Shown here piece by piece: positions 1 to 64,000 of a stretch of DNA of 64,000 nucleotides (the stretch's first letter is position 1; each line of letters starts with the position of its first letter). The notes under the pieces were generated by a model. It saw nothing but the letters and a program-made list of their open reading frames with translations. It was not told where the DNA came from and ran no database searches. The position numbers were made by a program, and so were the translations under genes. Source of the stretch: Candidatus Aenigmatarchaeota archaeon (lineage in GTDB: Archaea; Aenigmatarchaeota; Aenigmatarchaeia; QMZP01; QMZT01). Where the stretch lies: positions 448,001 through 512,000 of the forward strand of contig CAVSBQ010000002.1 in assembly GCA_963726265.1 (NCBI GenBank). Reading direction: 5' to 3'.

Positions 1-2075
1 ACATGGCAGCCAAACTGGGCCTTGTGAAGAGCGTCATAACGGAAACCGACATGCCGGAACTTCTGGTGACAGGAACATTCACGGACATGAACGCCACGAC
101 ATCGACATACACACAGAAAATCGCTCTTAATGGCGGTACAACTGGCGCGTCAGCAACATTCGGCATCCCAAGCGGCGAGACAGAGCCATTCCTGTACGTA
201 CCGGTGACAACGTCAACGACACCATACAACCTTACGATAACGTTCATCGGTGGCCTTGACCCGACAGCAGTGGACTCGACATACGGCATGAAACTGTTCG
301 GCAAGGACTACACGTTCGGCAACACGCACAACAACCTAACGCTTGAGCTCTATTCGTCTGCAGGAGCGCAGGTTCTGGATCTTAGCGGCGCAGGAGACGA
401 AAAAACAGTGACAGTAGGCAGCCAGTCATTCACGATAAAGCTGAATGGTTGGAACAGCGGCGGAACGACAGCGTACCTGTCAGTCAACGGCGTATCATAC
501 ACGTGGAACGAGGCCGGAACATACACAGTCAGCGGCACCAAGTTCTATGTGCAGTCCGTCGATGTCATATACACAGGCGCGCAGGAAGCGACAGGCATGG
601 TGAAGCTTTTCGTCGGAACGGACAAGCTCTACCTGTCTAACGGCAACCAGATACAGAAGAACGACGTTACGAAGAACAGCTACGTCTACTTCAGTTCGCC
701 ATCGGCAGCCAAGATAAACTCGATAACATTCCAGGTTTTCCCGGATGACGACGTCAACGTGAAGGAAGGCACAGCGTTCACAGATCCAGTCTTCGGTTCG
801 TTCAAGACCGTGATCGGAGGTATGACACCAGGAGTAACGGATACTTCCAGGGATCTGATAAAGATAGCGTCGGACAACACGAACACGAAACTGTCGTTCA
901 AGAACTACGATGGCATGCAGTACACCAACATACCGTTCGCCTACTTTAACAGCACGAACTCGTATGCGCAGATAAGCAACGTAAACGCTTTCCGCACCCA
1001 GGAATGCAACGTGTCTGCAGGAACATACAACATAACGAAGGGCGATTACTTCGTCCTTACGAGCGGCGACTACTCTTACATCCTGAAGTACACCAACTAC
1101 AACTACGACACGGCAGATTCGACGAAGACCTACGTAACCCTTACCGACCTTGCAACCAGCGGTAACTACAAGATATACCCGAACGCTGGCGAAAGGTTGA
1201 CGATCGGTTCGCAGGAATTCGGGGTCCAGTGGAACGGCAACACGCTGAAGACGATCTGTGTGAGCTTTGACGCAGGCACGACATACAACGGAGCAATAGT
1301 GAACATAACGACAGGCGGCAGGGCGCAGATGTCGTTTAATAAGGGAACCGGTGGCAACGGAGCAGTATCGTATGCAAACGTGACATACGTATCTGAAGTG
1401 CCACTATACACACTCTCAGGTTCCAACGAGGCGACAAACGCCTACTCGACGACCTACACAGTGACGGGAAGCTACAGTTCAACGACCGGCGTAAGGCTAA
1501 CAAACAGCCCAACGCCAGACCAGGTCGGCAGCAACAACGAGTGGAAAGACGTTCTACCCTACGGCACCTATGTATACATGACAGGTGACACGAATGGTGC
1601 AAACAGTCTGTCATTATACAGCGCAGGCAAAAGACCGGCACCGGTCAACATTGCCATGGGTACGAACCCAGTGATATCAACGACGGCAGGAGCTGCAGGC
1701 GGAACCTACAACGAGGCTGTTCCGGTAACGAACCCGATAGCCAAGTTCCCAAGCGAGGTAACGCAGACCGCTTCGCTCGACAAGGACCTCATCTTAGTTG
1801 GTGGTCCATGCGCGAACGCGCTTGTGAAGACTTTGCTTGACACGGCTTGGACTTCAACGGACTCTTGCGCAGCTTGGCTGGCAGATGCAGACCTGAAAGA
1901 CAACGGAAAGGGTCTCATCCAGGTGGTCGAAGACATCTTCGGCTCGGGCAAGAAGGCGTTGATAGTAGCGGGTACGAGCGCCCAGGACACCAGGAACCTG
2001 ATAGCCAACAAGGTTATCAAGCCAACTGAGTTCAAGGGACTCGGAGCAGTTGCACAATACAAGGGAGCCGCGTAA
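1..2075 (+). CDS. S-layer protein (probably 5'-truncated at window edge)
   Basis: Thr/Ser/Gly/Asn-rich, many N-x-S/T sequons, C-terminal DKDLILVGGPCANALV...GLIQ...ALIVAG motif of archaeal S-layer C-domains; no signal peptide visible, so it likely starts upstream. Confidence 0.85.
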   Translation, partial: MAAKLGLVKSVITETDMPELLVTGTFTDMNATTSTYTQKIALNGGTTGASATFGIPSGETEPFLYVPVTTSTTPYNLTITFIGGLDPTAVDSTYGMKLFGKDYTFGNTHNNLTLELYSSAGAQVLDLSGAGDEKTVTVGSQSFTIKLNGWNSGGTTAYLSVNGVSYTWNEAGTYTVSGTKFYVQSVDVIYTGAQEATGMVKLFVGTDKLYLSNGNQIQKNDVTKNSYVYFSSPSAAKINSITFQVFPDDDVNVKEGTAFTDPVFGSFKTVIGGMTPGVTDTSRDLIKIASDNTNTKLSFKNYDGMQYTNIPFAYFNSTNSYAQISNVNAFRTQECNVSAGTYNITKGDYFVLTSGDYSYILKYTNYNYDTADSTKTYVTLTDLATSGNYKIYPNAGERLTIGSQEFGVQWNGNTLKTICVSFDAGTTYNGAIVNITTGGRAQMSFNKGTGGNGAVSYANVTYVSEVPLYTLSGSNEATNAYSTTYTVTGSYSSTTGVRLTNSPTPDQVGSNNEWKDVLPYGTYVYMTGDTNGANSLSLYSAGKRPAPVNIAMGTNPVISTTAGAAGGTYNEAVPVTNPIAKFPSEVTQTASLDKDLILVGGPCANALVKTLLDTAWTSTDSCAAWLADADLKDNGKGLIQVVEDIFGSGKKALIVAGTSAQDTRNLIANKVIKPTEFKGLGAVAQYKGAA

Positions 2076-2087
2076 GTCAAACAACCT

Positions 2088-2130
2088 AAAAATTGGGGTC
2101 TAAAAAACCCCTCCCCTTCTTTTTTATTTT
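2088..2130 (+). terminator. putative terminator after S-layer gene
   Basis: GGGGT...ACCCC hairpin followed by T-rich tract between convergent genes. Confidence 0.5.
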
Positions 2131-2193
2131 AATGCTGCAGACGTGAGAATAGAAAAGTGATTCGGCAGTTTCGCTTCCGTTTCTGATAACTGC

Positions 2194-3588
2194 TCATGTT
2201 CTGACCCTGTATATCACGGCCGCATTCTCGTCGCCCCACTGCAGAAAACTTTTAACCCGGTCGAACTCGTCTCTGTTTTCGAAATAATGCTGCGTATAGG
2301 TGGGATTCTTTGGCTCGAACTTGTAGAGCAGGACGTATTTTATGCCGTTTTCCCTGACGTATCCTGGCACGTCGCTCTCGTTCTTGGGAAACACGAACGC
2401 CCTTCTGCCGGAAAGATAATACACGTAGGGGTAGGATTCGGACATTACGGCGTCATTTTCGCTGGTTATGCTATTCAAAAAAAGCGATGTCTCGACCAGG
2501 CCGCTGGACGAATCCCTGTCCTTCCATGCAATAGCGAAGCCGCTGAGGGCGCAATAGAGACACACTATCAAAGCAGCTGCACGCATATATCCTGCATATC
2601 TGGATTCATGCTTGAGCGCAAAGCCTGCGAAAATGGCGTATATGGCAAGATATGACAGCAGATACCTAGGTTCGGCATACGGCATCAGCAGGACGAAGGC
2701 CAGAGGCAGAATGAAGAGCGCGAACAATAAAATGTTCCTGGCTTCGTTTTTCTTTGCCCTAGCGGCGAAAAAGCAAAGGCCGGCCAGCATGAAAACGGCC
2801 TGGAAACCAAGAATTTCCGCCGTGCCCGAAAGGTTGCCGAGGAAATTGTAGGCAGGCAGCTCCTCCGCATAAACCGCGAAATTCGTGAGATAAGAGCCGA
2901 GGAAATTGCCGTAATAAAAATGGCTCGCGGCCAGCCAGGGCGAAAGGGCGAGTAAAAGGCCGGAAATATAAACCATCGTCTTTTTAGCAATGTCCGTTTT
3001 TTCCTTGCCCTTCTTTTCTTTGCTTTTCAGGAACAGGAAAAGGAAATAAAGCATGCATGCAGCTATCAGAAGCGTCCCCAGATATCGTGTAAGCAGCGTC
3101 AGCCCTGCAAGCGCGCCCGCGACGAAAAAATTAGCCCGTTTCTTCTGGCTTTTTGTGAGGAAAAGCAAGGAAAGGCAAAACAGAGCGATAAACAGCGGTT
3201 CGCTCAGGGCCTTTATGCTGAAAAAGACGAACAGCTGGTTTGCCGAAACGAACAGCGAGGCCCACAAGGCGGCGTCCTTTCCGAGAAGCTGCCTGCATAG
3301 CAGATAGACTGTGTACACAGAAAATATTGAAACCAGCGCGACAAACAGCCGCGCAAGCATCACATCATTGGAAAACGGGGAAACCAAAAGAGGAAGGAGC
3401 GGGGGCCTGAACGTTTCAAGCGCTTTCGCCTGGTCCAGGGAATAGTAACCTTTCTGGACGTTTCTGCCCAGCTGGAGATAAACGGCCTCGTCCCACCACA
3501 TGCCCTCGTTTATGAATATGAAGTAGAATTTGGCCGCGAGGGAAAACAGAATCAGAACGATTATAGCGTATTTAAAATATTTCTCCAT
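2194..3588 (-). CDS. GT-C fold membrane glycosyltransferase (PMT/ArnT-like)
   Basis: multi-TM, WWDEAVY and FRPPLLP motifs, EPRYLL. Confidence 0.8.
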   Translation of the reverse strand: MEKYFKYAIIVLILFSLAAKFYFIFINEGMWWDEAVYLQLGRNVQKGYYSLDQAKALETFRPPLLPLLVSPFSNDVMLARLFVALVSIFSVYTVYLLCRQLLGKDAALWASLFVSANQLFVFFSIKALSEPLFIALFCLSLLFLTKSQKKRANFFVAGALAGLTLLTRYLGTLLIAACMLYFLFLFLKSKEKKGKEKTDIAKKTMVYISGLLLALSPWLAASHFYYGNFLGSYLTNFAVYAEELPAYNFLGNLSGTAEILGFQAVFMLAGLCFFAARAKKNEARNILLFALFILPLAFVLLMPYAEPRYLLSYLAIYAIFAGFALKHESRYAGYMRAAALIVCLYCALSGFAIAWKDRDSSSGLVETSLFLNSITSENDAVMSESYPYVYYLSGRRAFVFPKNESDVPGYVRENGIKYVLLYKFEPKNPTYTQHYFENRDEFDRVKSFLQWGDENAAVIYRVRT

Positions 3589-3626
3589 ATTTATTAGAAT
3601 CGTTTCAAATATTAATTACGATTCGC

Positions 3627-4880
3627 ATGTCCGTGGAATTCTGGTCGATGGCGGTTAACTATGCAGCCTGGTATGTTTTCGTATTCATAGCTGTCATGTG
3701 GATGCTCGTCCTTTTCACCAACGGCGACAGGTTCTCCGAGAGAAGGGAAAAAAGGCCCAAAAGGCTTCCGTCGGTCTCGGTCCTCATACCCGCGCATAAC
3801 GAGGAAAAAAACATAGCAATGACCCTGAAATCCGTGCTTGCCCTGGATTATCCGAAAAGTCTCCTGGAGGTTATGGTGATAGACGACGCCTCGACCGACA
3901 GGACAAAGGAAGTTGTAAGAAGCTTCGACGGCGTCAAACTGTTGCGCAACAAAAGGAACATGGGCAAGGCGCATTCCCTCAACAGGGCAATAAAGCTTGC
4001 GAGGGGAGAAATAATAGCGTGCATAGACGCCGATTCGACAGTCGACGGCAAAATACTCATTAAAATGGTAGGGTATTTCGAGGAGCCTGAAGTCGCGTCC
4101 GTGACGCCCGCGCTAAAGGTGCTGAAACCGAGAAAATTTCTTGAGAAAATCCAGGCCACCGAATATCTCCTCAACATATTCCTGAGGAAATCGCTTGACA
4201 TAATCGATTCGATTCATGTTACCCCGGGAGTTTTCTCCGTCTACAGGAAAAGCGTCCTTGTCGAAGTCGGCGGCTTCGACGAAAAAAACCTGACCGAGGA
4301 CATGGAAATCGCGCTGAGGCTGCACGACGCTGGCTACAAAATAAAGAACAGGCTGGATGCCGTGTCCTATACTATATGCCCTTCCAGCCTCCGCTCGCTG
4401 TTCAAGCAGCGCCTGAGGTGGTACAGGGGCGCCCTGCAGAACACTGCGAAATACAGGCACATGCTTTTCAGGCCGAAATACGGCAACCTCGGCATGTTCC
4501 TCCTGCCTTTCAACTTCATCTCCATACTGGCCGTGATAACGCTGTTCATGTTCCTTTTTTGGAACGTGGTGGACACCTCATGGAAGCTGTTAAGGCAGCT
4601 TTACCTCATAGACTGGAACTTCCTCGTGTTTTTGAAGAGCCTGGAAATCGATTTACAGACGCTGTTCATAAACACCATCACCACGCCGATGATATTCATG
4701 TTTATGGGCCTGCTGCTCGGGGGCTACCTGCTCCTGAAAAGCTTCAGTATAACGCACGAGAAGTTCCGTTTAAACAAGCTCGGCTATTTCACATACCTCG
4801 TGATATACCCAGTCATAATGATGTCCTTCTGGTTCACGGCCATGGTTTTCGAGATACTGAGGATTAAAAGAAAGTGGTGA
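3627..4880 (+). CDS. GT2 processive glycosyltransferase (PgaC/cellulose synthase-like)
   Basis: IPAHNEE, DDASTD, DAD, TED and QRLRW motifs plus TM helices. Confidence 0.9.
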   Translation: MSVEFWSMAVNYAAWYVFVFIAVMWMLVLFTNGDRFSERREKRPKRLPSVSVLIPAHNEEKNIAMTLKSVLALDYPKSLLEVMVIDDASTDRTKEVVRSFDGVKLLRNKRNMGKAHSLNRAIKLARGEIIACIDADSTVDGKILIKMVGYFEEPEVASVTPALKVLKPRKFLEKIQATEYLLNIFLRKSLDIIDSIHVTPGVFSVYRKSVLVEVGGFDEKNLTEDMEIALRLHDAGYKIKNRLDAVSYTICPSSLRSLFKQRLRWYRGALQNTAKYRHMLFRPKYGNLGMFLLPFNFISILAVITLFMFLFWNVVDTSWKLLRQLYLIDWNFLVFLKSLEIDLQTLFINTITTPMIFMFMGLLLGGYLLLKSFSITHEKFRLNKLGYFTYLVIYPVIMMSFWFTAMVFEILRIKRKW

Positions 4881-4883
4881 ATT

Positions 4884-5552
4884 ATGAAAAAAAAGCAGCT
4901 TAACAGCGGGACCATAATATCAGCCGTGATAATATCGGCCATACTTTTCATTTCCGGGATTTATGTGGGATATTCGATAAACAGGGAGAAGCTTTCTTCG
5001 ATAGAAACGACGATGAAAAAAATAACCTCGGACGTCCAGAACTTCCAGCTGGAATTCCTTTTCCTTGACATCCTCGGAGAAAACGCGACCTGCCCCCTGC
5101 TTTCCGGGACGCTTTCGGAAATAAACCAGGAAAGCTATGACATAGGCACGAGGCTTTCATCATACGGCAAGGAGGGGGAAATACAGGATTACAACGAATA
5201 CCTGAGCACGAAGAGGGAGTATTCGAGGCTGCTCATAGGCTACTGGCTGCTCGCAAACAAGCTCAAGAAATCGTGCAGGCTCGAGGCCAACACCGTGGTT
5301 TACTTTTATTCAAAGGAATGCGAGAAATGCGACGACCAGGGCTTCATCCTTACGTATTTCAAGAAGGACCTGGGCGAGAAGCTCATGGTTTTCACGCTTG
5401 ACGGCGAACTTGACGAGCCATCCATACAGGTCTTAAAAAGGAACTACAACATAACCTCCTACCCGCACCTGATAGTCAACGGCGAAAGCTACAGCGGCTT
5501 CCTGTCAAAAAGCGAACTGGAAAATTTGTTCAACGTCAATCAAATGGCGTAA
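4884..5552 (+). CDS. membrane-anchored protein with C-terminal thioredoxin-like CxxC domain
   Basis: N-terminal TM; YFYSKECEKC and YNITSYP. Confidence 0.65.
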   Translation: MKKKQLNSGTIISAVIISAILFISGIYVGYSINREKLSSIETTMKKITSDVQNFQLEFLFLDILGENATCPLLSGTLSEINQESYDIGTRLSSYGKEGEIQDYNEYLSTKREYSRLLIGYWLLANKLKKSCRLEANTVVYFYSKECEKCDDQGFILTYFKKDLGEKLMVFTLDGELDEPSIQVLKRNYNITSYPHLIVNGESYSGFLSKSELENLFNVNQMA

Positions 5553-6979
5553 ACGAACCATCCGTCTCCGGAATGGACCACGTCGAGGTCTGCCTCCTCC
5601 TTTGTTATGACGTATTTTAATCCGGCATTGCGCGCAAGGGCGGACACGTCCTCATTGTTCCTGAGTTTTTCCTTTATCATCCCGTTTATTTGCTGCTGTT
5701 CAACGTAATTTTCTGAAAATCTTTCCAGATATGAAATTTCAGGCTCGAGCGGTATTTTGTGCGAGAGCGCCCCAAACCAGGCAGGAGCGGAATCGACATA
5801 GATTCTGGCCTCTGTTTTATCGTATTCCCCAAGCCATAAAGCGGTTGCGTAAAGCGATGGTTCAGGAGAAATTCCAGGATCGGCCCAGAAATTCTTTGCA
5901 TGATAAAAATGGTATATCTGGGATGATGACATGATTATGATGAAAGCTGCGACTGCCAGAAATCCGTATTTTGGGCTGCATTTTCTTAAACGCTTGGCTA
6001 TTTCAAGAATTCCTATAGGGGCCAATATCAGGGAAGGCACTGCCATTACGTCGAAAACTTTCAGCTGGGTGTAAGGCAAGTGGAAAACGGAAAACAAAAA
6101 TGCAGCCACGAAAAATGAACGCAGGAATTTGTCTTCTGTTTTTGCCAAGCCGACGAAACAAAGCAGCAGTACTATCGGGGTGAAATAGTTGAAGTCAAAA
6201 AGGTATTTTGCCAGCGTATCCGCAGGCCAGAACCAGAAAGCGGGCTGATATTCGTTGTAAACGGTATTCTGCCACGCACCTGAATACACGTTGAAAAATA
6301 TCTGCATGTATTTCGTAATCCACGGGAGAGAGACCGCGAAAGGCAGCGGTATCAACAGGGAGTTTTTAAGTTTCCTGAATGAAATTGGCAGAACGAAATA
6401 AAGGTAAACCATGAATGAGATTACCGCAATGAACGGGTGCGAAAGGATGGCGAGGCCGACGGCTATGCCCGAATATGCATACTTCCCTTTTTTAAGGAAG
6501 TATATCTCCATGATGAGCAGCTCCATCGCCATGAGCTGCGGGAATTCCCCGAAAATGAAGACGTTGGACAGGAACGGAAGGGACAGGGACATGAAAGCGG
6601 AAAGCATCGCCGTTTTTCTCCCGTAAACCGAGCCTAAAATATAGGCTGCAACGGGCAGCAAGGCCCATAAAATTATGCCGATTACCCTCACGGAATCGAT
6701 GGCTGGCACACCCAATAAATTTAACACAAGAGCGAAAAAATGGAAAAGTGGCGGATACGTGAAATCATTGGCTGCATATGGCTCCCATGTATTAGGATAG
6801 CCCTGATGCTGCATCACATTAATTATCTCGCTGTGTATTGCCGGGTCGTTTGTTATAGACACGGGGTAATGGGCATATGTCCCTGAAAGCAGCGAAATCA
6901 AAAACAAGGGGATAATAACAATAAGATCCGCTCTTCTCTTTTTTATAGAATTCTTGATCAAAGATATCATATTATTCAT
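5540..6979 (-). CDS. GT-C-like multi-pass membrane protein, putative glycosyltransferase
   Basis: DP..H and YPPLFH motifs, many TM segments, glycosylation-cluster context. Confidence 0.65.
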   Translation of the reverse strand: MNNMISLIKNSIKKRRADLIVIIPLFLISLLSGTYAHYPVSITNDPAIHSEIINVMQHQGYPNTWEPYAANDFTYPPLFHFFALVLNLLGVPAIDSVRVIGIILWALLPVAAYILGSVYGRKTAMLSAFMSLSLPFLSNVFIFGEFPQLMAMELLIMEIYFLKKGKYAYSGIAVGLAILSHPFIAVISFMVYLYFVLPISFRKLKNSLLIPLPFAVSLPWITKYMQIFFNVYSGAWQNTVYNEYQPAFWFWPADTLAKYLFDFNYFTPIVLLLCFVGLAKTEDKFLRSFFVAAFLFSVFHLPYTQLKVFDVMAVPSLILAPIGILEIAKRLRKCSPKYGFLAVAAFIIIMSSSQIYHFYHAKNFWADPGISPEPSLYATALWLGEYDKTEARIYVDSAPAWFGALSHKIPLEPEISYLERFSENYVEQQQINGMIKEKLRNNEDVSALARNAGLKYVITKEEADLDVVHSGDGWFVYAI

Positions 6980-8072
6980 TTATCTTGTGCCAGTACAGTT
7001 TGGCAAGATGCAGCAGGTATTCCATGTTCTCCTTCATGCCAAGCTTGCTCTTGCCTTTCCTGCGGTCGACGAATACGTAAGGTATTTCGGTTATTTTTTT
7101 CGAGCCGCTTTTAACGAATACTTCCAGGCCTATTTTATAGCCGCTGGGATTAAGAGTTTTCCCTTCCATGACGCCTCTCTTGAAAAAAAAGAAGCCTGAC
7201 ATGGGATCCTTGACTCCCGTGAGCGGCTTTGCCAGAAGCCCCGCCGTTTTCGAGACCACTTTTCTTTTTACCGACCAGCCGCTTATGCTGCCGCCGGCGG
7301 CGTATCTGCTGCCTATTGTTATGTCTGCTTTGTCCTCCAGCAAAGGCCTTACAAGGTCCGGTATGGCTTCGGGCGGGTGCGACAGGTCAGCGTCCATGAC
7401 GCCTATTATTTCCCCGTCTGCCGCCTTGAACCCCTCGATTACGGCGGAAGAAAGCCCGAGCTTGCCTGCCCTGCGAACTATCTTTAAAGCGTATTCCCCT
7501 TTCATCTTTTCGGCAGCTTCTGCTGTCCCGTCCGGAGAATTGTCGTCGACGATTACAACCTCACCCTTTATTTTATGGCTGTCAAGGGCACGGAAAACTC
7601 CTGCAACAAGCGCGGCTATGTTTTCGGCCTCGTTGTAAGTCGGCACTATAATCGAGACCAGAGGGTTGCTGCCTATGCCGAACGTCTTCTCCGGCCCGTC
7701 ATAGCGCCATGTGAACCTGATGTTGACAAAATAGTTCCAGGAAAAAACGACAATTATCGCCAATATGTTTGAAACAAGATAATAGATGCCAAAGAACATC
7801 GTGAAACAGAAAAGGAGCGTAACATTTATCGCGAGGGCCGCCAGTGAAACTGCATTGTATTTGCCGAACCTTTTCTTCACACTGTCCTTTTTATTTCTGT
7901 CGCTGAACGTCCATCTCTCGTTAAGCAGGAAATTGGTTATTATGCTCGTTTCGACTGCGATAATGCCGGACAAGACGAAATAAAAGCCGAAAGTGTCAGT
8001 CAGCAGGAACAGCAGTATTTCGTTCACGGCAAGGCCGCTCAGGCCGACTGCAGCGAATTTGCCTATCCTCAT
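6972..8072 (-). CDS. GtrA domain fused to dolichol-phosphate mannosyltransferase-like GT2
   Basis: N-terminal GtrA (NFLLNERWTF), then IVPTYNE, DDNSPDGT, MDADLSH; start set at ATG 8072 overlapping the truD stop. Confidence 0.85.
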   Translation of the reverse strand: MRIGKFAAVGLSGLAVNEILLFLLTDTFGFYFVLSGIIAVETSIITNFLLNERWTFSDRNKKDSVKKRFGKYNAVSLAALAINVTLLFCFTMFFGIYYLVSNILAIIVVFSWNYFVNIRFTWRYDGPEKTFGIGSNPLVSIIVPTYNEAENIAALVAGVFRALDSHKIKGEVVIVDDNSPDGTAEAAEKMKGEYALKIVRRAGKLGLSSAVIEGFKAADGEIIGVMDADLSHPPEAIPDLVRPLLEDKADITIGSRYAAGGSISGWSVKRKVVSKTAGLLAKPLTGVKDPMSGFFFFKRGVMEGKTLNPSGYKIGLEVFVKSGSKKITEIPYVFVDRRKGKSKLGMKENMEYLLHLAKLYWHKINE

Positions 8073-9163
8073 TTCAGGACCTCGCTTATCAAAACCGTGG
8101 CATACGCGCCTTTCGGGAGCGCGAATTTCAGAGTGCACTTAAGCTTGCCTTCATTGATATCGTCGTCCGCGAATGCCCAGTCAAGGCCTTCCGCATTCGC
8201 CATCCTCTGCCTCTCAGTCCCCTCGCTGGAAAGCTCCGGCATGGATTTTATCCTGAAATCCCCGGCGCGAACGCCCTCGCCGTCCAGGATTTTTTCTATT
8301 TGTTTTGCTGTCTTATATTTCGAGACGTCGGTGTTAAAGCCTATCACAGGCAGCACGTCCTCTTTCGATGTCTTCGCAATCTCGTTCCACAGGTAAGACT
8401 GGTAAGCATGCACAAGCATCATGCGCATCTTCTTCGGCAGCCTGCGCAACGCGCCTGCGTAATCGTTCGCTTCGCGCGCGAGATGATTGAGAAGCGTTAT
8501 TTCGTTTCCGAGCACACGAGGACATTCCCTGAGGCCCTGGTGCACGTCCTTCGTTTCTTTCAGGCGTTTCCTGAATTCCACTATATGCTCGTCTTTATCG
8601 CCCTCGTTGGTAAGATATAGCCACACGGCTTCGCCAAGCCTGTTCCTGATTATCTCCCTGCCGACCAGATGCGTATCTCCTCGAATGCCGAACCTCTGCT
8701 CCCCGAAGTAATTTATGAAGCCGTTTTTCCTGATTTTTTCGAGGTTGCCTTCGATTTTTTTCATCTCGTTTTTTTCGATATCCCTGACCGTTATCTCAAA
8801 CTCGTTCCCGCGCAGGTCGCCCAAGTTTATGCGTTCCTGCGATTCTTCGAAGTTCGAAAGCTCGATGTCCCTGAGCCTGACTTCCTTAAGCTTCTCAATG
8901 GACACATTCCAAACCGATATCTTCTGCGTCGTTACGCCGCGCTTGTCCTTTGTGCCGGCATAGCCGAAGCGCTTTGGAGACACGCCGAGCCTGCGCGACA
9001 GGATTTTCAGGCAGCGGAAAAGGTCGTAATTGCGCTTCGTCAGGTTGAACCAGACGTAAGACCCGTTCTTCTCTTCGCCTGACTTCCACCCTTCCCTCGG
9101 CGCCTGCTTCTCGAAAATTTCGCGCACGACAAAATCCTCCGGAAGCTGCTTTATTGTTACCAT
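8069..9163 (-). CDS. truD: tRNA pseudouridine(13) synthase
   Basis: PEDFVVRE, AGTKDK, GNEF, NYFGEQRFG, HAYQSYLWN, FALPKGAYAT. Confidence 0.95.
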   Translation of the reverse strand: MVTIKQLPEDFVVREIFEKQAPREGWKSGEEKNGSYVWFNLTKRNYDLFRCLKILSRRLGVSPKRFGYAGTKDKRGVTTQKISVWNVSIEKLKEVRLRDIELSNFEESQERINLGDLRGNEFEITVRDIEKNEMKKIEGNLEKIRKNGFINYFGEQRFGIRGDTHLVGREIIRNRLGEAVWLYLTNEGDKDEHIVEFRKRLKETKDVHQGLRECPRVLGNEITLLNHLAREANDYAGALRRLPKKMRMMLVHAYQSYLWNEIAKTSKEDVLPVIGFNTDVSKYKTAKQIEKILDGEGVRAGDFRIKSMPELSSEGTERQRMANAEGLDWAFADDDINEGKLKCTLKFALPKGAYATVLISEVLK

Positions 9164-9265
9164 GCTAAGTATATTGTATAATTAATTTTAAAGGGAAGAC
9201 CAACACCAAACTGAAAATTTATAAATCCGAAACCGGTTATAGATAAACTCGGGGAAGGGAACACC

Positions 9266-10909
9266 ATGGATTTCAGAAAAAAGCTCGATGCAGCGCTTTC
9301 GAAGCACAATGACGTCAGGAGGAACACGAGGCGCGAGGAGCTCATACAGGACGTCATAGAAAAGAAAGAAGCGATTGTTTCAGCGAACGGCGCGCTTGCC
9401 AAATGGACGCCGCCCGAGTCTACTGGCCGCAGCCCGAAAGACACGTACATCGTCAAGGACAAAGAGACGACGAAGACCGTGGACTGGGATTCGCCGAACA
9501 GCAATCCTATGACCTTCGAAACCTTTTCCATGCTTCTCGAGGACGCACTGAAAACGCTCTCGAAGAAAAAGACGCTTTACGTCAAGAACCGCACGCTTGG
9601 AGCCGACACTTCATATTCGCTGCCCGTCCGGATAGTCACGGACAGCGCGCTGACGTCGCTTTTCACCTACCACATGTTCAGGCCCGTGCAGAAGGGCATA
9701 GAAAAAAGCGTGCTCGCGGACATGGAGTTCGTCCTGCTCGCGGTGCCATATGACAAGCTCAATCCCGAAATATACAAAGGCAGGCTTCGCGTGACGGAAA
9801 ACGGAGCAACGTCTAACATGGCAATCGCCATCGACTTCGCCAACAGGATAGGCGTCGTATTCGGCTCTTCATACTGCGGCAGCGTAAAGAAACTGATGTT
9901 CACAGTCATGAATTACATCCTCCCATCGAAGGGCATACTCCCTTTGCATTGCTCCGCCAACGAAGGAAAGCGAGGCGACATGGCACTCTTCCTCGGGCTT
10001 TCAGGAACGGGCAAGACCACGCTTTCAGCCGATCCCGAACGCTCGCTGCTCGGCGATGACGAGCACGGCTGGAATGAAAGAGGCATAGCGAATTTCGAGA
10101 ACGGCTGCTACGCGAAGCTGATAAACCTGAACCCGAAGAAGGAGCCGGAGATATACAACGCCATAATGCACAAGGATATCCACACGCAGCACGGCGCAAT
10201 CGTGGAAAACGCGATGATTTATCCTGACGGCACGTTCGATTTCTCCGACGCTCGTTTCACCGAGAATTCGAGGGGCTCGTATCCGCTCGAATACCTCTCA
10301 AACACAAAGGCGTCGTCCGTAGGCGGCCATCCGAAGACCATCATATTCCTGACGGCGGACGCGAATGGCGTGCTGCCGCCTGTTGCCAGGCTCACCGAAG
10401 CCCAGGCAATGATGTGGTTCCTGATGGGCTACACGAGCAAACTGGCAGGAACGGAGACGGGCATAATAGAACCGAAGACGACGTTCTCCCGCTTCTTCGG
10501 CGAACCGTTCATGCCGAGGAACCCGGACGTATATGCGGGCATGCTCGGGGAGAAAATGAAGAAACATAAAGCGAACGTTTATCTCGTCAACACGGGTTGG
10601 AGCGGCGGGCCATACGGTGTCGGCAAAAGAATCGATATTGACGTCACGAGAAAAATAATCACCGCTGCTCTCAACGGCGATCTTGAAAAGGCGAAATGTG
10701 AGGAAAACAAACTATTCCACGTCATGGTTCCAAGGTCATGCCCTGGCGTGCCGAGCGAAATGCTCGACCCGAGGCACACGTGGAGCGACAAAAGCGCATA
10801 CGACGAGCGCGCTAAGAAGCTCGCCGGCGAGTTCTCGAAACATTTCGACAAGGCGTACGGCAAGAAGGGCTTGGACAAGGCGATCGAGAGCGAATGCCCG
10901 GGAAAATGA
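9266..10909 (+). CDS. pckA: phosphoenolpyruvate carboxykinase (ATP)
   Basis: TGRSPKD, LHCSAN, GLSGTGKTTLS, GDDEHGW, NFENGCYAK, LVNTGWSGG. Confidence 0.95.
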   Translation: MDFRKKLDAALSKHNDVRRNTRREELIQDVIEKKEAIVSANGALAKWTPPESTGRSPKDTYIVKDKETTKTVDWDSPNSNPMTFETFSMLLEDALKTLSKKKTLYVKNRTLGADTSYSLPVRIVTDSALTSLFTYHMFRPVQKGIEKSVLADMEFVLLAVPYDKLNPEIYKGRLRVTENGATSNMAIAIDFANRIGVVFGSSYCGSVKKLMFTVMNYILPSKGILPLHCSANEGKRGDMALFLGLSGTGKTTLSADPERSLLGDDEHGWNERGIANFENGCYAKLINLNPKKEPEIYNAIMHKDIHTQHGAIVENAMIYPDGTFDFSDARFTENSRGSYPLEYLSNTKASSVGGHPKTIIFLTADANGVLPPVARLTEAQAMMWFLMGYTSKLAGTETGIIEPKTTFSRFFGEPFMPRNPDVYAGMLGEKMKKHKANVYLVNTGWSGGPYGVGKRIDIDVTRKIITAALNGDLEKAKCEENKLFHVMVPRSCPGVPSEMLDPRHTWSDKSAYDERAKKLAGEFSKHFDKAYGKKGLDKAIESECPGK

Positions 10910-10982
10910 ATTTTTAATTGGTCAAATAACCCATAATGGTAGATAATTAGAATTTAAAGTGCGAAATAATGAATTATAAAAT

Positions 10983-11528
10983 ATGGGGTATGCAATCCTC
11001 ATATTTTCATTAGTAATATTAGTTGTCATTTTTAGTTCTGGATGTACAAGTCTGGATTCTTTCAGAAATAATTTAAATGAATCTGGCTTGCCAAATACCT
11101 GCGGAAACAGCGTCATAGACAACGGCGAACTTTGCGACAATCCTGATTTAAATGGAAGGAATTGCCAAAGTTTTGGCTTTTCTAATGGAACTCTTCTATG
11201 TACTAATTGTAATTTTGATACTAGCAAATGTTTCAATGATTTCTGCAATCACGATTTGTTTTGCGATATTAAAGAAGATTATCAGAATTGCCCATCAGAT
11301 TGTGAAGCACCTAACAATATTTCAAATGAGACAAATGGTTCGGTTATCGTAGGCGATGGAGGGATCAGCGGAAGCGGTTCGTCTAAGGATAAAGTTGAAG
11401 AACAAACTCAAACTAGCGTAACTATTTGTCAAAATGCGCAAAATGGTGGTTTATGCAATGGATTGGATTTGACTTACGGGGATGGCTACAAGAATTTGTG
11501 TTGTGGTGAGCATGGAATTTGTTGCTAA
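10983..11528 (+). CDS. secreted/lipoprotein-like Cys-rich protein
   Basis: hydrophobic N-terminus ending SGC, CGN..ID.GE.CD and CPSDC motifs; AT-rich DNA. Confidence 0.65.
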   Translation: MGYAILIFSLVILVVIFSSGCTSLDSFRNNLNESGLPNTCGNSVIDNGELCDNPDLNGRNCQSFGFSNGTLLCTNCNFDTSKCFNDFCNHDLFCDIKEDYQNCPSDCEAPNNISNETNGSVIVGDGGISGSGSSKDKVEEQTQTSVTICQNAQNGGLCNGLDLTYGDGYKNLCCGEHGICC

Positions 11529-13917
11529 AGTAATGTCATTAGGCATCTTTGCGCTTCTTTCAATAGTAATTACGGCTAGTGTGGTATCCGCAGTGGTTGA
11601 AGTATGTGATATTTCCGAGTTAAAACATGCATTGAAGAATGGACTTTTAGACTACTATCAAAATCCATATGGAAGCACACTAGACAATAAAGAGTTGAAG
11701 GATTTGCTCTATTTTTACCAGAACACATCTGAAAATGTGACTGCTTACTGCAACGGTGTGGGAGCATATTCCAATATGCCTTACAAAAACATTTTCGAGG
11801 AAGCAAAGGATATTGATGTAAATTTCCTTACATGTTCTGATGGAACTCCATTTGGTGAATGCTCTGCGCAAAAACCAAAATATTGCTTTATCGGAATATT
11901 GATAAACTTTTGCGGAAGATGCGGATGCCCAGAAGGGCAGGTCTGCGAAAGGGATAAAAATTGGTTCCCGAAGTTTAGCAGATGGCTTGGCGAATGCATT
12001 CCCACTGTAAATAACGTCACATGCAATGTTAATTCGGACTGCGGAGATAATGGGTTTATAGGAGACTTTTTCTGCAAAAACAACGATGTTTACAGAAATT
12101 ATATATATTATAACTGCACAAGTCCTGGGGCTTCTAATTCTTCTTGTATTAATCGTACTTCATCAGTCATTATCGATGATTGCGGAAATAATGAATACTG
12201 TTTGGAAGGAAATTTTACTTGTCAAATAAACAAAACAAACATGTGTTCAGATGGCACATTAAATAATGAGTGTTCCTTGGACAAGCCATTTTATTGCCTA
12301 AATAGCAATTTAACCAAAAGATGCGATATTTGCGGCTGCTTTGGAAATTTGATTTGCCAGTCCAACGGAAGCTGTGAATCTCCCAAGTGTTCTGATGGAA
12401 CTGAGTATGACCATTGTTCGATAAATAAGCCGAAATTTTGCGCGAATGGAAATCTGATTGATAACTGCACCATATGCGGATGCACTTCGGGTTACACCTG
12501 CAAGTTAAACAGAACATGCATGCAGACGTGCAATGATAGCACGCAATATGATACATGTTCCCAGACGAAACCACTATATTGCAGCAACGGCACGTTAATT
12601 AGCAAATGCGATGTTTGTGGGTGCAATTCATATGAAGAATGCAACAGCAATGGCACTTGTTCTGTATTAAGATGTTCGGACGGAACCCCATACAATCAAT
12701 GCTCTGCGACAAAGCCTCTCTACTGTAAAGCAAATGCTTATGCTAGCTATTTAAAAACCAATTGTTCATTTTGTGGTTGCGAGCCAAATACAGTATGCAA
12801 TCCTGAAGGTGGAAATTGTATAAGCAATTCCTTTGAAGTCAATCCTGGATGCGACTTTGATGTTATTACTAACGGTATAGATGCTATGACAGATTGCGGG
12901 TTGGATTGCTTTAGAATAACCAAAGGTACGAAACATTGGCTGAGATGGGGGAATAGTTGGGTATATTACGGAGAGGATACTGGCAGCGCCGAAGGTGATA
13001 GGGAAACCACTAAAAATGATGTTACTGCTTATTGGAGGAAGTATAACACTCCAGCGTGCAAGAATGATGGTTCTTTCGAGGTGAATCCTGGTTGTGATTC
13101 GGATGTTATAGCAAGTGGAATTGATGATATGAGCGATTGTGGTGTTGATTGTTTGAGAATAATAAAAGGTAATAAATATTGGTTGAGGTGGGGAGAAACA
13201 TGGTTGTATTATGGAGAAAATCCAACAAAAGGTGAAGGGGATAGGGAAACTTCAAAACAGGATATAACTGCTTATTGGAGGAAATACAACTCTCCAGCAT
13301 GTAAAAATGATGGTTCTTTCGAGGTGAATCCTGGTTGTGATTCGGATGTTATTGCGAATGGTGTTGATTCTATGACCGATTGTGGTATTGATTGCTTTGC
13401 AATTACAAAGGGTAAAAAACTATGGAGAAGATGGGGAGAGACCTGGATTTTTTACGGAGAAGATTTAGGTTATGCTGAAGGAGATAGGGAAACTACGAAG
13501 CAAGATATCACTGCATACTGGAGAAAATACAATACTCCGGCATGCAAGAATAATGGTTCATTTGAAGTAAACCCAGGATGCGATCCTGATGTCATGACAG
13601 AGGGAATTGACTCAATGACAGATTGCGGGTTGGATTGCTTTAGAATAACCAAAGGTACGAAACATTGGCTGAGATGGGGGAATAATTGGGTATATTACGG
13701 AGAGGATGCAGGCCAGGAAGATGATAGAGAAACCAGTAAAAATGATATCACTGCATACTGGAGAAAATACAATACTCCGGCATGCAGCAATGGCAATATT
13801 TCATTTGCTTCTATTGATGATGTGCAAAATATTTATGGTTCAAGAATATCATTTTCTGGTATGATAACCAATTCGATAAATTCGATTTTGAAATTTATTT
13901 ATTCGTTGATGACTTAA
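11482..13917 (+). CDS. large secreted Cys-rich protein with CSDGT repeats and four 81-aa Trp-rich repeats
   Basis: signal-like N-terminus (true start may be 11512 or 11533), about six C-S-D-G-T modules, four FEVNPGCD...AYWRKYNTPAC units. Confidence 0.8.
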   Translation: MATRICVVVSMEFVAKVMSLGIFALLSIVITASVVSAVVEVCDISELKHALKNGLLDYYQNPYGSTLDNKELKDLLYFYQNTSENVTAYCNGVGAYSNMPYKNIFEEAKDIDVNFLTCSDGTPFGECSAQKPKYCFIGILINFCGRCGCPEGQVCERDKNWFPKFSRWLGECIPTVNNVTCNVNSDCGDNGFIGDFFCKNNDVYRNYIYYNCTSPGASNSSCINRTSSVIIDDCGNNEYCLEGNFTCQINKTNMCSDGTLNNECSLDKPFYCLNSNLTKRCDICGCFGNLICQSNGSCESPKCSDGTEYDHCSINKPKFCANGNLIDNCTICGCTSGYTCKLNRTCMQTCNDSTQYDTCSQTKPLYCSNGTLISKCDVCGCNSYEECNSNGTCSVLRCSDGTPYNQCSATKPLYCKANAYASYLKTNCSFCGCEPNTVCNPEGGNCISNSFEVNPGCDFDVITNGIDAMTDCGLDCFRITKGTKHWLRWGNSWVYYGEDTGSAEGDRETTKNDVTAYWRKYNTPACKNDGSFEVNPGCDSDVIASGIDDMSDCGVDCLRIIKGNKYWLRWGETWLYYGENPTKGEGDRETSKQDITAYWRKYNSPACKNDGSFEVNPGCDSDVIANGVDSMTDCGIDCFAITKGKKLWRRWGETWIFYGEDLGYAEGDRETTKQDITAYWRKYNTPACKNNGSFEVNPGCDPDVMTEGIDSMTDCGLDCFRITKGTKHWLRWGNNWVYYGEDAGQEDDRETSKNDITAYWRKYNTPACSNGNISFASIDDVQNIYGSRISFSGMITNSINSILKFIYSLMT
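12832..13790 (+). repeat. four tandem 243-bp coding repeats
   Basis: units begin at 12832, 13075, 13318 and 13561 (spacing 243). Confidence 0.9.
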
Positions 13918-13920
13918 ATT

Positions 13921-14589
13921 TTATACAAATCCCAGACCTTCAGCTATCAGCCCCATCTCCGCCCCGCTCGTGTGGTCACCTGCAATGAAGCCATGCGAGT
14001 TCGCAATCAGGCCGGACTTGACCCACTGGTTGCCGAAATTTATGGAACCCGGAAGGACAGGGACGCCCAGTATCTTCTCGAGCAGCTTCTTCTCCTTCTC
14101 GCTCGCCTCCTTGTAAACCAGGCAGCCTTTAGAATTAGCGACGGCGAGAGAGCCGACGAGCTCCATGTCGCCGATGGTCCCGACGGCTGTTTCAACATCA
14201 AGGAAGTCACTTATGGCCTTCCTGTACTCTCCGATTTCTTTCGAGATGATGCAGCCCTTGTCGTTCGCCAAAATCAGATTGCCCATGGCAGTGTGCCTTG
14301 CTTCGAGCACGAGCACGTCGACCTGATGCCTTAGCTGGGCTATCTCATCGTCGTAAAGCTTGTCGGATACGATGATGCCGCGTGAGTTGCCTGCGCAGAA
14401 GATGCCGAGGAACCCGGTTTGCAGGACGCTCGCCTGGTGGACAGGAACCTTGAGCGTGTTTCCAAGGAGTTTCGCATCCCTGCCGCGCAGGAACCTGCTC
14501 ATGAGGCAGAACTTGTCAGTCGCGAAGGCGAAAAGTCCTATGTTCGGGTTGCTCTGGAAATTGAGCGTGGAGAATTTCATAACAATCAT
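13921..14589 (-). CDS. eif6: translation initiation factor 6 (aIF6)
   Basis: NPNIGLF, GNLILANDKG, GSINFG...SGLIANSHG...TSGAE. Confidence 0.92.
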   Translation of the reverse strand: MIVMKFSTLNFQSNPNIGLFAFATDKFCLMSRFLRGRDAKLLGNTLKVPVHQASVLQTGFLGIFCAGNSRGIIVSDKLYDDEIAQLRHQVDVLVLEARHTAMGNLILANDKGCIISKEIGEYRKAISDFLDVETAVGTIGDMELVGSLAVANSKGCLVYKEASEKEKKLLEKILGVPVLPGSINFGNQWVKSGLIANSHGFIAGDHTSGAEMGLIAEGLGFV

Positions 14590-14649
14590 TCCATAAGAAC
14601 CAATTGTTTTTGAATTGGATTAAGCGGCTTAAACGCACGGGCGCGAAGC

Positions 14650-15201
14650 TCATGCCTTCTGTTTTTCTTCCGAGGCTTCGACTTTTTCGAGCGCTTTTTC
14701 CACGGCGTCTTCCGCCTTCTTGGCTTTGGCCGGCATGGCTTTATCCTGCTTCGTTTCCTCTTCCTTTATAGCCTTCTCGACGATAGCATCGACCTTTTCC
14801 TTGGTGAGCTCCTTGTCGATGCGCTCTTTGAGGGCTTTCTTTGCGTCCTCTTTCTTCGAGCCTTTCCCGGTCAGCCTGTCCCTAAGGCCCTCTATGCCTC
14901 CTCCCTTCTTCGCCTTTTTCTCGGCTATCGCCTCGCCGGGAAGCTTGACGCTGACGCCTTCGATATCTCCGCTGACCTCGACTTTTATCCTGCCTGGCGG
15001 TTTCTGGAAACCGCGCGCAAATATGAGCTCGTTTATGCCTTTCGACAGCGTTATCTTGTCCACCTTCGTGTGGCGCCTCACAAAGTCTCTCACGTCCCTC
15101 ACGGCGCGGTTGCTTCTCTTCGTCCTCGGCTGGCTGACCCATCCGCTTCTGAGCGGGATCGTGTAAACCCTTTCTATCGTCTTTTCTGCCATAAGCATCA
15201 A
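14650..15201 (-). CDS. rpl31e: 50S ribosomal protein L31e with long Lys/Glu-rich C-terminal extension
   Basis: ERVYTIPLR...RSNRAVR...NELIFARGFQKPP. Confidence 0.92.
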   Translation of the reverse strand: MMLMAEKTIERVYTIPLRSGWVSQPRTKRSNRAVRDVRDFVRRHTKVDKITLSKGINELIFARGFQKPPGRIKVEVSGDIEGVSVKLPGEAIAEKKAKKGGGIEGLRDRLTGKGSKKEDAKKALKERIDKELTKEKVDAIVEKAIKEEETKQDKAMPAKAKKAEDAVEKALEKVEASEEKQKA

Positions 15202-15365
15202 ACCCTCAGCGGGCCGCTCCTCCTGCTCCTCGTGTGGACGCGTATCCTTCTGGTCCTCGCCCTCTTGAGCCCGTATTTCTTTATGTCAGCCCATCTGGGA
15301 GCGGACCTTATCTTGCCCTTCGCAGCCAGGCGAAGCTTCTTTCCGGCCGGTTTGTTCCTGCTCAT
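15198..15365 (-). CDS. rpl39e: 50S ribosomal protein L39e (55 aa, absent from ORF track)
   Basis: manual translation MSRNKPAGKKLRLAAKGKIRSAPRWADIKKYGLKRARTRRIRVHTRSRRSGPLRV; conserved position upstream of L31e. Confidence 0.85.
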   Translation of the reverse strand: MSRNKPAGKKLRLAAKGKIRSAPRWADIKKYGLKRARTRRIRVHTRSRRSGPLRV

Positions 15366-15396
15366 AATATCATCCAAGTTAATACTCTTTAATCTC

Positions 15397-15666
15397 TCAT
15401 GCCTTTTTTATCCTGAAATCCTTACTGCCCGAAATCTGCCTCAGGATTTCCGTCATCTGCTCGTCCGTCACGCTGCTTTTCAGCCTTCCCGCCTGGTAAA
15501 CCTGTAGCAGGTAAATTTCTGCCTGCGCGGCGAGTTCGGGGTTTGCGAAGCGCACGCGGCCGAGCCTTTCAAACGCGTCCTTCGTCAGGATGCTGCCCAT
15601 TATTTTTTTCTTCATCATCTCAAGCTGTTCCATCTGCCTGAGCTGATTGTAGTCAACATAATCCAT
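15397..15666 (-). CDS. PDCD5-like DNA-binding protein
   Basis: ILTKDAFERLGRVR..NPELA.Q.E; conserved S19e-PDCD5-L39e-L31e-aIF6 order. Confidence 0.9.
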   Translation of the reverse strand: MDYVDYNQLRQMEQLEMMKKKIMGSILTKDAFERLGRVRFANPELAAQAEIYLLQVYQAGRLKSSVTDEQMTEILRQISGSKDFRIKKA

Positions 15667-15680
15667 AGTGAACCCGCTGC

Positions 15681-16100
15681 CTATTTGCCCGGGCTTTTAG
15701 AGCCTTTGGCGGCTTCCTTAAGCAACGCTTTTCCCTTCTCGGTAAGCGTCCGCCCTTTGCGCTTCTCCGTCTTTACGAAGCCCGCCTTCTCAAGCTGCTG
15801 CAATATCTCGCGTATCACGGAACCGGAAGCGGGATACCTGTGCTCGGGCTTGTGCCCCCTTCTTTTGCGATGGCCGTAAACCCTTCTGAGCCTCGCCACG
15901 CCAGTGGGGCTTTCGAGATAAAGCTTCCTGAGTATGGAGGCCGACCTGACATACCACCAGTTCTTCTGGGTCGGCGGCCGCTCCATGCATACGCCCGTCT
16001 TCACGAATCTCGCCCACTCCGGCGGCTTCATCTCTTCAAGCTTCTCGAGCTCATGCGAAAGTTTCTCGATAAGCTCGCCTGCTTCCATTTCCTTTATCAT
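15681..16100 (-). CDS. rps19e: 30S ribosomal protein S19e
   Basis: PPEWARFVKTG..ERPP...WWYVRSASILRKLY. Confidence 0.96.
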   Translation of the reverse strand: MIKEMEAGELIEKLSHELEKLEEMKPPEWARFVKTGVCMERPPTQKNWWYVRSASILRKLYLESPTGVARLRRVYGHRKRRGHKPEHRYPASGSVIREILQQLEKAGFVKTEKRKGRTLTEKGKALLKEAAKGSKSPGK

Positions 16101-16180
16101 AATGACACCTGTGGTATAATTCTAATGGGTGTATTTATATTGATTTGCCTTTTTTAAGCTTTTAGAGACAAAACAGAAAT

Positions 16181-17104
16181 ATGGAAAGGGGATGGGAAAG
16201 GGACAAAAACGTCCTCGCCGAGAGGTTCGGGAAGGACGAAATCCCCGGTTTTCTTAAGAAGGAATTCGTGGCGAAGGGCAACGAATTCGTCGTTCTCGAG
16301 AAGGACGGCGAGATATACATTGAGAGGGGAGCGGGAAAGCTGATCATAAGCAGCTTCGGCGAGGCTTTCACGGACATCATTCTTGTAGACAAGGCGGAGA
16401 AGACCATCGAAACGTGCATAAAAAACTTCTGCCTTGCCGACGGCAGGGGCGTGGGCATAAAAATCACGCTGAAATTCAGGATATTAAACTCCGACCACAT
16501 GTCGAAAAACCTCATGGGAGAAAGGGGGAAGCTGTTCGCCGAGGACGTGGGCGACCAGCTCATGTCAGACGTCCTGTGCAGGGATGTCCTGCCGAAGCTG
16601 CAGAAAAAGCGGGCCAACGATTTCCTAAAGGAGGACCACAGGGAGAAAACAAAAAGCGATATAGAGGCCGCTGTGAAAAGGAAGTTCAGGGAATGGGGCC
16701 TAATCCTGACATCCGCATCGGTTGACTTCGTCATGCAGACCCTTTCCAGCGAAGCAAGCGAATGCAGCGAAACGCAGAAGACGGGAGAAGAGCTGTCCGG
16801 CCTCGAAAAGGAAAGGCTTGAGAAGGAAGTGAGGATGACGCTCGATAAGAAGCAGATGCAGAGGGACATGGAAGACGCGCTTGAGGCTATCAGACTGAAG
16901 GGCGTGAAGAAAAATGAAAGGAATCTGGACGAAGCCGAAAGTGAGAAGAAGCTGAACGAGGAGCTTGAAACGCTGAAAAAGGCGAAGGAAATAACGGAAA
17001 GGAAGTTCTACAAGAAAGAGCTCTCGGAGGAATCGTTCCAGCGCATGATGGAAGATTTCGAAAAAAGGATGATAGAAATAGAGACCAGGCTGAAACGGAA
17101 ATGA
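16181..17104 (+). CDS. hypothetical protein, SPFH/band-7-like N-terminus with coiled-coil C-terminus
   Basis: EWGLIL-type SPFH signature, charged helical tail. Confidence 0.5.
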   Translation: MERGWERDKNVLAERFGKDEIPGFLKKEFVAKGNEFVVLEKDGEIYIERGAGKLIISSFGEAFTDIILVDKAEKTIETCIKNFCLADGRGVGIKITLKFRILNSDHMSKNLMGERGKLFAEDVGDQLMSDVLCRDVLPKLQKKRANDFLKEDHREKTKSDIEAAVKRKFREWGLILTSASVDFVMQTLSSEASECSETQKTGEELSGLEKERLEKEVRMTLDKKQMQRDMEDALEAIRLKGVKKNERNLDEAESEKKLNEELETLKKAKEITERKFYKKELSEESFQRMMEDFEKRMIEIETRLKRK

Positions 17105-17150
17105 AACAAAGCTGAAAAAATGGATAAAACTTTTTCTGAACTCTGACGTT

Positions 17151-18179
17151 TTAATCCATTGTTTCTATCATCAGGGCCATGAAGGCGAGGACGAAGCCGA
17201 CGGCTATCGAAAGCATGAAGCTGAACGATGACATTTCAGGCGCGAGTATGAGATCCGACGCATTGTAGATGACGAGCGTCGCCGAAAGCCCGAAGAGCGG
17301 GACCGAAACTATCCTGGATGTCTTCTTGTCCTTCAGGCGCAGGCTCTTGCCCAGCCACGCTATCGTGCCAGCTATCCAGAAGAAGTAAATGGACGCTACG
17401 AAGAATGCGGCCGCCGCCTCGAAGATGCCGAGGCTCATGAAGTCCATCACGGAATTGTAGCCCCTGTAAACCGCTAGGCAGGCGACAGCGATGGAAACTA
17501 TGTACATGAAAAAGGCGAACCTGCGACGGGCGAGCGATTCCTTCATCTCGCCGATGGCGCTGAAGAGATAGTCCTCCAGCTTGAAGCCCTTCGCGAAGAG
17601 ATACGCTCCCACGACGATGACTATGACCCTCCAGCCGGTTTCGCCCAGCGCGGCGTAAAGCAGCAGCGCTATCGCTGGCAGGCCGAAGAAAAGCCTCGCG
17701 AACTTCGGGTTGTCCAGCGTCTCCTTCAGAAAGTCCTTTATCGCGTAATAGTTCGACTCGAGCTGCTCCGCCTGGCGCACGACAATCCTCTTGACAGAAA
17801 GTATGGGTATGCGCGACTGGATGATGGGAATGACGTACTCGTCATCCATGCCATCCGTGACTAGAATGACGAAATCGCTGGGCCTCTTGTCCATGACGTG
17901 TTCCAGCTGTTTCGCTATCTCGCGGTCCGCATCGATGCCCCTGTTCTTGTGGCCGGTTAGCACTACGACTTCAGGATCGTATTTCTCGCCCAGCTCCTCC
18001 ATGAGCTTGACCGCGCCGAATATGGCATTACTGTCGCTGTCTTCCGGGTCTTTCAGGCTGAGCTTAGTCGCCGCTTCGAGGACCTTTTCCCTGCCGATTA
18101 CAGGTCCTTCTATGCCTGTTTTTTGCCCTATGTCGTTGTCCCTGTCAACGCTCATCACCAGAATTTTTTCCTTCGTCAT
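17151..18179 (-). CDS. DUF373 family archaeal membrane protein
   Basis: VDRDNDIG.K, DPEDSDSNA, DG.DDE, VVRQAEQLES.YY. Confidence 0.88.
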   Translation of the reverse strand: MTKEKILVMSVDRDNDIGQKTGIEGPVIGREKVLEAATKLSLKDPEDSDSNAIFGAVKLMEELGEKYDPEVVVLTGHKNRGIDADREIAKQLEHVMDKRPSDFVILVTDGMDDEYVIPIIQSRIPILSVKRIVVRQAEQLESNYYAIKDFLKETLDNPKFARLFFGLPAIALLLYAALGETGWRVIVIVVGAYLFAKGFKLEDYLFSAIGEMKESLARRRFAFFMYIVSIAVACLAVYRGYNSVMDFMSLGIFEAAAAFFVASIYFFWIAGTIAWLGKSLRLKDKKTSRIVSVPLFGLSATLVIYNASDLILAPEMSSFSFMLSIAVGFVLAFMALMIETMD

Positions 18180-18332
18180 GGCACATCACTTTAGCAAGTT
18201 ACTTAATTAATTAATGATTTTGTTTTTAAAGCATTTGCCGCTTTTACGCGTTTCGACGAACTTTCCGCGAAGGAATCGGGGAGTTCAGATAAAACAGGTG
18301 AAATATTTAAGTAAAAAAATCAATTTGGTATT

Positions 18333-19130
18333 ATGCCATTAAGCATTGCGGACATCGGGATAATAGGCGGGACTGGCATTTATTCCGAGGACATGCTCAA
18401 ATTTGTAAAAAAGCTGGACGTTTCAACGCCGTACGGAAAACCATCGAGCAGGATAACGGTCGGCTCATACAACGGGGTGAAAGTCGCCTTCCTTTTCAGG
18501 CATGGCGAAACGCATGCGCTTCCGCCGCACAAGGTCAATTACCGCGCGAACATCGCGGCGCTCGAAAAGCTCGGGGTGAAAAGGATTATAGGCATTGCTG
18601 CGGTCGGCTCGCTGAGGAAAGACATGAAGCCCGGCGACATTGTCATACCCGACCAGTTCATAGACATGACGAAGCTACGCAACGCGACTTTCTACGACGG
18701 CCCGAAAACCGTCCACGTCTCGCTGGCCGACCCGTTCTGCGAGGATATGAGGACAGCCGCCTCGAAAACCATCGAAAACCTTTTCCGCATACGCTTCCAC
18801 GAAAGGGGGACGTATGTCTGCGTCGAAGGCCCGCGCTTCTCGACCAGGGCGGAATCGCACCTCTGGAGGCGCATGAAAGCCGACGTAGTCGGCATGACCC
18901 TCGTGCCGGAGGTTACGCTTGCGAGGGAGAAGGAGATGTGTTATCTCACGCTCGCGACGGTCACGGACTACGACTGCTGGAAGGCAGGAGCGGTCTCGGC
19001 CGAGGAAGTGATAAAGACGATGAAAAGGAGCACGGAGAACGTCAAGAAAATCCTGGAAAAGCTTGTCATGAAATTGCCCAGGGAAAGAAGATGCGCCTGC
19101 AGCACCGCCCTGCGCGGCGCCGAAATCTGA
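18333..19130 (+). CDS. mtnP: S-methyl-5'-thioadenosine phosphorylase
   Basis: GIIGGTG, TPYG.PS, RHG, EGPRFSTRAES, VGMT, TDYD. Confidence 0.93.
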   Translation: MPLSIADIGIIGGTGIYSEDMLKFVKKLDVSTPYGKPSSRITVGSYNGVKVAFLFRHGETHALPPHKVNYRANIAALEKLGVKRIIGIAAVGSLRKDMKPGDIVIPDQFIDMTKLRNATFYDGPKTVHVSLADPFCEDMRTAASKTIENLFRIRFHERGTYVCVEGPRFSTRAESHLWRRMKADVVGMTLVPEVTLAREKEMCYLTLATVTDYDCWKAGAVSAEEVIKTMKRSTENVKKILEKLVMKLPRERRCACSTALRGAEI

Positions 19131-19136
19131 GCGGTG

Positions 19137-19562
19137 CTAGCATTTCAACTTCTCGTTTATTATCGCAGGGCAGATTTTCGTTACGCCGTCTGTTTTCTCC
19201 AGTGCTTTCACGAATTTTGCAAGCGCGCCGGAATTCTCGAACCAGCACTCTACCATGAGCATGTGGTCGCCGGACGACGAACACAATCTCATCACTTCAT
19301 TCATGCCCTTCAGCCTCTCTAGAACCTGGATGTATTTCTCCGGACGCGTGTCCACGCCGATGAGCGCGTCGACTTCGAAGCCTATCTTTTTCGGGTCGAC
19401 GTCAACGGTGTATTTCCTTATCACGCCTTTCGCTTCAAGGCTTTTCATGCGCTTGCGCACGGCGGTCTCGCTGACGCCGAAATGCTTCGCCAGGTCGACA
19501 TAGGAAACCCTCGCATTCTCCTTCAGTTTCTTTACCAGCTCTAAGTTTGAAATCCGAACCAT
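19137..19562 (-). CDS. Lrp/AsnC family transcriptional regulator
   Basis: HTH (LAKHFGVSETAVRKRMKSLE..GVI) plus RAM domain (SSGDHMLM); start set at ATG 19562. Confidence 0.92.
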   Translation of the reverse strand: MVRISNLELVKKLKENARVSYVDLAKHFGVSETAVRKRMKSLEAKGVIRKYTVDVDPKKIGFEVDALIGVDTRPEKYIQVLERLKGMNEVMRLCSSSGDHMLMVECWFENSGALAKFVKALEKTDGVTKICPAIINEKLKC

Positions 19563-19628
19563 AATGTTTATATATTCGAACGTGTTTATATACTTATCTG
19601 AACTTATCACATTTGCGAGAGTGATTTT
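19563..19628. promoter_or_regulatory. compact divergent promoter between Lrp and redox operon
   Basis: TGTTTATATA occurs twice (19565, 19583) around TTCGAA; ACTTATC occurs twice. Confidence 0.55.
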
Positions 19629-19877
19629 ATGAAAGCAGAAAAAGGGAAAGTCAAGGTCTATTCAACCCCCACATGTCCGTATTGCCACATGCTGAAGGAT
19701 TACCTGAGAGCGAAAGGCGTGAAATTCCAGGACATAGACGTCTCCTCTGATCATGATGCAGCGCAGGAAATGATAAGCAAGTCCGGTTTCACTGGCGTGC
19801 CGCAGACGGAAATCAACGGCAAAATGATAATCGGCTTTGACAGGGCGGCGCTGGAGAAGGAGTTAAAAAATTTATAA
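19629..19877 (+). CDS. glutaredoxin (NrdH/YruB-like)
   Basis: CPYC, GVP, IIGFD. Confidence 0.92.
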   Translation: MKAEKGKVKVYSTPTCPYCHMLKDYLRAKGVKFQDIDVSSDHDAAQEMISKSGFTGVPQTEINGKMIIGFDRAALEKELKNL

Positions 19878-19911
19878 AGCGATTTGGCTTTGAATAATAA
19901 GGGGTGGGAGT

Positions 19912-20589
19912 ATGGAAAACGCTATTCCGTTGCTGGGAGAAAGCGTGCCGAGTTTCGAGGCGCAGACGACGCAGGGTATGATAAATTTCCCTTCGGATTA
20001 CAAGGGCAGGTGGATTGTGCTTTTTTCGCATCCTGCGGATTTCACGCCGGTATGCACGACCGAATTCTATGCGTTCCAGAAAAGATACGACGAGTTCAAG
20101 CAGTTCAACACCGAACTCGTCGGCCTGAGCATAGACCAGGTCTTCAGCCACATCAAGTGGATCGAGTGGATAAAGGAAAAGCTGGGGACTGAAATAAAGT
20201 TTCCCGTCATAGCGGACGACCAGGGAAAAATAGCGAAGATGATGGGCATGATACACCCGGGCAAGGGCACGAACACGGTGCGCGCTGTTTTCATAGTAGA
20301 CCCGAAAGGGGTGCTGCGCGCCATGATATACTACCCGCAGGAGCTTGGAAGGAACATGGACGAGATACTGCGCGCCGTTAAGGGCCTGCAGACAGTCGAC
20401 GAGCACAAGGTCGCCGTGCCAGCTAACTGGCCCAACAACGAGCTGATTGGTGACCACGTGATAGTCCCTCCGGCGAAGGACGAGAAGACAGCGAAAGAGC
20501 GCTTTGAGAGCGCGGCCAGGAAGGAAATCGAATGCTACGACTGGTGGCTCTGCCACAAGAAGCTCGAGCCGGCGCACCACAAGAAATGA
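19912..20589 (+). CDS. peroxiredoxin (archaeal Prx6 type)
   Basis: [29 protein letters not shown]. Confidence 0.95.
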
Positions 20590-20630
20590 TAAATTATAAA
20601 TGATATTGCAGTTTCGAGGAGGTAGAAAAT

Positions 20631-20894
20631 ATGATGTCGGACATACCGAAAAGGATAGGCAAGGAAAATATAGACGAGCAGATAACACGCGTGGGCATGA
20701 TAGCCGAGCTCGACGCAGTAAACCTTTACGAGCAGATGGCGGCCATGGCGACTGACAACAAGCTCAAGGAAGTGCTTCTGGACATAGCGAAGGAAGAGAA
20801 GACCCACATGGGCGAGTTCCAGGCGATGCTTCTGAAATTCGACAAACAACTGTCAAAAGAGCTGGAAAACGGCAGGAAAGAAGTTGATAGTTGA
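20631..20894 (+). CDS. small ferritin-like protein (encapsulated-ferritin-like)
   Basis: ELDAVNLYEQ...DIAKEEKTHMGE. Confidence 0.85.
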   Translation: MMSDIPKRIGKENIDEQITRVGMIAELDAVNLYEQMAAMATDNKLKEVLLDIAKEEKTHMGEFQAMLLKFDKQLSKELENGRKEVDS

Positions 20895-20916
20895 AATTGT
20901 CTGAGATGGTGATAAT

Positions 20917-21435
20917 ATGGTAGTGCTGTGGAGATGCGAGATTTGCGGCGATCCTTACATAGGCGATGCGCCACCCAAGAACTGCCCGTTCTGCGGAGCG
21001 CACCAGAAATACATAAAGGTCGCGAAAGCTGCGAAAGCGAATTTCGACGTGAATCTCAACGCGAAAGACAAAGCGAACGCAGAGCACGCACTGAAAGTCG
21101 AAGTCGGCAACTCAACTTTTTACTTCTGCGCTGCGAACGAGACTGACGACGCGGAGGGAAAGCTGTTGTTCAAGGCGCTCGGCAAAATCGAAGCCGAGCA
21201 CGCGACCATATGGAGAAAGATACTGAAGCTCGGCAAGACTCCTGAGGGGAATGAGCAGTGCCATTCAAAGAACCGGGAAAACCTTGAAGACTCGCATGCC
21301 CGCGAGACGAGGGCAATCGAGTTCTACGGCAGGGCTGCCAAGGAAGCGCAGAACAACCGCGTGAAACAGATATTCGAGGCGCTGGTCGAGGTGGAAACGG
21401 ACCATCTGCAGCTTTCGGAGGAGAGATTAAAATGA
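20917..21435 (+). CDS. rubrerythrin family protein (N-terminal rubredoxin, C-terminal ferritin domain)
   Basis: CEICG...CPFCG then two ExxH motifs. Confidence 0.9.
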
Positions 21436-21560
21436 CGCATAAAGGCGAAACTTACAGGTGCCTGATATGCGGCAACTTCGTGCAGGTCGTCGAAGCGGGC
21501 GCAGGCACGCTGGTTTGCTGCGGCCAGCCCATGAAGCTGGAAAAGGCGAAGAAGAAGTAG
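21432..21560 (+). CDS. desulforedoxin / desulfoferrodoxin FeS4 domain (42 aa, absent from ORF track)
   Basis: manual translation [46 protein letters not shown] overlap with upstream stop. Confidence 0.9.
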
Positions 21561-21589
21561 CCATGATTATAGGATGAAGATGTGGAATT

Positions 21590-22198
21590 ATGGAAAAGGG
21601 TTTTTACGCACTGCCAAAACTTAATTTCAATTATGGTGACCTCGCACCTCATATCTCAGAGGAGCAACTGAAAATCCATTACGAAAAGCATCATCAGGCA
21701 TATGTTAATGGCGCAAACGCCATATTGCAAAAGCTGGACAAAACCAGAAGCGACGGAAGCGATGTAGACATGAAGGCGACCCTGAAGGAGCTGTCGTTCC
21801 AGATAGGCGGCCATCTGCTCCACTCGCTGTTCTGGGGCAATCTCTCACCAAAAGGCGGCGGCCAGCCGAAAGGCAGGATTGCGGAAGCGCTGGAAAAGGA
21901 ATTCGGTAGCTTCGAGCGCTTCAAAAAGGAATTTACCCAGGCCGCGGCGAGCGTCGAAGGCTCGGGATGGGCGGCTCTCGCCTTCTGCAGGCAGACCGGA
22001 CGCCCTATAATCATGCAGGTGGAAAAGCACAATACCAACGTTTACCCCATGTTCAAAATACTGATGGTCATCGACGTCTTCGAGCACGCTTACTATCTCG
22101 ACTACAAGAACGACCGCGCGAAATTCGTCGAGAACTTCTGGAGCATCGTGGACTGGAACGCCGTCAACAAGCGCCTGGAAGAGCTGCTGAAAAGTTAG
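21590..22198 (+). CDS. sod: Fe/Mn superoxide dismutase
   Basis: [32 protein letters not shown]. Confidence 0.96.
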
Positions 22199-22239
22199 CA
22201 AACGAGGCACTGGTAATTTTCAATTTCTGAATCCCTGGC

Positions 22240-22980
22240 TTACACCAGGGTTTCCAGCAAAAACGCCAGCCCCATGCCAAAGATGATGCCGATGCTTATC
22301 GAGTGCAGATCGCATTCCTTGTTGGCAAGGGGTATGAGCTCGTCCACGACCAGGTAAACCATTACGCCGGCCGTGAACGCGAGGGCAATGGGCACTATGC
22401 CAGCCACGGTCGAGAGGAAAACCACCGCGACTAGCGCCCCGAACGGCTCCACCAGGCCTGAGGCAAGCGTTATCAAAAATGTCTTCGACTTTTTCATGCC
22501 GCTCGCCCTTAAAGGCAGGGCGATTGCAACGCCCTCCGGTATGTTGTGAATCGCTATGGCAAGGGCAAGCACGAAACCGAAAGCAGGAAGCACGGTGTAG
22601 CCGATGCCGACTATCGCTCCCTCGGGGAAATTGTGCAGCGTCATGCCGATGGCAACCATCATTCCAACTCTCAGGAATCTCACGCGGCTTTCCTTTTCGA
22701 AGCGTTCTTCCTTTATGAAATACTGGTGCGGCACGAAGAAGTCAAGGGCCATCATTATCAGCGCACCCGCCATGAATGACATGACGGCAATCTCATATGT
22801 GCCGAACTGCACCGCCTTGAAAAAGAGGCTGAGGAAAGCTATTATTATCATCACGCCGCTGGAAAATCCCAGACCGAAGCCCAGCGTGCGCTGGCCAATC
22901 TTCCTGAAATAAATGACTATAAGGCCACCAAGCGCGGTCGCGAGGCCCGCAAGGAGGCTGACTATGAAAATTTCATACAT
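22240..22980 (-). CDS. ZIP family metal transporter (GufA/ZupT-like)
   Basis: LHNFPEG, IHNIPEG, SGLVEP. Confidence 0.92.
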   Translation of the reverse strand: MYEIFIVSLLAGLATALGGLIVIYFRKIGQRTLGFGLGFSSGVMIIIAFLSLFFKAVQFGTYEIAVMSFMAGALIMMALDFFVPHQYFIKEERFEKESRVRFLRVGMMVAIGMTLHNFPEGAIVGIGYTVLPAFGFVLALAIAIHNIPEGVAIALPLRASGMKKSKTFLITLASGLVEPFGALVAVVFLSTVAGIVPIALAFTAGVMVYLVVDELIPLANKECDLHSISIGIIFGMGLAFLLETLV

Positions 22981-23065
22981 AATATTATTAATTGGGCATG
23001 GTTCATTAAATGTCTCGGCGTTGCTCGCTGAGAGAGTTTTAAATAACTAAAACCAAAATATTTTC

Positions 23066-23932
23066 ATGGCAAAGAAAAAAAGCAGAAAAGTTTCCAGAAA
23101 GAACGATGCTTTTGAGCGAAGGATGGAAGACTTCGGCGATGAAATGGGGGAAATCGGCGAAAGGTTCGGCAGGCGGATGGAGAGGCACGGCAGAAGGTGG
23201 GAAAGGCGTGGCGAGGAATGCGACACGTGGTTCCGCAACACCTTCGGCCTCGTCGGCCCGCTCATTTCGGGCGTCCTGGGCATTATCATATTGTCGCTGG
23301 TCATATGGCTGATTAATTTTTTAAACTCGAAAATAGGAAGCTGGTTCCTGGCCGAGATAAGCCTGTTCCTGATAACCAACATCGGCCTGTTTTTCCTGAT
23401 ATTCCTGTTCTTCTCATATACCTCGTATTTCTCCAAGTTCCACCGCAGGACATACGTTATCTTTTCGCCCATCCCCGTTGCGGTGGGAGCGGCGGTGTGC
23501 ATGTGGATAGCGGCCAGCGCAATAAACACCGTGAACATCCAGCTGGGCAATCCGCTGCTGGCAGCATTCGCCTTAAACCTGAACGAAAACCTGTTTTGGG
23601 TGTCCTGGCTTTTCCTTTGCATCGGCTATCTTGTTTTGGCAGTGATTCTTGCCACAAAGGGGCATTACAAGCCCGAGGAGGGAGCTGAAAGAATGACGAG
23701 AACAAAATCTTACCATAAAAAGGAAGAAGCAGGAATTCGCAGGCTTTACAGGTCGGGCAAAGACCGCATCCTTGGCGGGGTGTGCGGAGGGATAGCGGAG
23801 TATCTCGGCGTCGACCCCGTCATCATCAGGCTCCTGTGGGTGGTGGGCAGCCTTGCATGGGGCTTTGGCATCCTGCTTTACATAATATGCTGGATAATCA
23901 TCCCAAGGAACCCGAACCACAAATGGAAGTAG
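23066..23932 (+). CDS. membrane protein with C-terminal PspC domain
   Basis: RLYRSGKDRILGGVCGGIAEYLGVDP..IR. Confidence 0.88.
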   Translation: MAKKKSRKVSRKNDAFERRMEDFGDEMGEIGERFGRRMERHGRRWERRGEECDTWFRNTFGLVGPLISGVLGIIILSLVIWLINFLNSKIGSWFLAEISLFLITNIGLFFLIFLFFSYTSYFSKFHRRTYVIFSPIPVAVGAAVCMWIAASAINTVNIQLGNPLLAAFALNLNENLFWVSWLFLCIGYLVLAVILATKGHYKPEEGAERMTRTKSYHKKEEAGIRRLYRSGKDRILGGVCGGIAEYLGVDPVIIRLLWVVGSLAWGFGILLYIICWIIIPRNPNHKWK

Positions 23933-23999
23933 GTTTTTATTGCCTCCTGCCGTTTTCTTATTATTCTGGCTGAATGCCATTGAAAATCCAAGGTGCTGC

Positions 24000-24626
24000 A
24001 TGAAAAACGACATGGAACGCGCTTGCGACCTGATGAACAGCGATATCAGGAGGACAGTCGACGGCCGCATAGCGGAATTCGCCGAAATGGGCAGGAAAGA
24101 CGAGAACGAACTGTTCAAGGAGTTGTGCTTCTGCATACTCACCGCGAACTACAGCGCTGCCGGCGGGATAAGGATACAGCAGGCGATAGGAGACGGCTTC
24201 ATAACGCTCCCGGAAAACGAACTGGCGGAACGACTTAAGACGCTTGGCCACCGCTATCCCAACGCGCGGGCGCAATACATCGTCGAGGCAAGGAGACATC
24301 TCGGCTCGCTCAAAAGGATAATTGACGCATCAGCAGACAACGCGCGCCTGCGCGAGTGGCTGGTGACTAATGTCAAAGGCCTGGGTTACAAGGAGGCGAG
24401 CCATTTCCTGCGCAACATCGGCTTCAGCGACCTCGCGATTCTCGACTTCCACATAATCGATCTGCTTGAAAGATGCGGCGCTATCGTCCGGCCGAAAACG
24501 CTCACGAAAAACAAATACATGGAAATCGAGCGCGTCCTCAGGAAGTTCGCGGCAAAACGCGGCATGAACCTCGCGGAACTAGACCTCTATCTCTGGTATG
24601 TGGAAACCGGCAAGGTGCTGAAATAA
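24000..24626 (+). CDS. ogg: 8-oxoguanine DNA glycosylase/AP lyase
   Basis: ELCFCILTAN, KGLGYKEASHFLRN, LDLYLWY..TGKVLK. Confidence 0.95.
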   Translation: MKNDMERACDLMNSDIRRTVDGRIAEFAEMGRKDENELFKELCFCILTANYSAAGGIRIQQAIGDGFITLPENELAERLKTLGHRYPNARAQYIVEARRHLGSLKRIIDASADNARLREWLVTNVKGLGYKEASHFLRNIGFSDLAILDFHIIDLLERCGAIVRPKTLTKNKYMEIERVLRKFAAKRGMNLAELDLYLWYVETGKVLK

Positions 24627-24715
24627 AATCGCCACCCTCCGCGGCCTCTGGTTAATTAATATTTAAATATATAATAGCATAAGATTATCCTATCGATTAG
24701 GGTATTGGTGCAGGC

Positions 24716-25075
24716 ATGAAAGTGAAGAACAAGAACGAGCCCCTGAAGGCGCTGGTGGAAAAAATCCATGCAGATGCCATGCGGAACGGCTCGGGTATCT
24801 GGGCAGCGGTAGCCGAGGAGCTGAACAGGTCCAGGAGGATAAGATTCGAGATCAACCTGGGCGAAATCGAGAAATACGCGCAGCCCAAGGAAACGCTTGT
24901 TGTCCCCGGCATAGTGCTCGGCAGCGGAGAGCTCAGTAAGCACGTAACTGTCGCCGCTGTCAGGTTTTCCGGAAGCGCGAAAGCCAAGATAGAGAAGGCC
25001 GGAGGCGCGTGCATGTCAATCGAGGAGCTCTACGGGAAAAACCCGAAAGGCAAGGGCATAAGGATTCTGGGCTGA
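24716..25075 (+). CDS. rpl18e: 50S ribosomal protein L18e
   Basis: VVPG.VLGSG, FS.SA..KI..AGG. Confidence 0.95.
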   Translation: MKVKNKNEPLKALVEKIHADAMRNGSGIWAAVAEELNRSRRIRFEINLGEIEKYAQPKETLVVPGIVLGSGELSKHVTVAAVRFSGSAKAKIEKAGGACMSIEELYGKNPKGKGIRILG

Positions 25076-25084
25076 AACCGGGGG

Positions 25085-25501
25085 ATGCAAATGACTACTG
25101 TGATAAACGCCGAAAACTGCATTGCGGGAAGGCTGGCTTCTTTTGTGGCCAAGCGCCTGCTGAAAGGCGAAGAGATAGTCATCGTGAATGCTGAGAAGGC
25201 GATAGTCACGGGTAATCCCAAGGCGATAGAGGGGCTTTTTGACGAGAGAATAAAGAGGGGCGACCCATACCACGGGCCGTTCTACCCCAAGAAGCCGGAA
25301 AGGATCCTGAGACGGATCGTGCGCGGCATGCTGCCGTTCCACAAGCCGCGCGGCAGGGACGCATACAGGCGGCTTAAGGTTTATGTTGCTGTGCCCGAAG
25401 AATTCAGGAACGGGCAAGTGGAAAATATCAGCAAGGCGATGATAACGTCAGAAGGCAAGTTCATGTATCTCGGGGACATAACGAAAAAGTATGGTGGGTA
25501 A
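25085..25501 (+). CDS. rpl13: 50S ribosomal protein L13
   Basis: GRLAS.VAK.LL.G, NAEKA..TG, RGMLP. Confidence 0.96.
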   Translation: MQMTTVINAENCIAGRLASFVAKRLLKGEEIVIVNAEKAIVTGNPKAIEGLFDERIKRGDPYHGPFYPKKPERILRRIVRGMLPFHKPRGRDAYRRLKVYVAVPEEFRNGQVENISKAMITSEGKFMYLGDITKKYGG

Positions 25502-25969
25502 ATGACGGAAACGAAAAGGAAAACGAAGGCTGAGATGAAGGAAATCGCGGAAAAGAAAAAGGAACGGGAAGCGAGGCTCAAGACGGGCAAACGCAGGAGA
25601 GCTGTAGCCCAGGCCACCGTAAAGGCCGGAAGCGGCAGAATAGTCATCAACGGCGAGCTGCTTGAAAACTACAAGAACGCTGTCCTGAGGCTCAGGATAA
25701 TGGAGCCTTTCGTGCTCACCGACAAGAATGACTGGAAGTCTTATGATTTCATCGCTATGGCGAGAGGCGGCGGCATCATGGGCCAGGCCGACGCCGTGCG
25801 TCAGGCATTCTCAAGATGCCTTGTCGAGCTGTTCGGCGCCGAGCTGAAGCAGAAGTTCATGGAATACGACAGGAACCTGCTGGTCTACGACCCGCGAAGG
25901 ACGGAACCGCACAAGCCGCCGAGAAGCTCGCAGGGTCCGAGGAGATACAAGCAGAGGTCGAAGAGGTAA
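25502..25969 (+). CDS. rps9: 30S ribosomal protein S9
   Basis: GGG.MGQADA, YDR.LLV.DPRR.E. Confidence 0.95.
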   Translation: MTETKRKTKAEMKEIAEKKKEREARLKTGKRRRAVAQATVKAGSGRIVINGELLENYKNAVLRLRIMEPFVLTDKNDWKSYDFIAMARGGGIMGQADAVRQAFSRCLVELFGAELKQKFMEYDRNLLVYDPRRTEPHKPPRSSQGPRRYKQRSKR

Positions 25970-25990
25970 GGTTTAAAAAACAAGAAGCGA

Positions 25991-26317
25991 ATGATGCTTA
26001 TGGAATACGCAAGGATTAAACTGGCTGGAAGGGACTACAGGAAGCTTGATGAAATATGCAGGCAAATCAAGGAAATCGCCGACAAGTATGGAGTTTCGAC
26101 GCGCGGGCCGATACCCCTGCCCACGAAGAGGATGAAGGTCGTGACCATGAAGACGCCGTGCGGCGACGGGACGGGCCACGGCAATGCAACCTACGATCGC
26201 TGGGAAATGAGGATACACAAGAGGATCATGGACATCGGCTCTAACGAACGCGCTCTCCGCCAGGTCGTGCGCATCCAGATACCCGAGGACGTCAAGATAG
26301 ACATAGAGCTAAGGTAA
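25991..26317 (+). CDS. rps10: 30S ribosomal protein S10
   Basis: GPIPLPTK, DRWEMRIHKR. Confidence 0.96.
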   Translation: MMLMEYARIKLAGRDYRKLDEICRQIKEIADKYGVSTRGPIPLPTKRMKVVTMKTPCGDGTGHGNATYDRWEMRIHKRIMDIGSNERALRQVVRIQIPEDVKIDIELR

Positions 26318-26400
26318 ATTCATCTCCTGTTTTTCAGGCAAATTTTGTTCCAAAGCAGTTTAAAAGCCGCTGCTCTCAATATTTTAAAGGGGCTGCCAGA

Positions 26401-26820
26401 ATGCTTGTCGAAAAGGTCATGAACGGGCACGTTATCACCGCGGGTCCTGAGACCACGCTCCTTGAAGCCGCACAGATAATGGCGGACAACCACATAGGCT
26501 GCATCGTGGTTACGAAGGGAAAAAAGCCCGTAGGTATGCTGACCGAAAGGGACGTTCTTATCGCGGTGGCAGCGGAAGCCAATGTCAAGAAGACCAAAAT
26601 CGGCTCTGTCATGACCCACTATCTGATAACCATAGGTCCCAAGAGGCCGGTCAGCAAGGCGATAGCGCTGATGGCCGACAACAAAATAAAGAAGCTGCCC
26701 GTGGTCAACGACGAAGGCAAGCTCGTCGGCATAGTGACGGCGAGCGACATAATGTCCGTTGAGCCCGAAGCCGCAAAAAAGATAAAGCATCTGATTTCAA
26801 TGAGATTCTTCAGAAAGTGA
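26401..26820 (+). CDS. CBS domain pair protein
   Basis: GMLTERD and LPVV...LVGIVT.SD. Confidence 0.9.
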   Translation: MLVEKVMNGHVITAGPETTLLEAAQIMADNHIGCIVVTKGKKPVGMLTERDVLIAVAAEANVKKTKIGSVMTHYLITIGPKRPVSKAIALMADNKIKKLPVVNDEGKLVGIVTASDIMSVEPEAAKKIKHLISMRFFRK

Positions 26821-26827
26821 CGGCTCG

Positions 26828-27217
26828 CTACTTTTTCTCTTCGACCAAAACGCCGTTTATCACGCCGTCACGGCCCGGCTTTGACGTTACCCTGACCGAG
26901 CCTATGTCCGTCTTGACTATCGCGCCCCTCGTGATGACGTTCATCCTGACGAAGTGCGGATTGGCCGGGTTCTTTTCCACGGTGATTATTTTGGCCTTCC
27001 TGACTTTTTTCGTCTTCGGGTCGGCCACGTTTATCTCGTTCATGGCCAGGACATTGAGCTTGATGTTGCCGCCTCTCGCGCGGTTTATCTTCACCCTTCT
27101 TTCCCCGATCTTGGTCTGGATGAACTCGTTGCCCCTGTCCATCTTCCGTTTTTTCCTCGACCTTCTGAGCATCTTGCCCGTGGGTCCCCTTCTTGAACGC
27201 AAATGCCACTTGACCAT
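26828..27217 (-). CDS. rps8e: 30S ribosomal protein S8e
   Basis: R.RGGN.K, NPAN..F.R.N.IT.GA, VTS.PG.DG. Confidence 0.95.
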   Translation of the reverse strand: MVKWHLRSRRGPTGKMLRRSRKKRKMDRGNEFIQTKIGERRVKINRARGGNIKLNVLAMNEINVADPKTKKVRKAKIITVEKNPANPHFVRMNVITRGAIVKTDIGSVRVTSKPGRDGVINGVLVEEKK

Positions 27218-27379
27218 GCCAGCACCGATTCTATATATTAATCGCATGTCTATTTAAATGAATATCAGATGAGGTCAAACACGGCAAAGCGATTCTCCTG
27301 GCAACATTTATAAATAAACAAGACAAGATAATTATAACTATTTTACCCGATTTTGAATTGGGTAGAAGGAGGTTATGAA

Positions 27380-27607
27380 ATGCAGCAAAGACCGTTGGAC
27401 GTTCTGGGAAACGCGGAACACAAGAGGCTGATAATCCAGGTAAAGAACAGGGACAAGATAATCGGAACGCTGAAAGCGTTTGATTCGCACCTCAACATAT
27501 GGCTTGACGATGCGGAAGTCCAGAGCGCGGACGGAGAGACTTCCGTGAAGCTCGGAACCGTCCTCGTCCGTGGAGACAACATAGTGCTTGTTTCTCCTAG
27601 CAAATAG
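27380..27607 (+). CDS. Sm-like archaeal protein (SmAP1)
   Basis: RPLD.L, G.L.AFD.HLN, RGDN; adjacent to L37e. Confidence 0.92.
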   Translation: MQQRPLDVLGNAEHKRLIIQVKNRDKIIGTLKAFDSHLNIWLDDAEVQSADGETSVKLGTVLVRGDNIVLVSPSK

Positions 27608-27646
27608 GAGTTAAGCTTTTAAATAATTGACCCGAAGGATGATACT

Positions 27647-27835
27647 ATGACAAAGGGAACGCCCAGCATGGGCAAGAGGAACCAGAAGACGCATGTTCTT
27701 TGCAGACGATGCGGCCGCCATTCTTACCACGCGTCGAAAGGCGTGTGCTCAGCCTGCGGCTTCGGCGCCAGCAGCAAGATTAAGAAATTCAAGTGGCAGT
27801 GGAAATCCGTTGAGCGCGACGGCAGGATGAAGTAA
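27647..27835 (+). CDS. rpl37e: 50S ribosomal protein L37e
   Basis: [18 protein letters not shown]...CSACGFG. Confidence 0.96.
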
Positions 27836-27883
27836 CACCGCCTAACCCATATAAATATACCATTACTTATATGTTATTACGAT

Positions 27884-28034
27884 GGGCCCGTAGCTCAACT
27901 GGCAGAGCACCAGACTCTTAGATGTTATGAGGCGCTTGCGCCCGTGACTGCGTGATATCTGGGGGTCGCGGGTTCGAGTAAGCTCTTTTCAGGAAAGTTC
28001 TTGAAAGAAGTTTTCGAAACCCCCGCCGGGCTCA
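27884..28034 (+). tRNA. tRNA-Lys(CTT) with two introns (37/38: 27921-27956; 59/60: 27979-28020)
   Basis: acceptor GGGCCCG/CGGGCTC, D stem GCTC/GAGC, anticodon stem CCAGA/TCTGG, T stem GCGGG/CCCGC; T-loop intron has clean BHB (TTCG/CGAA, bulges AGT and ACC); anticodon intron motif is relaxed. Confidence 0.88.
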
Positions 28035-28086
28035 TTAAATCTTTTTAGAAAAGGGCTTTACCAAAAAAACGAACATACGCCGTGTT

Positions 28087-28740
28087 TTACACGTCTTCGT
28101 CGACAGAAGTGAGGATGCTCTTTATTGCCTTGTCCGCGGCCTTAAGGACGGGCTCGCCGTGGCCGGGGAGTATTTTATCCAGCTTGAGCGATGCCAGCTT
28201 TTCGAGCGATGCCGCCAGGGCGTCTTCGCTGCCGCCAGGCAGGTCCGTCCTTCCGACGCCGTCCGCGAATACCGTGTCGCCGGATATCAGGATCTTGTCC
28301 TTCGAGTCGAGCAGGCATATGGAGCCCTGCGTGTGGCCCGGGGTGTGAAGCACCTTGAAGCCGAACACCTGGTCGCCGTCCTTCAGCTTCACCGCGACCT
28401 TCACTGGTTTTATGCGGCCGCTGAAATAGGCGGAGTTGCTCATGCCGGCGTCGCCTTTCTCGAGCACGCCTGCGTCCTTCTCGTGTATGTGTATCTTCGC
28501 GTTCTTGAAGAAGCCGTTCCCTCCTATGTGATCCCAGTGCATGTGCGTGTTGATTATGTTCTTTATGTTTTCGAAATCGAGCTTCAGGACCTTGAACACG
28601 TCGTAGAGCCTGACGAAGTTCGAGCCGGTCCCGGAATCGATAAGCGTGTCGTTGCCTATGAGGTATATGTTGGAATCCAGATCGGAAAGGTGTATCAGCC
28701 TTATCCTGTCGTTTATCCTGGTTAGAATCCCCATCCCCAT
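28087..28740 (-). CDS. MBL-fold metallo-hydrolase
   Basis: THMHWDHIGG, HTPGHT, SGD, PGHG. Confidence 0.92.
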   Translation of the reverse strand: MGMGILTRINDRIRLIHLSDLDSNIYLIGNDTLIDSGTGSNFVRLYDVFKVLKLDFENIKNIINTHMHWDHIGGNGFFKNAKIHIHEKDAGVLEKGDAGMSNSAYFSGRIKPVKVAVKLKDGDQVFGFKVLHTPGHTQGSICLLDSKDKILISGDTVFADGVGRTDLPGGSEDALAASLEKLASLKLDKILPGHGEPVLKAADKAIKSILTSVDEDV

Positions 28741-28852
28741 AATAATAATTTTTCAGCGAACAAATTTAAAGGGATAGCCAAAAGCGAAGAAAGGATAAAA
28801 GCTGATGCTGTTCCACAAAGGCGAAGATCCGCGCATAAGCCTGCGCCTGAAA

Positions 28853-29017
28853 TCAGACCAAAAACATGAACTTGAGCGCGATTTCTATTATGATTATCGC
28901 GGCCGCTATGCCGACGATGTGCTGCGGCTTGAGCTTTATCGCTTCCTCGGACTCTTCAAAATAGCGCACGAGGCCCGCAGTCGATTGCGGCATCAGGTTT
29001 CTGTCTTTCTTGCTCAT
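28853..29017 (-). CDS. secG: preprotein translocase subunit Sec61-beta (54 aa, absent from ORF track)
   Basis: manual translation MSKKDRNLMPQSTAGLVRYFEESEEAIKLKPQHIVGIAAAIIIIEIALKFMFLV; AGL.RYF motif plus C-terminal TM. Confidence 0.9.
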   Translation of the reverse strand: MSKKDRNLMPQSTAGLVRYFEESEEAIKLKPQHIVGIAAAIIIIEIALKFMFLV

Positions 29018-29051
29018 AATATCACATTATACTGGCCGGGTTTTTAAATAC

Positions 29052-30308
29052 CTAATACTTCATCTTCTGCTGGTATTCGACCTTGACCTGGTATTCGTTT
29101 TTCGCGTCATACTCGTCGCGCAGGCCGGCTGAAACATTGATTTCGTATCTCTCCTCTTCCATCGCCTCATCATCGGGGCTATCGATTTTCAGCACGGCCT
29201 CGAACATGTCGTATGGCTCGCCTATGTCGGATTGCGTAAGCGACGAAGTCTGGAAGCGCCAGATCTCCTTGCCCGTTTCCGCGTTAAGGCAATAAACGTG
29301 GCAGTCCATCGAGCCGAAATAGACCTTACCTTTGCTGAAAAACGGACAGGTATAAATCCCTCCGGATGTGCGGAATCTCCAGGTTTCCTTGCCTGCCAGG
29401 GTCAAACAATAAAAGTTTCCATCTTCATTGCCGAAATATAATTTTTGCATGTGGATTGCAGGCTGCATGACTATGCTGCCTGTTTCAAAACGCCATATTT
29501 CCTTGCCTGTTTCTGCATCCAGGCAGTAAGCTATGCCGTCACGGCAGCCCGTATATATTCTGTTTTCATGAAAAATGGGCGAACAGGTAATCCCATATTT
29601 ACCAGTCCTGAATCTCCATACTTCATGGCCTGTTTCTGTATCTATCGCATAGACGTTGTTGTCAAATGAGGCTACGTATATTTTGCCGTTGCTTATGTGA
29701 TATGGATTATCGCTAAGAATCTCATCGCTCGTCCTGAAGCGCCAGATAACTTTTGTGCTGTGCTTATCGATACAATACACGTAATTATCATAGGAGCCAA
29801 AAAATAGTTTATTGCCGAGGATAGTTACCGGTGTGCACACTGTGCCGCCGGTCTTGAAGCGCCAGATCTCCTTGCCGTTAAAAAGGTCGACCGCATAGAC
29901 GTAACCGTCTTTGGAACCGAAATAAATTATATCGTTATCAATACCTCCATGCGCTCCAAGCTTGTCGCCTGTTCTGAATATCCAGGCTATCTTACCTGTC
30001 TTCTTGTCAAGAGTGTATAAATTGTAGTCATGTGTTCCCATTATTACAAGCTTCTTCCAGAAAACAGGATTGTAAAAGGGTATCAGTCCGCCGAGTTTTG
30101 TTCTCCATATTTCCTTGCTTGTTTCTGGGTTGATTGCATAAATGTTTTGGTCCATAGAACCGAAGTAAAGGATGCCGTCATTTATTTTCGGAGAAGAAGC
30201 GACAGAGCCTCCGAAAGTTGCCTCCCAGCCGCGAATGAACGTCTTCGTCTTCCTGACCTCAAAGTCGGCCATCTCTATGAGAAAGTCGTCAAACTTCAAG
30301 TCGGTCAT
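29052..30308 (-). CDS. PQQ-type (BamB-like) beta-propeller repeat protein, no signal peptide
   Basis: repeated YFGS.D..VY..D..TGKEIWRF.T. Confidence 0.9.
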   Translation of the reverse strand: MTDLKFDDFLIEMADFEVRKTKTFIRGWEATFGGSVASSPKINDGILYFGSMDQNIYAINPETSKEIWRTKLGGLIPFYNPVFWKKLVIMGTHDYNLYTLDKKTGKIAWIFRTGDKLGAHGGIDNDIIYFGSKDGYVYAVDLFNGKEIWRFKTGGTVCTPVTILGNKLFFGSYDNYVYCIDKHSTKVIWRFRTSDEILSDNPYHISNGKIYVASFDNNVYAIDTETGHEVWRFRTGKYGITCSPIFHENRIYTGCRDGIAYCLDAETGKEIWRFETGSIVMQPAIHMQKLYFGNEDGNFYCLTLAGKETWRFRTSGGIYTCPFFSKGKVYFGSMDCHVYCLNAETGKEIWRFQTSSLTQSDIGEPYDMFEAVLKIDSPDDEAMEEERYEINVSAGLRDEYDAKNEYQVKVEYQQKMKY

Positions 30309-30339
30309 AGTAAAGATTTGAAAATAAGATTAAAAATGT

Positions 30340-30673
30340 GTTGTGCCGGGCATAGCCCATTTTCTGTCATCTCACGAGGTTTGATCCTCGAATGAGGCGA
30401 TAGCATTTTTCTAAGTCGTGTCCAAGCAGACCGGCATGCGAAACGCATGCCTTTCGCTTTTTCACTTTCATCCGTGCGGCGCGAACTATTTCACCCTTGC
30501 GCTCCTTCCACGCTTTTCCTTGCGGAAGCATCGCTCCGAAGCGAAGGTCATTTTCTGCGTTTGCGCGCGTTCTCTCGAACGCCGTCTTGCGACAGCACAC
30601 ACGCCATTTATTGGCTGGATGTATGGAACTTGCCTCCCTGCTTGCGCAAGGCGAGCTATCCACCCGGCTCAAC
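30340..30673 (-). ncRNA. rnpB: RNase P RNA
   Basis: minus strand: terminal helix GCCGGG/CCCGGC, GGAGGCAAGTTCCAT near 5' end pairing with ACAGAAAATGGGCT near 3' end (P4), internal GCAGAAA and GGGTGAAA, GNRA hairpins. Confidence 0.85.
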
Positions 30674-30727
30674 AAGATTTCTTGCGTTTTGGGGTTTAAA
30701 AAGATTAAAATCGCCTTTCGCCGGCCC

Positions 30728-31627
30728 TCACAACAGCTGCGTGAGCAGGATGCCGGCTATTATGAGAACGATGCCCGCGATCTTCTGCAGCGACGCTTTC
30801 GTATCGAAATCCTCTTTCAGCAGATGCGGGAAATAACGCGTAAGCAAAAAAGCGGAAATGAATATGAATATGACCATCATGTTTCCGGCCGCCTCAACGA
30901 GCGTGACCGGCCCGAGGCTTATGGCAATATAGTTGAATATGAACGCGAGAACTGATGTTATTGCATCCAGAAAGATTAGCATTTTGCCTGTCCGATCGAG
31001 CTTTTTCATGCAAGTTTTCGCATTCTTCCTCACGTCGCGCAGTAAGAGCAAAGATGATATTATCGCTATATTAAGCAGCCATAACAGAATGGAGGCTCCC
31101 CAGTATTCCGTGCCGGACAGAACGAATTTCATTATGACATAGGAAACAGCAATCAAAAAACTTGATGCCGCCACCAGCCAGAAAATCCGTTCGACCTTGA
31201 GCAGCTTTGACATGCTCTTTGATGATATTACCAGCCCGCCCAAGACAATGACCACGAATCCTACGTAGTCAAAAAAACCAAGGACTTCTCCTATGAACAA
31301 AAACGAGATGAAAAGCACGAAAACGGGAATGAACTGGTAAAGAGGCAGGACTCTCGATGCTTCGCCTGCCTGCAAGGCCCTGTAAAAAAGTATTGTGCCC
31401 GCGGTGGAAAACAGCCCGGCCACGAATATCCAGCCTGCAAACTGCGGGCCAGGCATGGAAAATCCCATGAAAAGCGCGATAAAGCATATCGGTATTATGG
31501 ACGTTGCTCTCACAAAAATGGGCAGGACGATAGGCTTGTTCACTTTTTTGTCCACCAGGAACTTGTCCAGCATGTCCGTCGCTGTGTAAGCCAGCGCCGC
31601 CAGAACCACGAAATAAATCCAGTCCAT
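30728..31627 (-). CDS. EamA/DMT family transporter
   Basis: about 10 TM, YRALQAGEASRV.P, two-fold repeat. Confidence 0.88.
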   Translation of the reverse strand: MDWIYFVVLAALAYTATDMLDKFLVDKKVNKPIVLPIFVRATSIIPICFIALFMGFSMPGPQFAGWIFVAGLFSTAGTILFYRALQAGEASRVLPLYQFIPVFVLFISFLFIGEVLGFFDYVGFVVIVLGGLVISSKSMSKLLKVERIFWLVAASSFLIAVSYVIMKFVLSGTEYWGASILLWLLNIAIISSLLLLRDVRKNAKTCMKKLDRTGKMLIFLDAITSVLAFIFNYIAISLGPVTLVEAAGNMMVIFIFISAFLLTRYFPHLLKEDFDTKASLQKIAGIVLIIAGILLTQLL

Positions 31628-31660
31628 CTATATAATTTCTGATAATTCGTTTAAAACCAG

Positions 31661-31765
31661 AATGAGGCATCCAAGGCATTTTGATCAGGGCAGCTAAATT
31701 ACAACCCTGAATCACGGGGGCTGATCAGCACACCCTTCTGACCAAGCCTTGGACTCGATTGCTAA
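31661..31765 (-). ncRNA. candidate structured small RNA of unknown family
   Basis: TCCAAGGC/GCCTTGGA closing stem with two internal hairpins; TATA-like TTTAAAAA on minus strand at about 31790-31797. Confidence 0.45.
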
Positions 31766-31934
31766 CTAATTAATAATTTGTCTGGGAGTTTTTTAAACAT
31801 TTCCGTTTGTGAAAATAGATTTTTGGAAATATACAAATCAAAGTATTCTTTTTTGTCTTTATTTTTGTCAATTAGAGCTTCCGCTGATAGCGGTTCAAAT
31901 GAAAAAAATAGAAATTAGGCGAGTTGTCCTTTTG

Positions 31935-34900
31935 ACAAGGATCTGTCAGGGTATTGGTTAACGTGGGCTGAATGCCTCGCCGAAGCTTGGCACTTACACC
32001 CCGTTTCCATCAACCTCGTCGTATACGAGACCTTCCAAGGCGCGCCGATACTCGCGTATCAGTTTGCCCAACGGTTACCTATTTTCAGGAGAGGCTTCAG
32101 GCTTAGATGCTTTCAGCCCTTATCCTCAGTGACGTAGCTACCCGGCAGTGCAGGCACAACCGGTACACCAGAGGTCACAACGCACTGTTCCTTTCGTACT
32201 ATGTGCATTCTCCCCTCAGGTAACCAACACCTTCAGCAGATATAGACCATACTGGCTCGCACCGTATTTAACCCAGCTAGCGTGGCTCTTTAATGAGTGA
32301 ACACCTCCACCCTTGGACGCTGCTGCACGTCCAGGAAGAGCCGAGCCGACGGCGGAGAAGCAACGAGCGCGGTCGATTTGACCTCTCACTTCCCGATATT
32401 TTCATCACCGCGGCTTTCGAAAAAGCCGCGGCTCAATAGCCAACAGGTTATAACCTGCTGCTGTCCTGACAAAAAATTTGATACGCACTAAGGCGTACCA
32501 TCTTCTTGTCCTGACTTCGAGAACGAGAAATGAGTTATGGACTCTCACGCGCCACGACTCCATTACCCCCAAGGTAACTTTTCTGACAGAGCTGGCTCCC
32601 AGCTAATGGAGACACAGCGGATCGCTAGGCCACGCTTTCGCGTTAGGATTCCTCGCCTTGCGGAATCCTATCAGGCCGGCTTTTGCCCTTGCACTCTAAA
32701 TTCCGATTTCTGACCGGAATGAGCCGACCTTAGGGCGCCTCTGATCCTTTATCAGAGGCGTACCGCCCCAGCCAAACTGCCCATCAATTGCTGTCCCCCT
32801 AAAGGTAAGCAATATGTTAACGGTGGGTTGGTGTTACATTGACGCCTTCCCCAAACCCGAAGACTTGGGTGCGATGCTCCCAACTACACTATGCGACCAT
32901 CAACATACCGCAACAACAGACTGCAGTAAAGTTCTATGGGGTCTTCTCGTCCCGCTGAAGGACTCCGGGTTATTCGCCGGACAACTAAGTTCGCTAGGTG
33001 TCAGGTCAAGACAGTGGGGATGTCGTTAAGCCATTCATGCAGGTCGACAATTAATCGACAAGGGATTACGCTACCTTAAGACGGTCAGAGTTACCGCCGC
33101 CGTTTACCGGGGCTTGGCTGGTTTTGGCCAGTTTAACACACCGGCACTGGGCAGGCATCAGGAGCTATACAAAGCGTTTCCACCTAGCAGCCCCCTACGT
33201 TTTTGTTAAACAGTCGCAACCCCCTTGTTACTGAGACCTACTCGTTCTGTCTGAGACAGAGGAGTAGGCACCCCTTATACCGAAGGTACAGGGCCAATTT
33301 GCCGAATTCCTTGACCTGACTTCTCCTAATACACCTTCGCCTTTTCAGCGAGGGGCACCAGTGACGGTTCTCGGTACGGTCATGAAAGATCCATTCAGAT
33401 TCCCTTTTCACCGATTCCAGGAGTCAACCGAACGGACATACGCCCGCTATTTCTGGTTTCGCCTGCTTCTCACCATTACGGTACTCCACAGGTTTCGCCA
33501 GTTAATCACCGAAGTGATCGGCATATCCCAAAATGTCAGGAATCAGACTTGTGTCGCCACACGTACTTCCATGGTGCAGGAATATTAACCTGCTTCCCTT
33601 TCGATAAGTTCCAGTTGGGGCTTGTCTTAGGACCGACTAACCCTCAGATGACGACCATTGCTGAGGAACCCTTGCCCTTTAGGTGGTGGAGTGTCTCACT
33701 CCACTATTGTTGCTACTATCAGCAAGATCCTTGTTCCTGTAAGGTCCATTCCCTCTTACGAAGAAACTTCTGCCCTACCAGGACACCTCTCTACCATAAT
33801 CCTTTCGGAATCTAAGATATCGGTACCAAACTTAGTCCCGTCCATTTTCAAGGCCCTCAACCTAGATAGGTGAGCTATTACGCTTTCTTTGAAGGGTGGC
33901 TGCTTCTAAGCCGACCTCCCTATTGTCTATGGGTGAAGACGCTTTTCATCACTTAGCTTGGATTTAGGGACCTTAATCTTAGGCTGGGTTCTTGCCCTTT
34001 CGGATACTGAGCTTACCCCAGTACCCCCACTCCGGCCTTCTACGGAGGATGGTAGATTCCGAGTTTGACAGTGCAACTGAACCTTTCGGTTCTTGGTTGC
34101 CCAATCAGTATCTATACCCTGCCATCTTCCTCCGGCCAGGCTATGCTGAGGCATATTTCGAGAGGAACCAGCTATTGCTGAACGCGATTAGCATTTCACT
34201 CCTAGCCCCAGGTCACGTGAGCGATTTGAATCTCAGCATCTCTATCGGGCCTCCATCTAGCTTTCGCCAGACTTCACCCTGCCAAGGGCTAGATCGTCCA
34301 GCTTCAGGTCTTACCCCTGTGACTTTAGGCTCTTTCAAACCTGACCGCCTGACGGCACAAAGCCGATGCGCGGTTCTTGCTTTCGCTGCGGGTACTTGAA
34401 TTACCCTCGCCACAGAAATAAACTCCTTGCCGCGTGTTTCCGCACGGGCGACAAAACTCCTGCAAGCAGGAGCCTTGCCTACCTATAATTACATGGTTTC
34501 AGGCTCTTTTCATCTCCGGTTAGAGATACTTTTCATTTTTCCGTCACCGTACTAGTGCGCTATCGGACTCGGGGTGTATTTAGGATTGGGAGTTACTGGC
34601 TCCCGTATTCCCAATGGATTTTCAACCAATGGTACTCTGGATACCCGCTATCAACCTTCTTCCTTGCTCATACGGGGCTATCACCCTCTACGGCAGATCT
34701 TTCCAGATCACTTTTGATTGAGAAGTTAGGCTGAGCACGGGTCCGAACCCCACATCTCTCCTGGCTTTCACCAAGAGATTCGGTTTGTCCTTTTCCCTTT
34801 TCAATCGCCTCTACTAGGGGAATCACGATTGTTTTCTTTTCCGGCCCTTACTAAGATGTTTCAATTTAGGGCGTCACCGATGACCCGAAGGTCAACGACA

Positions 34901-35033
34901 TATGTCAGGAAGTCCCATTAGGAGATCCCGGGTTCAAAGGCTGCTTGCGCCTACCCCGGGCATATCGCAGCTTGCCACGTCCTTCTTCGGCCCCCGAACC
35001 AAACCATCCACCACGTAACGTAGCAGATCCTTT
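31935..35033 (-). rRNA. rrl: 23S rRNA (ends approximate; contains one intron)
   Basis: recognisable P-loop, A-loop, H69, GTPase centre and SRL; flanked by processing stem 31916-31945 / 35024-35053 with perfect BHB (UGAC/GUCA, AAA bulges). Confidence 0.97.
32378..32536 (-). other. 159-nt BHB intron in 23S helix 89 loop (after E. coli 2477)
   Basis: removal restores GAGUCCAU|AUCGAC colinear with E. coli; 11-bp closing stem; bulges AUA and AAA predict the same cut sites; no ORF. Confidence 0.88.
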
Positions 35034-35564
35034 TTGTCAGGACAACTCGCCTATGTTTCATCATCAAGGAACTCAAATGGTGTTCACTTTTTCATAGAAA
35101 GCGAAAGACGCAAGCTCGCGCATGCGTCTGTCTGCCTCCTCAAGTGACTGTCTGAAGAGTCATCATTCCTCTCCAATCCACCCGCCAAAATTTATTGGCG
35201 AGCTTCATATACCGACATGCAGAATTGCATCGCCGCATACCGGTTTCTTTGTAATTTGGTTAACATGAACTAGCTACCAATAGCTTGTTCAGAATAAGAC
35301 AGACATACTCGCGTACGCCACCCTCTGACTGCATGACCTCTTTCCCTGTCACGGATCAAAGGCCAAGTCTCTGAACAGCTTTGGATAGCCATTGTTAGGA
35401 AACGTATTGCATCACTGCAAGTTTCCGTAAGCGTGAGCAACTATTATATTGTCCCGGGACATTTAAATACATTTCTGGGCCAGTTTTCAGTTGCCGTTTC
35501 TTGCTTTCGTTTTCCGCTAATTCCGCTTCAGCGGAATCTTAAGCCTTTTTTTAAAAGGCTTTTA

Positions 35565-35724
35565 TGGACCGAGTGGGAATTCCACGCCCGCCCAAGCCGA
35601 CCGTTGCGGGTTCGTGTTGGGCGAGGTTTTGAACCCACGGCCTCTCGCTTGCAAAGCGAGCGATCTGTGGCGATTGAAGCAGACCTCGTCTGCTTCACCT
35701 TAATTACCGCTGATCTATCGGCCC
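35565..35724 (-). tRNA. tRNA-Ala(TGC) in the 16S-23S spacer with two non-canonical introns (D-loop 35667-35705; T-loop 35579-35627)
   Basis: GGGCCGA/TCGGTCC acceptor with G3:U70, CTCGC TT TGC AA GCGAG anticodon arm, BHB-like motifs at both introns. Confidence 0.92.
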
Positions 35725-35815
35725 ATGCGTTTCGAAGGATGCAGAATCTCATTCTGCATCGGTTTGTTAGATGTGATTTCGCAGGAGATTGTATTGAGAA
35801 AGCGAGATATATATA

Positions 35816-37373
<1,558 letters not shown>

Positions 37374-37524
37374 TAGAAATTGGCAGGTTGTAGCTCCTTT
37401 ATAAATCTCGCTAATTTCTCACAATCTCCTACTTCAAACTTAATTGTTTTCTTGAAATTAAGCTCACATCTTCGCCATAGCTGCCGAGTCTGCGGCATCT
37501 ATGAGCATATATAATATAGAGCGA

Positions 37525-37545
37525 GGTCTTTTTAAACGTTATTGC
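37525..37545 (-). promoter_or_regulatory. putative rRNA operon TATA box
   Basis: minus strand GTTTAAAAA about 160 nt upstream of the 16S 5' end. Confidence 0.5.
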
Positions 37546-37634
37546 CTTCCTTTCGGTCAAAAGCTTTTTCTTAAAAATCGCCAGAACTATTATTTATTAT
37601 AACCAACCAACAATTTAACTAATCACGTGGCTGC

Positions 37635-39092
37635 ATGGAAAAAAAAGACGCCAAAAGGCCGGGGAAGGAGGAGCTGGAGCAGCTGAAAGTCTCGAAGGCC
37701 GGCGATTTTTCCGAGTGGTATAACCAGGTCGTCCAGAAAGCGGGCCTGGCTGACTACGCCCCGATAAGCGGCTGCATGATTATCAGGCCATACGGCTTCG
37801 CCATATGGGAGAAAATACAAAGCTGGTTCGACGAAAGGATAAAGGCAACCGGCGTAGTGAATGCGTATTTCCCGATTTTCATCCCCGAACGCTTCCTGAA
37901 GAAGGAGAGCGAGCACTTCGAGGGCTTCATGCCCGAGGTCGCGTGGGTGGAGAAGAAAGACGCAGGCGAAGAACGCTACGCCCTCCGCCCGACCTCCGAG
38001 ACCATCATGTATGATTCTTACGCGAAGTGGATACGCTCGTGGCGTGACCTTCCCCTTCGCATAAACCAGTGGTGCAACATAATCCGCTGGGAAGTCAAGG
38101 CCACGAGGCTTTTCCTGAGGACCAGGGAATTCCTGTGGCAGGAAGGCCACACCGCGCACGCGACGGAAGAGGAATGCGAAAAAGAAGTCGCGTTGCGAGC
38201 GGAACAGTATAAGGAGCTCATAGAAACGCAGCTGGCCATCCCGGTCGTCATGGGCAAGAAGTCACGAAGCGAAACGTTCGCCGGCGCGGACTACACCATC
38301 GCCCTCGAAGCGCTGATGCCTGACGGACGAGGGCTGCAGATGGCGACGTCGCACAAGCTCGGCCAGCATTTCGCCAAGGTCTTCGGCATAAAGTTCATGG
38401 ACAAGGAAGGCAAGGAGAAGCTTGTGTGGCAGACGTCCTGGGGTCTCACGACGAGAACGATAGGCGCAATAACCATGATGCACGGCGACGACAAAGGTCT
38501 CGTGCTTCCGCCGAAAATCGCGCCCACACAAATCGTCATAGTCCCGATTTACGACAACGAGACGAAAGCGACAGTCATCAGGGAAAGCGAAAAAATCAGG
38601 AAAAAACTGGAAACGCAATTCAGAGTGCACCTCGACGACAGGGATTCCTATTCGCCGGGGTGGAAGTTCAACGAATGGGAGCTCAAGGGCGTGCCGCTGC
38701 GCATAGAGATCGGCCCGCGCGACATAAAGAGCAGGCAGGCCGTCCTCGTGAGACGCGACACTCGGGAGAAGAAGCCGGTCAAGGAAAGCGAGCTCGAAGA
38801 TGCGGCCGGAAAGACGCTCGACCTCATGCAGGAGCACCTTTACAGGAAAGCGAAGGAATTCCTGGCGGACAACATAAAGGACGCGAGGAGCTTCGACGAG
38901 CTGGAAAAGCTGATAGCGAACAAAAAGATGGTCCGCGCCCACTGGTGCGGCTATGCCGAATGCGAAGAGAAGGCGAAGGAAAAAACCACCGCCACAATAA
39001 GATGCATAGAGAACGAGCATGCGAAAGAGGGAAAATGCGCCGTCTGCGGCAAGCCGGCGAAAGCGACCGTCTATTTCGCGAAGGCGTACTGA
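37635..39092 (+). CDS. proS: proline--tRNA ligase (archaeal/eukaryal type)
   Basis: LRPTSET, FLRTREFLWQEGHT, QTSWG, HGDDKGL, C-terminal FAKAY. Confidence 0.97.
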   Translation: MEKKDAKRPGKEELEQLKVSKAGDFSEWYNQVVQKAGLADYAPISGCMIIRPYGFAIWEKIQSWFDERIKATGVVNAYFPIFIPERFLKKESEHFEGFMPEVAWVEKKDAGEERYALRPTSETIMYDSYAKWIRSWRDLPLRINQWCNIIRWEVKATRLFLRTREFLWQEGHTAHATEEECEKEVALRAEQYKELIETQLAIPVVMGKKSRSETFAGADYTIALEALMPDGRGLQMATSHKLGQHFAKVFGIKFMDKEGKEKLVWQTSWGLTTRTIGAITMMHGDDKGLVLPPKIAPTQIVIVPIYDNETKATVIRESEKIRKKLETQFRVHLDDRDSYSPGWKFNEWELKGVPLRIEIGPRDIKSRQAVLVRRDTREKKPVKESELEDAAGKTLDLMQEHLYRKAKEFLADNIKDARSFDELEKLIANKKMVRAHWCGYAECEEKAKEKTTATIRCIENEHAKEGKCAVCGKPAKATVYFAKAY

Positions 39093-39143
39093 ATGGCTTC
39101 AGAACGAGGTTTCGTTTTAGGATAAAGCTTTATCCTAAAAACT

Positions 39144-40323
39144 TTAGCTCCAGCCTCTTCTGTTGGCGCTTGCCTTTCGGCCGAATGCGAATTTTATAAG
39201 AAGCGGCGAGACCGCGTTTATGAGGACGAAAGATGCGATGAGGCCAAGGTAGAAGACGGGACTGAGCTTCGTCACTGCAATCGCCACTATGACAGCCGTC
39301 ATCTCGGAAAGCGTCACGAAGCCTGACGTGAGCTTGAGCGCATCGGCCATGCTGTAGCGGAAAACCTTGAACGCCGCCAGCGCAGTGACGACTTTTATGC
39401 CGACTATTATGCCCATTATCATCAGTATCGGTATTATCTGGTCGGCGGCGGCAAGGAGGTTTATCGAAAGCCCGACCGAGGCGAAGAATATGGGTATGAA
39501 GAAGTTCTCCCCTATCTCCTTGACCTTCCTCTTTATTACAGGATACTGGGCGCTCCTGCACAAGCAGCATCCCGGCGATGAATACCCCCAGAACCGAAGC
39601 GAGGTTAAGGCCCTGAGTTATGCTGCCCAGAGCAAACGCCAGCAGCATAGTGAAGGCGAATAAAGCGTCTTCGATTCCGTACTTCTGTATTGAGCCGGTA
39701 AGCCTCGTGACTGTCTTGAAGCCCACGCGGCTCATGAGTACGAAAAGCCCGATGACGAGAAGGATGGTCGTGAATACCGGCCACAGCGTTATTTCCGAGC
39801 CCGTCATGATGTTGGCTATGATGGCAACGCTGACTATCGCGACGACTTCGTCGACGACCTCCAGCCCTATGAGCGTCTGGCCCTCATGCGTGCTCAGCTG
39901 CTTGGTGTCGGAAAGCGTGCGCGCGACTATCGCGGTGCTGGCTATCGCTATGACCGTCCCCATCACGACCGTAGTGTATATGTCCCAGCCGAAAACCAGG
40001 CTCGCGCCGTAGACGGCCACTATGACAAAGATGACCCTGGTAAGCTCTATCCAGCTGAAGCGCTCTGCGCGTCCTTCGAGGATTTTCCAGTCTATGCTCA
40101 GGCTCACGAGAAGTATCATGAACAGGAGGCCGAGCTCAGAAATGGTCGTTATGAGGCTCGTGGGAGCCACCAGCGCCAGCAGCGAAGGTCCTAGTATGAT
40201 GCCCGCCACCAGCTCGCCTATCACGCTGGGCTGCTTGAGCTTGCTGAATAAAATGCCGCATACCTTTGCCCCGAAAAGCAGCAGCGCCAAACCAAGCAGA
40301 GGGTCAAGTATCATATTTTCCAT
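39144..40323 (-). CDS. cation:proton antiporter (CPA2), frameshifted near 39560
   Basis: PSVIGELVAGIILGP in first frame, FFIPIFFASVGL in second frame. Confidence 0.82.
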
Positions 40324-40513
40324 TCACCGGGCAATTTGCCGATTATTATATTACAACCCAGGCAGCCAAACAAGAACTGTTCTGGATATTTTAAGTTAAC
40401 CCCGCGCCCTCTTAAATAGCTTTAAGCTTTTTTGAAAATCAGCGGAAAAACGTAAAATGTAATTTTTAATAATCTATATACTATCTAATTATTACATCCG
40501 GGAATCAAAACAT

Positions 40514-40647
40514 GCGGAGGTAACAAATCGGCTATGTGGCCGGCTGCAGCGGCGAAGCCAGTGGCTTAAAGCACGATGGGCGCAGATGAAATCTGCGTCA
40601 TTCGCAGCAGATACCGGCATAGGGGGGTTCGACTCCCTCCCTCCGCT
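40514..40647 (+). tRNA. tRNA-Cys(GCA) with 63-nt intron at 37/38 (40550-40612)
   Basis: GCGGAGG/CCTCCGC acceptor with U73, GCCGG/CCGGC anticodon stem, perfect BHB CTGC/GCAG with bulges AGC and ATA. Confidence 0.92.
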
Positions 40648-40685
40648 TTTAATCTTTTAAACGTTTGATAAATTTGTGATAAGCT

Positions 40686-41558
40686 GTGGAAGTTGAAATA
40701 TTATACGCAATCGTGGCTTCTGTGATATGGGGCGGCATGTTCGCCGTTTCAAAGAACGTCAAGACAAACCAGATATTCCAGAACGTTTACATAACAGCAG
40801 GCGGCTTCGCGACGGCTCTGATAGTTTCTGTAATGATGCGACCCATATTAACAACCGAAACTTTATTGGCCGGCCTGGCTTCCGGCGTGCTTTGGGCATG
40901 CGCCAGTTTGTCATTCCTTTATGCGATGAAATACATCGGGATAGGAAGAGCCCTTCCTATGTCGGTTTCAGGTCAGATACTGGTATCATTCTTATGGGGC
41001 GCGCTGCTTTTTGGTGAAATAATTTACTCGGGCATGCTGAACATACTGATGGCTTTGGCTGCGATATTTTTGATATGCGCCAGCGCTTTTATCGTCAGCA
41101 GAACCAAAGAAAATGTAAATGCGAAAAATTTCAAGACGGGCATTTTAGCTGCCTTTTTATCTTCTTTGTTCTGGGGAACACAGTTCGTGCCTGTCAAGCT
41201 TGTTGCAGCTGACGCAGTTGCCGTCATGGCACCCCTTGCGGCAGGCATGCTGCTGACGGCCTCAATCACCGCTTTCGTGAAATTCGGCAAACGTATCAAC
41301 CTTTCATACAGCGGCAAAGAGAGAAATGTTCTAAACGGCTTACTTTGGGCGGTTGGTAATTATCTGGCCCTTTTTGCAATAGCCGCAATAGGCATGGCCA
41401 GGGGTTACGTGCTGACGCAGATAGGCGCCATAATCATACCTCCCCTGCTCGGCGTGTTCTATTTCAGGGAAATCAGGGAAAGAAGAAATTATCTGCTGCT
41501 TTTCCTGGCAACGATAATAATAATGGCAGGCACAGTGCTGATGACTTTTGCAAAATAA
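40686..41558 (+). CDS. DMT superfamily transporter (GlcU/GRP sugar-uptake-like)
   Basis: about 10 TM, SGVLW, IGIGRALP.S; GTG start. Confidence 0.75.
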   Translation: MEVEILYAIVASVIWGGMFAVSKNVKTNQIFQNVYITAGGFATALIVSVMMRPILTTETLLAGLASGVLWACASLSFLYAMKYIGIGRALPMSVSGQILVSFLWGALLFGEIIYSGMLNILMALAAIFLICASAFIVSRTKENVNAKNFKTGILAAFLSSLFWGTQFVPVKLVAADAVAVMAPLAAGMLLTASITAFVKFGKRINLSYSGKERNVLNGLLWAVGNYLALFAIAAIGMARGYVLTQIGAIIIPPLLGVFYFREIRERRNYLLLFLATIIIMAGTVLMTFAK

Positions 41559-41562
41559 GCGG

Positions 41563-42885
41563 CTACTCGTATTTTGCCTTTATGCCTTTTCTCTCGAGGA
41601 CCTCGGCTATCGCGAAGCCGACGATGATTGTGAGCGCGGAATACGCCATTACCTCGAAATTAACGTAGGCCATCAGCATCAGGCAGGATACAATCCCGAA
41701 CACGGGGATCAGCGGGAAGCGTCCGAGATTCAGCGGCATCCTGAAATGGTGCTCCTCTTTCGTCACGGAAAAGCGCAGCTTTATCGCCGCGGCGTTTATG
41801 ACTATGAACACGAAGAATATCAGGAAGTCTGTCATGTTCGCTACAGTCTCGATTTTGCCGAAGCCCAGCGCCATGACCGAGAAGACCATGGTTATTATGG
41901 TCGCGACCCATGGCGTGCGCGTCTTCGAATGCACGCGCGCAAATACGCTGGTGTGCGAGAACGATTTGCCAATGCCGTAAATCATGCGCGCGGTCGCCAC
42001 CATCATGAAAAGGACCGTGTTCGCGGTCGCGAACAGCGCTATTATCGACAGGATTACGAAGCCGTTCGGCCCCAGGAGCGTCGAGGCGATTTCCGCCAGC
42101 GGCGCGTTCGACGCGCCGAGAATTCTCCAGTCGACGATCGATACCGCTGACAGCGCGACCAGAATGTAAAGAACAGTCGTAATCGCGATGGACAGCAGCG
42201 TCGCCCTGTGGATGTTGACTTTGGGGTTCTTCGTCTCCTCGGAAAGCCTGGATATCTGCTCGAACCCCACGTACGCGAAGAACACCAGGGCGGCCGCGGT
42301 GAAGACGCCGGCAAGGCTGGGAAATTCGAAATAATCCACCCTGCCGAGGTAAGGGACTCCGAGTATGATTACTACGATGAGGCCCGCCGTCTCGATGAGC
42401 GTCGCCACAACGCCGAACCAGACCGACTCCTTTATGCCGTAGAAGACCAGGAAGGAAAGCAGCACGATGAGTACCGCAGCCGTCAATAGGTAAGGCGCTC
42501 CAAACAGCTTTTCGAAATAGCCGGCGAAGCCGAACGCAACGGTCGCGGAGAAGACGAATCCCGAGATTATTATCAGCCAGCCGATTATGAAGGCGAACTT
42601 CCTGCCGAACGCGTGCTTGGTATAAACATACTCGGCCCCGGCCTTCGGAAATACGGAACTCAGTTCGGCGTAGCTCAGCCCCGTAAAGATCGCCACCAGC
42701 GCGGACAACGCAAAGGAAAGCCATACGCCGTTGCCAGCGATTGCCGATGCCTTTCCGATGAGCGCGTATATGCCCGCTCCGAGTATGAGGCCTATGCCAG
42801 TGAGAGTCGCCTGCCAAAGGCTTATCTCGCGCCTGAGTTTCGGCTCAGGCGCATGCGTATGCGCATGTTCGGATGGATTGGCCAT
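41563..42885 (-). CDS. APC family amino acid permease
   Basis: GLILGAGIY, YAELSS.FP.AG.EY.Y, FFAYVGFE. Confidence 0.92.
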   Translation of the reverse strand: MANPSEHAHTHAPEPKLRREISLWQATLTGIGLILGAGIYALIGKASAIAGNGVWLSFALSALVAIFTGLSYAELSSVFPKAGAEYVYTKHAFGRKFAFIIGWLIIISGFVFSATVAFGFAGYFEKLFGAPYLLTAAVLIVLLSFLVFYGIKESVWFGVVATLIETAGLIVVIILGVPYLGRVDYFEFPSLAGVFTAAALVFFAYVGFEQISRLSEETKNPKVNIHRATLLSIAITTVLYILVALSAVSIVDWRILGASNAPLAEIASTLLGPNGFVILSIIALFATANTVLFMMVATARMIYGIGKSFSHTSVFARVHSKTRTPWVATIITMVFSVMALGFGKIETVANMTDFLIFFVFIVINAAAIKLRFSVTKEEHHFRMPLNLGRFPLIPVFGIVSCLMLMAYVNFEVMAYSALTIIVGFAIAEVLERKGIKAKYE

Positions 42886-42944
42886 TATAATATTTTGTCA
42901 AGCCTGCTAAAATATTTTTATTGTTCTGGCGCGAAATAAGTCGT

Positions 42945-43706
42945 ATGAGCCTGGAAATATGGTTATACGCACTTGCGAGCGTTCTGGTCGTGAGCGCGAT
43001 TTCGCTTATAGGCATAGTTACGATATCGGTCAAGGAAGAAAGGCTCGCGAAAATCCTGCTCTATTTGGTCGGCTTCTCTGCAGGCGGCCTGCTCGGCGGA
43101 GCTTTCATACACCTGCTGCCGGAAGCGGTCGCAGAATCCGGCTTTGGCCTGACGGTTTCCGTTTCCGTTTTGTCAGGCATGATAGTGTTTTTCATCATGG
43201 AGAAGGCCGTCCACTGGCGCCACTGCCACGTGCCGACCAGCGAAAAGCATCCGCACCCGTTCGCCTACATGAACCTTGTCGGCGACAGCGTGCACAACTT
43301 CATAGACGGCCTGATAATAGGCGCGGGCTACATGGCATCCCTGCCGATCGGGATAGTGACGACCTTCGCCGTCATACTCCACGAAATACCGCAGGAAATC
43401 GGCGACTTCGGCGTACTGCTCCATGGCGGCTTCACGCGAAGGAAAGCTCTTTATTTGAATTTCATGACTGCCCTGACCGCCGTCGCGGGAACGATAGTCG
43501 CCATAGCCGCAAGCTATTTCGTGGGGAACCTGACTGCCTTCCTGGTGCCTTTCGCGGCGGGCGGTTTCATATACATCGCCTCGTCCGACCTCATACCCGA
43601 GCTGCACAAAGATGCATACGAAACTAAGAAGTCGTTTGTCCAGCTTCTGACTATCATTCTTGGCATAGCGGTTATATTCGCGCTCAAGTTTCTTGTCGCC
43701 GAATAA
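42945..43706 (+). CDS. ZIP family zinc transporter
   Basis: HLLPEA, HWRHCH, HNFIDG, HEIPQEIGDF. Confidence 0.92.
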   Translation: MSLEIWLYALASVLVVSAISLIGIVTISVKEERLAKILLYLVGFSAGGLLGGAFIHLLPEAVAESGFGLTVSVSVLSGMIVFFIMEKAVHWRHCHVPTSEKHPHPFAYMNLVGDSVHNFIDGLIIGAGYMASLPIGIVTTFAVILHEIPQEIGDFGVLLHGGFTRRKALYLNFMTALTAVAGTIVAIAASYFVGNLTAFLVPFAAGGFIYIASSDLIPELHKDAYETKKSFVQLLTIILGIAVIFALKFLVAE

Positions 43707-43715
43707 ACCTAAAAA

Positions 43716-44822
43716 TTACTCGTACCTCAGCGCCTCTATCGGGTCGAGCCTCGCGGCCTGCCTCGCAGGCAGGACGCCTGAAACTATGCCTATGGAAGTA
43801 GCGAAAAGCAGGGCTTCGGCAATAAGATTCGGCGTTATCAGGGCAATTGGGGTGAACAGCACGCTGTTTATGAAAGCCACGCCTCCGTAACTGAGAATGA
43901 TGCCGATGACCGCGCCCGTGACGCTTATCAGTATGGATTCCAACATGACGGAAACGAGGACCTGCCTGTTCGTCGCGCCAATCGCCTTCATCGTGCCTAT
44001 GTCCCTCCTTCTTTCGCGGACGGAGATTATCATCACGTTCATTATGACTATGCCTGAAATCAGGGCGGCTATGCTGCCGAGCGCGAAGGTCATGGCATTC
44101 AGCTGGCCCAGCATTTCGTTGGCGGAATTCATCATGCTCTTGTCCGTGGAAGCGGTTATCTCGTCGAAGTTGTCGTTGACCGCCTGTTCTATGTAATCGG
44201 CGTCTTCGGGCGTGGAAGGCTGCACCATCATCAGCGTTATAATGTCCTTTTTGCCGGCCAGGTCCTGGAGATCCGGGAGGGCCATCATGACGGCATTGTC
44301 TATCTGGTCCCTACCCGTTTCCTCGAGGATGCCGACTATTTCGTAGTTCTTTTCGTCCATCGTTATGTAGTCGCCAAGAGTGTAGTCATAGCTGTCGGCA
44401 GTTTTGCTTCCGATGACGACTTCCTTCTGTCCCTCCTCGTAGTCCCTGCCGTCCTTTATCTCTATGTTGACTCCCCTGATGATGCTCTCCCCGTCGCTTG
44501 TAATGCCCATCACGCTTCCGACATTGTCAATGCTGGCGTAAAGTATGGGCGCGACCCTTTCTACGCCGGACAGGCTCTCCACCTCGGCGACCAGCGCCTG
44601 GTCTATCTCGCTCGTTTGTATGCTGAAACCGGGAATGTCGCTTTGGTGCACGGTAACCAGGCCGGACGTGATTTTTATCTGGTCGTTGACGTAGTAGATT
44701 ATTCCCTCGGAGAACGACGACACGCTGACCACCAGGAATATGCCAATCGTCACGCCGAGGACTGTAAGGACTGTCCTGAGCCTGTGCCTGTTGAATTCCC
44801 TTATGATGTTTTCCCAGAGCAT
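43716..44822 (-). CDS. ABC transporter permease (MacB/FtsX family)
   Basis: RT.LT.LG..IG, V.ERRRDIG.MKAIGA, PA.QAA.LDPIEALRYE. Confidence 0.92.
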   Translation of the reverse strand: MLWENIIREFNRHRLRTVLTVLGVTIGIFLVVSVSSFSEGIIYYVNDQIKITSGLVTVHQSDIPGFSIQTSEIDQALVAEVESLSGVERVAPILYASIDNVGSVMGITSDGESIIRGVNIEIKDGRDYEEGQKEVVIGSKTADSYDYTLGDYITMDEKNYEIVGILEETGRDQIDNAVMMALPDLQDLAGKKDIITLMMVQPSTPEDADYIEQAVNDNFDEITASTDKSMMNSANEMLGQLNAMTFALGSIAALISGIVIMNVMIISVRERRRDIGTMKAIGATNRQVLVSVMLESILISVTGAVIGIILSYGGVAFINSVLFTPIALITPNLIAEALLFATSIGIVSGVLPARQAARLDPIEALRYE

Positions 44823-44874
44823 ATTTTCACATCCGACCAGTACGCTTCGTCGCGGTATGGCCGTCATTCGCTGG

Positions 44875-46002
44875 CTACCCTTTTCTTATCGCCTCTATCG
44901 GGTCTATCTTGACTGCGACCCATGCCGGGTAAAGGCTTGATATTATCGTAAGCATGATGCCGTATGAAACCGCTCCCGCTGCAAGGACCGGCGTTATCAC
45001 GGCGATTTTTGTGCCACCAAGTAGCACGTTGTTTATCAGGTCGACGAAAATGAACGAAATGCCGAGCGCCAGCAGGCTGCTGATCACGGATACTATGAGG
45101 GCCTCCTCGAGGATCTGCTTCATTATCGTTCTCTTCAGGGCGCCGACCGCCTTCATTATGCCGAGCTGCTTCTTGCGCTCGAGCACGGAGGTGTACATGG
45201 TTATTATTATGCCTATGGCCGCGACGAGCGAGGCGACGAAGCCTATGCCGAGCGTTATTATGTCGAGCGTCTGGGTCATCTGCTTCATCATGGAAAGGGC
45301 GTCTTCCATCGTCATGGCGCTGAGGTCGTCGAATTCGTCGCTGACGGCGTTCTTTATCTCCTCGACATACGAAACGTCCTGCGGCTCTATCATCACCTGC
45401 GTCGCCCTTCCAGAAGCATCGTAAACGTCCTCGCCGTATTTGTAGGGCATGATGACGACGAGATCGTATGACCCATAGCCTTCTTCCACGATGCCGAGAA
45501 CTTCGACTTCCTTTTTGTTGAGCGTTATGTAGTCGCCGACGCCTGCGCCGAGCATGCCGGCGGCCGCGTAGCCCAGGGCGACGCCCTGGTCGTCGTTGCC
45601 CGGCATCGAGCCTTCCTTGAACGCAAGGTCATCCGCCCCGAAAAGGTCAAGGTCATCCATGTCGATGGCGTCTACTTCCATAAAGCCCCCGAAAGTCCTG
45701 GATATTACCGGAACCACCCGCTTGGCGCCGGACAAGGAACGGAGCGCATCGACATCATCTTCGGTCAGGTCCTGAATCTGCCACGCTGTCGGAGGGCCGG
45801 ACATCTGCGAGAAGTCCATATTCTTCATCACGAAGATGGTGTCGGAACCTATGCTGCTGGTGCTGGATGTTACCATCTCGCCTATGCCGGCCGATATCGA
45901 GCCGAGAGAAACAATCGCCGTTATGGCTATGACTATTCCGAGTCCGGTGAGAATTGTTCTAACCCTGTGTCCCTTCAGGTCCTTTAACGCGAAGTCGAGC
46001 AT
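44875..46002 (-). CDS. ABC transporter permease (MacB/FtsX family)
   Basis: same motifs as neighbour. Confidence 0.92.
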   Translation of the reverse strand: MLDFALKDLKGHRVRTILTGLGIVIAITAIVSLGSISAGIGEMVTSSTSSIGSDTIFVMKNMDFSQMSGPPTAWQIQDLTEDDVDALRSLSGAKRVVPVISRTFGGFMEVDAIDMDDLDLFGADDLAFKEGSMPGNDDQGVALGYAAAGMLGAGVGDYITLNKKEVEVLGIVEEGYGSYDLVVIMPYKYGEDVYDASGRATQVMIEPQDVSYVEEIKNAVSDEFDDLSAMTMEDALSMMKQMTQTLDIITLGIGFVASLVAAIGIIITMYTSVLERKKQLGIMKAVGALKRTIMKQILEEALIVSVISSLLALGISFIFVDLINNVLLGGTKIAVITPVLAAGAVSYGIMLTIISSLYPAWVAVKIDPIEAIRKG

Positions 46003-46004
46003 AA

Positions 46005-46685
46005 TTATTCATTCAGAATCTGTCCGTCCTTTAATCTTATCTGCCTCTTGGCGCGCTTTGCAAGGCTGGCGTCGTGCGTGACGACGATGATGGTCTTGCC
46101 CATCTTGCCGTGAAGCTCTTCAAGCAAGGCTATTATTTCGCTGCCTGACCTGGAGTCGAGGTTTCCTGTCGGCTCGTCCGCAAGGATGACCTCGGGATCA
46201 TTCGCCAGCGCGCGGCAGATGGCGACCCTCTGCTGCTCACCGCCTGAAAGCTCGTTGGGCTTGTGGTCGGTCCTTTTCTCGAGCCCGACCCTTTTCAGCA
46301 GTTCTTTTGCCTTTTTTATGGATTCCGCCTTGCCGTAGCCCTTGAACCTCATGGGCATGGCGACGTTTTCAGCGGCTGTCAGGCTGCCTATGAGGTTGAA
46401 CGCCTGGAAAACGAAGCCGATTTTTTCCCTTCTTATTTTCGCAAGCTCGTCGTCGTTGAGCTCGGAAATCTCCTTACCATCGACGATCACGCTGCCTTTC
46501 GTCGGCGTGTCGAGGCAGCCTATAACGTGCATGAGCGTCGACTTGCCGCAACCAGAAGGGCCGAGAATCGCCACGTATTCGCCATTCTCTATCTTGAGGC
46601 TCACGCCTCTCAGGGCGTGGGTCTCAACCTCCTTCAGGCAGTATGTTTTCCAAACGTCCTTGATTTCAAACAATACCCTTTTCAT
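46005..46685 (-). CDS. ABC transporter ATP-binding protein (LolD/MacB-like)
   Basis: [26 protein letters not shown]. Confidence 0.96.
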
Positions 46686-46717
46686 GCCAGTCGCCCAAAA
46701 TCAGACTGCGCTCCCGC

Positions 46718-47908
46718 TTATTTCTTGGCCTTTTTGCGCAGTCTCCACACGTAGTAACTCTCCAGCACCACCACGACTATCAGAACCGGGACAAGCGGCG
46801 AGAGGCCGTTGTCCTTGTTCTCCTGCGCAGCAGAAGACTGCGTTATTGAAACAGGGATTTCCTCGCTGAAAAACATGTTGCTCTCGTCCAGGTATGAGAT
46901 GTTTATCACGGCCTGGCCGTATTCGAAGCCCTTGAAGCGCAGGGTCTTGTATTTGGATGGCCTCAATTCATTCGCGATTGCCGAATCCTTTGTCTTGCCT
47001 CCCTGGACAAGCGATATCTGGAGCGCCTTGGCATTCGCCGTCCCTATGTTCTCGATGTCGACCTTGAAGTCCGAGTTCTCGACCTTGGCGCTGAGAATCT
47101 CTATCACCGGCTTGCCTCTCACGGGCATGCCGACGTAAAAGGATGCGGTCTGTGCTGTGCCGCTCTCATCCTTGTATGACAGAATCATGACGTTGGGATA
47201 GGTCTTGTATTCGGCCGAATTGTCTATGCTCATGGTGAATGTCGCCTCGCCGGTCTGGCCCGGCTTTATCTCGCCTGCATAATAAAGGCCGCCTGAAAGG
47301 ACCGGCAGTATATATGTGGTGTTCGAGGCGAAATTTGCCTCCATTGATGAAGCCGATCCGGTCCCGACGTTTTTTATGAACGCCTTTATGATGACCGCAT
47401 CGCCCGGCTCTATGTCGAGCGGGTCCGTCTCTATTTTCTCGAGCACCAGCTTCGGCTTGCCCTGCACCTGCACCGTAATCTTCCCCGTGCTCTGCACTTC
47501 CGAGCCGATCTGGTAATACTTGAACTCGAGCTCGTAGTCATCTGATATGGCATCCGTGTCGATGTAGAGCCTGAACGTCGCGGTTACGTGGTCGCGCGCA
47601 GGCACCCTGGCGAAATTCTTCGTCTTCTCCTGCCCCGGGACCAGCGTGAACGGGCTCTTGGGGTTTATTTCAAGCACGATGTTCTCCGCCGCGCCATAGC
47701 CCGTGTTCTGCAGCGAAACCTCTATGTCAACTACCTGCCCGGGCTCGACTGGATACGGCGTCTGCTGCGTAAGAACTATCTGCAGGTTCTCGGTTATCGC
47801 GCTCGCGGCGTAACCTGCCTGCGAAAACGTTAGCAACACAAATCCCATTACCAAAACTGCTACCATTGTTTTATGCATGCCATGCATGTGAAGCACCTCC
47901 ATAAACAT
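46718..47908 (-). CDS. COG1361 S-layer-domain / Ig-like membrane-anchored protein
   Basis: signal peptide, PYPVEPG and N.G...A repeats, C-terminal TM; usual partner of archaeal MacB-like ABC genes. Confidence 0.8.
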   Translation of the reverse strand: MFMEVLHMHGMHKTMVAVLVMGFVLLTFSQAGYAASAITENLQIVLTQQTPYPVEPGQVVDIEVSLQNTGYGAAENIVLEINPKSPFTLVPGQEKTKNFARVPARDHVTATFRLYIDTDAISDDYELEFKYYQIGSEVQSTGKITVQVQGKPKLVLEKIETDPLDIEPGDAVIIKAFIKNVGTGSASSMEANFASNTTYILPVLSGGLYYAGEIKPGQTGEATFTMSIDNSAEYKTYPNVMILSYKDESGTAQTASFYVGMPVRGKPVIEILSAKVENSDFKVDIENIGTANAKALQISLVQGGKTKDSAIANELRPSKYKTLRFKGFEYGQAVINISYLDESNMFFSEEIPVSITQSSAAQENKDNGLSPLVPVLIVVVVLESYYVWRLRKKAKK

Positions 47909-47988
47909 CAGCCAGCTTTGCAGAGCGAATTAACAGTAGAATAATACTACAAACATACTTAAAAGGTTTTAAATTGGCCACGTCTTGA

Positions 47989-49454
<1,466 letters not shown>

Positions 49455-49464
49455 GAAGAGAGGT

Positions 49465-50376
49465 ATGAACCTTGCAACAGACCTCTGCGGCATAAAGCTG
49501 AAAAACCCCACCGTTCTCGCTTCAGGCATCCTTGGCGTTTCGCGCCAGCTGCTTTCCGAAATCATAAAGAACGGCGCCGGCGCTGTCACGATAAAATCGG
49601 TTTCTTTCGAAGCGAGGGAAGGCCACAAGAACCCGACCGTCATCGCCTTCGAAGCGGGCATGATGAACGCGGTCGGCTATTCGAATCCCGGCGCCGGCGA
49701 AGCGAGAAAGGAATTCGCCGGCCTGAAGGCACTGGGCGCGCCCGTCTTCGCCAGCATAATCGGCCAGGAGCCGGAGGATTTCGCAAAGGTCGCTGATGAA
49801 CTAAAGGGCCTGGAATTCTCCGCGCTCGAAGTCCCGCTTTCCTGCCCGCATACGCCAGGCTTCGGCACGCTCGCCGGCCAGGACGCACCCGAGAAGACGT
49901 ACGAGATAACGAAGGCCGTCGTGAAGCATACCAGACTTCCGGTGTTCGTCAAGCTCTCGCCCATCACGAAGAACATAGGCGAGGTCGCGAAAGCCGCGGA
50001 GAAAGCGGGAGCCTCGGCCATAACCGCGGTGAACACCATGGGACCGGGCATGATAATAAACATCGATGCAAAGAAACCGGTGCTGGGCTTCAAAATAGGC
50101 GGGATTTCAGGGCCTGCGCTAAAACCCGTCGCGGTCCGCTGCGTCTATGACATTTACGAAAGCGTCAAAATCCCGATAATCGGGACGGGTGGCATCCTCA
50201 CCGGCCGCGACGCCCTTGAGATGATGATGGCGGGCGCGGGCGCGATCGGAGTCGGCTCCGCAATCCATTACAGGGGCATGGACGTCTTCAAAAAAATCTG
50301 TTCTGAAATGAGCGAGTGGATGGACAAAAATAATTATCGGAGTTTTGACAAGATAATAGGTGCTGCGCATGGGTGA
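49465..50376 (+). CDS. pyrD: dihydroorotate dehydrogenase family 1B catalytic subunit
   Basis: KNP..LASG, SCPH, VKLSP, NT, GG.SG.A.KP. Confidence 0.95.
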   Translation: MNLATDLCGIKLKNPTVLASGILGVSRQLLSEIIKNGAGAVTIKSVSFEAREGHKNPTVIAFEAGMMNAVGYSNPGAGEARKEFAGLKALGAPVFASIIGQEPEDFAKVADELKGLEFSALEVPLSCPHTPGFGTLAGQDAPEKTYEITKAVVKHTRLPVFVKLSPITKNIGEVAKAAEKAGASAITAVNTMGPGMIINIDAKKPVLGFKIGGISGPALKPVAVRCVYDIYESVKIPIIGTGGILTGRDALEMMMAGAGAIGVGSAIHYRGMDVFKKICSEMSEWMDKNNYRSFDKIIGAAHG

Positions 50377-51160
50377 AAAGGCAGAGCTTCCGGAGATGGC
50401 AAAATTCACGAGGGTCGTGCATGAAAACCCTTATGTCAAAACTTTTTTCTTTGACAGGAAAATCGATGCCAAGCCCGGGCAGTTCGTGATGGTCTGGATA
50501 CCCGGCCTTGACGAAAAGCCGTTCTCCCTTTCCTACGCCGGAAAAGAAACCGCGATAACGGTCGAGGAGAAGGGCAGGTTTACGAAAGCGCTTTTCATGA
50601 TGAAGGCCGGCGACAGGATAGGCATCCGCGGCCCTTATGGGAACGGATTTTCGCTGCGTTCGAACGCGTGCGTAGTTGCCGGCGGCTGCGGGGTCGCTCC
50701 GCTTGCCATATTGATAGAGCGTCTGAAAAAGCCGTTCGTCATCCAGGGAGCACGCTCGAAGGACAGGCTGATTTTCAGCGGGCGCTTCAGAAAAGCGAGC
50801 ATTGCCACGGACGACGGCTCGGCCGGAGCGAAGGGCTTCGTCACCGACGTCCTGGAAAGCGAGCTGAAGAAAAGGAAATTCGCCGTAGTGCACACGTGCG
50901 GCCCTGAAATCATGATGAAGCGCGTCTTCGAGCTCTGCGAGCGTTACGGAATCGAGGTCGAAGCCAGCCTGGAACGCTACATGAAATGCGGCTTCGGGGT
51001 GTGCGGCCAGTGCGAAGCCGGTGGCCTGCGCGTATGCAAGGACGGGCCCGTTTTCTCATCGTCACAGCTCAGAAAGCTCAAGGACTTCGGCAATTTCGCG
51101 AGGCTGAAATCCGGCCAGAAAGTCGCCGTGAGCGAATACGCAAAATGGAGATGCGCATGA
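50369..51160 (+). CDS. pyrK: dihydroorotate dehydrogenase electron transfer subunit
   Basis: PGQFVM, RGPYGNGF, CGPE.MM, MKCGFGVCGQC. Confidence 0.95.
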   Translation: MGEKAELPEMAKFTRVVHENPYVKTFFFDRKIDAKPGQFVMVWIPGLDEKPFSLSYAGKETAITVEEKGRFTKALFMMKAGDRIGIRGPYGNGFSLRSNACVVAGGCGVAPLAILIERLKKPFVIQGARSKDRLIFSGRFRKASIATDDGSAGAKGFVTDVLESELKKRKFAVVHTCGPEIMMKRVFELCERYGIEVEASLERYMKCGFGVCGQCEAGGLRVCKDGPVFSSSQLRKLKDFGNFARLKSGQKVAVSEYAKWRCA

Positions 51161-52374
51161 ACCCCAACGCCGTGAGCCTGCTCGTGAAAAACGGCATGGT
51201 TTACGTGAACGGCAGGCTGCTGAGGAAAAATATTCTTGTTGAAAACGGGAAAATAGCCAAGCTATTGCCCGCATCGAGGACGATCGCGGCTGACAAAACC
51301 ATAAACGCAAAAGGCATGGTGGTGATTCCGGGAGTCATAGACCCGCACGTCCACTTCAGGGAGCCGGGCATGACGCACAAGGAGGATTTTGAAACGGGCA
51401 GCTTCGCCGCCGCTGCCGGCGGAGTGACCAGCTTCCTGGACATGCCGAACACCAAACCGCCCACGCTGACGCAGCAGCTGCTCAGCGAAAAAATCGCGGC
51501 TGCCGCGAAAAAATCCGTCGTGAACTTCGGCTTCCATTTCGGCTCTTCGCTGGAGAATCTCGAGGACATACGGAAGGCGTCAGGCTTCGCGGCCGTGGCG
51601 TCGGTAAAGATTTTCATGAACGCCTCGACGGGCAACATGCTCATAGAGGACGAAAACGCCATAAAAAACATAATGGAGTCCGCCCGCATAACCGCCATAC
51701 ACGCCGAAGGCGAAAGCGCGAAGAAGGCGATAGACATCGCCCATTCGCTAGGCAGGAAATTCTATATGTGCCACGTGAGCCTGCAGAGCGAGCTGGAATA
51801 CATAAAGCGCAACCGCAAGGAAAACGTCTTCGCCGAGGTCACGCCGCACCATCTGTTCCTGACCGAAAATGATGAAAACAAGTTCGTGAAAATGAAGCCG
51901 TCGCTCAAAAGCGATAAGGACAGGGCATCGCTCTGGGCCGCGCTGGCTGACGGGACCATCGACGCCGTCGGCAGTGACCACGCGCCGCACACGCTCGATG
52001 AGAAAGCAGCAGGCGACGTTTACGGAGTGCCCGGAATCGAGACTCGGCTGCCGCTCATGCTGGACGCCTTCAACCGGCGGCGTATCGAATTCAGGAGGCT
52101 GGTCGAGCTCATGTGCGAAAACCCGGCAAGGATTTTCAGGCTGAAAGGGAAGGGTTTCATAAAGGAAGGCAGCGATGCCGACCTGACCATAATAGACACG
52201 AAGATGGTGAGGCGGGTGAGGAACGACGAACTGTTCACGAAATGCGGCTGGTCTCCGTTCGATGGTTACGAGCTGCGCGGATGGCCCGTCCAGACTGTTG
52301 TGAATGGAAACGTCGTGTTTGAAAATGGCGAGGTTTGCGCTTCGGTTAAGGGGAAGGTGGTGGAACATGACTGA
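51157..52374 (+). CDS. pyrC: dihydroorotase
   Basis: DPHVHFREPG, DMPNT.P, EVTPHHL, SDHAPH. Confidence 0.95.
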   Translation: MNPNAVSLLVKNGMVYVNGRLLRKNILVENGKIAKLLPASRTIAADKTINAKGMVVIPGVIDPHVHFREPGMTHKEDFETGSFAAAAGGVTSFLDMPNTKPPTLTQQLLSEKIAAAAKKSVVNFGFHFGSSLENLEDIRKASGFAAVASVKIFMNASTGNMLIEDENAIKNIMESARITAIHAEGESAKKAIDIAHSLGRKFYMCHVSLQSELEYIKRNRKENVFAEVTPHHLFLTENDENKFVKMKPSLKSDKDRASLWAALADGTIDAVGSDHAPHTLDEKAAGDVYGVPGIETRLPLMLDAFNRRRIEFRRLVELMCENPARIFRLKGKGFIKEGSDADLTIIDTKMVRRVRNDELFTKCGWSPFDGYELRGWPVQTVVNGNVVFENGEVCASVKGKVVEHD

Positions 52375-53014
52375 AATTCCAAAGGATGTCGCAAAGATAT
52401 TGCTTGAGATAAAGGCGGTTACGCTGAGCCCGCAGAAGCCTTACAGATACGCATCAGGCATGCTGAGCCCGATATACTGCGACAACCGCCTGCTGATGTC
52501 ATATCCGGACAAGAGAGCGAAGATAACCGACTATTTCGTAAGAGTCGTGCAAGAGCGCAGGCTCGATTTCGACGTCGTGGCAGGCATCGCCTCTTCGGGC
52601 ATTCCCCATGCCGCATGGCTCGCCGAGAAGCTGGGCAAGCCGATGATATACATCCGCAAGGAAGCTAAGGAGCACGGCAAGGAAAACCTTATTGAAGGGA
52701 AGCTCGAGAAAGGCGCGAAGGTCGTCATAGTGGAGGACCTCGTATCAACGGGCGGCTCAAGCATCGCAGGAGTCGAAGCCGTCCGCAGGCAGGGCGGCGT
52801 GGTCGAACAGTGTCTTGCGATTTTCACATACGAGATGCAGAAGGCAAAAGACGCCTTCAACCAGGCGGACTGCGAGCTCATACCCCTGAGCGATTTCACC
52901 ACGCTGATAAAGCTCGCGGGCGCAATGGAATACATAGGCCAAGACGAAATTGAAAAGGCGCTTGAGTGGAACAAGGATCCCCCGAACTGGGGCAGGAAGA
53001 TGGGCTTCGAATGA
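52367..53014 (+). CDS. pyrE: orotate phosphoribosyltransferase
   Basis: ASG..SPIYCDNR, VEDLVSTGGS. Confidence 0.95.
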   Translation: MTEIPKDVAKILLEIKAVTLSPQKPYRYASGMLSPIYCDNRLLMSYPDKRAKITDYFVRVVQERRLDFDVVAGIASSGIPHAAWLAEKLGKPMIYIRKEAKEHGKENLIEGKLEKGAKVVIVEDLVSTGGSSIAGVEAVRRQGGVVEQCLAIFTYEMQKAKDAFNQADCELIPLSDFTTLIKLAGAMEYIGQDEIEKALEWNKDPPNWGRKMGFE

Positions 53015-53028
53015 AAACGAGAGGCGAT

Positions 53029-53730
53029 ATGATGAAAATCATAAAAATGAGCAGGAGTATAATACCCGCATGCGACCTTCCCACGCTGGAAGCGCTCGAC
53101 AGGCTGGTGAAGGAGACGTGCGATGTGAAGGGGGTGGGCGGTTACAAGATCGGCTTCGAACTGGTCATACCCTTCGGCATGAAAAAGGTCATCGAAACTA
53201 TCAGAAAACACACCCGTCTTCCCATAATCTATGACCACCAGAAGGCCGGGACGGACATTCCCGACACCGGCGTGAAGTTCATGAAGGCTTGCGGCGGAGT
53301 CGACGCTGTCATACTGTTCCCCCAAGCCGGGCCTGAAACTGAAAGGAAATGGATAGAGGCGGCGCGCAACGAGGGCCTGGGAGTCATAATCGGCGGCGAG
53401 ATGACGCACCCGCAATACCTGGAAAAGGACGGCGGCTTCATCCTGAACAGCGCGCCGAAGGCGATTTATGAAATAGCCGCTTCGCTGGGCGTGAGCGATT
53501 TTGTCGTCCCGGGAAACAAGCCGGAGCGCATCGCCGAATACAAAAAGATGCTAGAAGCGAAAGGCATAAAACCGGTTTTCTATTCGCCCGGCATGATAAC
53601 CCAGGGCGGCGACCTCAGCGAGGCTGCGGCTGCGGCCGGAAGCGAATGGCACGCCATAATAGGCCGCGCGCTGTACCAGGCCGGGAACATGAGACAGAAG
53701 GCCGAAGAACTCGCGCTCAAAATCATATAA
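53029..53730 (+). CDS. pyrF: orotidine 5'-phosphate decarboxylase
   Basis: ACD, YKIG, YDHQKAGTDIP.T, IIGRA.Y; last gene of pyr operon. Confidence 0.88.
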   Translation: MMKIIKMSRSIIPACDLPTLEALDRLVKETCDVKGVGGYKIGFELVIPFGMKKVIETIRKHTRLPIIYDHQKAGTDIPDTGVKFMKACGGVDAVILFPQAGPETERKWIEAARNEGLGVIIGGEMTHPQYLEKDGGFILNSAPKAIYEIAASLGVSDFVVPGNKPERIAEYKKMLEAKGIKPVFYSPGMITQGGDLSEAAAAAGSEWHAIIGRALYQAGNMRQKAEELALKII

Positions 53731-53838
53731 CTCCGCGGCCGCAAGCGTTCTTGGGAAAGCAGCGGCGTTCTTAATATTTAAATATTCATTTATATAATTG
53801 TCTTTACATATCATAGTGTTATTGTTGCACCGGTGTAA

Positions 53839-54414
53839 ATGATGGCAGCGGAAAAAGAGCAAAGGAAAGAGAAGACGGAGAAGAAGGGAGGGCACAGAGA
53901 GCAGAAGGAACAGACGGAAGCTGCCAGACCGCCTGAGAAGAGGTTGCTGAACGTCGTCAGGCTCGGCGAAACGAACCTCGACGGCAACAGAAAAGTGTCA
54001 TCCGCGCTGCTCGGCATAGACGGCATATCATTTTCCATGTCCAGGATCATAGCGGACATTTCAAAGCTCGGTGAAAAGAAGGTTTCCGAGCTTTCTGACG
54101 AGGAAATCCACAAGCTTGAAGACATCATAAACCACCCGGACAAACACCATATCCCTTCATGGATGTACAACAGGAGAAAGGGCCCGGAAAAGGGCGAAAC
54201 CGTGCATCTCACGACCTCGCAACTTGAATTCAGCCAGAAGATGGACATAGACAGGATGAAAAAAACGAGGACGTATAAGGGCGTAAGGCACATGCTGGGC
54301 CAGCCCGTCCGCGGCCAGAGGACAAGAAGCTCCTTCAGGACCGGCGGAACCGTGGGTGTGCAGAGGAAGGCCGCAAAAGCCGCGCGGGCTGCTACCAGCA
54401 AGGGCGAGAAGTGA
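53839..54414 (+). CDS. rps13: 30S ribosomal protein S13
   Basis: IPSWMYNRR, YKG.RH..G.PVRGQRTRS. Confidence 0.96.
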   Translation: MMAAEKEQRKEKTEKKGGHREQKEQTEAARPPEKRLLNVVRLGETNLDGNRKVSSALLGIDGISFSMSRIIADISKLGEKKVSELSDEEIHKLEDIINHPDKHHIPSWMYNRRKGPEKGETVHLTTSQLEFSQKMDIDRMKKTRTYKGVRHMLGQPVRGQRTRSSFRTGGTVGVQRKAAKAARAATSKGEK

Positions 54415-54419
54415 TTGCC

Positions 54420-54881
54420 ATGAGAAGAATCAGAAAAAAGATGAAGAGGCCGCGAGCGCCGTGGGATGCGGTGAGACTCGAGGAAGAAGGCAAGATGCTG
54501 AGGGAATTCGGCCTGAGAAGGAAGAGGGAGATATGGAGCGCCGAGGCAATCGTGCGCAGCTTCAGGCGAAGGGCAAGGAATCTCATCGCCATGAAGGACG
54601 AGAAAAAAATGAAAATCCTTCTCGACAAGCTGACTGAAATCGGCCTCATCCAGAAAGGCCAGGGCCTTGACCAGGTCCTCCAGCTCAAGACGAACAACAT
54701 CCTCGAGAGGAGGCTTCAGACCATTGTTTACAAAAAGGGACACGCTTCGTCCATAAAGGATGCGAGGCAGAAAATCGTCCACGGCCATGTTTATCTGGGC
54801 GGCAGGAGAACGACATTCCCGTCATTCATAGTTTCTGCGGCGCAGGAATCAGTGATAACGGTAAAGGGTGGAAATAAATGA
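54420..54881 (+). CDS. rps4: 30S ribosomal protein S4
   Basis: [25 protein letters not shown]. Confidence 0.96.
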
Positions 54882-55267
54882 AAGACGAAAAATGGGGCAT
54901 CTGCCACATATATTCTTCGAGCAACAACACGATTATCCACATCACCGACCTTACCGGCTCGGAAACGATAGCCAGGTGTTCCGGCGGCATGATAACCAGC
55001 AGGGACAAGGACAAGGGCTCGCCGTTCCCCGCGATGAAGGCAGCGAAAAAAGTCGCGGAAGAGGCGATAAGCAAGGGTCTTGTCGGCGTCCATCTGAAGG
55101 TCCGCGCGCAGGGCGGCCACAAGAAGAAGATACCGGGCGCAGGCGCGCAGCCCGCGATTCGTGCGCTCGTAAGGGCCGGGCTCAGGATCGGAAGGATTGA
55201 AGACGCGACGCCAGTCCCGCATGACACGACGAGGAAACCCGGAGGCCGCGGAGGAAGGCGCGTCTAA
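54878..55267 (+). CDS. rps11: 30S ribosomal protein S11
   Basis: [29 protein letters not shown]. Confidence 0.97.
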
Positions 55268-55284
55268 CGCGAATGTGATGTTCC

Positions 55285-56283
55285 ATGGCAAGAGGTCACA
55301 AACCACGAGCGGGTTCGAGAGCATTCTGGCCGAAGAAGCGGGCGAAAAGGATATACCCGAGATTAAAGCACTCGCCGCAGCTTGACATAGTTGCGAAAAA
55401 AGTAAGCGGCACCAGGCCGATCGAATTCGCGGGCTACAAGGCGGGCATGACCCACGTCATCTTCAACGACACGCGAAAGAAAAGCGTCAGCCATGGCATG
55501 GACGTTTCTAAAGCGGTCTCCGTTATCGAATGCCCGCCGCTTTTCGTTTTCGGCATAAAGCTTTACACGAGGGATTCGAATGGCTACGCAACCATGGGCA
55601 TGATATGGTCAAAGGACCTGAAAAGGGATATCGTGAGGAAGCTTGACGTGCCTAAAAAGACGAAGGCGTCGGTTCAGGATTTCGAAGGCAGGCTTGCGCA
55701 GGTCGCGGATGTCCGCGTTCTTGTCCAGACGCAACCGAGGGATACTGGCTTAGGAAAGAAAAAGCCCGAGGTCTTCGAGCTCGACCTTTCCGGTTCGACC
55801 GGGGAAAAATGGCAATACGCGAAGGAGAAGCTCGGCAAGGAAATCGACGTGCGCGACGTTTTCTCCGAAGGTGAGTATGTCGACGTCAAGGGAGTGACGA
55901 AAGGCAAAGGCTACCAGGGCCCTGTCAAGAGGTTCGGCATAAAAATCAGGTCGCGCAAAAACAAGCTCAAGATGCGCCACCTGGGAACCATGGGTCCTGT
56001 CACCCCGAGCAGGGTTCTGCCAGGCGCGGTCGCTCAGGCGGGCCAGATGGGCTTCCAGACCAGAACCGAGTTCAACAAGCGCCTGGTGAAGATAGGCAGC
56101 GACGGCGTAAAAATCGATGGTGGCTTCATCAATTACGGCGAGGTCAGGAAGAATTATGTTCTCATCGAGGGCTCTGTTCCCGGCGCAAGGAAGAGGCTGA
56201 TTTTCTTCAGGAAGTCGTTCAGAAGAATGGACGAGAGAGATCCGACGGAACTGAAATCAATACACACCGGCTCGCAGCAGTAA
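55285..56283 (+). CDS. rpl3: 50S ribosomal protein L3
   Basis: FAGYKAGMTH, VTKGKG.QGPVKRFG, QAGQMGF..RTE.NK. Confidence 0.97.
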   Translation: MARGHKPRAGSRAFWPKKRAKRIYPRLKHSPQLDIVAKKVSGTRPIEFAGYKAGMTHVIFNDTRKKSVSHGMDVSKAVSVIECPPLFVFGIKLYTRDSNGYATMGMIWSKDLKRDIVRKLDVPKKTKASVQDFEGRLAQVADVRVLVQTQPRDTGLGKKKPEVFELDLSGSTGEKWQYAKEKLGKEIDVRDVFSEGEYVDVKGVTKGKGYQGPVKRFGIKIRSRKNKLKMRHLGTMGPVTPSRVLPGAVAQAGQMGFQTRTEFNKRLVKIGSDGVKIDGGFINYGEVRKNYVLIEGSVPGARKRLIFFRKSFRRMDERDPTELKSIHTGSQQ

Positions 56284-56331
56284 GGCACAGCAACTGCTAT
56301 TTATTTAATCAGGCTAGTTCAATTCATTCTT

Positions 56332-56844
56332 ATGGATTTGTGGTATTGCGTAACGCTGGCCGGGCAGCCGGAGGTGTGGATGGCATCGACCCTCGTGGCT
56401 GCCTTGATATACGCCTACCTTAGAAAAGGCCTTGGCACAGAAAGCAGGAAAAGGGCCAAGGCCGTTGTTCTGATTTACATAATAGGCATATGGTTGTCGC
56501 TTTCTCTGGTATTCATACTCAAAAACGCCGTGCAGACCGAAAGGCCATGCATACCCTGCAATTCGCTTGCGGAGAACTGCAATCCCTATTGCGGCACCGA
56601 CAATTCCTTCCCGTCAGGCCATGCAGCGGCGATATTCGCGGCCTTCACGGCGCTTTACGCCGGGACGCGCAAGAAATGGCTCATCCCGCTTTTCATACTG
56701 CCGGTCCTCGTTTCATATTCCAGATACGCTCTTGGCGTGCATTACGCAAGCGATATAATCGCCGGCGCATTCATAGGCATCGCCGGCCCGTGCGTGGCAT
56801 TCCTGTTAGTCAGGCAATACAATCTGGACAAAAAGCCGAAATAA
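56332..56844 (+). CDS. PAP2 family phosphatase
   Basis: K......RP, SFPSGH, SR..LGVHY.SD. Confidence 0.9.
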   Translation: MDLWYCVTLAGQPEVWMASTLVAALIYAYLRKGLGTESRKRAKAVVLIYIIGIWLSLSLVFILKNAVQTERPCIPCNSLAENCNPYCGTDNSFPSGHAAAIFAAFTALYAGTRKKWLIPLFILPVLVSYSRYALGVHYASDIIAGAFIGIAGPCVAFLLVRQYNLDKKPK

Positions 56845-56853
56845 TCAAAGAGC

Positions 56854-58071
56854 CTAAACCTTGTATCTCAGAATCCCGCCTATGCCGCCCATTTCTTTGA
56901 GCTGGCTGCCTTCTTTCGTGTCGGACGATATCATCTCGACGTTGGTGCTCATTTCTTCAGCCATCTTCACTATCTCGTCCGTCAGGTCTTTCTCGGCCAG
57001 GATTTCGTAAAGCTCGCTGCACTTCGGGCATTTCAGGCTCTCGAGCTTGTCCCTCGCCATCACGGCGTCGCTCTCCTCTCCGCATTTGGGGCACTTGACC
57101 CTCGCCTTCACCCAGTCGAGCTTGTCGGAAACCAGCAGGATTTCCATGGTGCCTGCCTTTAGCGCGTCGATAATCTCCTTGAGCCCGTATACCGCGAGGC
57201 CGGAATCCTTGCCGAGCTCGTTGAAAAAGCGCATGAGCAGCTTCTTCTCCTTCATCACGCTCGCTTCCTTGAGCGCTTCCTCGGACCTGTTGACCGCTTC
57301 CTCGAGGCCGTATTCCCCCATGTATGATATGTCGACGACGCCGATGACCTTTTTCTGGAAGTCGTATCTCAGAAACCCGCCTGAAGCGAATGTATCTTTC
57401 ACCGGGCCCGGCCCTCCCACTATGATGCCTATCAGGTCTTTCTGCTCATCGAACTGTTTGGAAGCGATGTCGCCGACCTTCTTCATGAAGTCGTTGAGCA
57501 GGCCCTCGCGCACGCGCGCATATCTGGCTTGGGACCACCCACCTGCCTCTGTTTTTCCTGGCACAAGAGAGTCCATATGCTTCAGCGGCCTGACCTTCTT
57601 GCCGTGCAATATCCCTACGTCCGCCTCGGACTTGTCGATTATCACGATGCCGAATATCTCGCGCTCGCGTATCATCTCCTTCAGCGGGTCGAGCACGAAT
57701 TTCTGGTCGCACCAGTAAAGCCGCTGTTTCATTGGTTCCGGCGGCTCAAGGGCGAATATCTCGACATCCGAAACTCCTTCGCGCTCAGAGATGTTTCCGG
57801 AAAAAACGACCAGGCCGTTCGGAGGCGTTTGCTTATACAGTTTCAGGTGCTGGGTTATGCGCTCGAGCGCGGACATGACGTTCTTGCGCACGGACTTCGA
57901 CTTGATGTTTTGGGCGGTCGACTTCTCGTTGCTTATCTGCTCGACCACTTTAAAGAGGTTGAAGCCCGCAGGAATGTAAACGGAAACGAGCTCCGTATGG
58001 CGACCCTTGAACTTGTCCAGTTCTTCGACTAAGTCTTTCAATCTTCTCTTCCGTATGTCCTCATGCGTCAT
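56854..58071 (-). CDS. prf1: archaeal peptide chain release factor aRF1 with GGW replacing GGQ
   Basis: GRHTELVSVYIP, NIKS, YWCDQKF, Zn-ribbon in domain 3, C-terminal GGIGGILRY. Confidence 0.95.
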   Translation of the reverse strand: MTHEDIRKRRLKDLVEELDKFKGRHTELVSVYIPAGFNLFKVVEQISNEKSTAQNIKSKSVRKNVMSALERITQHLKLYKQTPPNGLVVFSGNISEREGVSDVEIFALEPPEPMKQRLYWCDQKFVLDPLKEMIREREIFGIVIIDKSEADVGILHGKKVRPLKHMDSLVPGKTEAGGWSQARYARVREGLLNDFMKKVGDIASKQFDEQKDLIGIIVGGPGPVKDTFASGGFLRYDFQKKVIGVVDISYMGEYGLEEAVNRSEEALKEASVMKEKKLLMRFFNELGKDSGLAVYGLKEIIDALKAGTMEILLVSDKLDWVKARVKCPKCGEESDAVMARDKLESLKCPKCSELYEILAEKDLTDEIVKMAEEMSTNVEMISSDTKEGSQLKEMGGIGGILRYKV

Positions 58072-58143
58072 ATTTATCACTTGTCTCGACGGGTTAAATA
58101 AAAGCTAAAATAAATTTAACGGGCCTCTGCTTAAAAAGCATTG

Positions 58144-59496
58144 TCAGGCCTTTCTGGCAAATGTCAAGAGCTTGTCATTAACCATATCTGGCTCGGGTAT
58201 GCAGATATCTTCAAAAATAATCCATTCGGCATCATAATCTGATTTTTGTTTATACTCCGATTCCGTGTGATATTCGCTTTCAATCTGATAGTCAGAAAGC
58301 GAAAATGTTTTTTCCTTCTTTGATTTGTATTTTTCCTCGCTTATAGCATCTTTTATGTGTGTCTCTTTTTTCAGTTCAATGGAAAATTCTTCGTGTGGCG
58401 GCGGCGAATAGGATTGCTGCTGCACGGATGTTGTGAATCTCCATTTTTCTTTCCCATTTAAGGCGTTCAAACAGTAGAGATGACAGTCCCAACTACCGAA
58501 ATAAATATTATCATTAAAGAAACATGGAAAATCATAAACAGATCCGCCTGCCCTGAATCTCCAGAGCTCTTTTCCGTCTAAATTTAGTGCGTAAACATTA
58601 CTGTCCTCGGATGGCAGATAGATTATGCCATCTTTTATTCCTACACCGATTACGATGCCACCGGTTCTGAACCTCCACAGTTCCTTGCCGTTCAGATCCA
58701 GAGCGAACAGTATCCCGTCTCTGGAGCCTATGTAAAGAACTCCTTGGTAAACTAAAGGTGAGCTCGAAAGTCCGAGTTTGCCAAGCTTGCTTCGCCACAA
58801 TTCCTTTCCCGTATCTGCCCTTAAGGCGTACAGGTAATTGTCCCAAGAAGGAATGTATACCACATCTTCATGAACGAGCAGTGTGTTATCACTTTGTACT
58901 TCCCCGCCCGTCCTGAACCTCCATATTTCCTTTCCTGTTTCTTCCTCCAGACAATAAAGATTTCCGTCGAAGCTGCCCACGTAAACTCTTCCTTTGTAAG
59001 CCACAGGAGAGAATGCCGATTCATCACCCATTCTGAATCTCCATATCTCCCTTCCATCTTTGGTATTCAAACAATACAGATTGCTGTCCCTTGAAGTGAA
59101 ATATAATTTTTCACTATTAACAAATGGGAGGCAGAATATTTCTTTTGAGGCCTGGAAAGACCATATTTCTTTGCCTGTCTCGAAATCTATTGCATACATC
59201 TTTCCACCATAACCACCAACATAGATAACATCCTCGTAAACTTCAGAGACTGGTGAAAGTACCATTCCGTTGGTTTTGAACTTCCATATTTCCTCACCAT
59301 TTTCTGCGTTTATGCAATAAATATAGTGATCCATGCAACCAAAATATGCTTTGTTACCATGTGCTCTGGAATAGCATATGCTACCTCCAAAACCGTGCCT
59401 CCATATCCTGTCGAATTTCTTTATCTTCTTAATTTCAAAATCCTCTAATTCCGTTTCAAAATCGGCGGATTCGAAACCTTCAAAGCCGAAATCCAT
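58144..59496 (-). CDS. PQQ-type beta-propeller repeat protein, no signal peptide
   Basis: repeated GKE.WRF.T blades. Confidence 0.9.
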   Translation of the reverse strand: MDFGFEGFESADFETELEDFEIKKIKKFDRIWRHGFGGSICYSRAHGNKAYFGCMDHYIYCINAENGEEIWKFKTNGMVLSPVSEVYEDVIYVGGYGGKMYAIDFETGKEIWSFQASKEIFCLPFVNSEKLYFTSRDSNLYCLNTKDGREIWRFRMGDESAFSPVAYKGRVYVGSFDGNLYCLEEETGKEIWRFRTGGEVQSDNTLLVHEDVVYIPSWDNYLYALRADTGKELWRSKLGKLGLSSSPLVYQGVLYIGSRDGILFALDLNGKELWRFRTGGIVIGVGIKDGIIYLPSEDSNVYALNLDGKELWRFRAGGSVYDFPCFFNDNIYFGSWDCHLYCLNALNGKEKWRFTTSVQQQSYSPPPHEEFSIELKKETHIKDAISEEKYKSKKEKTFSLSDYQIESEYHTESEYKQKSDYDAEWIIFEDICIPEPDMVNDKLLTFARKA

Positions 59497-60825
59497 AATT
59501 CTTCCTCCACTATGTTTTCAAAAGTCACTAAATTGACATCATAATCCGACTTCTGTTTGTATTCGGATGTCGTTGAGTATTCGCTTGTGACATGATAATC
59601 GGAAAGCGAAACTGTCTCGTCCTTCTTTTTCGCTTTATACCTGTCATCGGATACCGCGTCTTCGACGTGCGTTTCCTTCTTTATCTCGGCGCTGAACGAG
59701 GCGTGCGCCGGCGCTATGTATGCCTGCACCATTGTCGAGGTCGGGCATCTCCACACTTCCTTTCTTTTGTCTATGTCTATGGCGTAAAAATAACAGTCCC
59801 AGCTGCCGATGTAAACCTTGCCTTCGTGCAGGAGGAACTTGCCATACGTCCTCCCGCCGGTCCTGAACCTCCAGAGCTCTTTGCCTGCCATGTCCAGAAA
59901 ATAAACATTCTCGTCCTCGCAGCCGAAAATTATCATGCCGTTGTAAAGCCTCGGCTGCTGCCCGATTATCGGCCCTCCCGCGCGGAAGCGCCAGAGCTCC
60001 CTGCCCCTGAGAGTGAGGGCGAAAAAGTCCCCGTCCCTTGTGCCGAAGTAAAGCACGTTATTATGGACGATTGGCATGCTGCCTCCGATGCCGTATTTGC
60101 CCGATTTGAATCTCCACAACTCCTTGCCGGTATTGCAGTCAACGGCGTAAAGATAATTGTCGAGGCTGCCGAAATAGAGAACTCCCCTGTGGATTATGAA
60201 GGGTATGTTGTTTATCATCTCGTCGCCCGTCCTGAACCTCCACAGCTCCTTTCCGGTTTTGGCGTCAAGGCAATACATGTTGTGGTCGTAAGACGTGATG
60301 TAAACCTTTCCGTTTTCAACCAGTGGTGATGACGCTATCTCCCCGCCCGTCCTGAACCGCCAGTTCTTCCTTGCCGGTCTCGCAGCTGACCGCATAAACG
60401 TTACCGTCCATCGAACCGAAATAGGCATTTTTACCGTAAACGAACGGCGAGCTGAATATCTTGCCCGAGGTCTTGAAAACCCAGACTGCGTCCCTTTTTT
60501 CCAAATCTATCCTGTAGAGGTTCCCGTCGTATGAACCTATGATTATCGAGTTATCGAAAAGCGCAGGCGAGGAGCCGACAATGCTGTCGTTGGTCCTGAA
60601 CGTCCAGATGACTTTGCCACTTCCGGCATCAACCGCATAGACTTGGCCGTCGCATGCGCCAAAGTATATGACCCCTTCGTGCATCAGCGGGTTGTTGTCT
60701 ATGCTGCCGCCAGGGCTCGTCTTCCATACCCTGTCGTACGTCTTCGTCTTCTTCACCACGATTTCCTCGACGTCTACGTCGAAAGCGGAGAAGCCGGAGT
60801 CAAGGTCCTCGAATCCGAAGTCCAT
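59445..60825 (-). CDS. PQQ-type beta-propeller repeat protein, frameshifted near 60365
   Basis: ORFs 60316-60825 and 59445-60428 join at TGKE/WRFRTGG. Confidence 0.82.
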
Positions 60826-60969
60826 CCAAGACCACCTATATTAATTAATTTATTAAAATTTAGTTGGTTTCAGGGCTTATAAACTGTTTAATCACTTAAA
60901 AGTCGTTATATACGTCTATTTTTCCATAAATATATAAAGACAGGATAAAATAAGTATTACCGAAACTCC

Positions 60970-61042
60970 AGCCCCGTAGTCTAGTGGCCAAGGATAACAG
61001 GCTCTGGACCTGTGGACGGCGGTTCGAATCCGCCCGGGGCTA
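60970..61042 (+). tRNA. tRNA-Gln(CTG), intronless
   Basis: AGCCCCG/CGGGGCT acceptor, ACAGG CT CTG GA CCTGT, GGTTCGAATCC. Confidence 0.96.
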
Positions 61043-61088
61043 TGCTATTTTTAATTAATTTTTATGCTGCCGGAAACCATTATAGAAT

Positions 61089-61430
61089 ATGGTAAAGATA
61101 ACAAACGTCAAGTTCGGCGAGGTCGAGATAGACGGGAAAACGTACTTCTCCGACATGATAGTCTGGTGGGACGGCAGGAGGGAGCTCGTGATGAAGTCCC
61201 ATGAATTCGGCATGAGCGACTTCCTCATGCTGGCCGAGAAAAAGCCCGAAATAATCGTGATAGGCACGGGCATCGACGGCATATGCAGGATTTACGAAGA
61301 GGTCCTGCAGGCCGCGGATGACAAAAAAATCGAGATATACCACGAGATCTCGCCAAAAGCGGCGAAGATGTTCAACGGCTTCCTGGCGGACAAAAAGCGA
61401 GTGGTTGCAGTCATACATTCCACCTCATGA
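61089..61430 (+). CDS. Mth938-like (DUF498) protein
   Basis: FG.V.IDGK.Y..D, PEIIVIGTG, FN, H.T. Confidence 0.85.
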   Translation: MVKITNVKFGEVEIDGKTYFSDMIVWWDGRRELVMKSHEFGMSDFLMLAEKKPEIIVIGTGIDGICRIYEEVLQAADDKKIEIYHEISPKAAKMFNGFLADKKRVVAVIHSTS

Positions 61431-61539
61431 GGCGCTGGTCTTATGATAACTGGTTTTCTGATTGCCGTGTTTACAGTGGGTCTGACGGAACTGGGTGGCA
61501 GAGGCAAGCGTATTTTAAACACGGATATAATTTTTTAAT

Positions 61540-62563
61540 ATGGGCGTGAATCTTTCCGAGCTGGTTTCAGGCAGGCAGATCGAGCTCTCCGATCTGAAAG
61601 GGCGGATGATAGCGATAGATGCCTACAACACGCTATACCAGTTTCTTTCGATCATACGCGACCGCTTCACCGGCGAGCCGCTGAAGGACTCGAAGGGCCG
61701 CATAACGTCGCATCTTTCCGGGCTGTTTTATCGAACGACCAACCTCCTCGAGAACGGGATAGACCCCGTTTTCGTGTTCGACGGCAAGCCGCCCGCGTTC
61801 AAGCATAAGACCGCCGAGAAGAGGAGCGCAATAAAAAAAGAAGCGGAGGCGAAGCTCGAGAAGGCCAGGGAAGAAGGCGACGCGGAAGCGATAAGGAGAT
61901 ATGCGCAGGCGACGTCGAAGCTGACCGGCGAAATGATAGAGTCCTCGAAAAGGCTGCTGGAGCTCATGGGCGTCGCGGTTCTCCAGGCACCGAGCGAAGG
62001 GGAAGCGCAGGCCGCGTACATGGCGAATGCCGGCGTCGTCTGGGCGAGCGGCTCGCAGGACTGGGATTCGCTGCTTTTCGGGGCGAACAGGATGATCAAG
62101 AACCTGACCGTGAGCGGGCGAAGAAAAATCCCCAGAAAAGAAGACTATGTGGAAATAAGGCCTGAAATAATCGAGCTCGAAACGCGCGCTCGCACGGCTC
62201 GGCATAAGCAGGGAGCAGCTGGTAATGATAGGGATTCTCATAGGCACGGACTACAACCCCGGCGGGATCAAGGGAATAGGCCCGAAGACCGCGCTGAAGC
62301 TGGTCAGGGAAAAGAAGGGTTTCGATGTTTTCTCGGGAATGAAATGGGATTTCGAGCCGAGCGCAGAAGAGATATTCGAATTCTTCATGCATCCCCCCGC
62401 GGCCGACCTGGAAATAAAAAGGCCGAAACCGGACATGGAAAGGCTGAAAGCCTTCATGCTGGATTTTGATTTTTCAGAGGAGCGCATCGGCAAGACCATC
62501 GAGCGGCTTGGCGACCTCAAAGGCAGGGGCTGCAGCGGCCTGGGCAAATGGCTCGTGAAATAG
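61540..62563 (+). CDS. fen: flap endonuclease 1, frameshifted near 62181
   Basis: [26 protein letters not shown] in first frame; [16 protein letters not shown] and PIP-like L.KW in second. Confidence 0.93.
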
Positions 62564-62681
62564 CGCAAAGACGAAAGAACCCGTTTTCAGGTATTTAGTT
62601 TTTTAAAAACAAGCGGACACAATATCAATATATAGGGCTGGAAGCATATCTTTTGTATAAATCCCGGACATGGTTGGTTTG

Positions 62682-63377
62682 ATGTTGGAAAGGGTTAAGA
62701 CTGGCATAGAAGGCCTGGACGAGATAATGAACGGCGGCATTCCCAAGGGGCAACTCGTGCTCATTTCAGGCACGTGCGGCACCGGCAAAACGACCATGTG
62801 CTCCCAATACGTCTACAACGGCCTGACCAAGTTCAAGGAAAACGCCATTTATCTTTCCTTCGAGGAGATGCCCCAGAACATAAAGAACAACGTCAAACAG
62901 TTCGGCATAGACTTTGAGCCCTTCGAGAAGGCCGGCAGGTTCGCCTTCCTCAAATACGACCCATACCACGTCGAAGAGGTGTTCGACATCCTGGAAAACT
63001 CCATAAGGGACATGGGGGCGCATAGGGTCGTTATCGACTCCGTTTCCGCGCTCGGCATCCACGTCAGGGACAAGGCCGAGCTGAGGCGCATGATATTCAA
63101 CCTTTCGGTCGTGCTCAGGAAACTGGGCTGCACCGCGTTCCTGGTCTCGGAAATCGTCCCCGGAAGCGAGGGCATTTCCAGATACGGCGTTGAGGAATTC
63201 GTGACGGACAGCGTGATTGTCCTTTACTACGAAAGGAGCGATTTCACGTTCAACCGCGCCATCCAGGTGTGGAAAATGAGCGGCTCCGACCACTCGAAAA
63301 AGCTGCATCCCTACAAGATAACGGAAAAAGGCGTGAGCGTGCAGCACAGGGACGAGGCCTTCTTCAGGAAAACCTGA
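62682..63377 (+). CDS. single-domain KaiC-like ATPase
   Basis: TGI.GLD....GG.P, GTCGTGKT, SFEE, VIDS. Confidence 0.88.
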   Translation: MLERVKTGIEGLDEIMNGGIPKGQLVLISGTCGTGKTTMCSQYVYNGLTKFKENAIYLSFEEMPQNIKNNVKQFGIDFEPFEKAGRFAFLKYDPYHVEEVFDILENSIRDMGAHRVVIDSVSALGIHVRDKAELRRMIFNLSVVLRKLGCTAFLVSEIVPGSEGISRYGVEEFVTDSVIVLYYERSDFTFNRAIQVWKMSGSDHSKKLHPYKITEKGVSVQHRDEAFFRKT

Positions 63378-64000
63378 GCGCCTTCCTGAGCTTTTCGAAA
63401 TCATCCGCTTTCAGGTCCCCGGCTTTCTTCCCGAGCATCTTTTCGTGCAGCCCCATTTTTTTGCTGCGTTCCCTCGCCATGTTCTTGGTGAAACGGCCAC
63501 CGAGGATTTTCGTGTTCAGGCTTATGAGAGCCTCAACGAGCGAGTTCCTGAGCTTCTTGTCCTTTTGCAGGAATATCTCCCGGAAAACGAATTTTTCAGG
63601 ACTCTTTCTGTAGGCGTCCATCGAGAGCGGTTTCAGGACAACGGCGACCGATTCCGTCCTCGGCGGGGGGTCGAAATCATCCTTCTTTATTCTGAACGCG
63701 AAATCGGTTCTGAAGAAACACTGGGCCCTGAGCGAGAGCGTTGAATAATTTTTTTCGCCCGGTCCTGATGAGATTATCTTGTAAAAGCCTTCTGGCACGC
63801 TGAGAACGGCGAGATCGAAGCTTCTGCCGGAAAGTTTTCCCAGGAGCGGCTCGCAGATGGCATAAGGTATGTTTGAAACTATCTTGTTGAATCCGGTTTT
63901 GTCGATGATGTCCAGCGCGTTGGCATAAATTATCTCGACGTTCCCTGCGCCAAGCCTGCCCAGCTTTCCGGCGAACCTCCTGTCCATCTCGACGGCGATG
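63364..64000 (-). CDS. ksgA: 16S rRNA adenine dimethyltransferase (KsgA/Dim1), 5'-truncated
   Basis: AVEMD, IVSNIPY.I, Y..LS, F.PPP..ESVAV. Confidence 0.85.
   Translation of the reverse strand, partial: IAVEMDRRFAGKLGRLGAGNVEIIYANALDIIDKTGFNKIVSNIPYAICEPLLGKLSGRSFDLAVLSVPEGFYKIISSGPGEKNYSTLSLRAQCFFRTDFAFRIKKDDFDPPPRTESVAVVLKPLSMDAYRKSPEKFVFREIFLQKDKKLRNSLVEALISLNTKILGGRFTKNMARERSKKMGLHEKMLGKKAGDLKADDFEKLRKALRFS

Follow-up and report, generated by a model that had tools for sequence, protein, structure and literature searches.

The 23S (LSU) rRNA gene at 31934..35035 on the minus strand of the window, as the whole 64,000-nucleotide stretch of archaeal DNA analysed here is called, raises the question of how a ribosome comes to differ, in the region of its catalytic centre, at roughly a dozen bases that are otherwise nearly invariant. 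The gene matches the archaeal LSU rRNA model of Rfam (RF02540) over its full length (model positions 1-2987), scoring 2499 bits where 50 is the cut-off, and is the sole 23S copy, giving the single RF02540 match in the 1.13-Mb, 4-contig genome, a metagenome-type assembly that is 88% complete. A second, canonical 23S copy, the alternative raised with the original prediction, was looked for in this genome and none was found.

A MAFFT alignment placed the window 23S alongside E. coli rrlH (L031, NC_000913.3), the 23S of a Halarchaeum (L195) and an archaeal 23S of canonical type (L005). No gaps appear in domain V once a single insertion, an intron, is left aside, as had been claimed from inspection by eye, and a script run on the alignment against the E. 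coli and haloarchaeal genes reproduced the coordinates of all ten substitutions proposed for the peptidyl-transferase centre (PTC). Exon 1, in its last part (E. coli 2444-2478; 32536..32570, minus strand), contains A2448G (32566), C2452U (32562) and A2453G (32561), and exon 2, in its first part (E. coli 2479-2610; 32245..32376, minus strand), comprises A2497U (32358), C2499U (32356), U2500C (32355), A2503C (32352), U2504C (32351), G2576U (32279) and U2586A (32269), together with A2572 (32283) and covarying pairs of helix H93. In addition, the PTC ring's 5′ strand together with the third shell (32941..32972, minus strand) displays G2032U (32972), C2055 (32949), A2057 and G2058, both archaeal references having A at 2055; G2032U and a further change, A2425U (32586), were absent from the original list.

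Aligned with E. coli and Halarchaeum, the window is seen to retain a set of bases including (i) G2061, A2062, C2063, G2251-G2253, G2447, A2450, A2451, C2501 and G2502, and (ii) G2505, U2506, U2552-C2556 (UGUUC), G2583-U2585 and A2602. All catalytic and tRNA-contact bases considered are thus present (A2451, U2506, U2585, A2602, G2251-G2253, G2553, G2583, C2063, A2450 and G2447), and the predicted retention of A2450, A2451, G2505, U2506, U2585 and A2602 is borne out. The covariation proposed for H93 is likewise real, both partners of the pairs 2588/2606, 2589/2605 and 2593/2600 being changed (A-U, U-A and G-C in the window; G-C, A-U and U-A in E. coli). The arrangement suggests a ribosome in which the substrate-touching and chemistry-performing bases stay as they are and the rebuilding would have affected the layer that lies behind the A-site cleft and at its side, comprising positions 2032, 2055, 2452, 2453, 2499, 2500, 2503, 2504 and 2576.

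The insertion is a 159-nt structured intron (32377..32535, minus strand) that lies in the H89 loop and separates E. coli A2478 from U2479, delimited by RNA contig joints with a 1-nt ambiguity. Two RNA contigs of run X7 and one of run X8 join 32376 to 32536 and skip the 159 nt; the same joint was not seen in the DNA runs X1 and X6, and an X1 DNA contig reads through the intron. Excision with exon joining, by which archaeal rRNA introns are recognised, is therefore observed in the RNA contig joints. The mature exon junction is identical to that of intron-less relatives, the intron fold scores z = -6.8, and the intron ends are conserved in two genomes of the same genus, other genera being without the intron. 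Archaeal introns of the bulge-helix-bulge type canonically display two 3-nt bulges holding the splice sites and a 4-bp helix between them. When this motif was drawn by hand on the predicted fold, no 4-bp central helix formed between the 5′ end of the intron and the start of exon 2 in either junction register; a relaxed form of the motif may be present. A near-identical intron-less relative is an unlikely source of the joined contigs, because the exon matches with 0 differences over 133 nt and other genera differ at several sites.

The contig set comprises two DNA runs (X1, X6) and two RNA runs (X7, X8) from four separate studies, the runs containing the sequence being labelled sediment, peat or wetland; depth and gaps of contig coverage were left out as evidence. 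An X8 RNA contig (record 26) spans 32536-32646 with 0 differences, the X7 RNA contig (record 21) and the DNA contigs of X1 (record 4) and X6 (record 12) show 0 differences in the region of the exon 2 start, and DNA contigs of two runs show 0 differences over 32147-32523 and 32244-32360. In two studies, metatranscriptome contigs that show the variant bases span the two exons at 0 to 2 differences and, as assemblies of mixed communities, attest presence in RNA libraries rather than incorporation into ribosomes. One genomic copy matched by RNA contigs of two studies is what a functional gene is expected to yield, and the agreement of the DNA and RNA contigs speaks against chance and against the sequencing error considered beforehand. 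A chimeric assembly, erroneous sequencing or a pseudogene, as an additional rRNA copy in decay, might still be suspected from the type and completeness of the assembly, and from the bin of a relative, G036, that contains both a variant and a canonical 23S; nevertheless, the probability of such an artefact is close to nil. The genome holds one full-length, high-scoring 23S, identical states recur across 49 genomes, the contigs of the two DNA and two RNA runs are concordant and the helices covary. The canonical 23S of G036 is most simply contamination, because it lies alone on a 4.5-kb contig and the bin is about twice the usual size.

The distribution of the changes in Aenigmatarchaeota separates those restricted to the order of the source genome from those common to its class. 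All 49 pattern-matching genomes of the order (91 searched) carry C2503-C2504, reading ...CCGCCG... at 2500-2505, and C2504 occurs in 0 of 43 pattern matches outside it. Among 27 tabulated sequences of the order, C2503, C2504 and U2576 are each present in 27/27, and position 2055 is C in 19 and U in 4 (n=23); the variant bases were found in every 23S of the order examined. Outside the order, 2504 is U in 82/82 sequences of the class, 2452 is U in 47 and C in 15, and 2503 is C in 60, U in 13 and A in 9. G2576U is class-wide (107/108 sequences; 80/81 outside the order), and C2452U, A2453G and A2503C/U are common in the class, within which U2504C, pyrimidine 2055 and U2586A are restricted to the order. 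All of these counts ignore kinship and, related genomes not being independent, exaggerate how many evolutionary events took place. Some odd tabulated states, such as G or A at 2585 and G at 2451, probably stem from fragments cut at introns. A contig scan with a 17-base motif, which proved too short, gave 120 hits, most of them chance matches in GC-rich bacteria, the real 23S amounting to 9 alignment rows at 7 loci.

Several of the changed positions are partners in known structures. In X-ray structures, U2500 pairs with A2453 and C2498 with G2454, with C2499 inserted between them (PMC4690841, in the part available), and U2504 is described as pairing with C2452 in the available part of PMC8298421. 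According to the accessible sections of PMC5154188, A2055 stacks on U2504 in archaea and eukaryotes, and bacteria combine C2055 with paired 2452:2504 and 2453:2500. The original prediction considered both pairs compensatory, and this stands for 2453/2500: the pair is G-C in 21/21 sequences of the order and, outside the order, G-U in 35, A-U in 10, G-C in 9, C-U in 4 and U-U in 3, with zero cases of A-C among the tabulated sequences of the class and U2500C only where 2453 is G. On the other hand, the exchange at 2452/2504 is borne out as a state (U-C in 23/23 sequences of the order) but need not be a compensating swap, because C2452 and C2504 coexist at 6 loci in a different phylum. C2499U, for its part, may be neutral and outside any design, judging from position 2499, which is free to vary across the class (G 40, U 15, C 15, A 12). 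As a separate matter, an A2453-C2499 wobble (A.C to G.U; Bayfield 2004, as cited in the available part of PMC4690841) was considered as the main compensated pair and rejected, because sequences with G2453 from outside the order have G (26), U (10) or A (8) at position 2499, with no conserved pair.

These patterns are consistent with a stepwise history. G2576U and A2572 are shared class-wide; C2452U, A2453G and A2503C/U would have arisen widely inside the class; U2500C would have followed A2453G, taking the pair from A-U through G-U to G-C; and in the ancestor of the order U2504 would have become C and A2055 a pyrimidine. The end state in the order would be a U2452/C2504 pyrimidine pair lying over a G2453-C2500 pair.

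Related states occur outside the phylum. U2504C, U2500C and A2503Y are also found in samples of two other archaeal phyla, where, as in the window, C2504 occurs with a pyrimidine at 2055, U2452 and C2504 are combined in 5 loci, and U2500C and A2503U/C are present. Unlike the window, these phyla keep G2576 (20/20 loci in one set and, counted by hand, 37/37 true 23S rows in another) and have C or U at 2453, and some of their members change G2447 and A2062, both retained in the window; C2501A and G2447A also occur naturally in these two phyla. In 20 loci of one such phylum, the 11 with C2504 have C (9) or U (1) at 2055, one being unread, and the 9 with U2504 have A (5), G (3) or C (1), so that the 2055/2504 coupling is replicated independently there. 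The reservation that these states might prove widespread and already documented holds in part: G2576U is class-wide, most others are widespread in the class and some reach two other phyla, whereas a paper documenting them was not found. A candidate bacterial-like character of A2572 was rejected, A2572 being present in 19/20 loci of another archaeal phylum. A bolder reading, which we put forward only tentatively, is that 2055 and 2504 form a coupled switch flipped more than once in archaea, with a pyrimidine replacing the stacking purine at 2055 wherever U2504 turns into C; in the order the switch would be completed by U2452 and G2453-C2500, giving an A-site cleft that is 'closed' in the manner of bacteria, is assembled from swapped bases and adds to the class-wide G2576U. 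Such a switch would imply a pocket geometry and an inhibitor spectrum unlike those of any solved ribosome, and would provide natural, pre-compensated designs for studying and engineering the active-site shell.

The divergence is not confined to the PTC. Taking as conserved the positions identical in three reference sequences only (E. coli, Halarchaeum and L005), 167 of 1272 are changed in the window (13%), comprising 10/46 in the PTC set and 157/1226 elsewhere (Fisher p = 0.11). This comparison bears on the idea that the remodelling is an adaptation to natural products that bind the A-site cleft, favoured by selection among the many antibiotic producers of sediment and peat communities and resulting in an intrinsically insensitive ribosome. 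The changes are grouped on the side of the PTC where drugs bind, the habitat labels of the runs fit, and several identical single changes alter drug response in other organisms. In haloarchaea, resistance to linezolid (oxazolidinones) has been associated with C2452U, A2453G, C2499U, U2500C and U2504C, and G2576U is the clinical linezolid allele. As far as the available part of PMC7345174 describes, in T. thermophilus C2452U confers tiamulin resistance and all three substitutions of U2504 confer chloramphenicol resistance; for H. halobium, the accessible part of PMC4690841 cites C2499U as conferring resistance to sparsomycin. The window bases at 2452, 2453, 2500 and 2504 match the T. thermophilus alleles, and that at 2499 the H. 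halobium allele. However, A2453G, U2500C and U2504C are tiamulin-sensitive in the same T. thermophilus data, so allele effects depend on drug and context. The whole 23S being about equally divergent, with no enrichment in the PTC, general acceleration fits better than targeted selection; moreover, the states arose piecemeal across the class, related states exist in other phyla, and a drug phenotype is known for no member, all of which makes the adaptive account unlikely. Altered drug binding as such is plausible by analogy with single mutants of other organisms; no new function is demonstrated, and the drug response remains a prediction.

The explanation in which we have considerable confidence is that the second shell of the A-site cleft was rebuilt step by step, with compensation, in the sole working 23S of a DPANN archaeon, fast overall rRNA evolution being the presumed cause and an altered drug pocket a likely by-product. 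Whole-order inheritance, presence in environmental RNA and the preservation of known pairings point away from an error and towards a naturally occurring variant of a ribosome that works, and the proposal of a naturally remodelled centre gains support from the single copy, the 49/49 matching genomes of the order and the spliced metatranscriptome contigs. The overall geometry of the pocket would be maintained through the paired changes, and the ribosome presumably translates normally. We infer that the changes stem from rapid rRNA evolution, with compensation, in a lineage of small genomes and serve no dedicated function, the modified binding pocket for PTC-directed inhibitors being a likely consequence.

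A protein partner of the PTC also differs. The uL3 gene (55285..56283, plus strand) encodes a PTC-directed loop that reads GPVTPSRVLPG, compared with GPWHPARVMW in three solved archaeal chains, and the state of the uL3 tip displays no tight coupling to the rRNA states. The rRNA changes might in principle track a changed partner, the loss of the uL3 Trp-His tip or another PTC-proximal factor having reshaped the pocket with the rRNA following or leading, and the loop difference, together with a one-residue-longer 'RVLPG/RVIPG' form in 10 genomes of the order and in G188 (family f22), speaks for it. The tip is without W-H in 29/30 class genomes sampled, and a homologue search with uL3 gave close relatives only and thus no broad background for the finger tip. 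Nevertheless, the order member G029 keeps W-H despite the full variant PTC, and 2/5 solved archaeal chains are also without W-H, so tip variation is common; a protein-driven origin is accordingly quite improbable.

Among known systems, the remodelled shell resembles the laboratory and clinical resistance alleles of the 23S PTC (C2452U, A2453G, C2499U, U2500C, U2504C and G2576U), with the same changes at the same positions of the A-site cleft shell. The resistance alleles are drug-selected single mutations, whereas the window changes are combined, fixed in whole lineages and accompanied by partner changes; single changes at these positions are viable in T. thermophilus, as reported in the available part of PMC7345174, whose Table 3 lists conservation of C2452 100/100, U2500 100/99.64, A2503 99.59/98.31 and U2504 99.59/98.43. 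The textbook conservation of about 98-100% at these positions, and a knowledge drawn mostly from single drug-resistance mutants, stand beside whole uncultured archaeal lineages that carry many such changes jointly and apparently self-compensated. They constitute a natural experiment on which combinations of the active-site shell are tolerated, add covariation evidence for the 2453-2500 and 2055-2504 contacts in never-isolated ribosomes, and caution that conservation statistics from cultured organisms understate the true diversity of the PTC.

A second likeness is found in domain-level drug selectivity, attributed to the same coupled network of 2055, 2452, 2453, 2500 and 2504 around U2504, with C2055 in bacteria versus A2055 in archaea and eukaryotes, and A2453-U2500 versus U/U in eukaryotes (PMC5154188 and PMC4652758, in the parts available). 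The order adds an archaeal ribosome with pyrimidine 2055, C2504, U2452 and G-C at 2453-2500, a combination not described in the accessible portions of these two papers, and the literature search found no description of the remodelled PTC shell or its distribution. The available part of PMC9976906 (Nissley et al. 2023) contains no mention of 'DPANN' or of 2452, 2453, 2503, 2504 or 2576; it reports the A-loop CC variation of Thermoproteota at 2554/2555, likewise a natural, lineage-wide change at near-universal, PTC-adjacent positions in archaea. The window differs in that other positions are changed and UU is retained at 2554/2555.

The archaeal LSU rRNA gene of the window is full length, running on the minus strand at 31934-35035 (Rfam, 2499 bits, model positions 1-2987), with the 16S rRNA gene upstream at 35816-37373 (Rfam, a match of 1558 nt against a 1478-position model) and no 5S rRNA found by Rfam anywhere in the 64 kb, beside the 23S included. 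The segment 32245-32570 corresponds to the domain V central loop. Aligned by Infernal, 32180-32680 displays a single insertion, 161 letters against 2 in the model, and mismatches at consensus positions printed in capitals. Residues were checked by aligning the window with E. coli K-12 rrlH (the annotated 23S at 760-3663 of locus L031), a Halarchaeum plasmid 23S (L195) and a canonical archaeal 23S (L005), and domain V proved free of gaps against all three once the insertion is set aside, as the original prediction held for E. coli. A scripted mapping of E. coli numbers onto the window agrees exactly with the ten substitutions first listed, all on the minus strand: A2448G (32566), C2452U (32562), A2453G (32561), A2497U (32358), C2499U (32356), U2500C (32355), A2503C (32352), U2504C (32351), G2576U (32279) and U2586A (32269). 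The alignment likewise bears out that the catalytic bases and those contacting the tRNA ends are unchanged, including G2061, A2062, C2063, G2251-2253, G2447, A2450, A2451, C2501, G2502, G2505, U2506, U2552-C2556, G2583-U2585 and A2602. In addition, it discloses changes absent from the initial list, G2032U (32972) and A2425U (32586), both on the minus strand, and C at position 2055, which is A in the two archaeal references. The observation is correct and robust.

The 23S carrying this variant peptidyl transferase center (PTC) is a real, used gene. The genome of the window (1.13 Mb, 4 contigs, 88% complete) contains a single LSU match. Part of the stretch is present in 20 public runs, four of which were compared in detail, comprising DNA runs X1 and X6 and metatranscriptomes X7 and X8. 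The DNA contigs match 32147-32523 (X1, possibly the source sample and so not independent) and 32244-32360 (X6) with 0 differences. In two contigs of X7 and one of X8, from separate studies, 32376 is joined directly to 32536, a joint not seen in X1 and X6; record 21 of X7 shows 0 differences over 133 nt of exon 2 and 2 over 93 nt of exon 1, and record 26 of X8 matches 32536-32646 with 0 differences. Because these RNA contigs skip 159 nt and the joined sequence, CCAUA/UCGACC (the stroke marking the joint), is the form of insertion-less relatives and of E. coli, the insertion is an intron, whose limits, 32377-32535, are ambiguous by 1 nt. RNA thus contains the variant bases, the assembled contigs of mixed communities attesting presence and not incorporation into ribosomes.

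The intron folds far better than shuffled sequences (z = -6.8), and its ends are conserved in two genomes of the same genus, with different inner hairpins; the remaining genera of the family lack it. A canonical bulge-helix-bulge could not be drawn by hand in either junction register. The intron ends in 13 nt (GUGAGAGGUCAAA) that closely resemble the final 13 nt of exon 1 (GUGAGAGUCCAUA), and the 5' end of the intron (CUCAUUUCUCG) is perfectly paired with its 3' part (CGGGAAGUGAG). Several relatives (loci L008, L012-L017 and L021) have 23S genes of 4-6 kb owing to multiple insertions at sites other than that of the window intron, one of them after approximately E. coli position 2535 in L002, L012 and L015.

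Among 41 relatives, 26 yielded a 23S match, and all those covering the region share the same PTC bases with one exception, a lone 4.5-kb contig in the oversized bin G036, which holds a variant copy too. Extra 23S genes of canonical archaeal or bacterial type, either carried by short contigs or belonging to oversized bins, were found in the class at G036:C42 (L005), G047:C119 (L153), G153:C8, G198:C9 and in G168; contamination is the simplest explanation. A pattern scan of the class matched 91 of 371 genomes, 49 of them from the order of the window (91 order genomes searched), with C2503-C2504 in 49/49 of these and in 0/43 matches outside the order; a looser pattern matched 201/371 and disclosed many further variants of 2495-2504 in other families. 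Flanks were fetched for 43 + 40 of the matched places and positions were read by profile search and fixed-length alignment; leaving out same-contig duplicate loci, the probable contaminants L005 and L153, references and loci lacking the region, the tabulation comprised 27 sequences of the order and 82 of the remaining class.

The PTC states across the class are a graded series. All 27 order sequences have U2576 and A2572, as do 80/81 and 79/81 of the remainder, respectively. C2503, also fixed in the order (27/27), is found outside it in 60 sequences, with U in 13 and A in 9; C2504 is confined to the order (27/27), the rest having U (82/82). U2499 (27/27) gives way to G 40, U 15, C 15 and A 12; A2586 (25/26) to C 64, U 10, A 2 and G 1; and C2055 (19, with U in 4) to A 68 and U 1. 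A2448G is a genus-level state, since only 4/22 order sequences have it. In other families of the class (L253-L264 and others) the A loop varies, with U2552 replaced by A (10/82) or G (6/82) and U2555 by C (40/82); the forms GGAGUUCAC, GGUGUCCAC and GGUGCCCAC were confirmed in raw alignments, the window keeping UGUUC. These families also display A2059U (22/70) and C2501A (5/82).

The proposal of a natural remodelling with compensating pairs is borne out by the 2453/2500 series and by helix H93, whose pairs 2588/2606, 2589/2605 and 2593/2600 covary cleanly. PMC4690841 describes, from crystal structures, a pair of U2500 with A2453, C2499 being wedged between the bases next to it. The order has G-C at 2453-2500 (21/21), and the rest of the class G-U 35, A-U 10, G-C 9, C-U 4 and U-U 3; C2500 with A2453 was never seen in the class sequences tabulated, as predicted if the two bases truly pair and change by way of G-U. 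An A2453-C2499 wobble as the pair does not fit these data, because 2499 is G, U or A opposite G2453. PMC8298421 and PMC5154188 document pairing of U2504 with C2452; its states in the class run C-U, U-U, U-C, with U-C in 23/23 order sequences and, elsewhere, 2452 as U 47, C 15, G 1 and A 1.

As outlined in PMC5154188, the bacterial pocket is 'closed', C2452:U2504 lying over the A2453-U2500 pair with C2055; the archaeal and eukaryotic pocket is 'open', since U2504 is drawn aside by stacking with A2055. The same 2055/2452/2453/2500/2504 network emerges from simulations of the H. marismortui subunit (PMC4652758). The order of the window has lost the purine at 2055 and combines C2504 and U2452 with a G-C pair at 2453-2500. 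Judged from sequence, the pocket would lie nearer the 'closed' arrangement, made from different bases, and G2576U and A2503C would alter the adjacent wall and the entrance of the tunnel. C2452U, A2453G, C2499U, U2500C and U2504C are haloarchaeal linezolid alleles, and G2576U is the clinical one. In other organisms, single changes at these positions alter inhibitor responses (PMC7345174), C2499U acting on sparsomycin, as cited in PMC4690841. The effects vary with drug and context, T. thermophilus with A2453G, U2500C or U2504C being still tiamulin-sensitive (PMC7345174). The drug insensitivity suggested by the original prediction is therefore at most plausible for the combination in the window.

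The uL3 gene (55285-56283, plus strand) encodes the PTC-directed loop GPVTPSRVLPG, against GPWHPARVMW in three solved archaeal chains and other sequences in two; the finger tip thus lacks the Trp-His pair, and its RVLPG segment is one residue longer. The pair is missing from 29/30 sampled class genomes, and the link between tip and PTC is loose because the exception, G029, keeps it yet has a variant PTC.

Across the molecule, the window differs at 167 of 1272 positions (13.1%) at which E. coli, Halarchaeum and L005 agree, a weak definition of conservation resting on three references; changes affect 10/46 positions of a hand-defined PTC set versus 157/1226 elsewhere (Fisher p = 0.11). As an indication only, these sequence counts suggest that the PTC is not singled out and that the whole 23S evolves fast, the PTC simply not being spared.

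Table 3 of PMC7345174 reports conservation in bacteria/three domains of 100/100 for C2452, 99.59/82.39 for A2453, 100/99.64 for U2500, 99.59/98.31 for A2503 and 99.59/98.43 for U2504. This variation is not described in the literature found on DPANN or Aenigmatarchaeota PTC, 23S and A2503/U2504, including the abstract and outline of PMC7459865; earlier studies in subscription journals of the 23S of crenarchaea and its insensitivity to antibiotics, outside the search, may bear on the other phyla. PMC9976906 treats the A loop alone, and the crenarchaeal ribosome paper PMC10516650 nowhere contains 'PTC' or 'U2504'. Two further archaeal phyla were sampled, starting from named contigs. The original prediction was too generous on uniqueness: most single states are not unique to the Aenigmatarchaeota lineage, and what is particular to it is the class-wide G2576U and the fixed combination in the order. 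The second phylum (that of a 'Thermoplasmata archaeon' record) normally has C2499U, with sporadic U2504C (2 rows), A2503C (3) and A2503U (1), and G2576 kept in 37/37 true 23S rows (hand counts).

The first phylum (that of an 'archaeon' record) has CC or CU at 2554-2555 in 18/20 fetched loci, a Thermoproteota signature according to PMC9976906, and is probably Thermoproteota. The pattern matched 112/151 of its genomes, with C2504 in 26 rows (hand count) and G2576 kept in 20/20 fetched loci. C2504 occurs in 11/20 loci (2055: C 9, U 1, unread 1), with U2452 in five and C2452 in six, and U2504 in 9/20 (2055: A 5, G 3, C 1). C2504 accompanies C or U at 2055 in 23/23 cases in the class and 10/10 in this phylum (L267-L286), and U2504 accompanies a purine in 67/68 and 8/9, respectively; bacteria, with C2055 and U2504, lie outside this rule. 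Among the secondary results of the analysis, this association, shared by two phyla, stands out most. Some loci of the first phylum also display G2447A, A2062U and C2501A, and in L267-L276 U2504C is accompanied by G2447A, A2062U and G2509U in 8 to 10 of 10 loci, G2447 and A2062 being usually regarded as functionally important.

What the first reader, a model, noticed from the sequence alone, without database searches (positions are those of the whole stretch)
32189..57560. Candidate system: co-evolved non-canonical ribosomal catalytic core (23S PTC + aRF1 GGW + uL3 + SRL)
Four near-invariant elements of the large-subunit functional core deviate in the same 64 kb; three of them (PTC, release-factor loop, uL3 finger) meet at the A-site cleft. 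The flanking sequence of each gene is well conserved. Joint deviation suggests a lineage-specific alternative solution to peptide transfer and release, possibly driven by antibiotics or toxins, rather than decay. The causal link is inference only.
Basis: inference. Interest (0 to 1): 0.93.

Follow-up and report, generated by a model that had tools for sequence, protein, structure and literature searches.

The report
Release factor lacking its universal glutamine
In this tiny DPANN archaeon the only protein that ends protein synthesis carries tryptophan where textbook release factors carry glutamine, the enzyme that methylates that glutamine is missing, and the ribosome's catalytic RNA next to it is altered yet clearly expressed.

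Summary
All four deviations are real. The genome is an Aenigmarchaeota (DPANN) MAG with one 23S rRNA, one aRF1 and one Pelota. aRF1 reads GGW for GGQ. The 23S has C2452U, A2453G, A2497U, C2499U, U2500C, A2503C, U2504C and A2055C, and its sarcin-ricin loop is GAAA (G2661A). uL3 has V-T where Thermococcus has W-H.

None of this is decay. GGW holds in 39 of 41 genomes of the order. Metatranscriptome contigs carry the variant letters and splice out a 159-nt intron in helix 89.

The four characters are nested, not one co-evolved block. G2661A, a pyrimidine at 2503 and the uL3 tip without W-H hold in every Aenigmarchaeota sequence I read, GGQ lineages included. The glutamine was replaced by W, M or F in several lineages there, and by W again in a clade of Iainarchaeota whose one readable 23S keeps A2503 and a canonical loop.

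Two links hold. Non-Q factors sit on a U2452 23S (30 of 31 readable). The GGQ methyltransferase Mtq2 passes its cut-off in 0 of 29 non-Q against 15 of 19 GGQ genomes, and the same holds in Iainarchaeota. A blind prediction from Mtq2 to the aRF1 motif was right 9 of 9.

I found no paper describing this. The mechanism is inferred.

The parts
31934..35035 (-). Single-copy archaeal 23S rRNA gene with lineage-fixed PTC and sarcin-ricin-loop substitutions
   Evidence: RF02540, 2499 bits, full length. Only copy in the genome. Variant letters read. RNA contigs cover it.
32377..32535 (-). 159-nt intron in the terminal loop of helix 89, removed from the mature rRNA
   Evidence: Joint 32376|32536 in metatranscriptome contigs of X7, X9 and X10 (3 studies), with zero RNA depth inside. 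DNA contig X1 runs into it. Relatives without the insert read GAGAGTCCATA|TCGACC, as the spliced form does.
32561..32566 (-). 23S positions 2448-2453, GUAAUG (A2448G, C2452U, A2453G; A2451 kept): the A-site cleft
   Evidence: U2452/G2453 shared across the order and most of the phylum.
32349..32358 (-). 23S positions 2497-2506, UCUCCGCCGU (A2497U, C2499U, U2500C, A2503C, U2504C; G2505 and U2506 kept)
   Evidence: Identical in 22 of the 23 own-order 23S read; G029 differs only at 2497 (CCUC).
32949..32949 (-). 23S position 2055 = C (the family consensus and the other families of the phylum have A)
   Evidence: C or U only in the own order, the same set that has C2504.
32297..32308 (-). A loop (helix 92): UGUUC kept, closing pair C2551-G2557 replaced by G/A
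   Evidence: The loop itself varies elsewhere in the phylum.
32192..32195 (-). Sarcin-ricin tetraloop GAAA instead of GAGA (G2661A at 32193)
   Evidence: Found in all 45 Aenigmarchaeota 23S readable there. Canonical in Iainarchaeota and Methanocellales.
56854..58080 (-). aRF1, the only class-I release factor of the genome; NIKS and YxCxxxF intact
   Evidence: Pfam eRF1_1/2/3. NCBIfam aRF1 equivalog 474 bits against a cut-off of 234.7. The only other eRF1-like gene is Pelota. No bacterial RF domain.
57529..57543 (-). Catalytic-loop codons GGT GGG TGG TCC CAA = G-G-W-S-Q, where solved aRF1/eRF1 chains have G-G-Q-S-A
   Evidence: Aligned to GGQS of 4af1_A and 3j5y_A.
55285..56283 (+). uL3, standing apart from a ribosomal-protein operon and near aRF1
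   Evidence: Pfam Ribosomal_L3. L3_arch equivalog 361 bits. aRF1 and uL3 lie about 0.5-1.3 kb apart in at least 10 further relatives (f1: G001-G004, G008-G010, G015, G019; f16: G228).
55993..56031 (+). uL3 loop facing the PTC: GPVTPSRVLPGAV where Thermococcus has GPWHPARVM-WTV

Best explanation
The window comes from an Aenigmarchaeota (DPANN) genome whose translation core carries fixed, expressed substitutions on the A-site side of the peptidyl-transferase centre.

Shown here:
- The 23S, aRF1 and uL3 are the organism's only copies.
- They are conserved in their variant form across the order.
- The rRNA is transcribed and spliced.
- The glutamine of the aRF1 GGQ loop has been replaced by a bulky hydrophobic residue (W, M or F) in several lineages of Aenigmarchaeota and separately in Iainarchaeota.
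- In the genomes sampled this happened only where the 23S has U2452/G2453.
- In no non-Q genome sampled does Mtq2, the methyltransferase that modifies that glutamine, pass its cut-off.
- A glutamine two residues downstream (GG-W/M/F-S-Q) accompanies the change.

Inferred:
- aRF1 still catalyses peptide release.
- The two glycines and the backbone amide at the third position do the chemistry.
- The hydrophobic side chain packs against nucleotides 2451, 2452 and 2506. Those are the contacts that N5-methylation strengthens for glutamine. The residue therefore hard-wires what methylation provides and makes Mtq2 dispensable.
- The earlier U2452/G2453 change is the permissive step.
- The +2 glutamine may take over water positioning.

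G2661A in the sarcin-ricin loop, a pyrimidine at 2503 and the uL3 tip without W-H are older, phylum-wide traits. They are not tied to the release-factor change.
For: Identity:
- Named relatives of the protein are Candidatus Aenigmatarchaeota.

Only copies:
- There is one 23S.
- The only eRF1-domain genes are aRF1 and Pelota.
- No PF00472 release-factor domain was found.

Conservation:
- GGW occurs in 39 of 41 genomes of the order.
- It occurs in 119 of the 120 best homologues, one of them followed directly by an intein.
- UCUCCGCC, UAAUG and GAAA are the same wherever readable in the 23 own-order 23S read, except 2497 = C in G029.
- A2600C is compensated by U2593G.

Expression:
- RNA contigs from 3 studies join 32376|32536 and carry no other letter at 32349-32358, 32561-32566 or 32193.

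Repeated origin:
- In the 23S tree the own order (99*) is separate from the f11 plus f13-group clade (97*). That clade sits with GGQ families (support 88).
- In the aRF1 tree the order is sister to a GGQ clade (97*).
- A third origin lies in Iainarchaeota, where 5 genomes read GGWSQ and 21 read GGQ.

rRNA background:
- U2452 is present in 30 of 31 readable non-Q genomes.
- GGQ genomes split 14 U against 11 C.
- The GGQ aRF1 most similar to the Iainarchaeota GGW query (G322, G323) come from genomes whose 23S already has UAAUGG.

Mtq2 (TIGR00537 over its cut-off):
- Own genome: none.
- Aenigmarchaeota subset: 15 of 19 GGQ genomes against 0 of 29 non-Q genomes. G029's 79-bit hit has the NPPY motif and G024's 83-bit hit has NLPF.
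- Iainarchaeota: 0 of 5 GGW against 17 of 21 GGQ.
- Phylum scan: 1 of 140 genomes in the non-Q families.
- Blind prediction from that scan: 9 of 9 readable motifs came out as predicted.

+2 glutamine:
- 39 of 43 non-Q factors have it, against 2 of 33 GGQ factors.

Structure literature (passages read):
- N5-methylation stabilises the glutamine through contacts with U2506, A2451 and nucleotide 2452 (PMC5799190).
Against: - No biochemical or structural evidence shows that a GGW factor hydrolyses peptidyl-tRNA, nor where the indole sits.
- The link to rRNA is one-directional. U2452/G2453 is common with GGQ, and G038, G029 and G172 have the full own-order PTC with GGQ. No rRNA change tracks the switch itself.
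- G292 (GGM) has G2452/A2453. Its 23S fragment is most like f17/f24 sequences, so it may be mis-binned, but I did not prove that.
- Only a few independent transitions exist. The pair test found 2 pairs inside Aenigmarchaeota. The AU test on aRF1 does not reject a single origin there (p = 0.215). Kin are not independent.
- Three GGQ Aenigmarchaeota (G071, G145, G197) and four GGQ Iainarchaeota lack a detectable Mtq2, so Mtq2 loss is not confined to non-Q genomes.
- PTC positions 2447-2453 and 2497-2506 vary widely in Iainarchaeota too, and 2499-2505 vary in the one Micrarchaeota genome read. That fits a general loosening in DPANN.
- All genomes are MAGs of 71-98% completeness.
Confidence: 0.6

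Rival explanations
1. General loosening of constraint in DPANN archaea. Small populations and reduced genomes let slightly harmful changes fix in the PTC and in aRF1, with later compensation. On this view the characters share a cause (drift) but have no functional coupling.
For: - PTC positions 2447-2453 and 2497-2506 differ widely among families of Aenigmarchaeota and Iainarchaeota, and Micrarchaeota G305 reads CGCUAUC.
- The uL3 tip and the A loop also vary from family to family.
- Some GGQ genomes lack Mtq2.
Against: - Within each clade the variant states are strictly conserved.
- Among the Aenigmarchaeota and Iainarchaeota genomes read, the replacement is always W, M or F. W arose in two phyla and comes with the same +2 glutamine.
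- Non-Q factors were found with C2452 in none of the 31 readable cases.
- Helix changes are compensated.
Confidence: 0.2
2. The rRNA changes were selected as resistance to natural inhibitors of the A-site cleft and to ribotoxins that attack the sarcin-ricin loop. On this view the release factor adapted afterwards to the altered pocket.
For: - Positions 2453, 2500 and 2504 are among those where haloarchaeal mutants resist linezolid, anisomycin and chloramphenicol, as summarised in bioRxiv 10.1101/2024.11.12.623245 (passages read).
- From memory: C2452U is an anisomycin-resistance change, and G2661 lies beside the ricin and sarcin target sites.
- The rRNA changes precede the factor change in the nested pattern.
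Against: - Nothing in the window or in the comparisons points to an inhibitor, a producer or a resistance context.
- The many different states at 2497-2500 among families do not look like one resistance solution.
- The Iainarchaeota GGW genome that has a 23S keeps a canonical loop and A2503.
Confidence: 0.12
3. GGW aRF1 recognises stop codons but no longer hydrolyses. The peptide is freed by another route, for example subunit splitting followed by an off-ribosome peptidyl-tRNA hydrolase.
For: - The glutamine is described as universally conserved and essential (abstracts; PMC6144793 passages).
- The window encodes no evidence of activity.
Against: - The two glycines and the flanking S-x-x-R-[YF]-x-R stay invariant around the changed residue. 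A dead loop would not be expected to keep them.
- A dead loop would accept any residue, not only W, M or F.
- No other eRF1-like or bacterial-type release domain is present in the genome.
- From memory: bacterial factors with the glutamine replaced keep much of their hydrolytic activity in vitro.
Confidence: 0.07
4. Artefact: a chimeric contig, a pseudogene copy or a contaminating sequence.
For: - MAG bins do contain foreign 23S. G036 holds a canonical archaeal copy (L037). G203 and G111 hold fragments that look bacterial.
Against: - The genes lie on one 1.1-Mb contig.
- They are single-copy.
- The reading frames are intact.
- The same states recur in 40 relatives of the order.
- The RNA is expressed and spliced.
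Confidence: 0.01

Closest known systems
Divergent peptidyl-transferase centres of Thermoprotei and Methanomethylicia (Pyrobaculum calidifontis ribosome; Nissley et al., bioRxiv 10.1101/2024.11.12.623245; abstract, section 6 and passages read)
   Same: - Natural variation at normally invariant 23S positions 2447-2453 and 2500-2504 and in the A loop (2554/2555).
- C2504 and C2500 also occur there.
- uL3 near the PTC is proposed to set how much variation is tolerated.
- The changed positions overlap known drug-resistance sites.
   Different: - A different lineage: mesophile-type DPANN MAGs rather than hyperthermophilic Thermoproteota.
- Different states: U2452/G2453 rather than C2453, a pyrimidine at 2503, and G2661A.
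- The preprint text holds no occurrence of DPANN, Aenigm-, Iainarchaeota, 2503, GGQ or release factor.
Canonical aRF1/eRF1 with the GGQ loop methylated by Mtq2-Trm112 (PMC6144793, passages read)
   Same: - Same family and domain order.
- NIKS and YxCxxxF motifs are present.
- It is the sole class-I factor.
- GG and the downstream S-x-x-R-[FY]-x-R are kept.
   Different: - The glutamine is W here, and M or F in sister lineages.
- Mtq2 is missing.
- That paper states that the GGQ motif is universally conserved and that Mtq2 orthologues occur in all archaea. Neither holds in these clades.
Pelota/Dom34, the eRF1 paralogue without GGQ
   Same: An eRF1-fold protein that lacks the catalytic glutamine.
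   Different: - The window protein scores as aRF1 (474 bits) and not as Pelota (91 bits against a cut-off of 177.65).
- It keeps the stop-codon motifs.
- The genome has its own separate Pelota.
Laboratory PTC mutants of haloarchaea and E. coli at 2452, 2453, 2500 and 2504 (as cited in the preprint above; C2452U recalled)
   Same: The same nucleotides are changed.
   Different: - Those are single mutations with a growth cost, and in E. coli they inactivate the ribosome or fail to support growth.
- Here several occur together and are fixed across an order.

Membership tests
aRF1/eRF1 class-I release factor (NCBIfam TIGR03676; Pfam eRF1_1, eRF1_2, eRF1_3) | Full-length match above the curated equivalog cut-off, with three eRF1 domains | tested here: met
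   474 bits against a cut-off of 234.7. Three Pfam domains.
aRF1/eRF1 class-I release factor | Stop-codon recognition motifs NIKS and YxCxxxF in domain 1 | tested here: met
   NIKS at residue 58 and YWCDQKF at 122. The motif names are recalled.
aRF1/eRF1 class-I release factor | Gly-Gly-Gln catalytic loop in domain 2 | tested here: not met
   GGW aligned to GGQ of 4af1_A and 3j5y_A. The protein is still filed as aRF1 by orthology, as a variant.
aRF1/eRF1 class-I release factor | Peptidyl-tRNA hydrolysis on the ribosome | not testable with these tools
   Needs a release assay.
Mtq2 (HemK-related archaeal methyltransferase, TIGR00537) acting on the GGQ glutamine | An orthologue above the cut-off with the NPPY motif in the genome | tested here: not met
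   Best hit in the own genome is 23.6 bits, and it lies in the RrnaAD (rRNA adenine dimethylase family) gene. 0 of 29 non-Q relatives are above the cut-off.
Archaeal 23S rRNA (Rfam RF02540) | Full-length match with the structure of the family | tested here: met
   2499 bits over model positions 1-2987.
Archaeal 23S rRNA (Rfam RF02540) | Consensus letters at the inner-shell PTC positions and in the GAGA loop | tested here: not met
   2452, 2453, 2497, 2499, 2500, 2503, 2504 and 2661 differ. 2451, 2505, 2506, 2553, 2585 and 2602 are kept.
Archaeal uL3 (TIGR03626) | Equivalog-level match | tested here: met
   361 bits against a cut-off of 308.7.
Archaeal uL3 (TIGR03626) | W-H at the tip of the PTC-facing loop | tested here: not met
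   GPVTP against GPWHP. Two solved archaeal uL3 (9nri, 9e6q) also lack W-H, so this feature does not define the family.
Archaea with divergent PTC as described by Nissley et al. | Variation within 2447-2453 and 2500-2504 | tested here: met
Archaea with divergent PTC as described by Nissley et al. | Membership of Thermoprotei or Methanomethylicia | tested here: not met
   Named relatives are Candidatus Aenigmatarchaeota.
Archaeal rRNA intron | Removed from the mature RNA | tested here: met
   Joint 32376|32536 in RNA contigs of 3 studies, while a DNA contig runs into the insert.
Archaeal rRNA intron | Bulge-helix-bulge motif at the splice sites | tested here: inconclusive
   The fold of the insert with its flanks is strongly structured (-91.7 kcal/mol over 220 nt), but I did not resolve a bulge-helix-bulge motif.

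The most novel reading that the evidence does not exclude
The GGQ motif is not universal. Whole orders of DPANN archaea terminate translation with a release factor whose catalytic loop reads GG-W/M/F-S-Q. This loop evolved convergently in at least two phyla, each time after the ribosome's A-site cleft had changed to U2452/G2453. The hydrophobic residue replaces the methylated glutamine's packing in the PTC, and the methyltransferase was then lost. If so, this is a natural alternative solution to peptide release.
Probability: 0.45. Interest if true: 0.9.

Novelty: new variant of a known kind. Interest (0 to 1): 0.86.

Why it matters
The Gly-Gly-Gln loop and its methylation are taught as invariant in all three domains of life. 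The side chain's role in catalysis has been argued over for two decades.

Here nature has run the experiment. The sole release factor of many archaeal genomes carries W, M or F instead of the glutamine. In no non-Q genome read does the modifying enzyme pass its cut-off. The change sits on a defined rRNA background.

That gives a directly testable pairing: GGW or GGQ factors on U2452/G2453 or canonical ribosomes. It bears on three questions:
- What the glutamine and its methyl group really do.
- How to engineer ribosomes and release factors with altered active sites.

It also shows that PTC divergence, reported so far for hyperthermophilic Thermoproteota, is widespread in DPANN.

Tried and rejected
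Tree tests
- An AU test of a single origin of all non-Q aRF1 within Aenigmarchaeota gave p = 0.215, which is not decisive.
- treekit independent_pairs for motif against Mtq2 found only 2 pairs and cannot reach significance.
- The aRF1 and 23S trees disagree on where f11 and the f13 group branch. I had no multi-marker species tree.

uL3 as a coupled character
- Dropped, because its W-H tip is found nowhere in the phylum sampled and is missing in two solved archaeal ribosomes.

A2600C as a PTC deviation
- Rejected. It is compensated by U2593G.

Canonical 23S copies in relatives
- L037 (G036) is very divergent from its relatives (about 71-73% identity) and G036 holds a second 23S with the order's states (L059), so I treated it as a contaminant and used it only as an outgroup.
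- L097 (G203) and L102 (G111) look bacterial and were left out of the counts.
- L109 (G207) was fetched but never read, because the script stopped first.
- G292's odd 23S was kept in the counts as the one exception.

Bulge-helix-bulge motif of the intron
- Not resolved from one fold.

Literature
- Seven full-text searches found no paper on GGW, GGM or GGF in aRF1, on loss of Mtq2 in archaea, or on DPANN PTC variation.
- Papers of subscription journals and the preprint's supplements were not visible to me.

Earlier notes of this scan
- A word search found nothing.

Sequencing runs
- The shares of the runs that I did not lay (X2-X6, X8, X11-X24) were not used as evidence.

Other non-Q representatives
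- Cluster look-ups for further non-Q representative proteins (GGW, GGF, GGE, GGA) gave no lineage for these clusters. The one organism name returned, a GGE protein labelled [Eubacterium] cellulosolvens, did not help.

Full report
WHAT IS IN THE WINDOW

The window is G000:C2:448001-512000 of a 1.13-Mb genome in 4 contigs, 88% complete. It holds:
- an archaeal 23S rRNA at 31934..35035 (-) and a 16S at 35816..37373 (-)
- uL3 at 55285..56283 (+) and aRF1 at 56854..58080 (-)

Named relatives of the aRF1 are Candidatus Aenigmatarchaeota MAGs.

The 23S is the only copy in the genome. The only other eRF1-like gene is Pelota (243 bits to the pelota equivalog). No bacterial release-factor domain is present. 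The aRF1 passes the aRF1 equivalog model (474 bits) and uL3 passes the archaeal L3 model (361 bits).

CHECKING THE OBSERVATION

I read the 23S against the Rfam consensus. I fixed the numbering on E. coli rrlH fetched for the purpose. The 23S reads:
- GUAAUG at 2448-2453, which gives A2448G, C2452U and A2453G, with A2451 kept
- UCUCCGCCGU at 2497-2506, which gives A2497U, C2499U, U2500C, A2503C and U2504C, with G2505 and U2506 kept
- C at 2055
- G/A for the A-loop closing pair 2551/2557
- GAAA for GAGA in the sarcin-ricin loop (G2661A)

G2553, U2585 and A2602 are unchanged. A2600C is the partner of U2593G in helix 93, so it is an ordinary compensated pair.

aRF1 has NIKS, YxCxxxF and GGWSQ. The W aligns to the Q of two solved factors.

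uL3 reads GPVTP where Thermococcus kodakarensis reads GPWHP.

NOT DECAY, NOT AN ARTEFACT

- In the 41 genomes of the order, aRF1 reads GGW in 39 and GGQ in 2, namely G038 and G029.
- Of the 120 best homologues in the large protein collection, 119 read GGW and 1 reads GGQ.
- Of the 23 own-order 23S read, 22 have UCUCCGCC and G029 has CCUCCGCC. UAAUG and GAAA are present wherever those positions are readable.
- A 159-nt insertion in the loop of helix 89 (32377..32535) is an intron. Metatranscriptome contigs from three studies (X7, X9, X10) join 32376 to 32536 with no depth in between. A DNA contig (X1) runs into the insert. The spliced sequence equals that of relatives without the insert.
- Those RNA contigs show no other letter at the variant PTC and loop positions. 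The variant rRNA is therefore transcribed and processed.

HOW DEEP EACH CHARACTER GOES

I scanned 301 genomes of the phylum with a degenerate pattern. I fetched 56 fragments of 23S around the hits. I then read aRF1 and uL3 in 30 genomes spanning 15 families.

- Position 2503 is C or U in all 53 Aenigmarchaeota genomes tabulated.
- The loop is GAAA in all 45 that are readable there.
- The two 'canonical' hits, in G203 and G111, look bacterial.
- The uL3 tip never has W-H. It differs from family to family.
- U2452/G2453 is widespread. Canonical C2452/A2453 remains in G071 (f17) and G195 (f24).
- C2504 with C or U at 2055 is confined to the own order.

The third residue of the aRF1 loop by family:
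- Q in families f7, f12, f14, f17, f21-f24, f30 and f32
- W in the own order, f11 and f20
- M in f13, f16 and f29
- F in f26

The four characters are therefore nested at different depths.

REPEATED LOSS OF THE GLUTAMINE

A tree of the 3' 1.3 kb of 23S was rooted on a contaminating canonical archaeal copy.
- It separates the own order (99*) from a clade of f11 plus the f13 group (97*).
- That clade groups with GGQ families (support 88).

The aRF1 tree was rooted on six GGQ factors of other archaea. It makes the own order sister to a GGQ clade (97*).

Both trees imply more than one loss. An AU test on aRF1 does not reject a single origin, however (p = 0.215).

An independent case lies outside the phylum. 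A GGW representative protein, P0180, comes from a Candidatus Iainarchaeum MAG.
- In that phylum (31 genomes), five genomes read GGWSQ[RK]RFER and 21 read GGQ.
- Four could not be read because an intein splits the gene. One genome had no match.

Among representatives of 50%-identity clusters, 113 of 150 could be aligned over the motif. They read GGQ 89, GGW 12, GGF 3, GGM 3, GGE 2 and GGA 1, and 3 were gapped.

TWO LINKS THAT HOLD

First link: the rRNA background.
- U2452 is present in 30 of 31 non-Q genomes with a readable base. GGQ genomes split 14 U against 11 C.
- The exception is G292 (GGM). Its 23S fragment is most similar to f17/f24 sequences rather than to its own family f13, which suggests mis-binning.
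- The Iainarchaeum GGW genome has GGGGGUAAUGG, the same as the window, although its 2503, 2504 and loop are canonical.
- The GGQ aRF1 most similar to the Iainarchaeota GGW query (G322, G323) come from genomes whose 23S already has UAAUGG.

Second link: Mtq2, the methyltransferase of the GGQ glutamine, scored with TIGR00537.
- The own genome has none.
- In 48 Aenigmarchaeota it is above the cut-off in 15 of 19 GGQ genomes and in 0 of 29 non-Q genomes.
- G038, one of the two GGQ genomes of the order, has it.
- G029's 79-bit hit carries the NPPY motif. G024's 83-bit hit carries NLPF, like a paralogue in G122.
- In Iainarchaeota it is above the cut-off in 0 of 5 GGW genomes and 17 of 21 GGQ genomes.
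- A scan of 301 genomes found it in 106. Only 1 of 140 genomes in families that read non-Q had it, a borderline partial hit in G064.

From that scan I predicted motifs before reading them.
- G172 and G187 (Mtq2 present) and G127 (same genus as G029) should read GGQ.
- G290, G204 and family f20 (no Mtq2) should not.
- All 9 readable motifs agreed.

A third regularity: the residue two places after the changed one is glutamine in 39 of 43 non-Q factors against 2 of 33 GGQ factors.

HOW IT MOST LIKELY WORKS

Shown: a sole, conserved, expressed translation core with a hydrophobic residue at the GGQ position. In the sample it occurs only on a U2452/G2453 ribosome and without Mtq2.

From the literature:
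- In a cryo-EM study of RF2, N5-methylation stabilises the glutamine by van der Waals contacts with U2506, A2451 and nucleotide 2452. The water is held by the main-chain amide and the side-chain carbonyl (PMC5799190, passages).
- In archaea Mtq2 methylates aRF1, and its orthologues were said to be present in all archaea (PMC6144793, passages).

Inference:
- W, M or F supplies genetically the packing that the methyl group supplies chemically.
- The backbone amide does the catalysis.
- The altered 2452/2453 pair shapes the pocket that accepts the larger side chain.
- The +2 glutamine may help to place the water.

That bacterial factors keep much activity when the glutamine is replaced is my recollection and comes from no call.

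The rival readings are general loosening in DPANN, selection by inhibitors, a hydrolysis-dead factor, and artefact. Each is weighed in its own section of this report.

COMPARISON WITH WHAT IS KNOWN

The closest report is a preprint on divergent PTCs in Thermoprotei and Methanomethylicia, with the P. calidifontis ribosome structure.
- It describes variation at 2447-2453, 2500-2504 and 2554/2555.
- It gives uL3 a role in tolerance of that variation.
- It notes that E. coli does not tolerate A2453C, U2500C or U2504C, while haloarchaeal mutants do and gain drug resistance.
- Its text does not mention DPANN, position 2503, GGQ or release factors.
- An earlier paper by the same group mentions none of these either.

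Seven full-text searches found no description of a non-Q aRF1 or of Mtq2 loss in archaea. The preprint's supplements and subscription journals were not visible to me.

VERDICT

This is a lineage-specific, functional alternative. It is a nested series, not a four-part block, and the sarcin-ricin loop is not part of the release-factor story.
- The new and robust result is the repeated replacement of the 'universal' glutamine together with the loss of its methyltransferase, on a U2452/G2453 ribosome.
- The mechanism is inferred, and only a handful of independent transitions support the coupling.

Noticed in passing
Relatives' aRF1 genes, e.g. G008:C49:29579-32317, G009:C4:15822-18554, G033:C28:15015-17762, G029:C16:86611-89313; proteins P0110, P0123: Many aRF1 genes in Aenigmarchaeota and Iainarchaeota carry an intein inserted exactly after the third residue of the loop (GGW|C, GGQ|C, GGM|C, GGF|C). 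This gives reading frames of 500-1450 aa. The window's own gene has none.
   Followed up: partly
Relatives' 23S loci, e.g. L049 (G029), L053 (G035), L071, L086, L098: Relatives have insertions, presumably introns, inside the PTC itself. They lie after A2450 or after U2452 and at two further sites between 2512 and 2600. Some 23S genes therefore span 4-6 kb.
   Followed up: no
window 55285..58080 and relatives (G001-G004, G008-G010, G015, G019, G228): uL3 stands outside the usual uL3-uL4-uL23-uL2 operon. It lies about 0.5-1.3 kb from aRF1 in much of family f1 and in one f16 genome. In the window a PAP2 phosphatase gene (56332..56844) sits between them.
   Followed up: partly
window 48085..53730: A pyrimidine-synthesis gene row: aspartate carbamoyltransferase catalytic and regulatory chains, dihydroorotate dehydrogenase with its Fe-S subunit, an amidohydrolase (dihydroorotase-like), a phosphoribosyltransferase and OMP decarboxylase. 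This is notable in a genome of a group usually thought to lack such pathways.
   Followed up: no
window 58144..60825 (-): Three consecutive PQQ/beta-propeller reading frames (450, 327 and 169 aa) lie in a stretch of low G+C (0.43). They may be one split or duplicated surface-protein gene.
   Followed up: no
window 53811..55324 (-): Two reading frames of 325 and 177 aa directly upstream of uL3 have no Pfam match.
   Followed up: no
window 35036..35815: No tRNA was found in the 16S-23S spacer. The only tRNA in the window is tRNA-Gln(CUG) at 60970..61042.
   Followed up: no
L037 (G036:C42), L097 (G203:C8), L102 (G111:C9), L092 (G292:C21): Several MAG bins hold a foreign 23S. G036 has a canonical archaeal copy, and G203 and G111 have fragments that look bacterial. 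G292's fragment resembles another family. rRNA states taken from bins need this check.
   Followed up: partly
L103-L107 (family f14), L072, L078, L079, L091: The A loop of helix 92, normally UGUUC, reads AGUUC in f14 (U2552A). It reads GGUUU, GGGUCC, UGUCC or UGCCC in other families of the phylum.
   Followed up: no

What the first reader, a model, noticed from the sequence alone, without database searches (positions are those of the whole stretch)
57520..57560. aRF1 with GGWSQ instead of the universal GGQ motif
Seen: codons GGT GGG TGG TCC CAA (57543-57529, minus) give GKTEAGGWSQARY in a full-length aRF1 with intact NIKS and YxCxxxF stop-recognition motifs. Gln to TGG needs at least two substitutions, so a single miscall is unlikely. 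Known: the GGQ Gln enters the PTC for peptidyl-tRNA hydrolysis and is nearly invariant in class-I release factors; GG[W/F]SQ loops with a shifted Gln occur in the Vms1-like/baeRF1 relatives, which lack the stop-reading function. Inference: termination here uses a Gln shifted by two residues, fitting an altered PTC.
Basis: partly seen in the sequence, partly recalled or inferred. Interest (0 to 1): 0.9.

Follow-up and report, generated by a model that had tools for sequence, protein, structure and literature searches.

The report
Archaeal release factors lacking catalytic glutamine
The only translation-termination factor of this tiny archaeon has tryptophan where all textbook release factors have their catalytic glutamine, and this is a lineage-wide trait that goes with loss of the enzyme that normally methylates that glutamine.

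Summary
The single aRF1 of this 1.13-Mb Aenigmatarchaeota (DPANN) genome reads GGWSQ. W182 aligns without any indel to the Gln of GGQ in solved aRF1 and eRF1.

It is not an error. Of 159 genomes of the phylum in which I read the motif, 61 have GGQ, 61 GGW, 33 GGM, 2 GGY, 1 GGF and 1 GGA. I found no second aRF1 in the window's genome or in the genomes searched.

The Gln methyltransferase Mtq2 scores over its cut-off in 55 of 61 GGQ genomes and 2 of 98 non-Gln genomes. The one of those two that I inspected lacks the NPPY motif.

A second DPANN phylum, that of a Candidatus Iainarchaeum MAG, shows the same pattern. Five genomes have GGWSQ and none has Mtq2, while 17 of 21 GGQ relatives have it.

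Seven have lost it, so it is not indispensable. The 23S changes near the peptidyl-transferase centre follow taxonomy, not the GGQ state.

My best reading is a working release factor that hydrolyses without the canonical, methylated Gln. Eight literature searches found no report. The scan's earlier notes hold aRF1 inteins and bacterial GGW homologues, but not this.

The parts
56854..58080 (-). aRF1 gene: 408 aa from GTG, or 405 aa from the ATG at 58071. It is the only class-I release factor found in the genome.
   Evidence: ORF; Pfam eRF1_1/2/3; TIGR03676 474 bits, cut-off 234.7; the only other eRF1-fold gene is a 349-aa pelota-like ORF at G000:C2:894883-895530.
57529..57543 (-). Catalytic-loop codons GGT GGG TGG TCC CAA, encoding G180 G181 W182 S183 Q184.
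   Evidence: In the 60-sequence alignment A1, G180, G181, S183, R186 and R189 are invariant.
57535..57537 (-). TGG codon for W182, at the position of the catalytic, normally N5-methylated Gln of GGQ.
   Evidence: aligns to the Q of GGQ in 4af1 and human eRF1 without gaps; no listed read difference at this codon.
57898..57909 (-). NIKS stop-codon recognition motif (residues 58-61).
57697..57717 (-). YxCxxxF motif, YWCDQKF (residues 122-128).
57019..57093 (-). CPKC...CPKC zinc-ribbon-like insert in domain 3 (C330, C333, C351, C354).
   Evidence: C330 and C351 are invariant and C333 and C354 nearly invariant in A1. Weak Pfam and NCBIfam zinc-ribbon hits.
31934..35035 (-). 23S rRNA gene of the same genome, used to test the 'altered PTC' idea.
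   Evidence: RF02540, 2499 bits, G000:C2:479934-483035; sequence and alignment of the peptidyl-transferase region.

Best explanation
This is the organism's working release factor, an ortholog of aRF1 in which the catalytic-loop Gln has been replaced by Trp. In sister lineages the same position holds Met, Tyr, Phe or Ala.

Shown: the substitution is fixed across whole families. The gene stays single-copy and intact. The two glycines, the following Ser and two Arg of the loop stay invariant, and the stop-reading motifs stay intact. The dedicated Gln-N5 methyltransferase Mtq2 is missing wherever the Gln is missing.

Inferred: peptidyl-tRNA hydrolysis still happens on this factor. It would be driven by the glycine backbone placed in the peptidyl-transferase centre. 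The bulky hydrophobic side chain would take over the packing role that the literature assigns to the methylated Gln. The Gln two residues downstream (GG-x-S-Q, the VLRF1-type arrangement) probably helps to hold the water, but it is not indispensable.

Also inferred: once no Gln was left to methylate, Mtq2 was lost, or its loss in a shrinking genome favoured a residue that packs without methylation.
For: Orthology and integrity: the protein scores 474 bits against TIGR03676. The AlphaFold model (pLDDT 86) matches eRF1 in termination complexes (5lzt and 3j5y, TM 0.81) and aRF1 4af1 (E 1.6e-40), while Balon and Pelota chains are far off at TM 0.25-0.5 and 12-19% identity.

Sole factor: the G000 genome has one aRF1 plus one pelota-like ORF and no bacterial RF domain; the best PF00472 hit is 13.7 bits. 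No second aRF1 match appeared in 41 genomes at E<=1e-20 or in 151 genomes at E<=1e-30, apart from intein-split genes.

Lineage-wide trait: of 159 genomes with the motif read, 61 have GGQ, 61 GGW, 33 GGM, 2 GGY, 1 GGF and 1 GGA. In the aRF1 tree the states cluster into an all-Gln clade of 55 rows (98*), a non-Gln clade of 49 rows (96*) and the window's order of 50 rows (99*, 47 W and 3 Q).

Loop still under constraint: G180, G181, S183, R186 and R189 are invariant in 60 sequences.

Mtq2 co-loss: TIGR00537 reaches its 87-bit cut-off in 55 of 61 GGQ genomes, with 2 more at about 80 bits that carry NPPY. It does so in 2 of 98 non-Gln genomes. Of those two, G034's hit is a 379-aa protein with NGPT instead of NPPY; G064's hit has the same partial-match architecture in a 384-aa ORF, but I did not inspect it. 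G024's 83-bit hit has NLPF. G000's best hit is 23.6 bits.

Independent repeat in a second phylum: 5 genomes have GGWSQ[RK]RFER and 0 of 5 have Mtq2; of 21 GGQ genomes, 17 have Mtq2.

Literature (passages read): structural and biochemical work gives the Gln side chain 'a packing role', with the water held by the main-chain NH, the side-chain O and the A76 2'-OH (PMC5799190). Recalled, not seen here: Shaw and Green 2007 found that most Gln substitutions in bacterial RF1 keep much of the hydrolysis rate.
Against: No biochemical or expression data exist for any of these proteins, and no RNA run holding the stretch was listed. From recall, Gln substitutions in yeast eRF1 and E. coli RF2 are lethal or strongly deleterious in vivo, so activity of a GGW factor is not self-evident. 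The associations rest on few independent events: 2-3 contrasts inside the phylum (sign test p 0.5) plus one in the second phylum. Most genomes are 77-98% complete MAGs. Four GGQ genomes of the first phylum and four of the second also lack a detectable Mtq2. The packing role of W/M/F/Y and the helper role of the +2 Gln are inferences. The model's loop is only moderately confident (pLDDT about 67 for residues 171-190).
Confidence: 0.66

Rival explanations
1. Register-shifted catalytic Gln. Q184 of GG-W-S-Q is the catalytic residue, presented to the peptidyl-transferase centre as in the GGxSQ loops of VLRF1-type hydrolases, and W182 is only a spacer.
For: S-Q follows the substituted residue in 77 of 84 uninterrupted non-Gln genes, against 4 of 54 GGQ genes. 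It recurs in the independent GGW clade of the second phylum, whose GGQ relatives have S-S, S-A, S-H or S-K. It is present in 9 of 11 non-Gln representatives against 18 of 76 GGQ ones. The three GGQ members of the window's order have SAARF while their GGW kin have SQARY, so the positions change together. GGxSQ and GxuQ are the motifs described for aVLRF1 and acVLRF1 (PMC6514570).
Against: Seven lineages, nested among S-Q kin, have GGWSAN, GGWSAS or GGMSAR with no Gln at +2 and still keep a single intact aRF1. There is no indel relative to GGQ factors, whereas the paper describes a longer loop in VLRF1. S-Q is already common on GGQ backgrounds at 24%, so inheritance explains part of the pattern. 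There are few independent contrasts. The model starts the helix at residue 182, which would place Q184 inside it.
Confidence: 0.25
2. The factor recognises stop codons but no longer hydrolyses. The peptide is freed by another route, for example ribosome splitting followed by a peptidyl-tRNA hydrolase, or an unrecognised hydrolase.
For: The residue regarded as catalytic is absent, and in a few lineages no amide side chain remains in the loop. These are reduced, probably host-dependent DPANN genomes of 0.4-1.9 Mb.
Against: GG, S and two R of the loop remain invariant, which is hard to explain if the loop had lost its job at the peptidyl-transferase centre. G000 has no other eRF1-fold or bacterial RF-fold gene apart from the pelota-like ORF. 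I did not run a gain-of-gene comparison between non-Gln and GGQ genomes.
Confidence: 0.06
3. The protein is a Balon-like ribosome-hibernation or rescue paralogue rather than the release factor. Bacterial eRF1 homologues with GGW exist.
For: Earlier notes of this scan report bacterial Balon-like or baeRF1 proteins with GGW in the same loop (unchecked notes). There are secondary Pfam hits to baeRF_family10 (56 bits) and acVLRF1 (51 bits).
Against: It keeps NIKS and YxCxxxF. It scores far below the hibernation-factor cut-offs: Rv2629 family 43 against 320, MSMEG_1130 family 31 against 480. It is the only aRF1 in the genome and sits among GGQ aRF1 orthologs in the tree. Balon structures match the model poorly at TM 0.25-0.31. 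A 2026 paper defines archaeal Balon candidates as lacking NIKS and co-occurring with a separate aeRF1 (PMC13324472, passage read).
Confidence: 0.02
4. Artefact or recoding: a sequencing or assembly error, or TGG read as Gln at this site.
For: None found.
Against: The same codon occurs in dozens of independent assemblies. Sister lineages use ATG, TAY, TTY or GCN at the site, which no single recoding would turn into Gln. TGG encodes a conserved Trp of uL3, and a tRNA-Trp(CCA) is present. No read difference is listed at the codon.
Confidence: 0.01

Closest known systems
Canonical archaeal and eukaryotic class-I release factor aRF1/eRF1 (NCBIfam TIGR03676; structures 4af1, 1dt9, 5lzt)
   Same: Three-domain architecture, NIKS and YxCxxxF stop-reading motifs, the GG of the catalytic loop and the following S..R..R, single copy, and orthologous position in the tree. 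The predicted fold matches eRF1 in termination complexes.
   Different: The Gln of GGQ is replaced by Trp here and by Met, Tyr, Phe or Ala in relatives. That Gln is described as universally conserved and methylated in all three domains (PMC6144793 and PMC5799190, passages read). Its methyltransferase Mtq2 is absent.
VLRF1 / Vms1-type peptidyl-tRNA hydrolases of the aeRF1 superfamily (aVLRF1, acVLRF1; Burroughs and Aravind 2019, PMC6514570)
   Same: The loop reads GG-x-S-Q, the GxuQ pattern with a tiny residue before the Gln. There is a secondary Pfam hit to acVLRF1 over the middle domain.
   Different: VLRF1 proteins have no stop-codon-reading domain, act in ribosome rescue, and are described as having a longer loop. 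This protein has a full N domain with NIKS, no indel in the loop, and scores 46.7 bits against a cut-off of 125 for acVLRF1_NCBI.
Balon / Msmeg1130 / Rv2629 ribosome hibernation factors (bacterial eRF1 and Pelota homologues; PDB 8v9j, 8rd8)
   Same: Same superfamily fold. According to earlier notes of this scan, some carry GGW in the equivalent loop (notes not checked here).
   Different: No NIKS, a different function (they occupy idle ribosomes), and bacterial origin. Sequence and fold similarity to the window's protein is low.
Mtq2-Trm112 (HemK2) methylation of the GGQ glutamine, shown for Haloferax volcanii aRF1 (PMC6144793)
   Same: Trm112 is present in the genome at 35 bits against a cut-off of 22. 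GGQ-bearing relatives keep an NPPY-type Mtq2.
   Different: The paper states that Mtq2 orthologues occur in all archaea and proposes that aRF1 methylation is general (passages read). Here, 96 of 98 non-Gln genomes of one phylum and 5 of 5 of another have no Mtq2 over the cut-off.

Membership tests
aRF1/eRF1 class-I release factor | Three domains eRF1_1, eRF1_2 and eRF1_3, and a score over the curated equivalog cut-off | tested here: met
   Pfam 64.6, 118.3 and 91.9 bits. TIGR03676 474 bits against 234.7.
aRF1/eRF1 class-I release factor | Stop-codon recognition motifs NIKS and YxCxxxF in domain 1 | tested here: met
   NIKS at residues 58-61 and YWCDQKF at 122-128.
aRF1/eRF1 class-I release factor | GGQ tripeptide with the catalytic Gln at the tip of domain 2 | tested here: not met
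   GGW; W182 aligns to the Q of 4af1 and human eRF1. GG is retained.
aRF1/eRF1 class-I release factor | Orthology: single-copy gene grouping with GGQ aRF1 of related genomes | tested here: met
   One aRF1 in G000. All 155 sequences of the phylum form one group (100*) apart from the 8 outgroup aRF1 in the tree, and GGQ and GGW genes of the same order group at 99*.
aRF1/eRF1 class-I release factor | Peptidyl-tRNA hydrolysis on the ribosome in response to stop codons | not testable with these tools
   Needs a release assay.
VLRF1 / Vms1-like hydrolases | GGxSQ (GxuQ) loop | tested here: met
   GGWSQ. The motif is as given in PMC6514570.
VLRF1 / Vms1-like hydrolases | No stop-reading N domain, family-level profile score, longer catalytic loop | tested here: not met
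   NIKS domain present. acVLRF1_NCBI 46.7 bits against a cut-off of 125. No indel against GGQ factors.
Balon-type hibernation factors | Lacks NIKS and GGQ, co-occurs with a separate release factor, family profile score | tested here: not met
   NIKS present. No other aRF1 in the genome. Rv2629 family 43.4 against 320 and MSMEG_1130 family 30.6 against 480. TM 0.25-0.31 to Balon chains.
Pelota/Dom34 | Score over the TIGR00111 cut-off, no NIKS or GGQ | tested here: not met
   91 bits against 177.65. A separate 349-aa pelota-like ORF lies at G000:C2:894883-895530.

The most novel reading that the evidence does not exclude
Two DPANN phyla have independently rebuilt the catalytic loop of their only release factor as GG-hydrophobic-S-Q and discarded the Gln methyltransferase. 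In this design the bulky residue replaces the packing function of N5-methyl-Gln, and an unmethylated Gln two residues downstream is the water-positioning residue. This is the loop design of VLRF1-type rescue hydrolases, now used for ordinary termination. The few lineages that then also lost the +2 Gln would be natural release factors with no amide side chain in the loop at all.
Probability: 0.35. Interest if true: 0.88.

Novelty: new variant of a known kind. Interest (0 to 1): 0.82.

Why it matters
GGQ is treated as the one universal feature shared by the two unrelated release-factor folds, and its Gln methylation as conserved in all three domains of life. Yet the role of the Gln side chain, and above all of its methylation in archaea and eukaryotes, is still debated; PMC6144793 says the role 'remains to be clarified'.

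Here nature has run the experiment. Whole lineages, in two phyla, live with Trp, Met, Tyr, Phe or Ala at that position and without Mtq2. This gives concrete sequences for testing three questions:
- Is the Gln needed for hydrolysis in vivo?
- Can a hydrophobic residue stand in for methyl-Gln?
- Does a +2 Gln compensate?

It also matters for annotation. Pipelines or studies that use 'has GGQ' to tell release factors from Balon- or Pelota-like paralogues would misfile these genes. The statement that Mtq2 is present in all archaea also needs qualifying.

Tried and rejected
- Second aRF1 or bacterial-type RF in the genome: none found.
- Recoding of TGG: rejected.
- Altered PTC as partner of the change: the 23S differences follow taxonomy, not the GGQ state. 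My first motif searches used bacterial 23S strings recalled from memory and mostly failed to match, so I switched to aligning the ten genes.
- A phylum-wide Rfam LSU search failed with a tool error. I used 'own' plus two 5-handle searches instead. G149 gave no 23S match.
- Expression: no RNA holder was listed for the stretch.
- Reads: only Logan contigs were available. X2 and most of X3 do not cover the codon.
- Direction of change inside the window's order: the quick tree nests the three GGQ genes among GGW genes, but an AU test does not reject GGW monophyly (p 0.387). Reversal versus repeated loss is therefore open. The Mtq2 tree is poorly resolved; the order's three Mtq2 group together at 87 SH-aLRT, unstarred.
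- Taxonomy of further non-Gln representatives (P0149, P0154, P0158, P0210, P0213, P0225, P0249, P0263, P0267): the cluster look-up gave almost no names.
- Shaw and Green 2007 (PMC2175178) and Seit-Nebi 2001 (PMC60236) are not held. What I say of them is recalled.
- Seven genomes of the phylum sample have no motif read. G068, G087 and G128 had no aRF1 match at E<=1e-30. For G081, G092, G093 and G110 the split matches were not listed, so I did not fetch them.
- In the second phylum, four intein-bearing loci (L226-L229) did not include the motif.
- Three of 24 Mtq2 loci (G125, G138, G131) gave no ORF with [ND]PP[YFW] under my filter and were left out of the Mtq2 tree.

Full report
**1. The observation.**
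On the minus strand of the window, codons 57543-57529 read GGT GGG TGG TCC CAA. They lie in an ORF at 56854-58080 that encodes 408 aa from a GTG start. The database copy starts three codons later and is 405 aa.

The protein has the three eRF1 domains. It scores 474 bits against NCBIfam's aRF1 equivalog, whose cut-off is 234.7. NIKS (residues 58-61) and YWCDQKF (122-128) are intact.

Against solved structures, W182 aligns with the Gln of GGQ in Halobacterium aRF1 (4af1) and human eRF1, with no gap. The downstream Gln aligns with the Ala of GGQSA.

An AlphaFold model built on 60 relatives (pLDDT 86; loop residues 171-190 about 67) matches eRF1 in ribosomal termination complexes at TM 0.81. It is far from Pelota and Balon chains.

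**2. It is not an error, a paralogue or a recoding.**
The window lies in a 1.13-Mb, 4-contig, 88%-complete genome. Names of close homologues place it in Aenigmatarchaeota.
- The genome holds one aRF1 and one 349-aa pelota-like ORF. It has no bacterial RF domain.
- All 41 genomes of its order that were searched have the gene, 39 with GGW and 2 with GGQ.
- Of the 121 proteins P0001-P0121, 119 have GGW.
- Contigs of public runs list no difference at the TGG. Coverage is good in one run only, and 35 difference rows were not shown.
- TGG encodes a conserved Trp in uL3, and a tRNA-Trp(CCA) exists.
- Sister lineages use Met, Tyr, Phe or Ala codons at the site, which no recoding of TGG could explain.

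**3. Extent.**
I sampled 151 genomes of the phylum and fetched the genes. Together with the first 41 genomes this makes 166, of which 159 gave a motif: GGQ 61, GGW 61, GGM 33, GGY 2, GGF 1, GGA 1.

A FastTree of 155 sequences with 8 outgroups gives four groups whose mutual order is unresolved:
- an all-Gln clade of 55 rows (98*);
- a non-Gln clade of 49 rows holding M, W, Y, F and A (96*);
- the window's order, 50 rows with 47 W and 3 Q (99*);
- one GGW singleton.

The tree needs at least 3 Gln/non-Gln changes and 8 residue changes. An IQ-TREE 'quick' tree of 62 rows agrees. It nests the three GGQ genes of the order among GGW genes. However, an AU test does not reject a tree with all the order's GGW genes in one clade (p 0.387). 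Reversion versus repeated loss therefore stays open.

**4. The methyltransferase.**
Mtq2 (TIGR00537, cut-off 87 bits) is over the cut-off in the four archaeal control genomes. In G000 the best hit is 23.6 bits, while Trm112 is present.

Across the 159 genomes:

| aRF1 state | Mtq2 over cut-off | Weaker hit | No hit |
|---|---|---|---|
| GGQ (61) | 55 | 2, at about 80 bits | 4 |
| Non-Gln (98) | 2 | 5 | 91 |

- The two weaker hits in GGQ genomes cover the full model and carry NPPY.
- The one over-cut-off hit in a non-Gln genome that I inspected (G034) is a 379-aa protein with NGPT in place of NPPY. G064's hit has the same partial-match architecture, but I did not inspect it. G024's 83-bit hit has NLPF.
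- Within the window's order, the genomes with an NPPY-type Mtq2 are exactly the three GGQ genomes: G038, G029 and G127.

**5. A second, independent case.**
A GGW representative from the broad search (P0179) comes from a Candidatus Iainarchaeum MAG. In that genome's phylum, 31 genomes are held.
- Five have GGWSQ[RK]RFER, and none of the five has Mtq2.
- Of 21 GGQ genomes whose motif was read, 17 have Mtq2.

The broad search of 1.84 billion representatives also shows GGM, GGF, GGE, GGA and further GGW aRF1-like sequences. I could not determine their taxonomy.

**6. The +2 Gln.**
- In uninterrupted non-Gln genes of the first phylum, S-Q follows the substituted residue in 77 of 84. Among GGQ genes in the tree set it does so in 4 of 54.
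- The residue five positions after the substituted one is Tyr in 75 of 83 non-Gln genes, and Phe in 48 of 54 GGQ genes.
- The second phylum repeats the S-Q coupling.
- In the representative set it is 9 of 11 non-Gln against 18 of 76 GGQ.

This fits the GGxSQ/GxuQ loop that Burroughs and Aravind describe for VLRF1-type hydrolases (PMC6514570, passages read).

Against a strict 'shifted catalytic Gln':
- seven lineages have lost it (GGWSAN five times, GGWSAS, GGMSAR);
- there is no loop insertion;
- the number of independent contrasts is small, 2-3 inside the phylum with p 0.5.

**7. The ribosome.**
The genome's 23S gene lies in the window at 31934-35035, minus strand. I compared it with nine others:
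- GGW: G004, G024, G098;
- GGM: G060, G075;
- GGQ: G056, G038, G131, G122.

The stretches that I recall as the core of the peptidyl-transferase centre are kept in the six sequences realigned. They are the UAA of GAUAAC, GUCGGCUC, GGGUU, and the A of ACAG/CCAG. The E. coli numbering behind this is recalled, not checked.

The window's order has unusual, apparently paired changes next to them: GAUAAC becomes G[A/G]UAAU, and UCGNUGUCGG becomes CCGCCGUCGG. Its GGQ member G038 shares these changes, and GGW family f11 (G098) has the usual GAUAAC. No rRNA change was seen to track the GGQ state.

**8. Reading.**
The gene is single-copy, and its stop-reading domain is intact. The GG, S and R residues of the loop are invariant, and the pattern is lineage-wide. 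All this argues that the factor is functional and that its loop still works at the peptidyl-transferase centre.

Published structural work (passages read) assigns the Gln side chain a packing role. It has the water held by the main-chain NH, the side-chain O and the A76 2'-OH. From recall, bacterial RF1 tolerates most Gln substitutions in vitro.

I therefore think the factor hydrolyses without the canonical Gln. Trp, Met, Phe or Tyr would supply the packing that methyl-Gln normally gives, and the +2 Gln would be a frequent but dispensable helper. Mtq2 became useless and was lost, or its loss came first. These mechanistic steps are inferred.

**9. Known or new.**
Eight full-text searches returned no report of aRF1 without the Gln or of Mtq2 loss in archaea. 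The library holds open-access PMC papers and bioRxiv only.

[quoted passage not shown] Supplements of these papers were not consulted. Figure S1 of PMC6514570 might show such variants.

Earlier notes of this scan record inteins at the GGQ site of aRF1 and bacterial Balon-like homologues with GGW. They do not record a GGW aRF1.

Noticed in passing
Relatives' loci, e.g. L059 (G009), L060 (G008), L062 (G033), L063 (G029), L073 (G108), L170-L181; proteins P0122 and P0109: Many aRF1 genes of these lineages carry an intein inserted exactly after the third residue of the motif (GGx|C...HN|S). It occurs on GGQ, GGW and GGM backgrounds alike, as full-size (about 500 aa, with a LAGLIDADG endonuclease and HTH) or as mini-inteins (about 130-160 aa). 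Pfam confirms Intein_splicing and LAGLIDADG_3 in P0122. The scan has noted these inteins before.
   Followed up: partly
window about 32378-32536 (-), inside the 23S rRNA gene: G000 has an insert of about 160 nt in domain V, just after the central-loop strand that holds the GGUAAU stretch. G004 has a longer insert at the same place. G038, G056 and G131 have none. Relatives have other inserts: G098 has about 127 nt splitting GAU|AAC, and G060, G075 and G122 have rRNA genes of 3.6-4.3 kb. These are probably rRNA introns or expansion segments. I did not test for bulge-helix-bulge motifs.
   Followed up: no
window 32250-32990 (-); 23S genes of G000, G004, G024 and G038: The window's order has apparently compensatory changes in normally invariant second-shell sequence of the peptidyl-transferase region: GAUAAC becomes G[A/G]UAAU, and UCGAUGUCGG-type becomes CCGCCGUCGG. 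All Aenigmatarchaeota compared have U or C where I recall a universal A in UCG-A-UGUCGG. The numbering and the 'universal' status are recalled, not checked.
   Followed up: partly
aRF1 of other families of the phylum (e.g. L080, L086, L144-L156) and of the second phylum (L207, L208, L221-L225): The NIKS motif is replaced by NVKS, NVKD, NVKN, NVQS, NVQA or NVQG in several families, mostly GGQ ones but including some GGM and GGW genes. A Methanocellales aRF1 (L196) also has NVQS. I did not examine its meaning for stop-codon reading.
   Followed up: no
G021:C150:14718-15935 and G137:C15:21003-21962: the genome search reports one in-frame TGA inside the aRF1 match of each of these two relatives. 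Not examined; it may be an alignment edge, an error or recoding.
   Followed up: no
P0267: An aRF1 with GGESARRF is filed at NCBI (WP_455278356.1) under a bacterial species name, [Eubacterium] cellulosolvens. This is probably an archaeal contig in a bacterial assembly, and it is another non-Gln variant (GGE) of unknown lineage.
   Followed up: no
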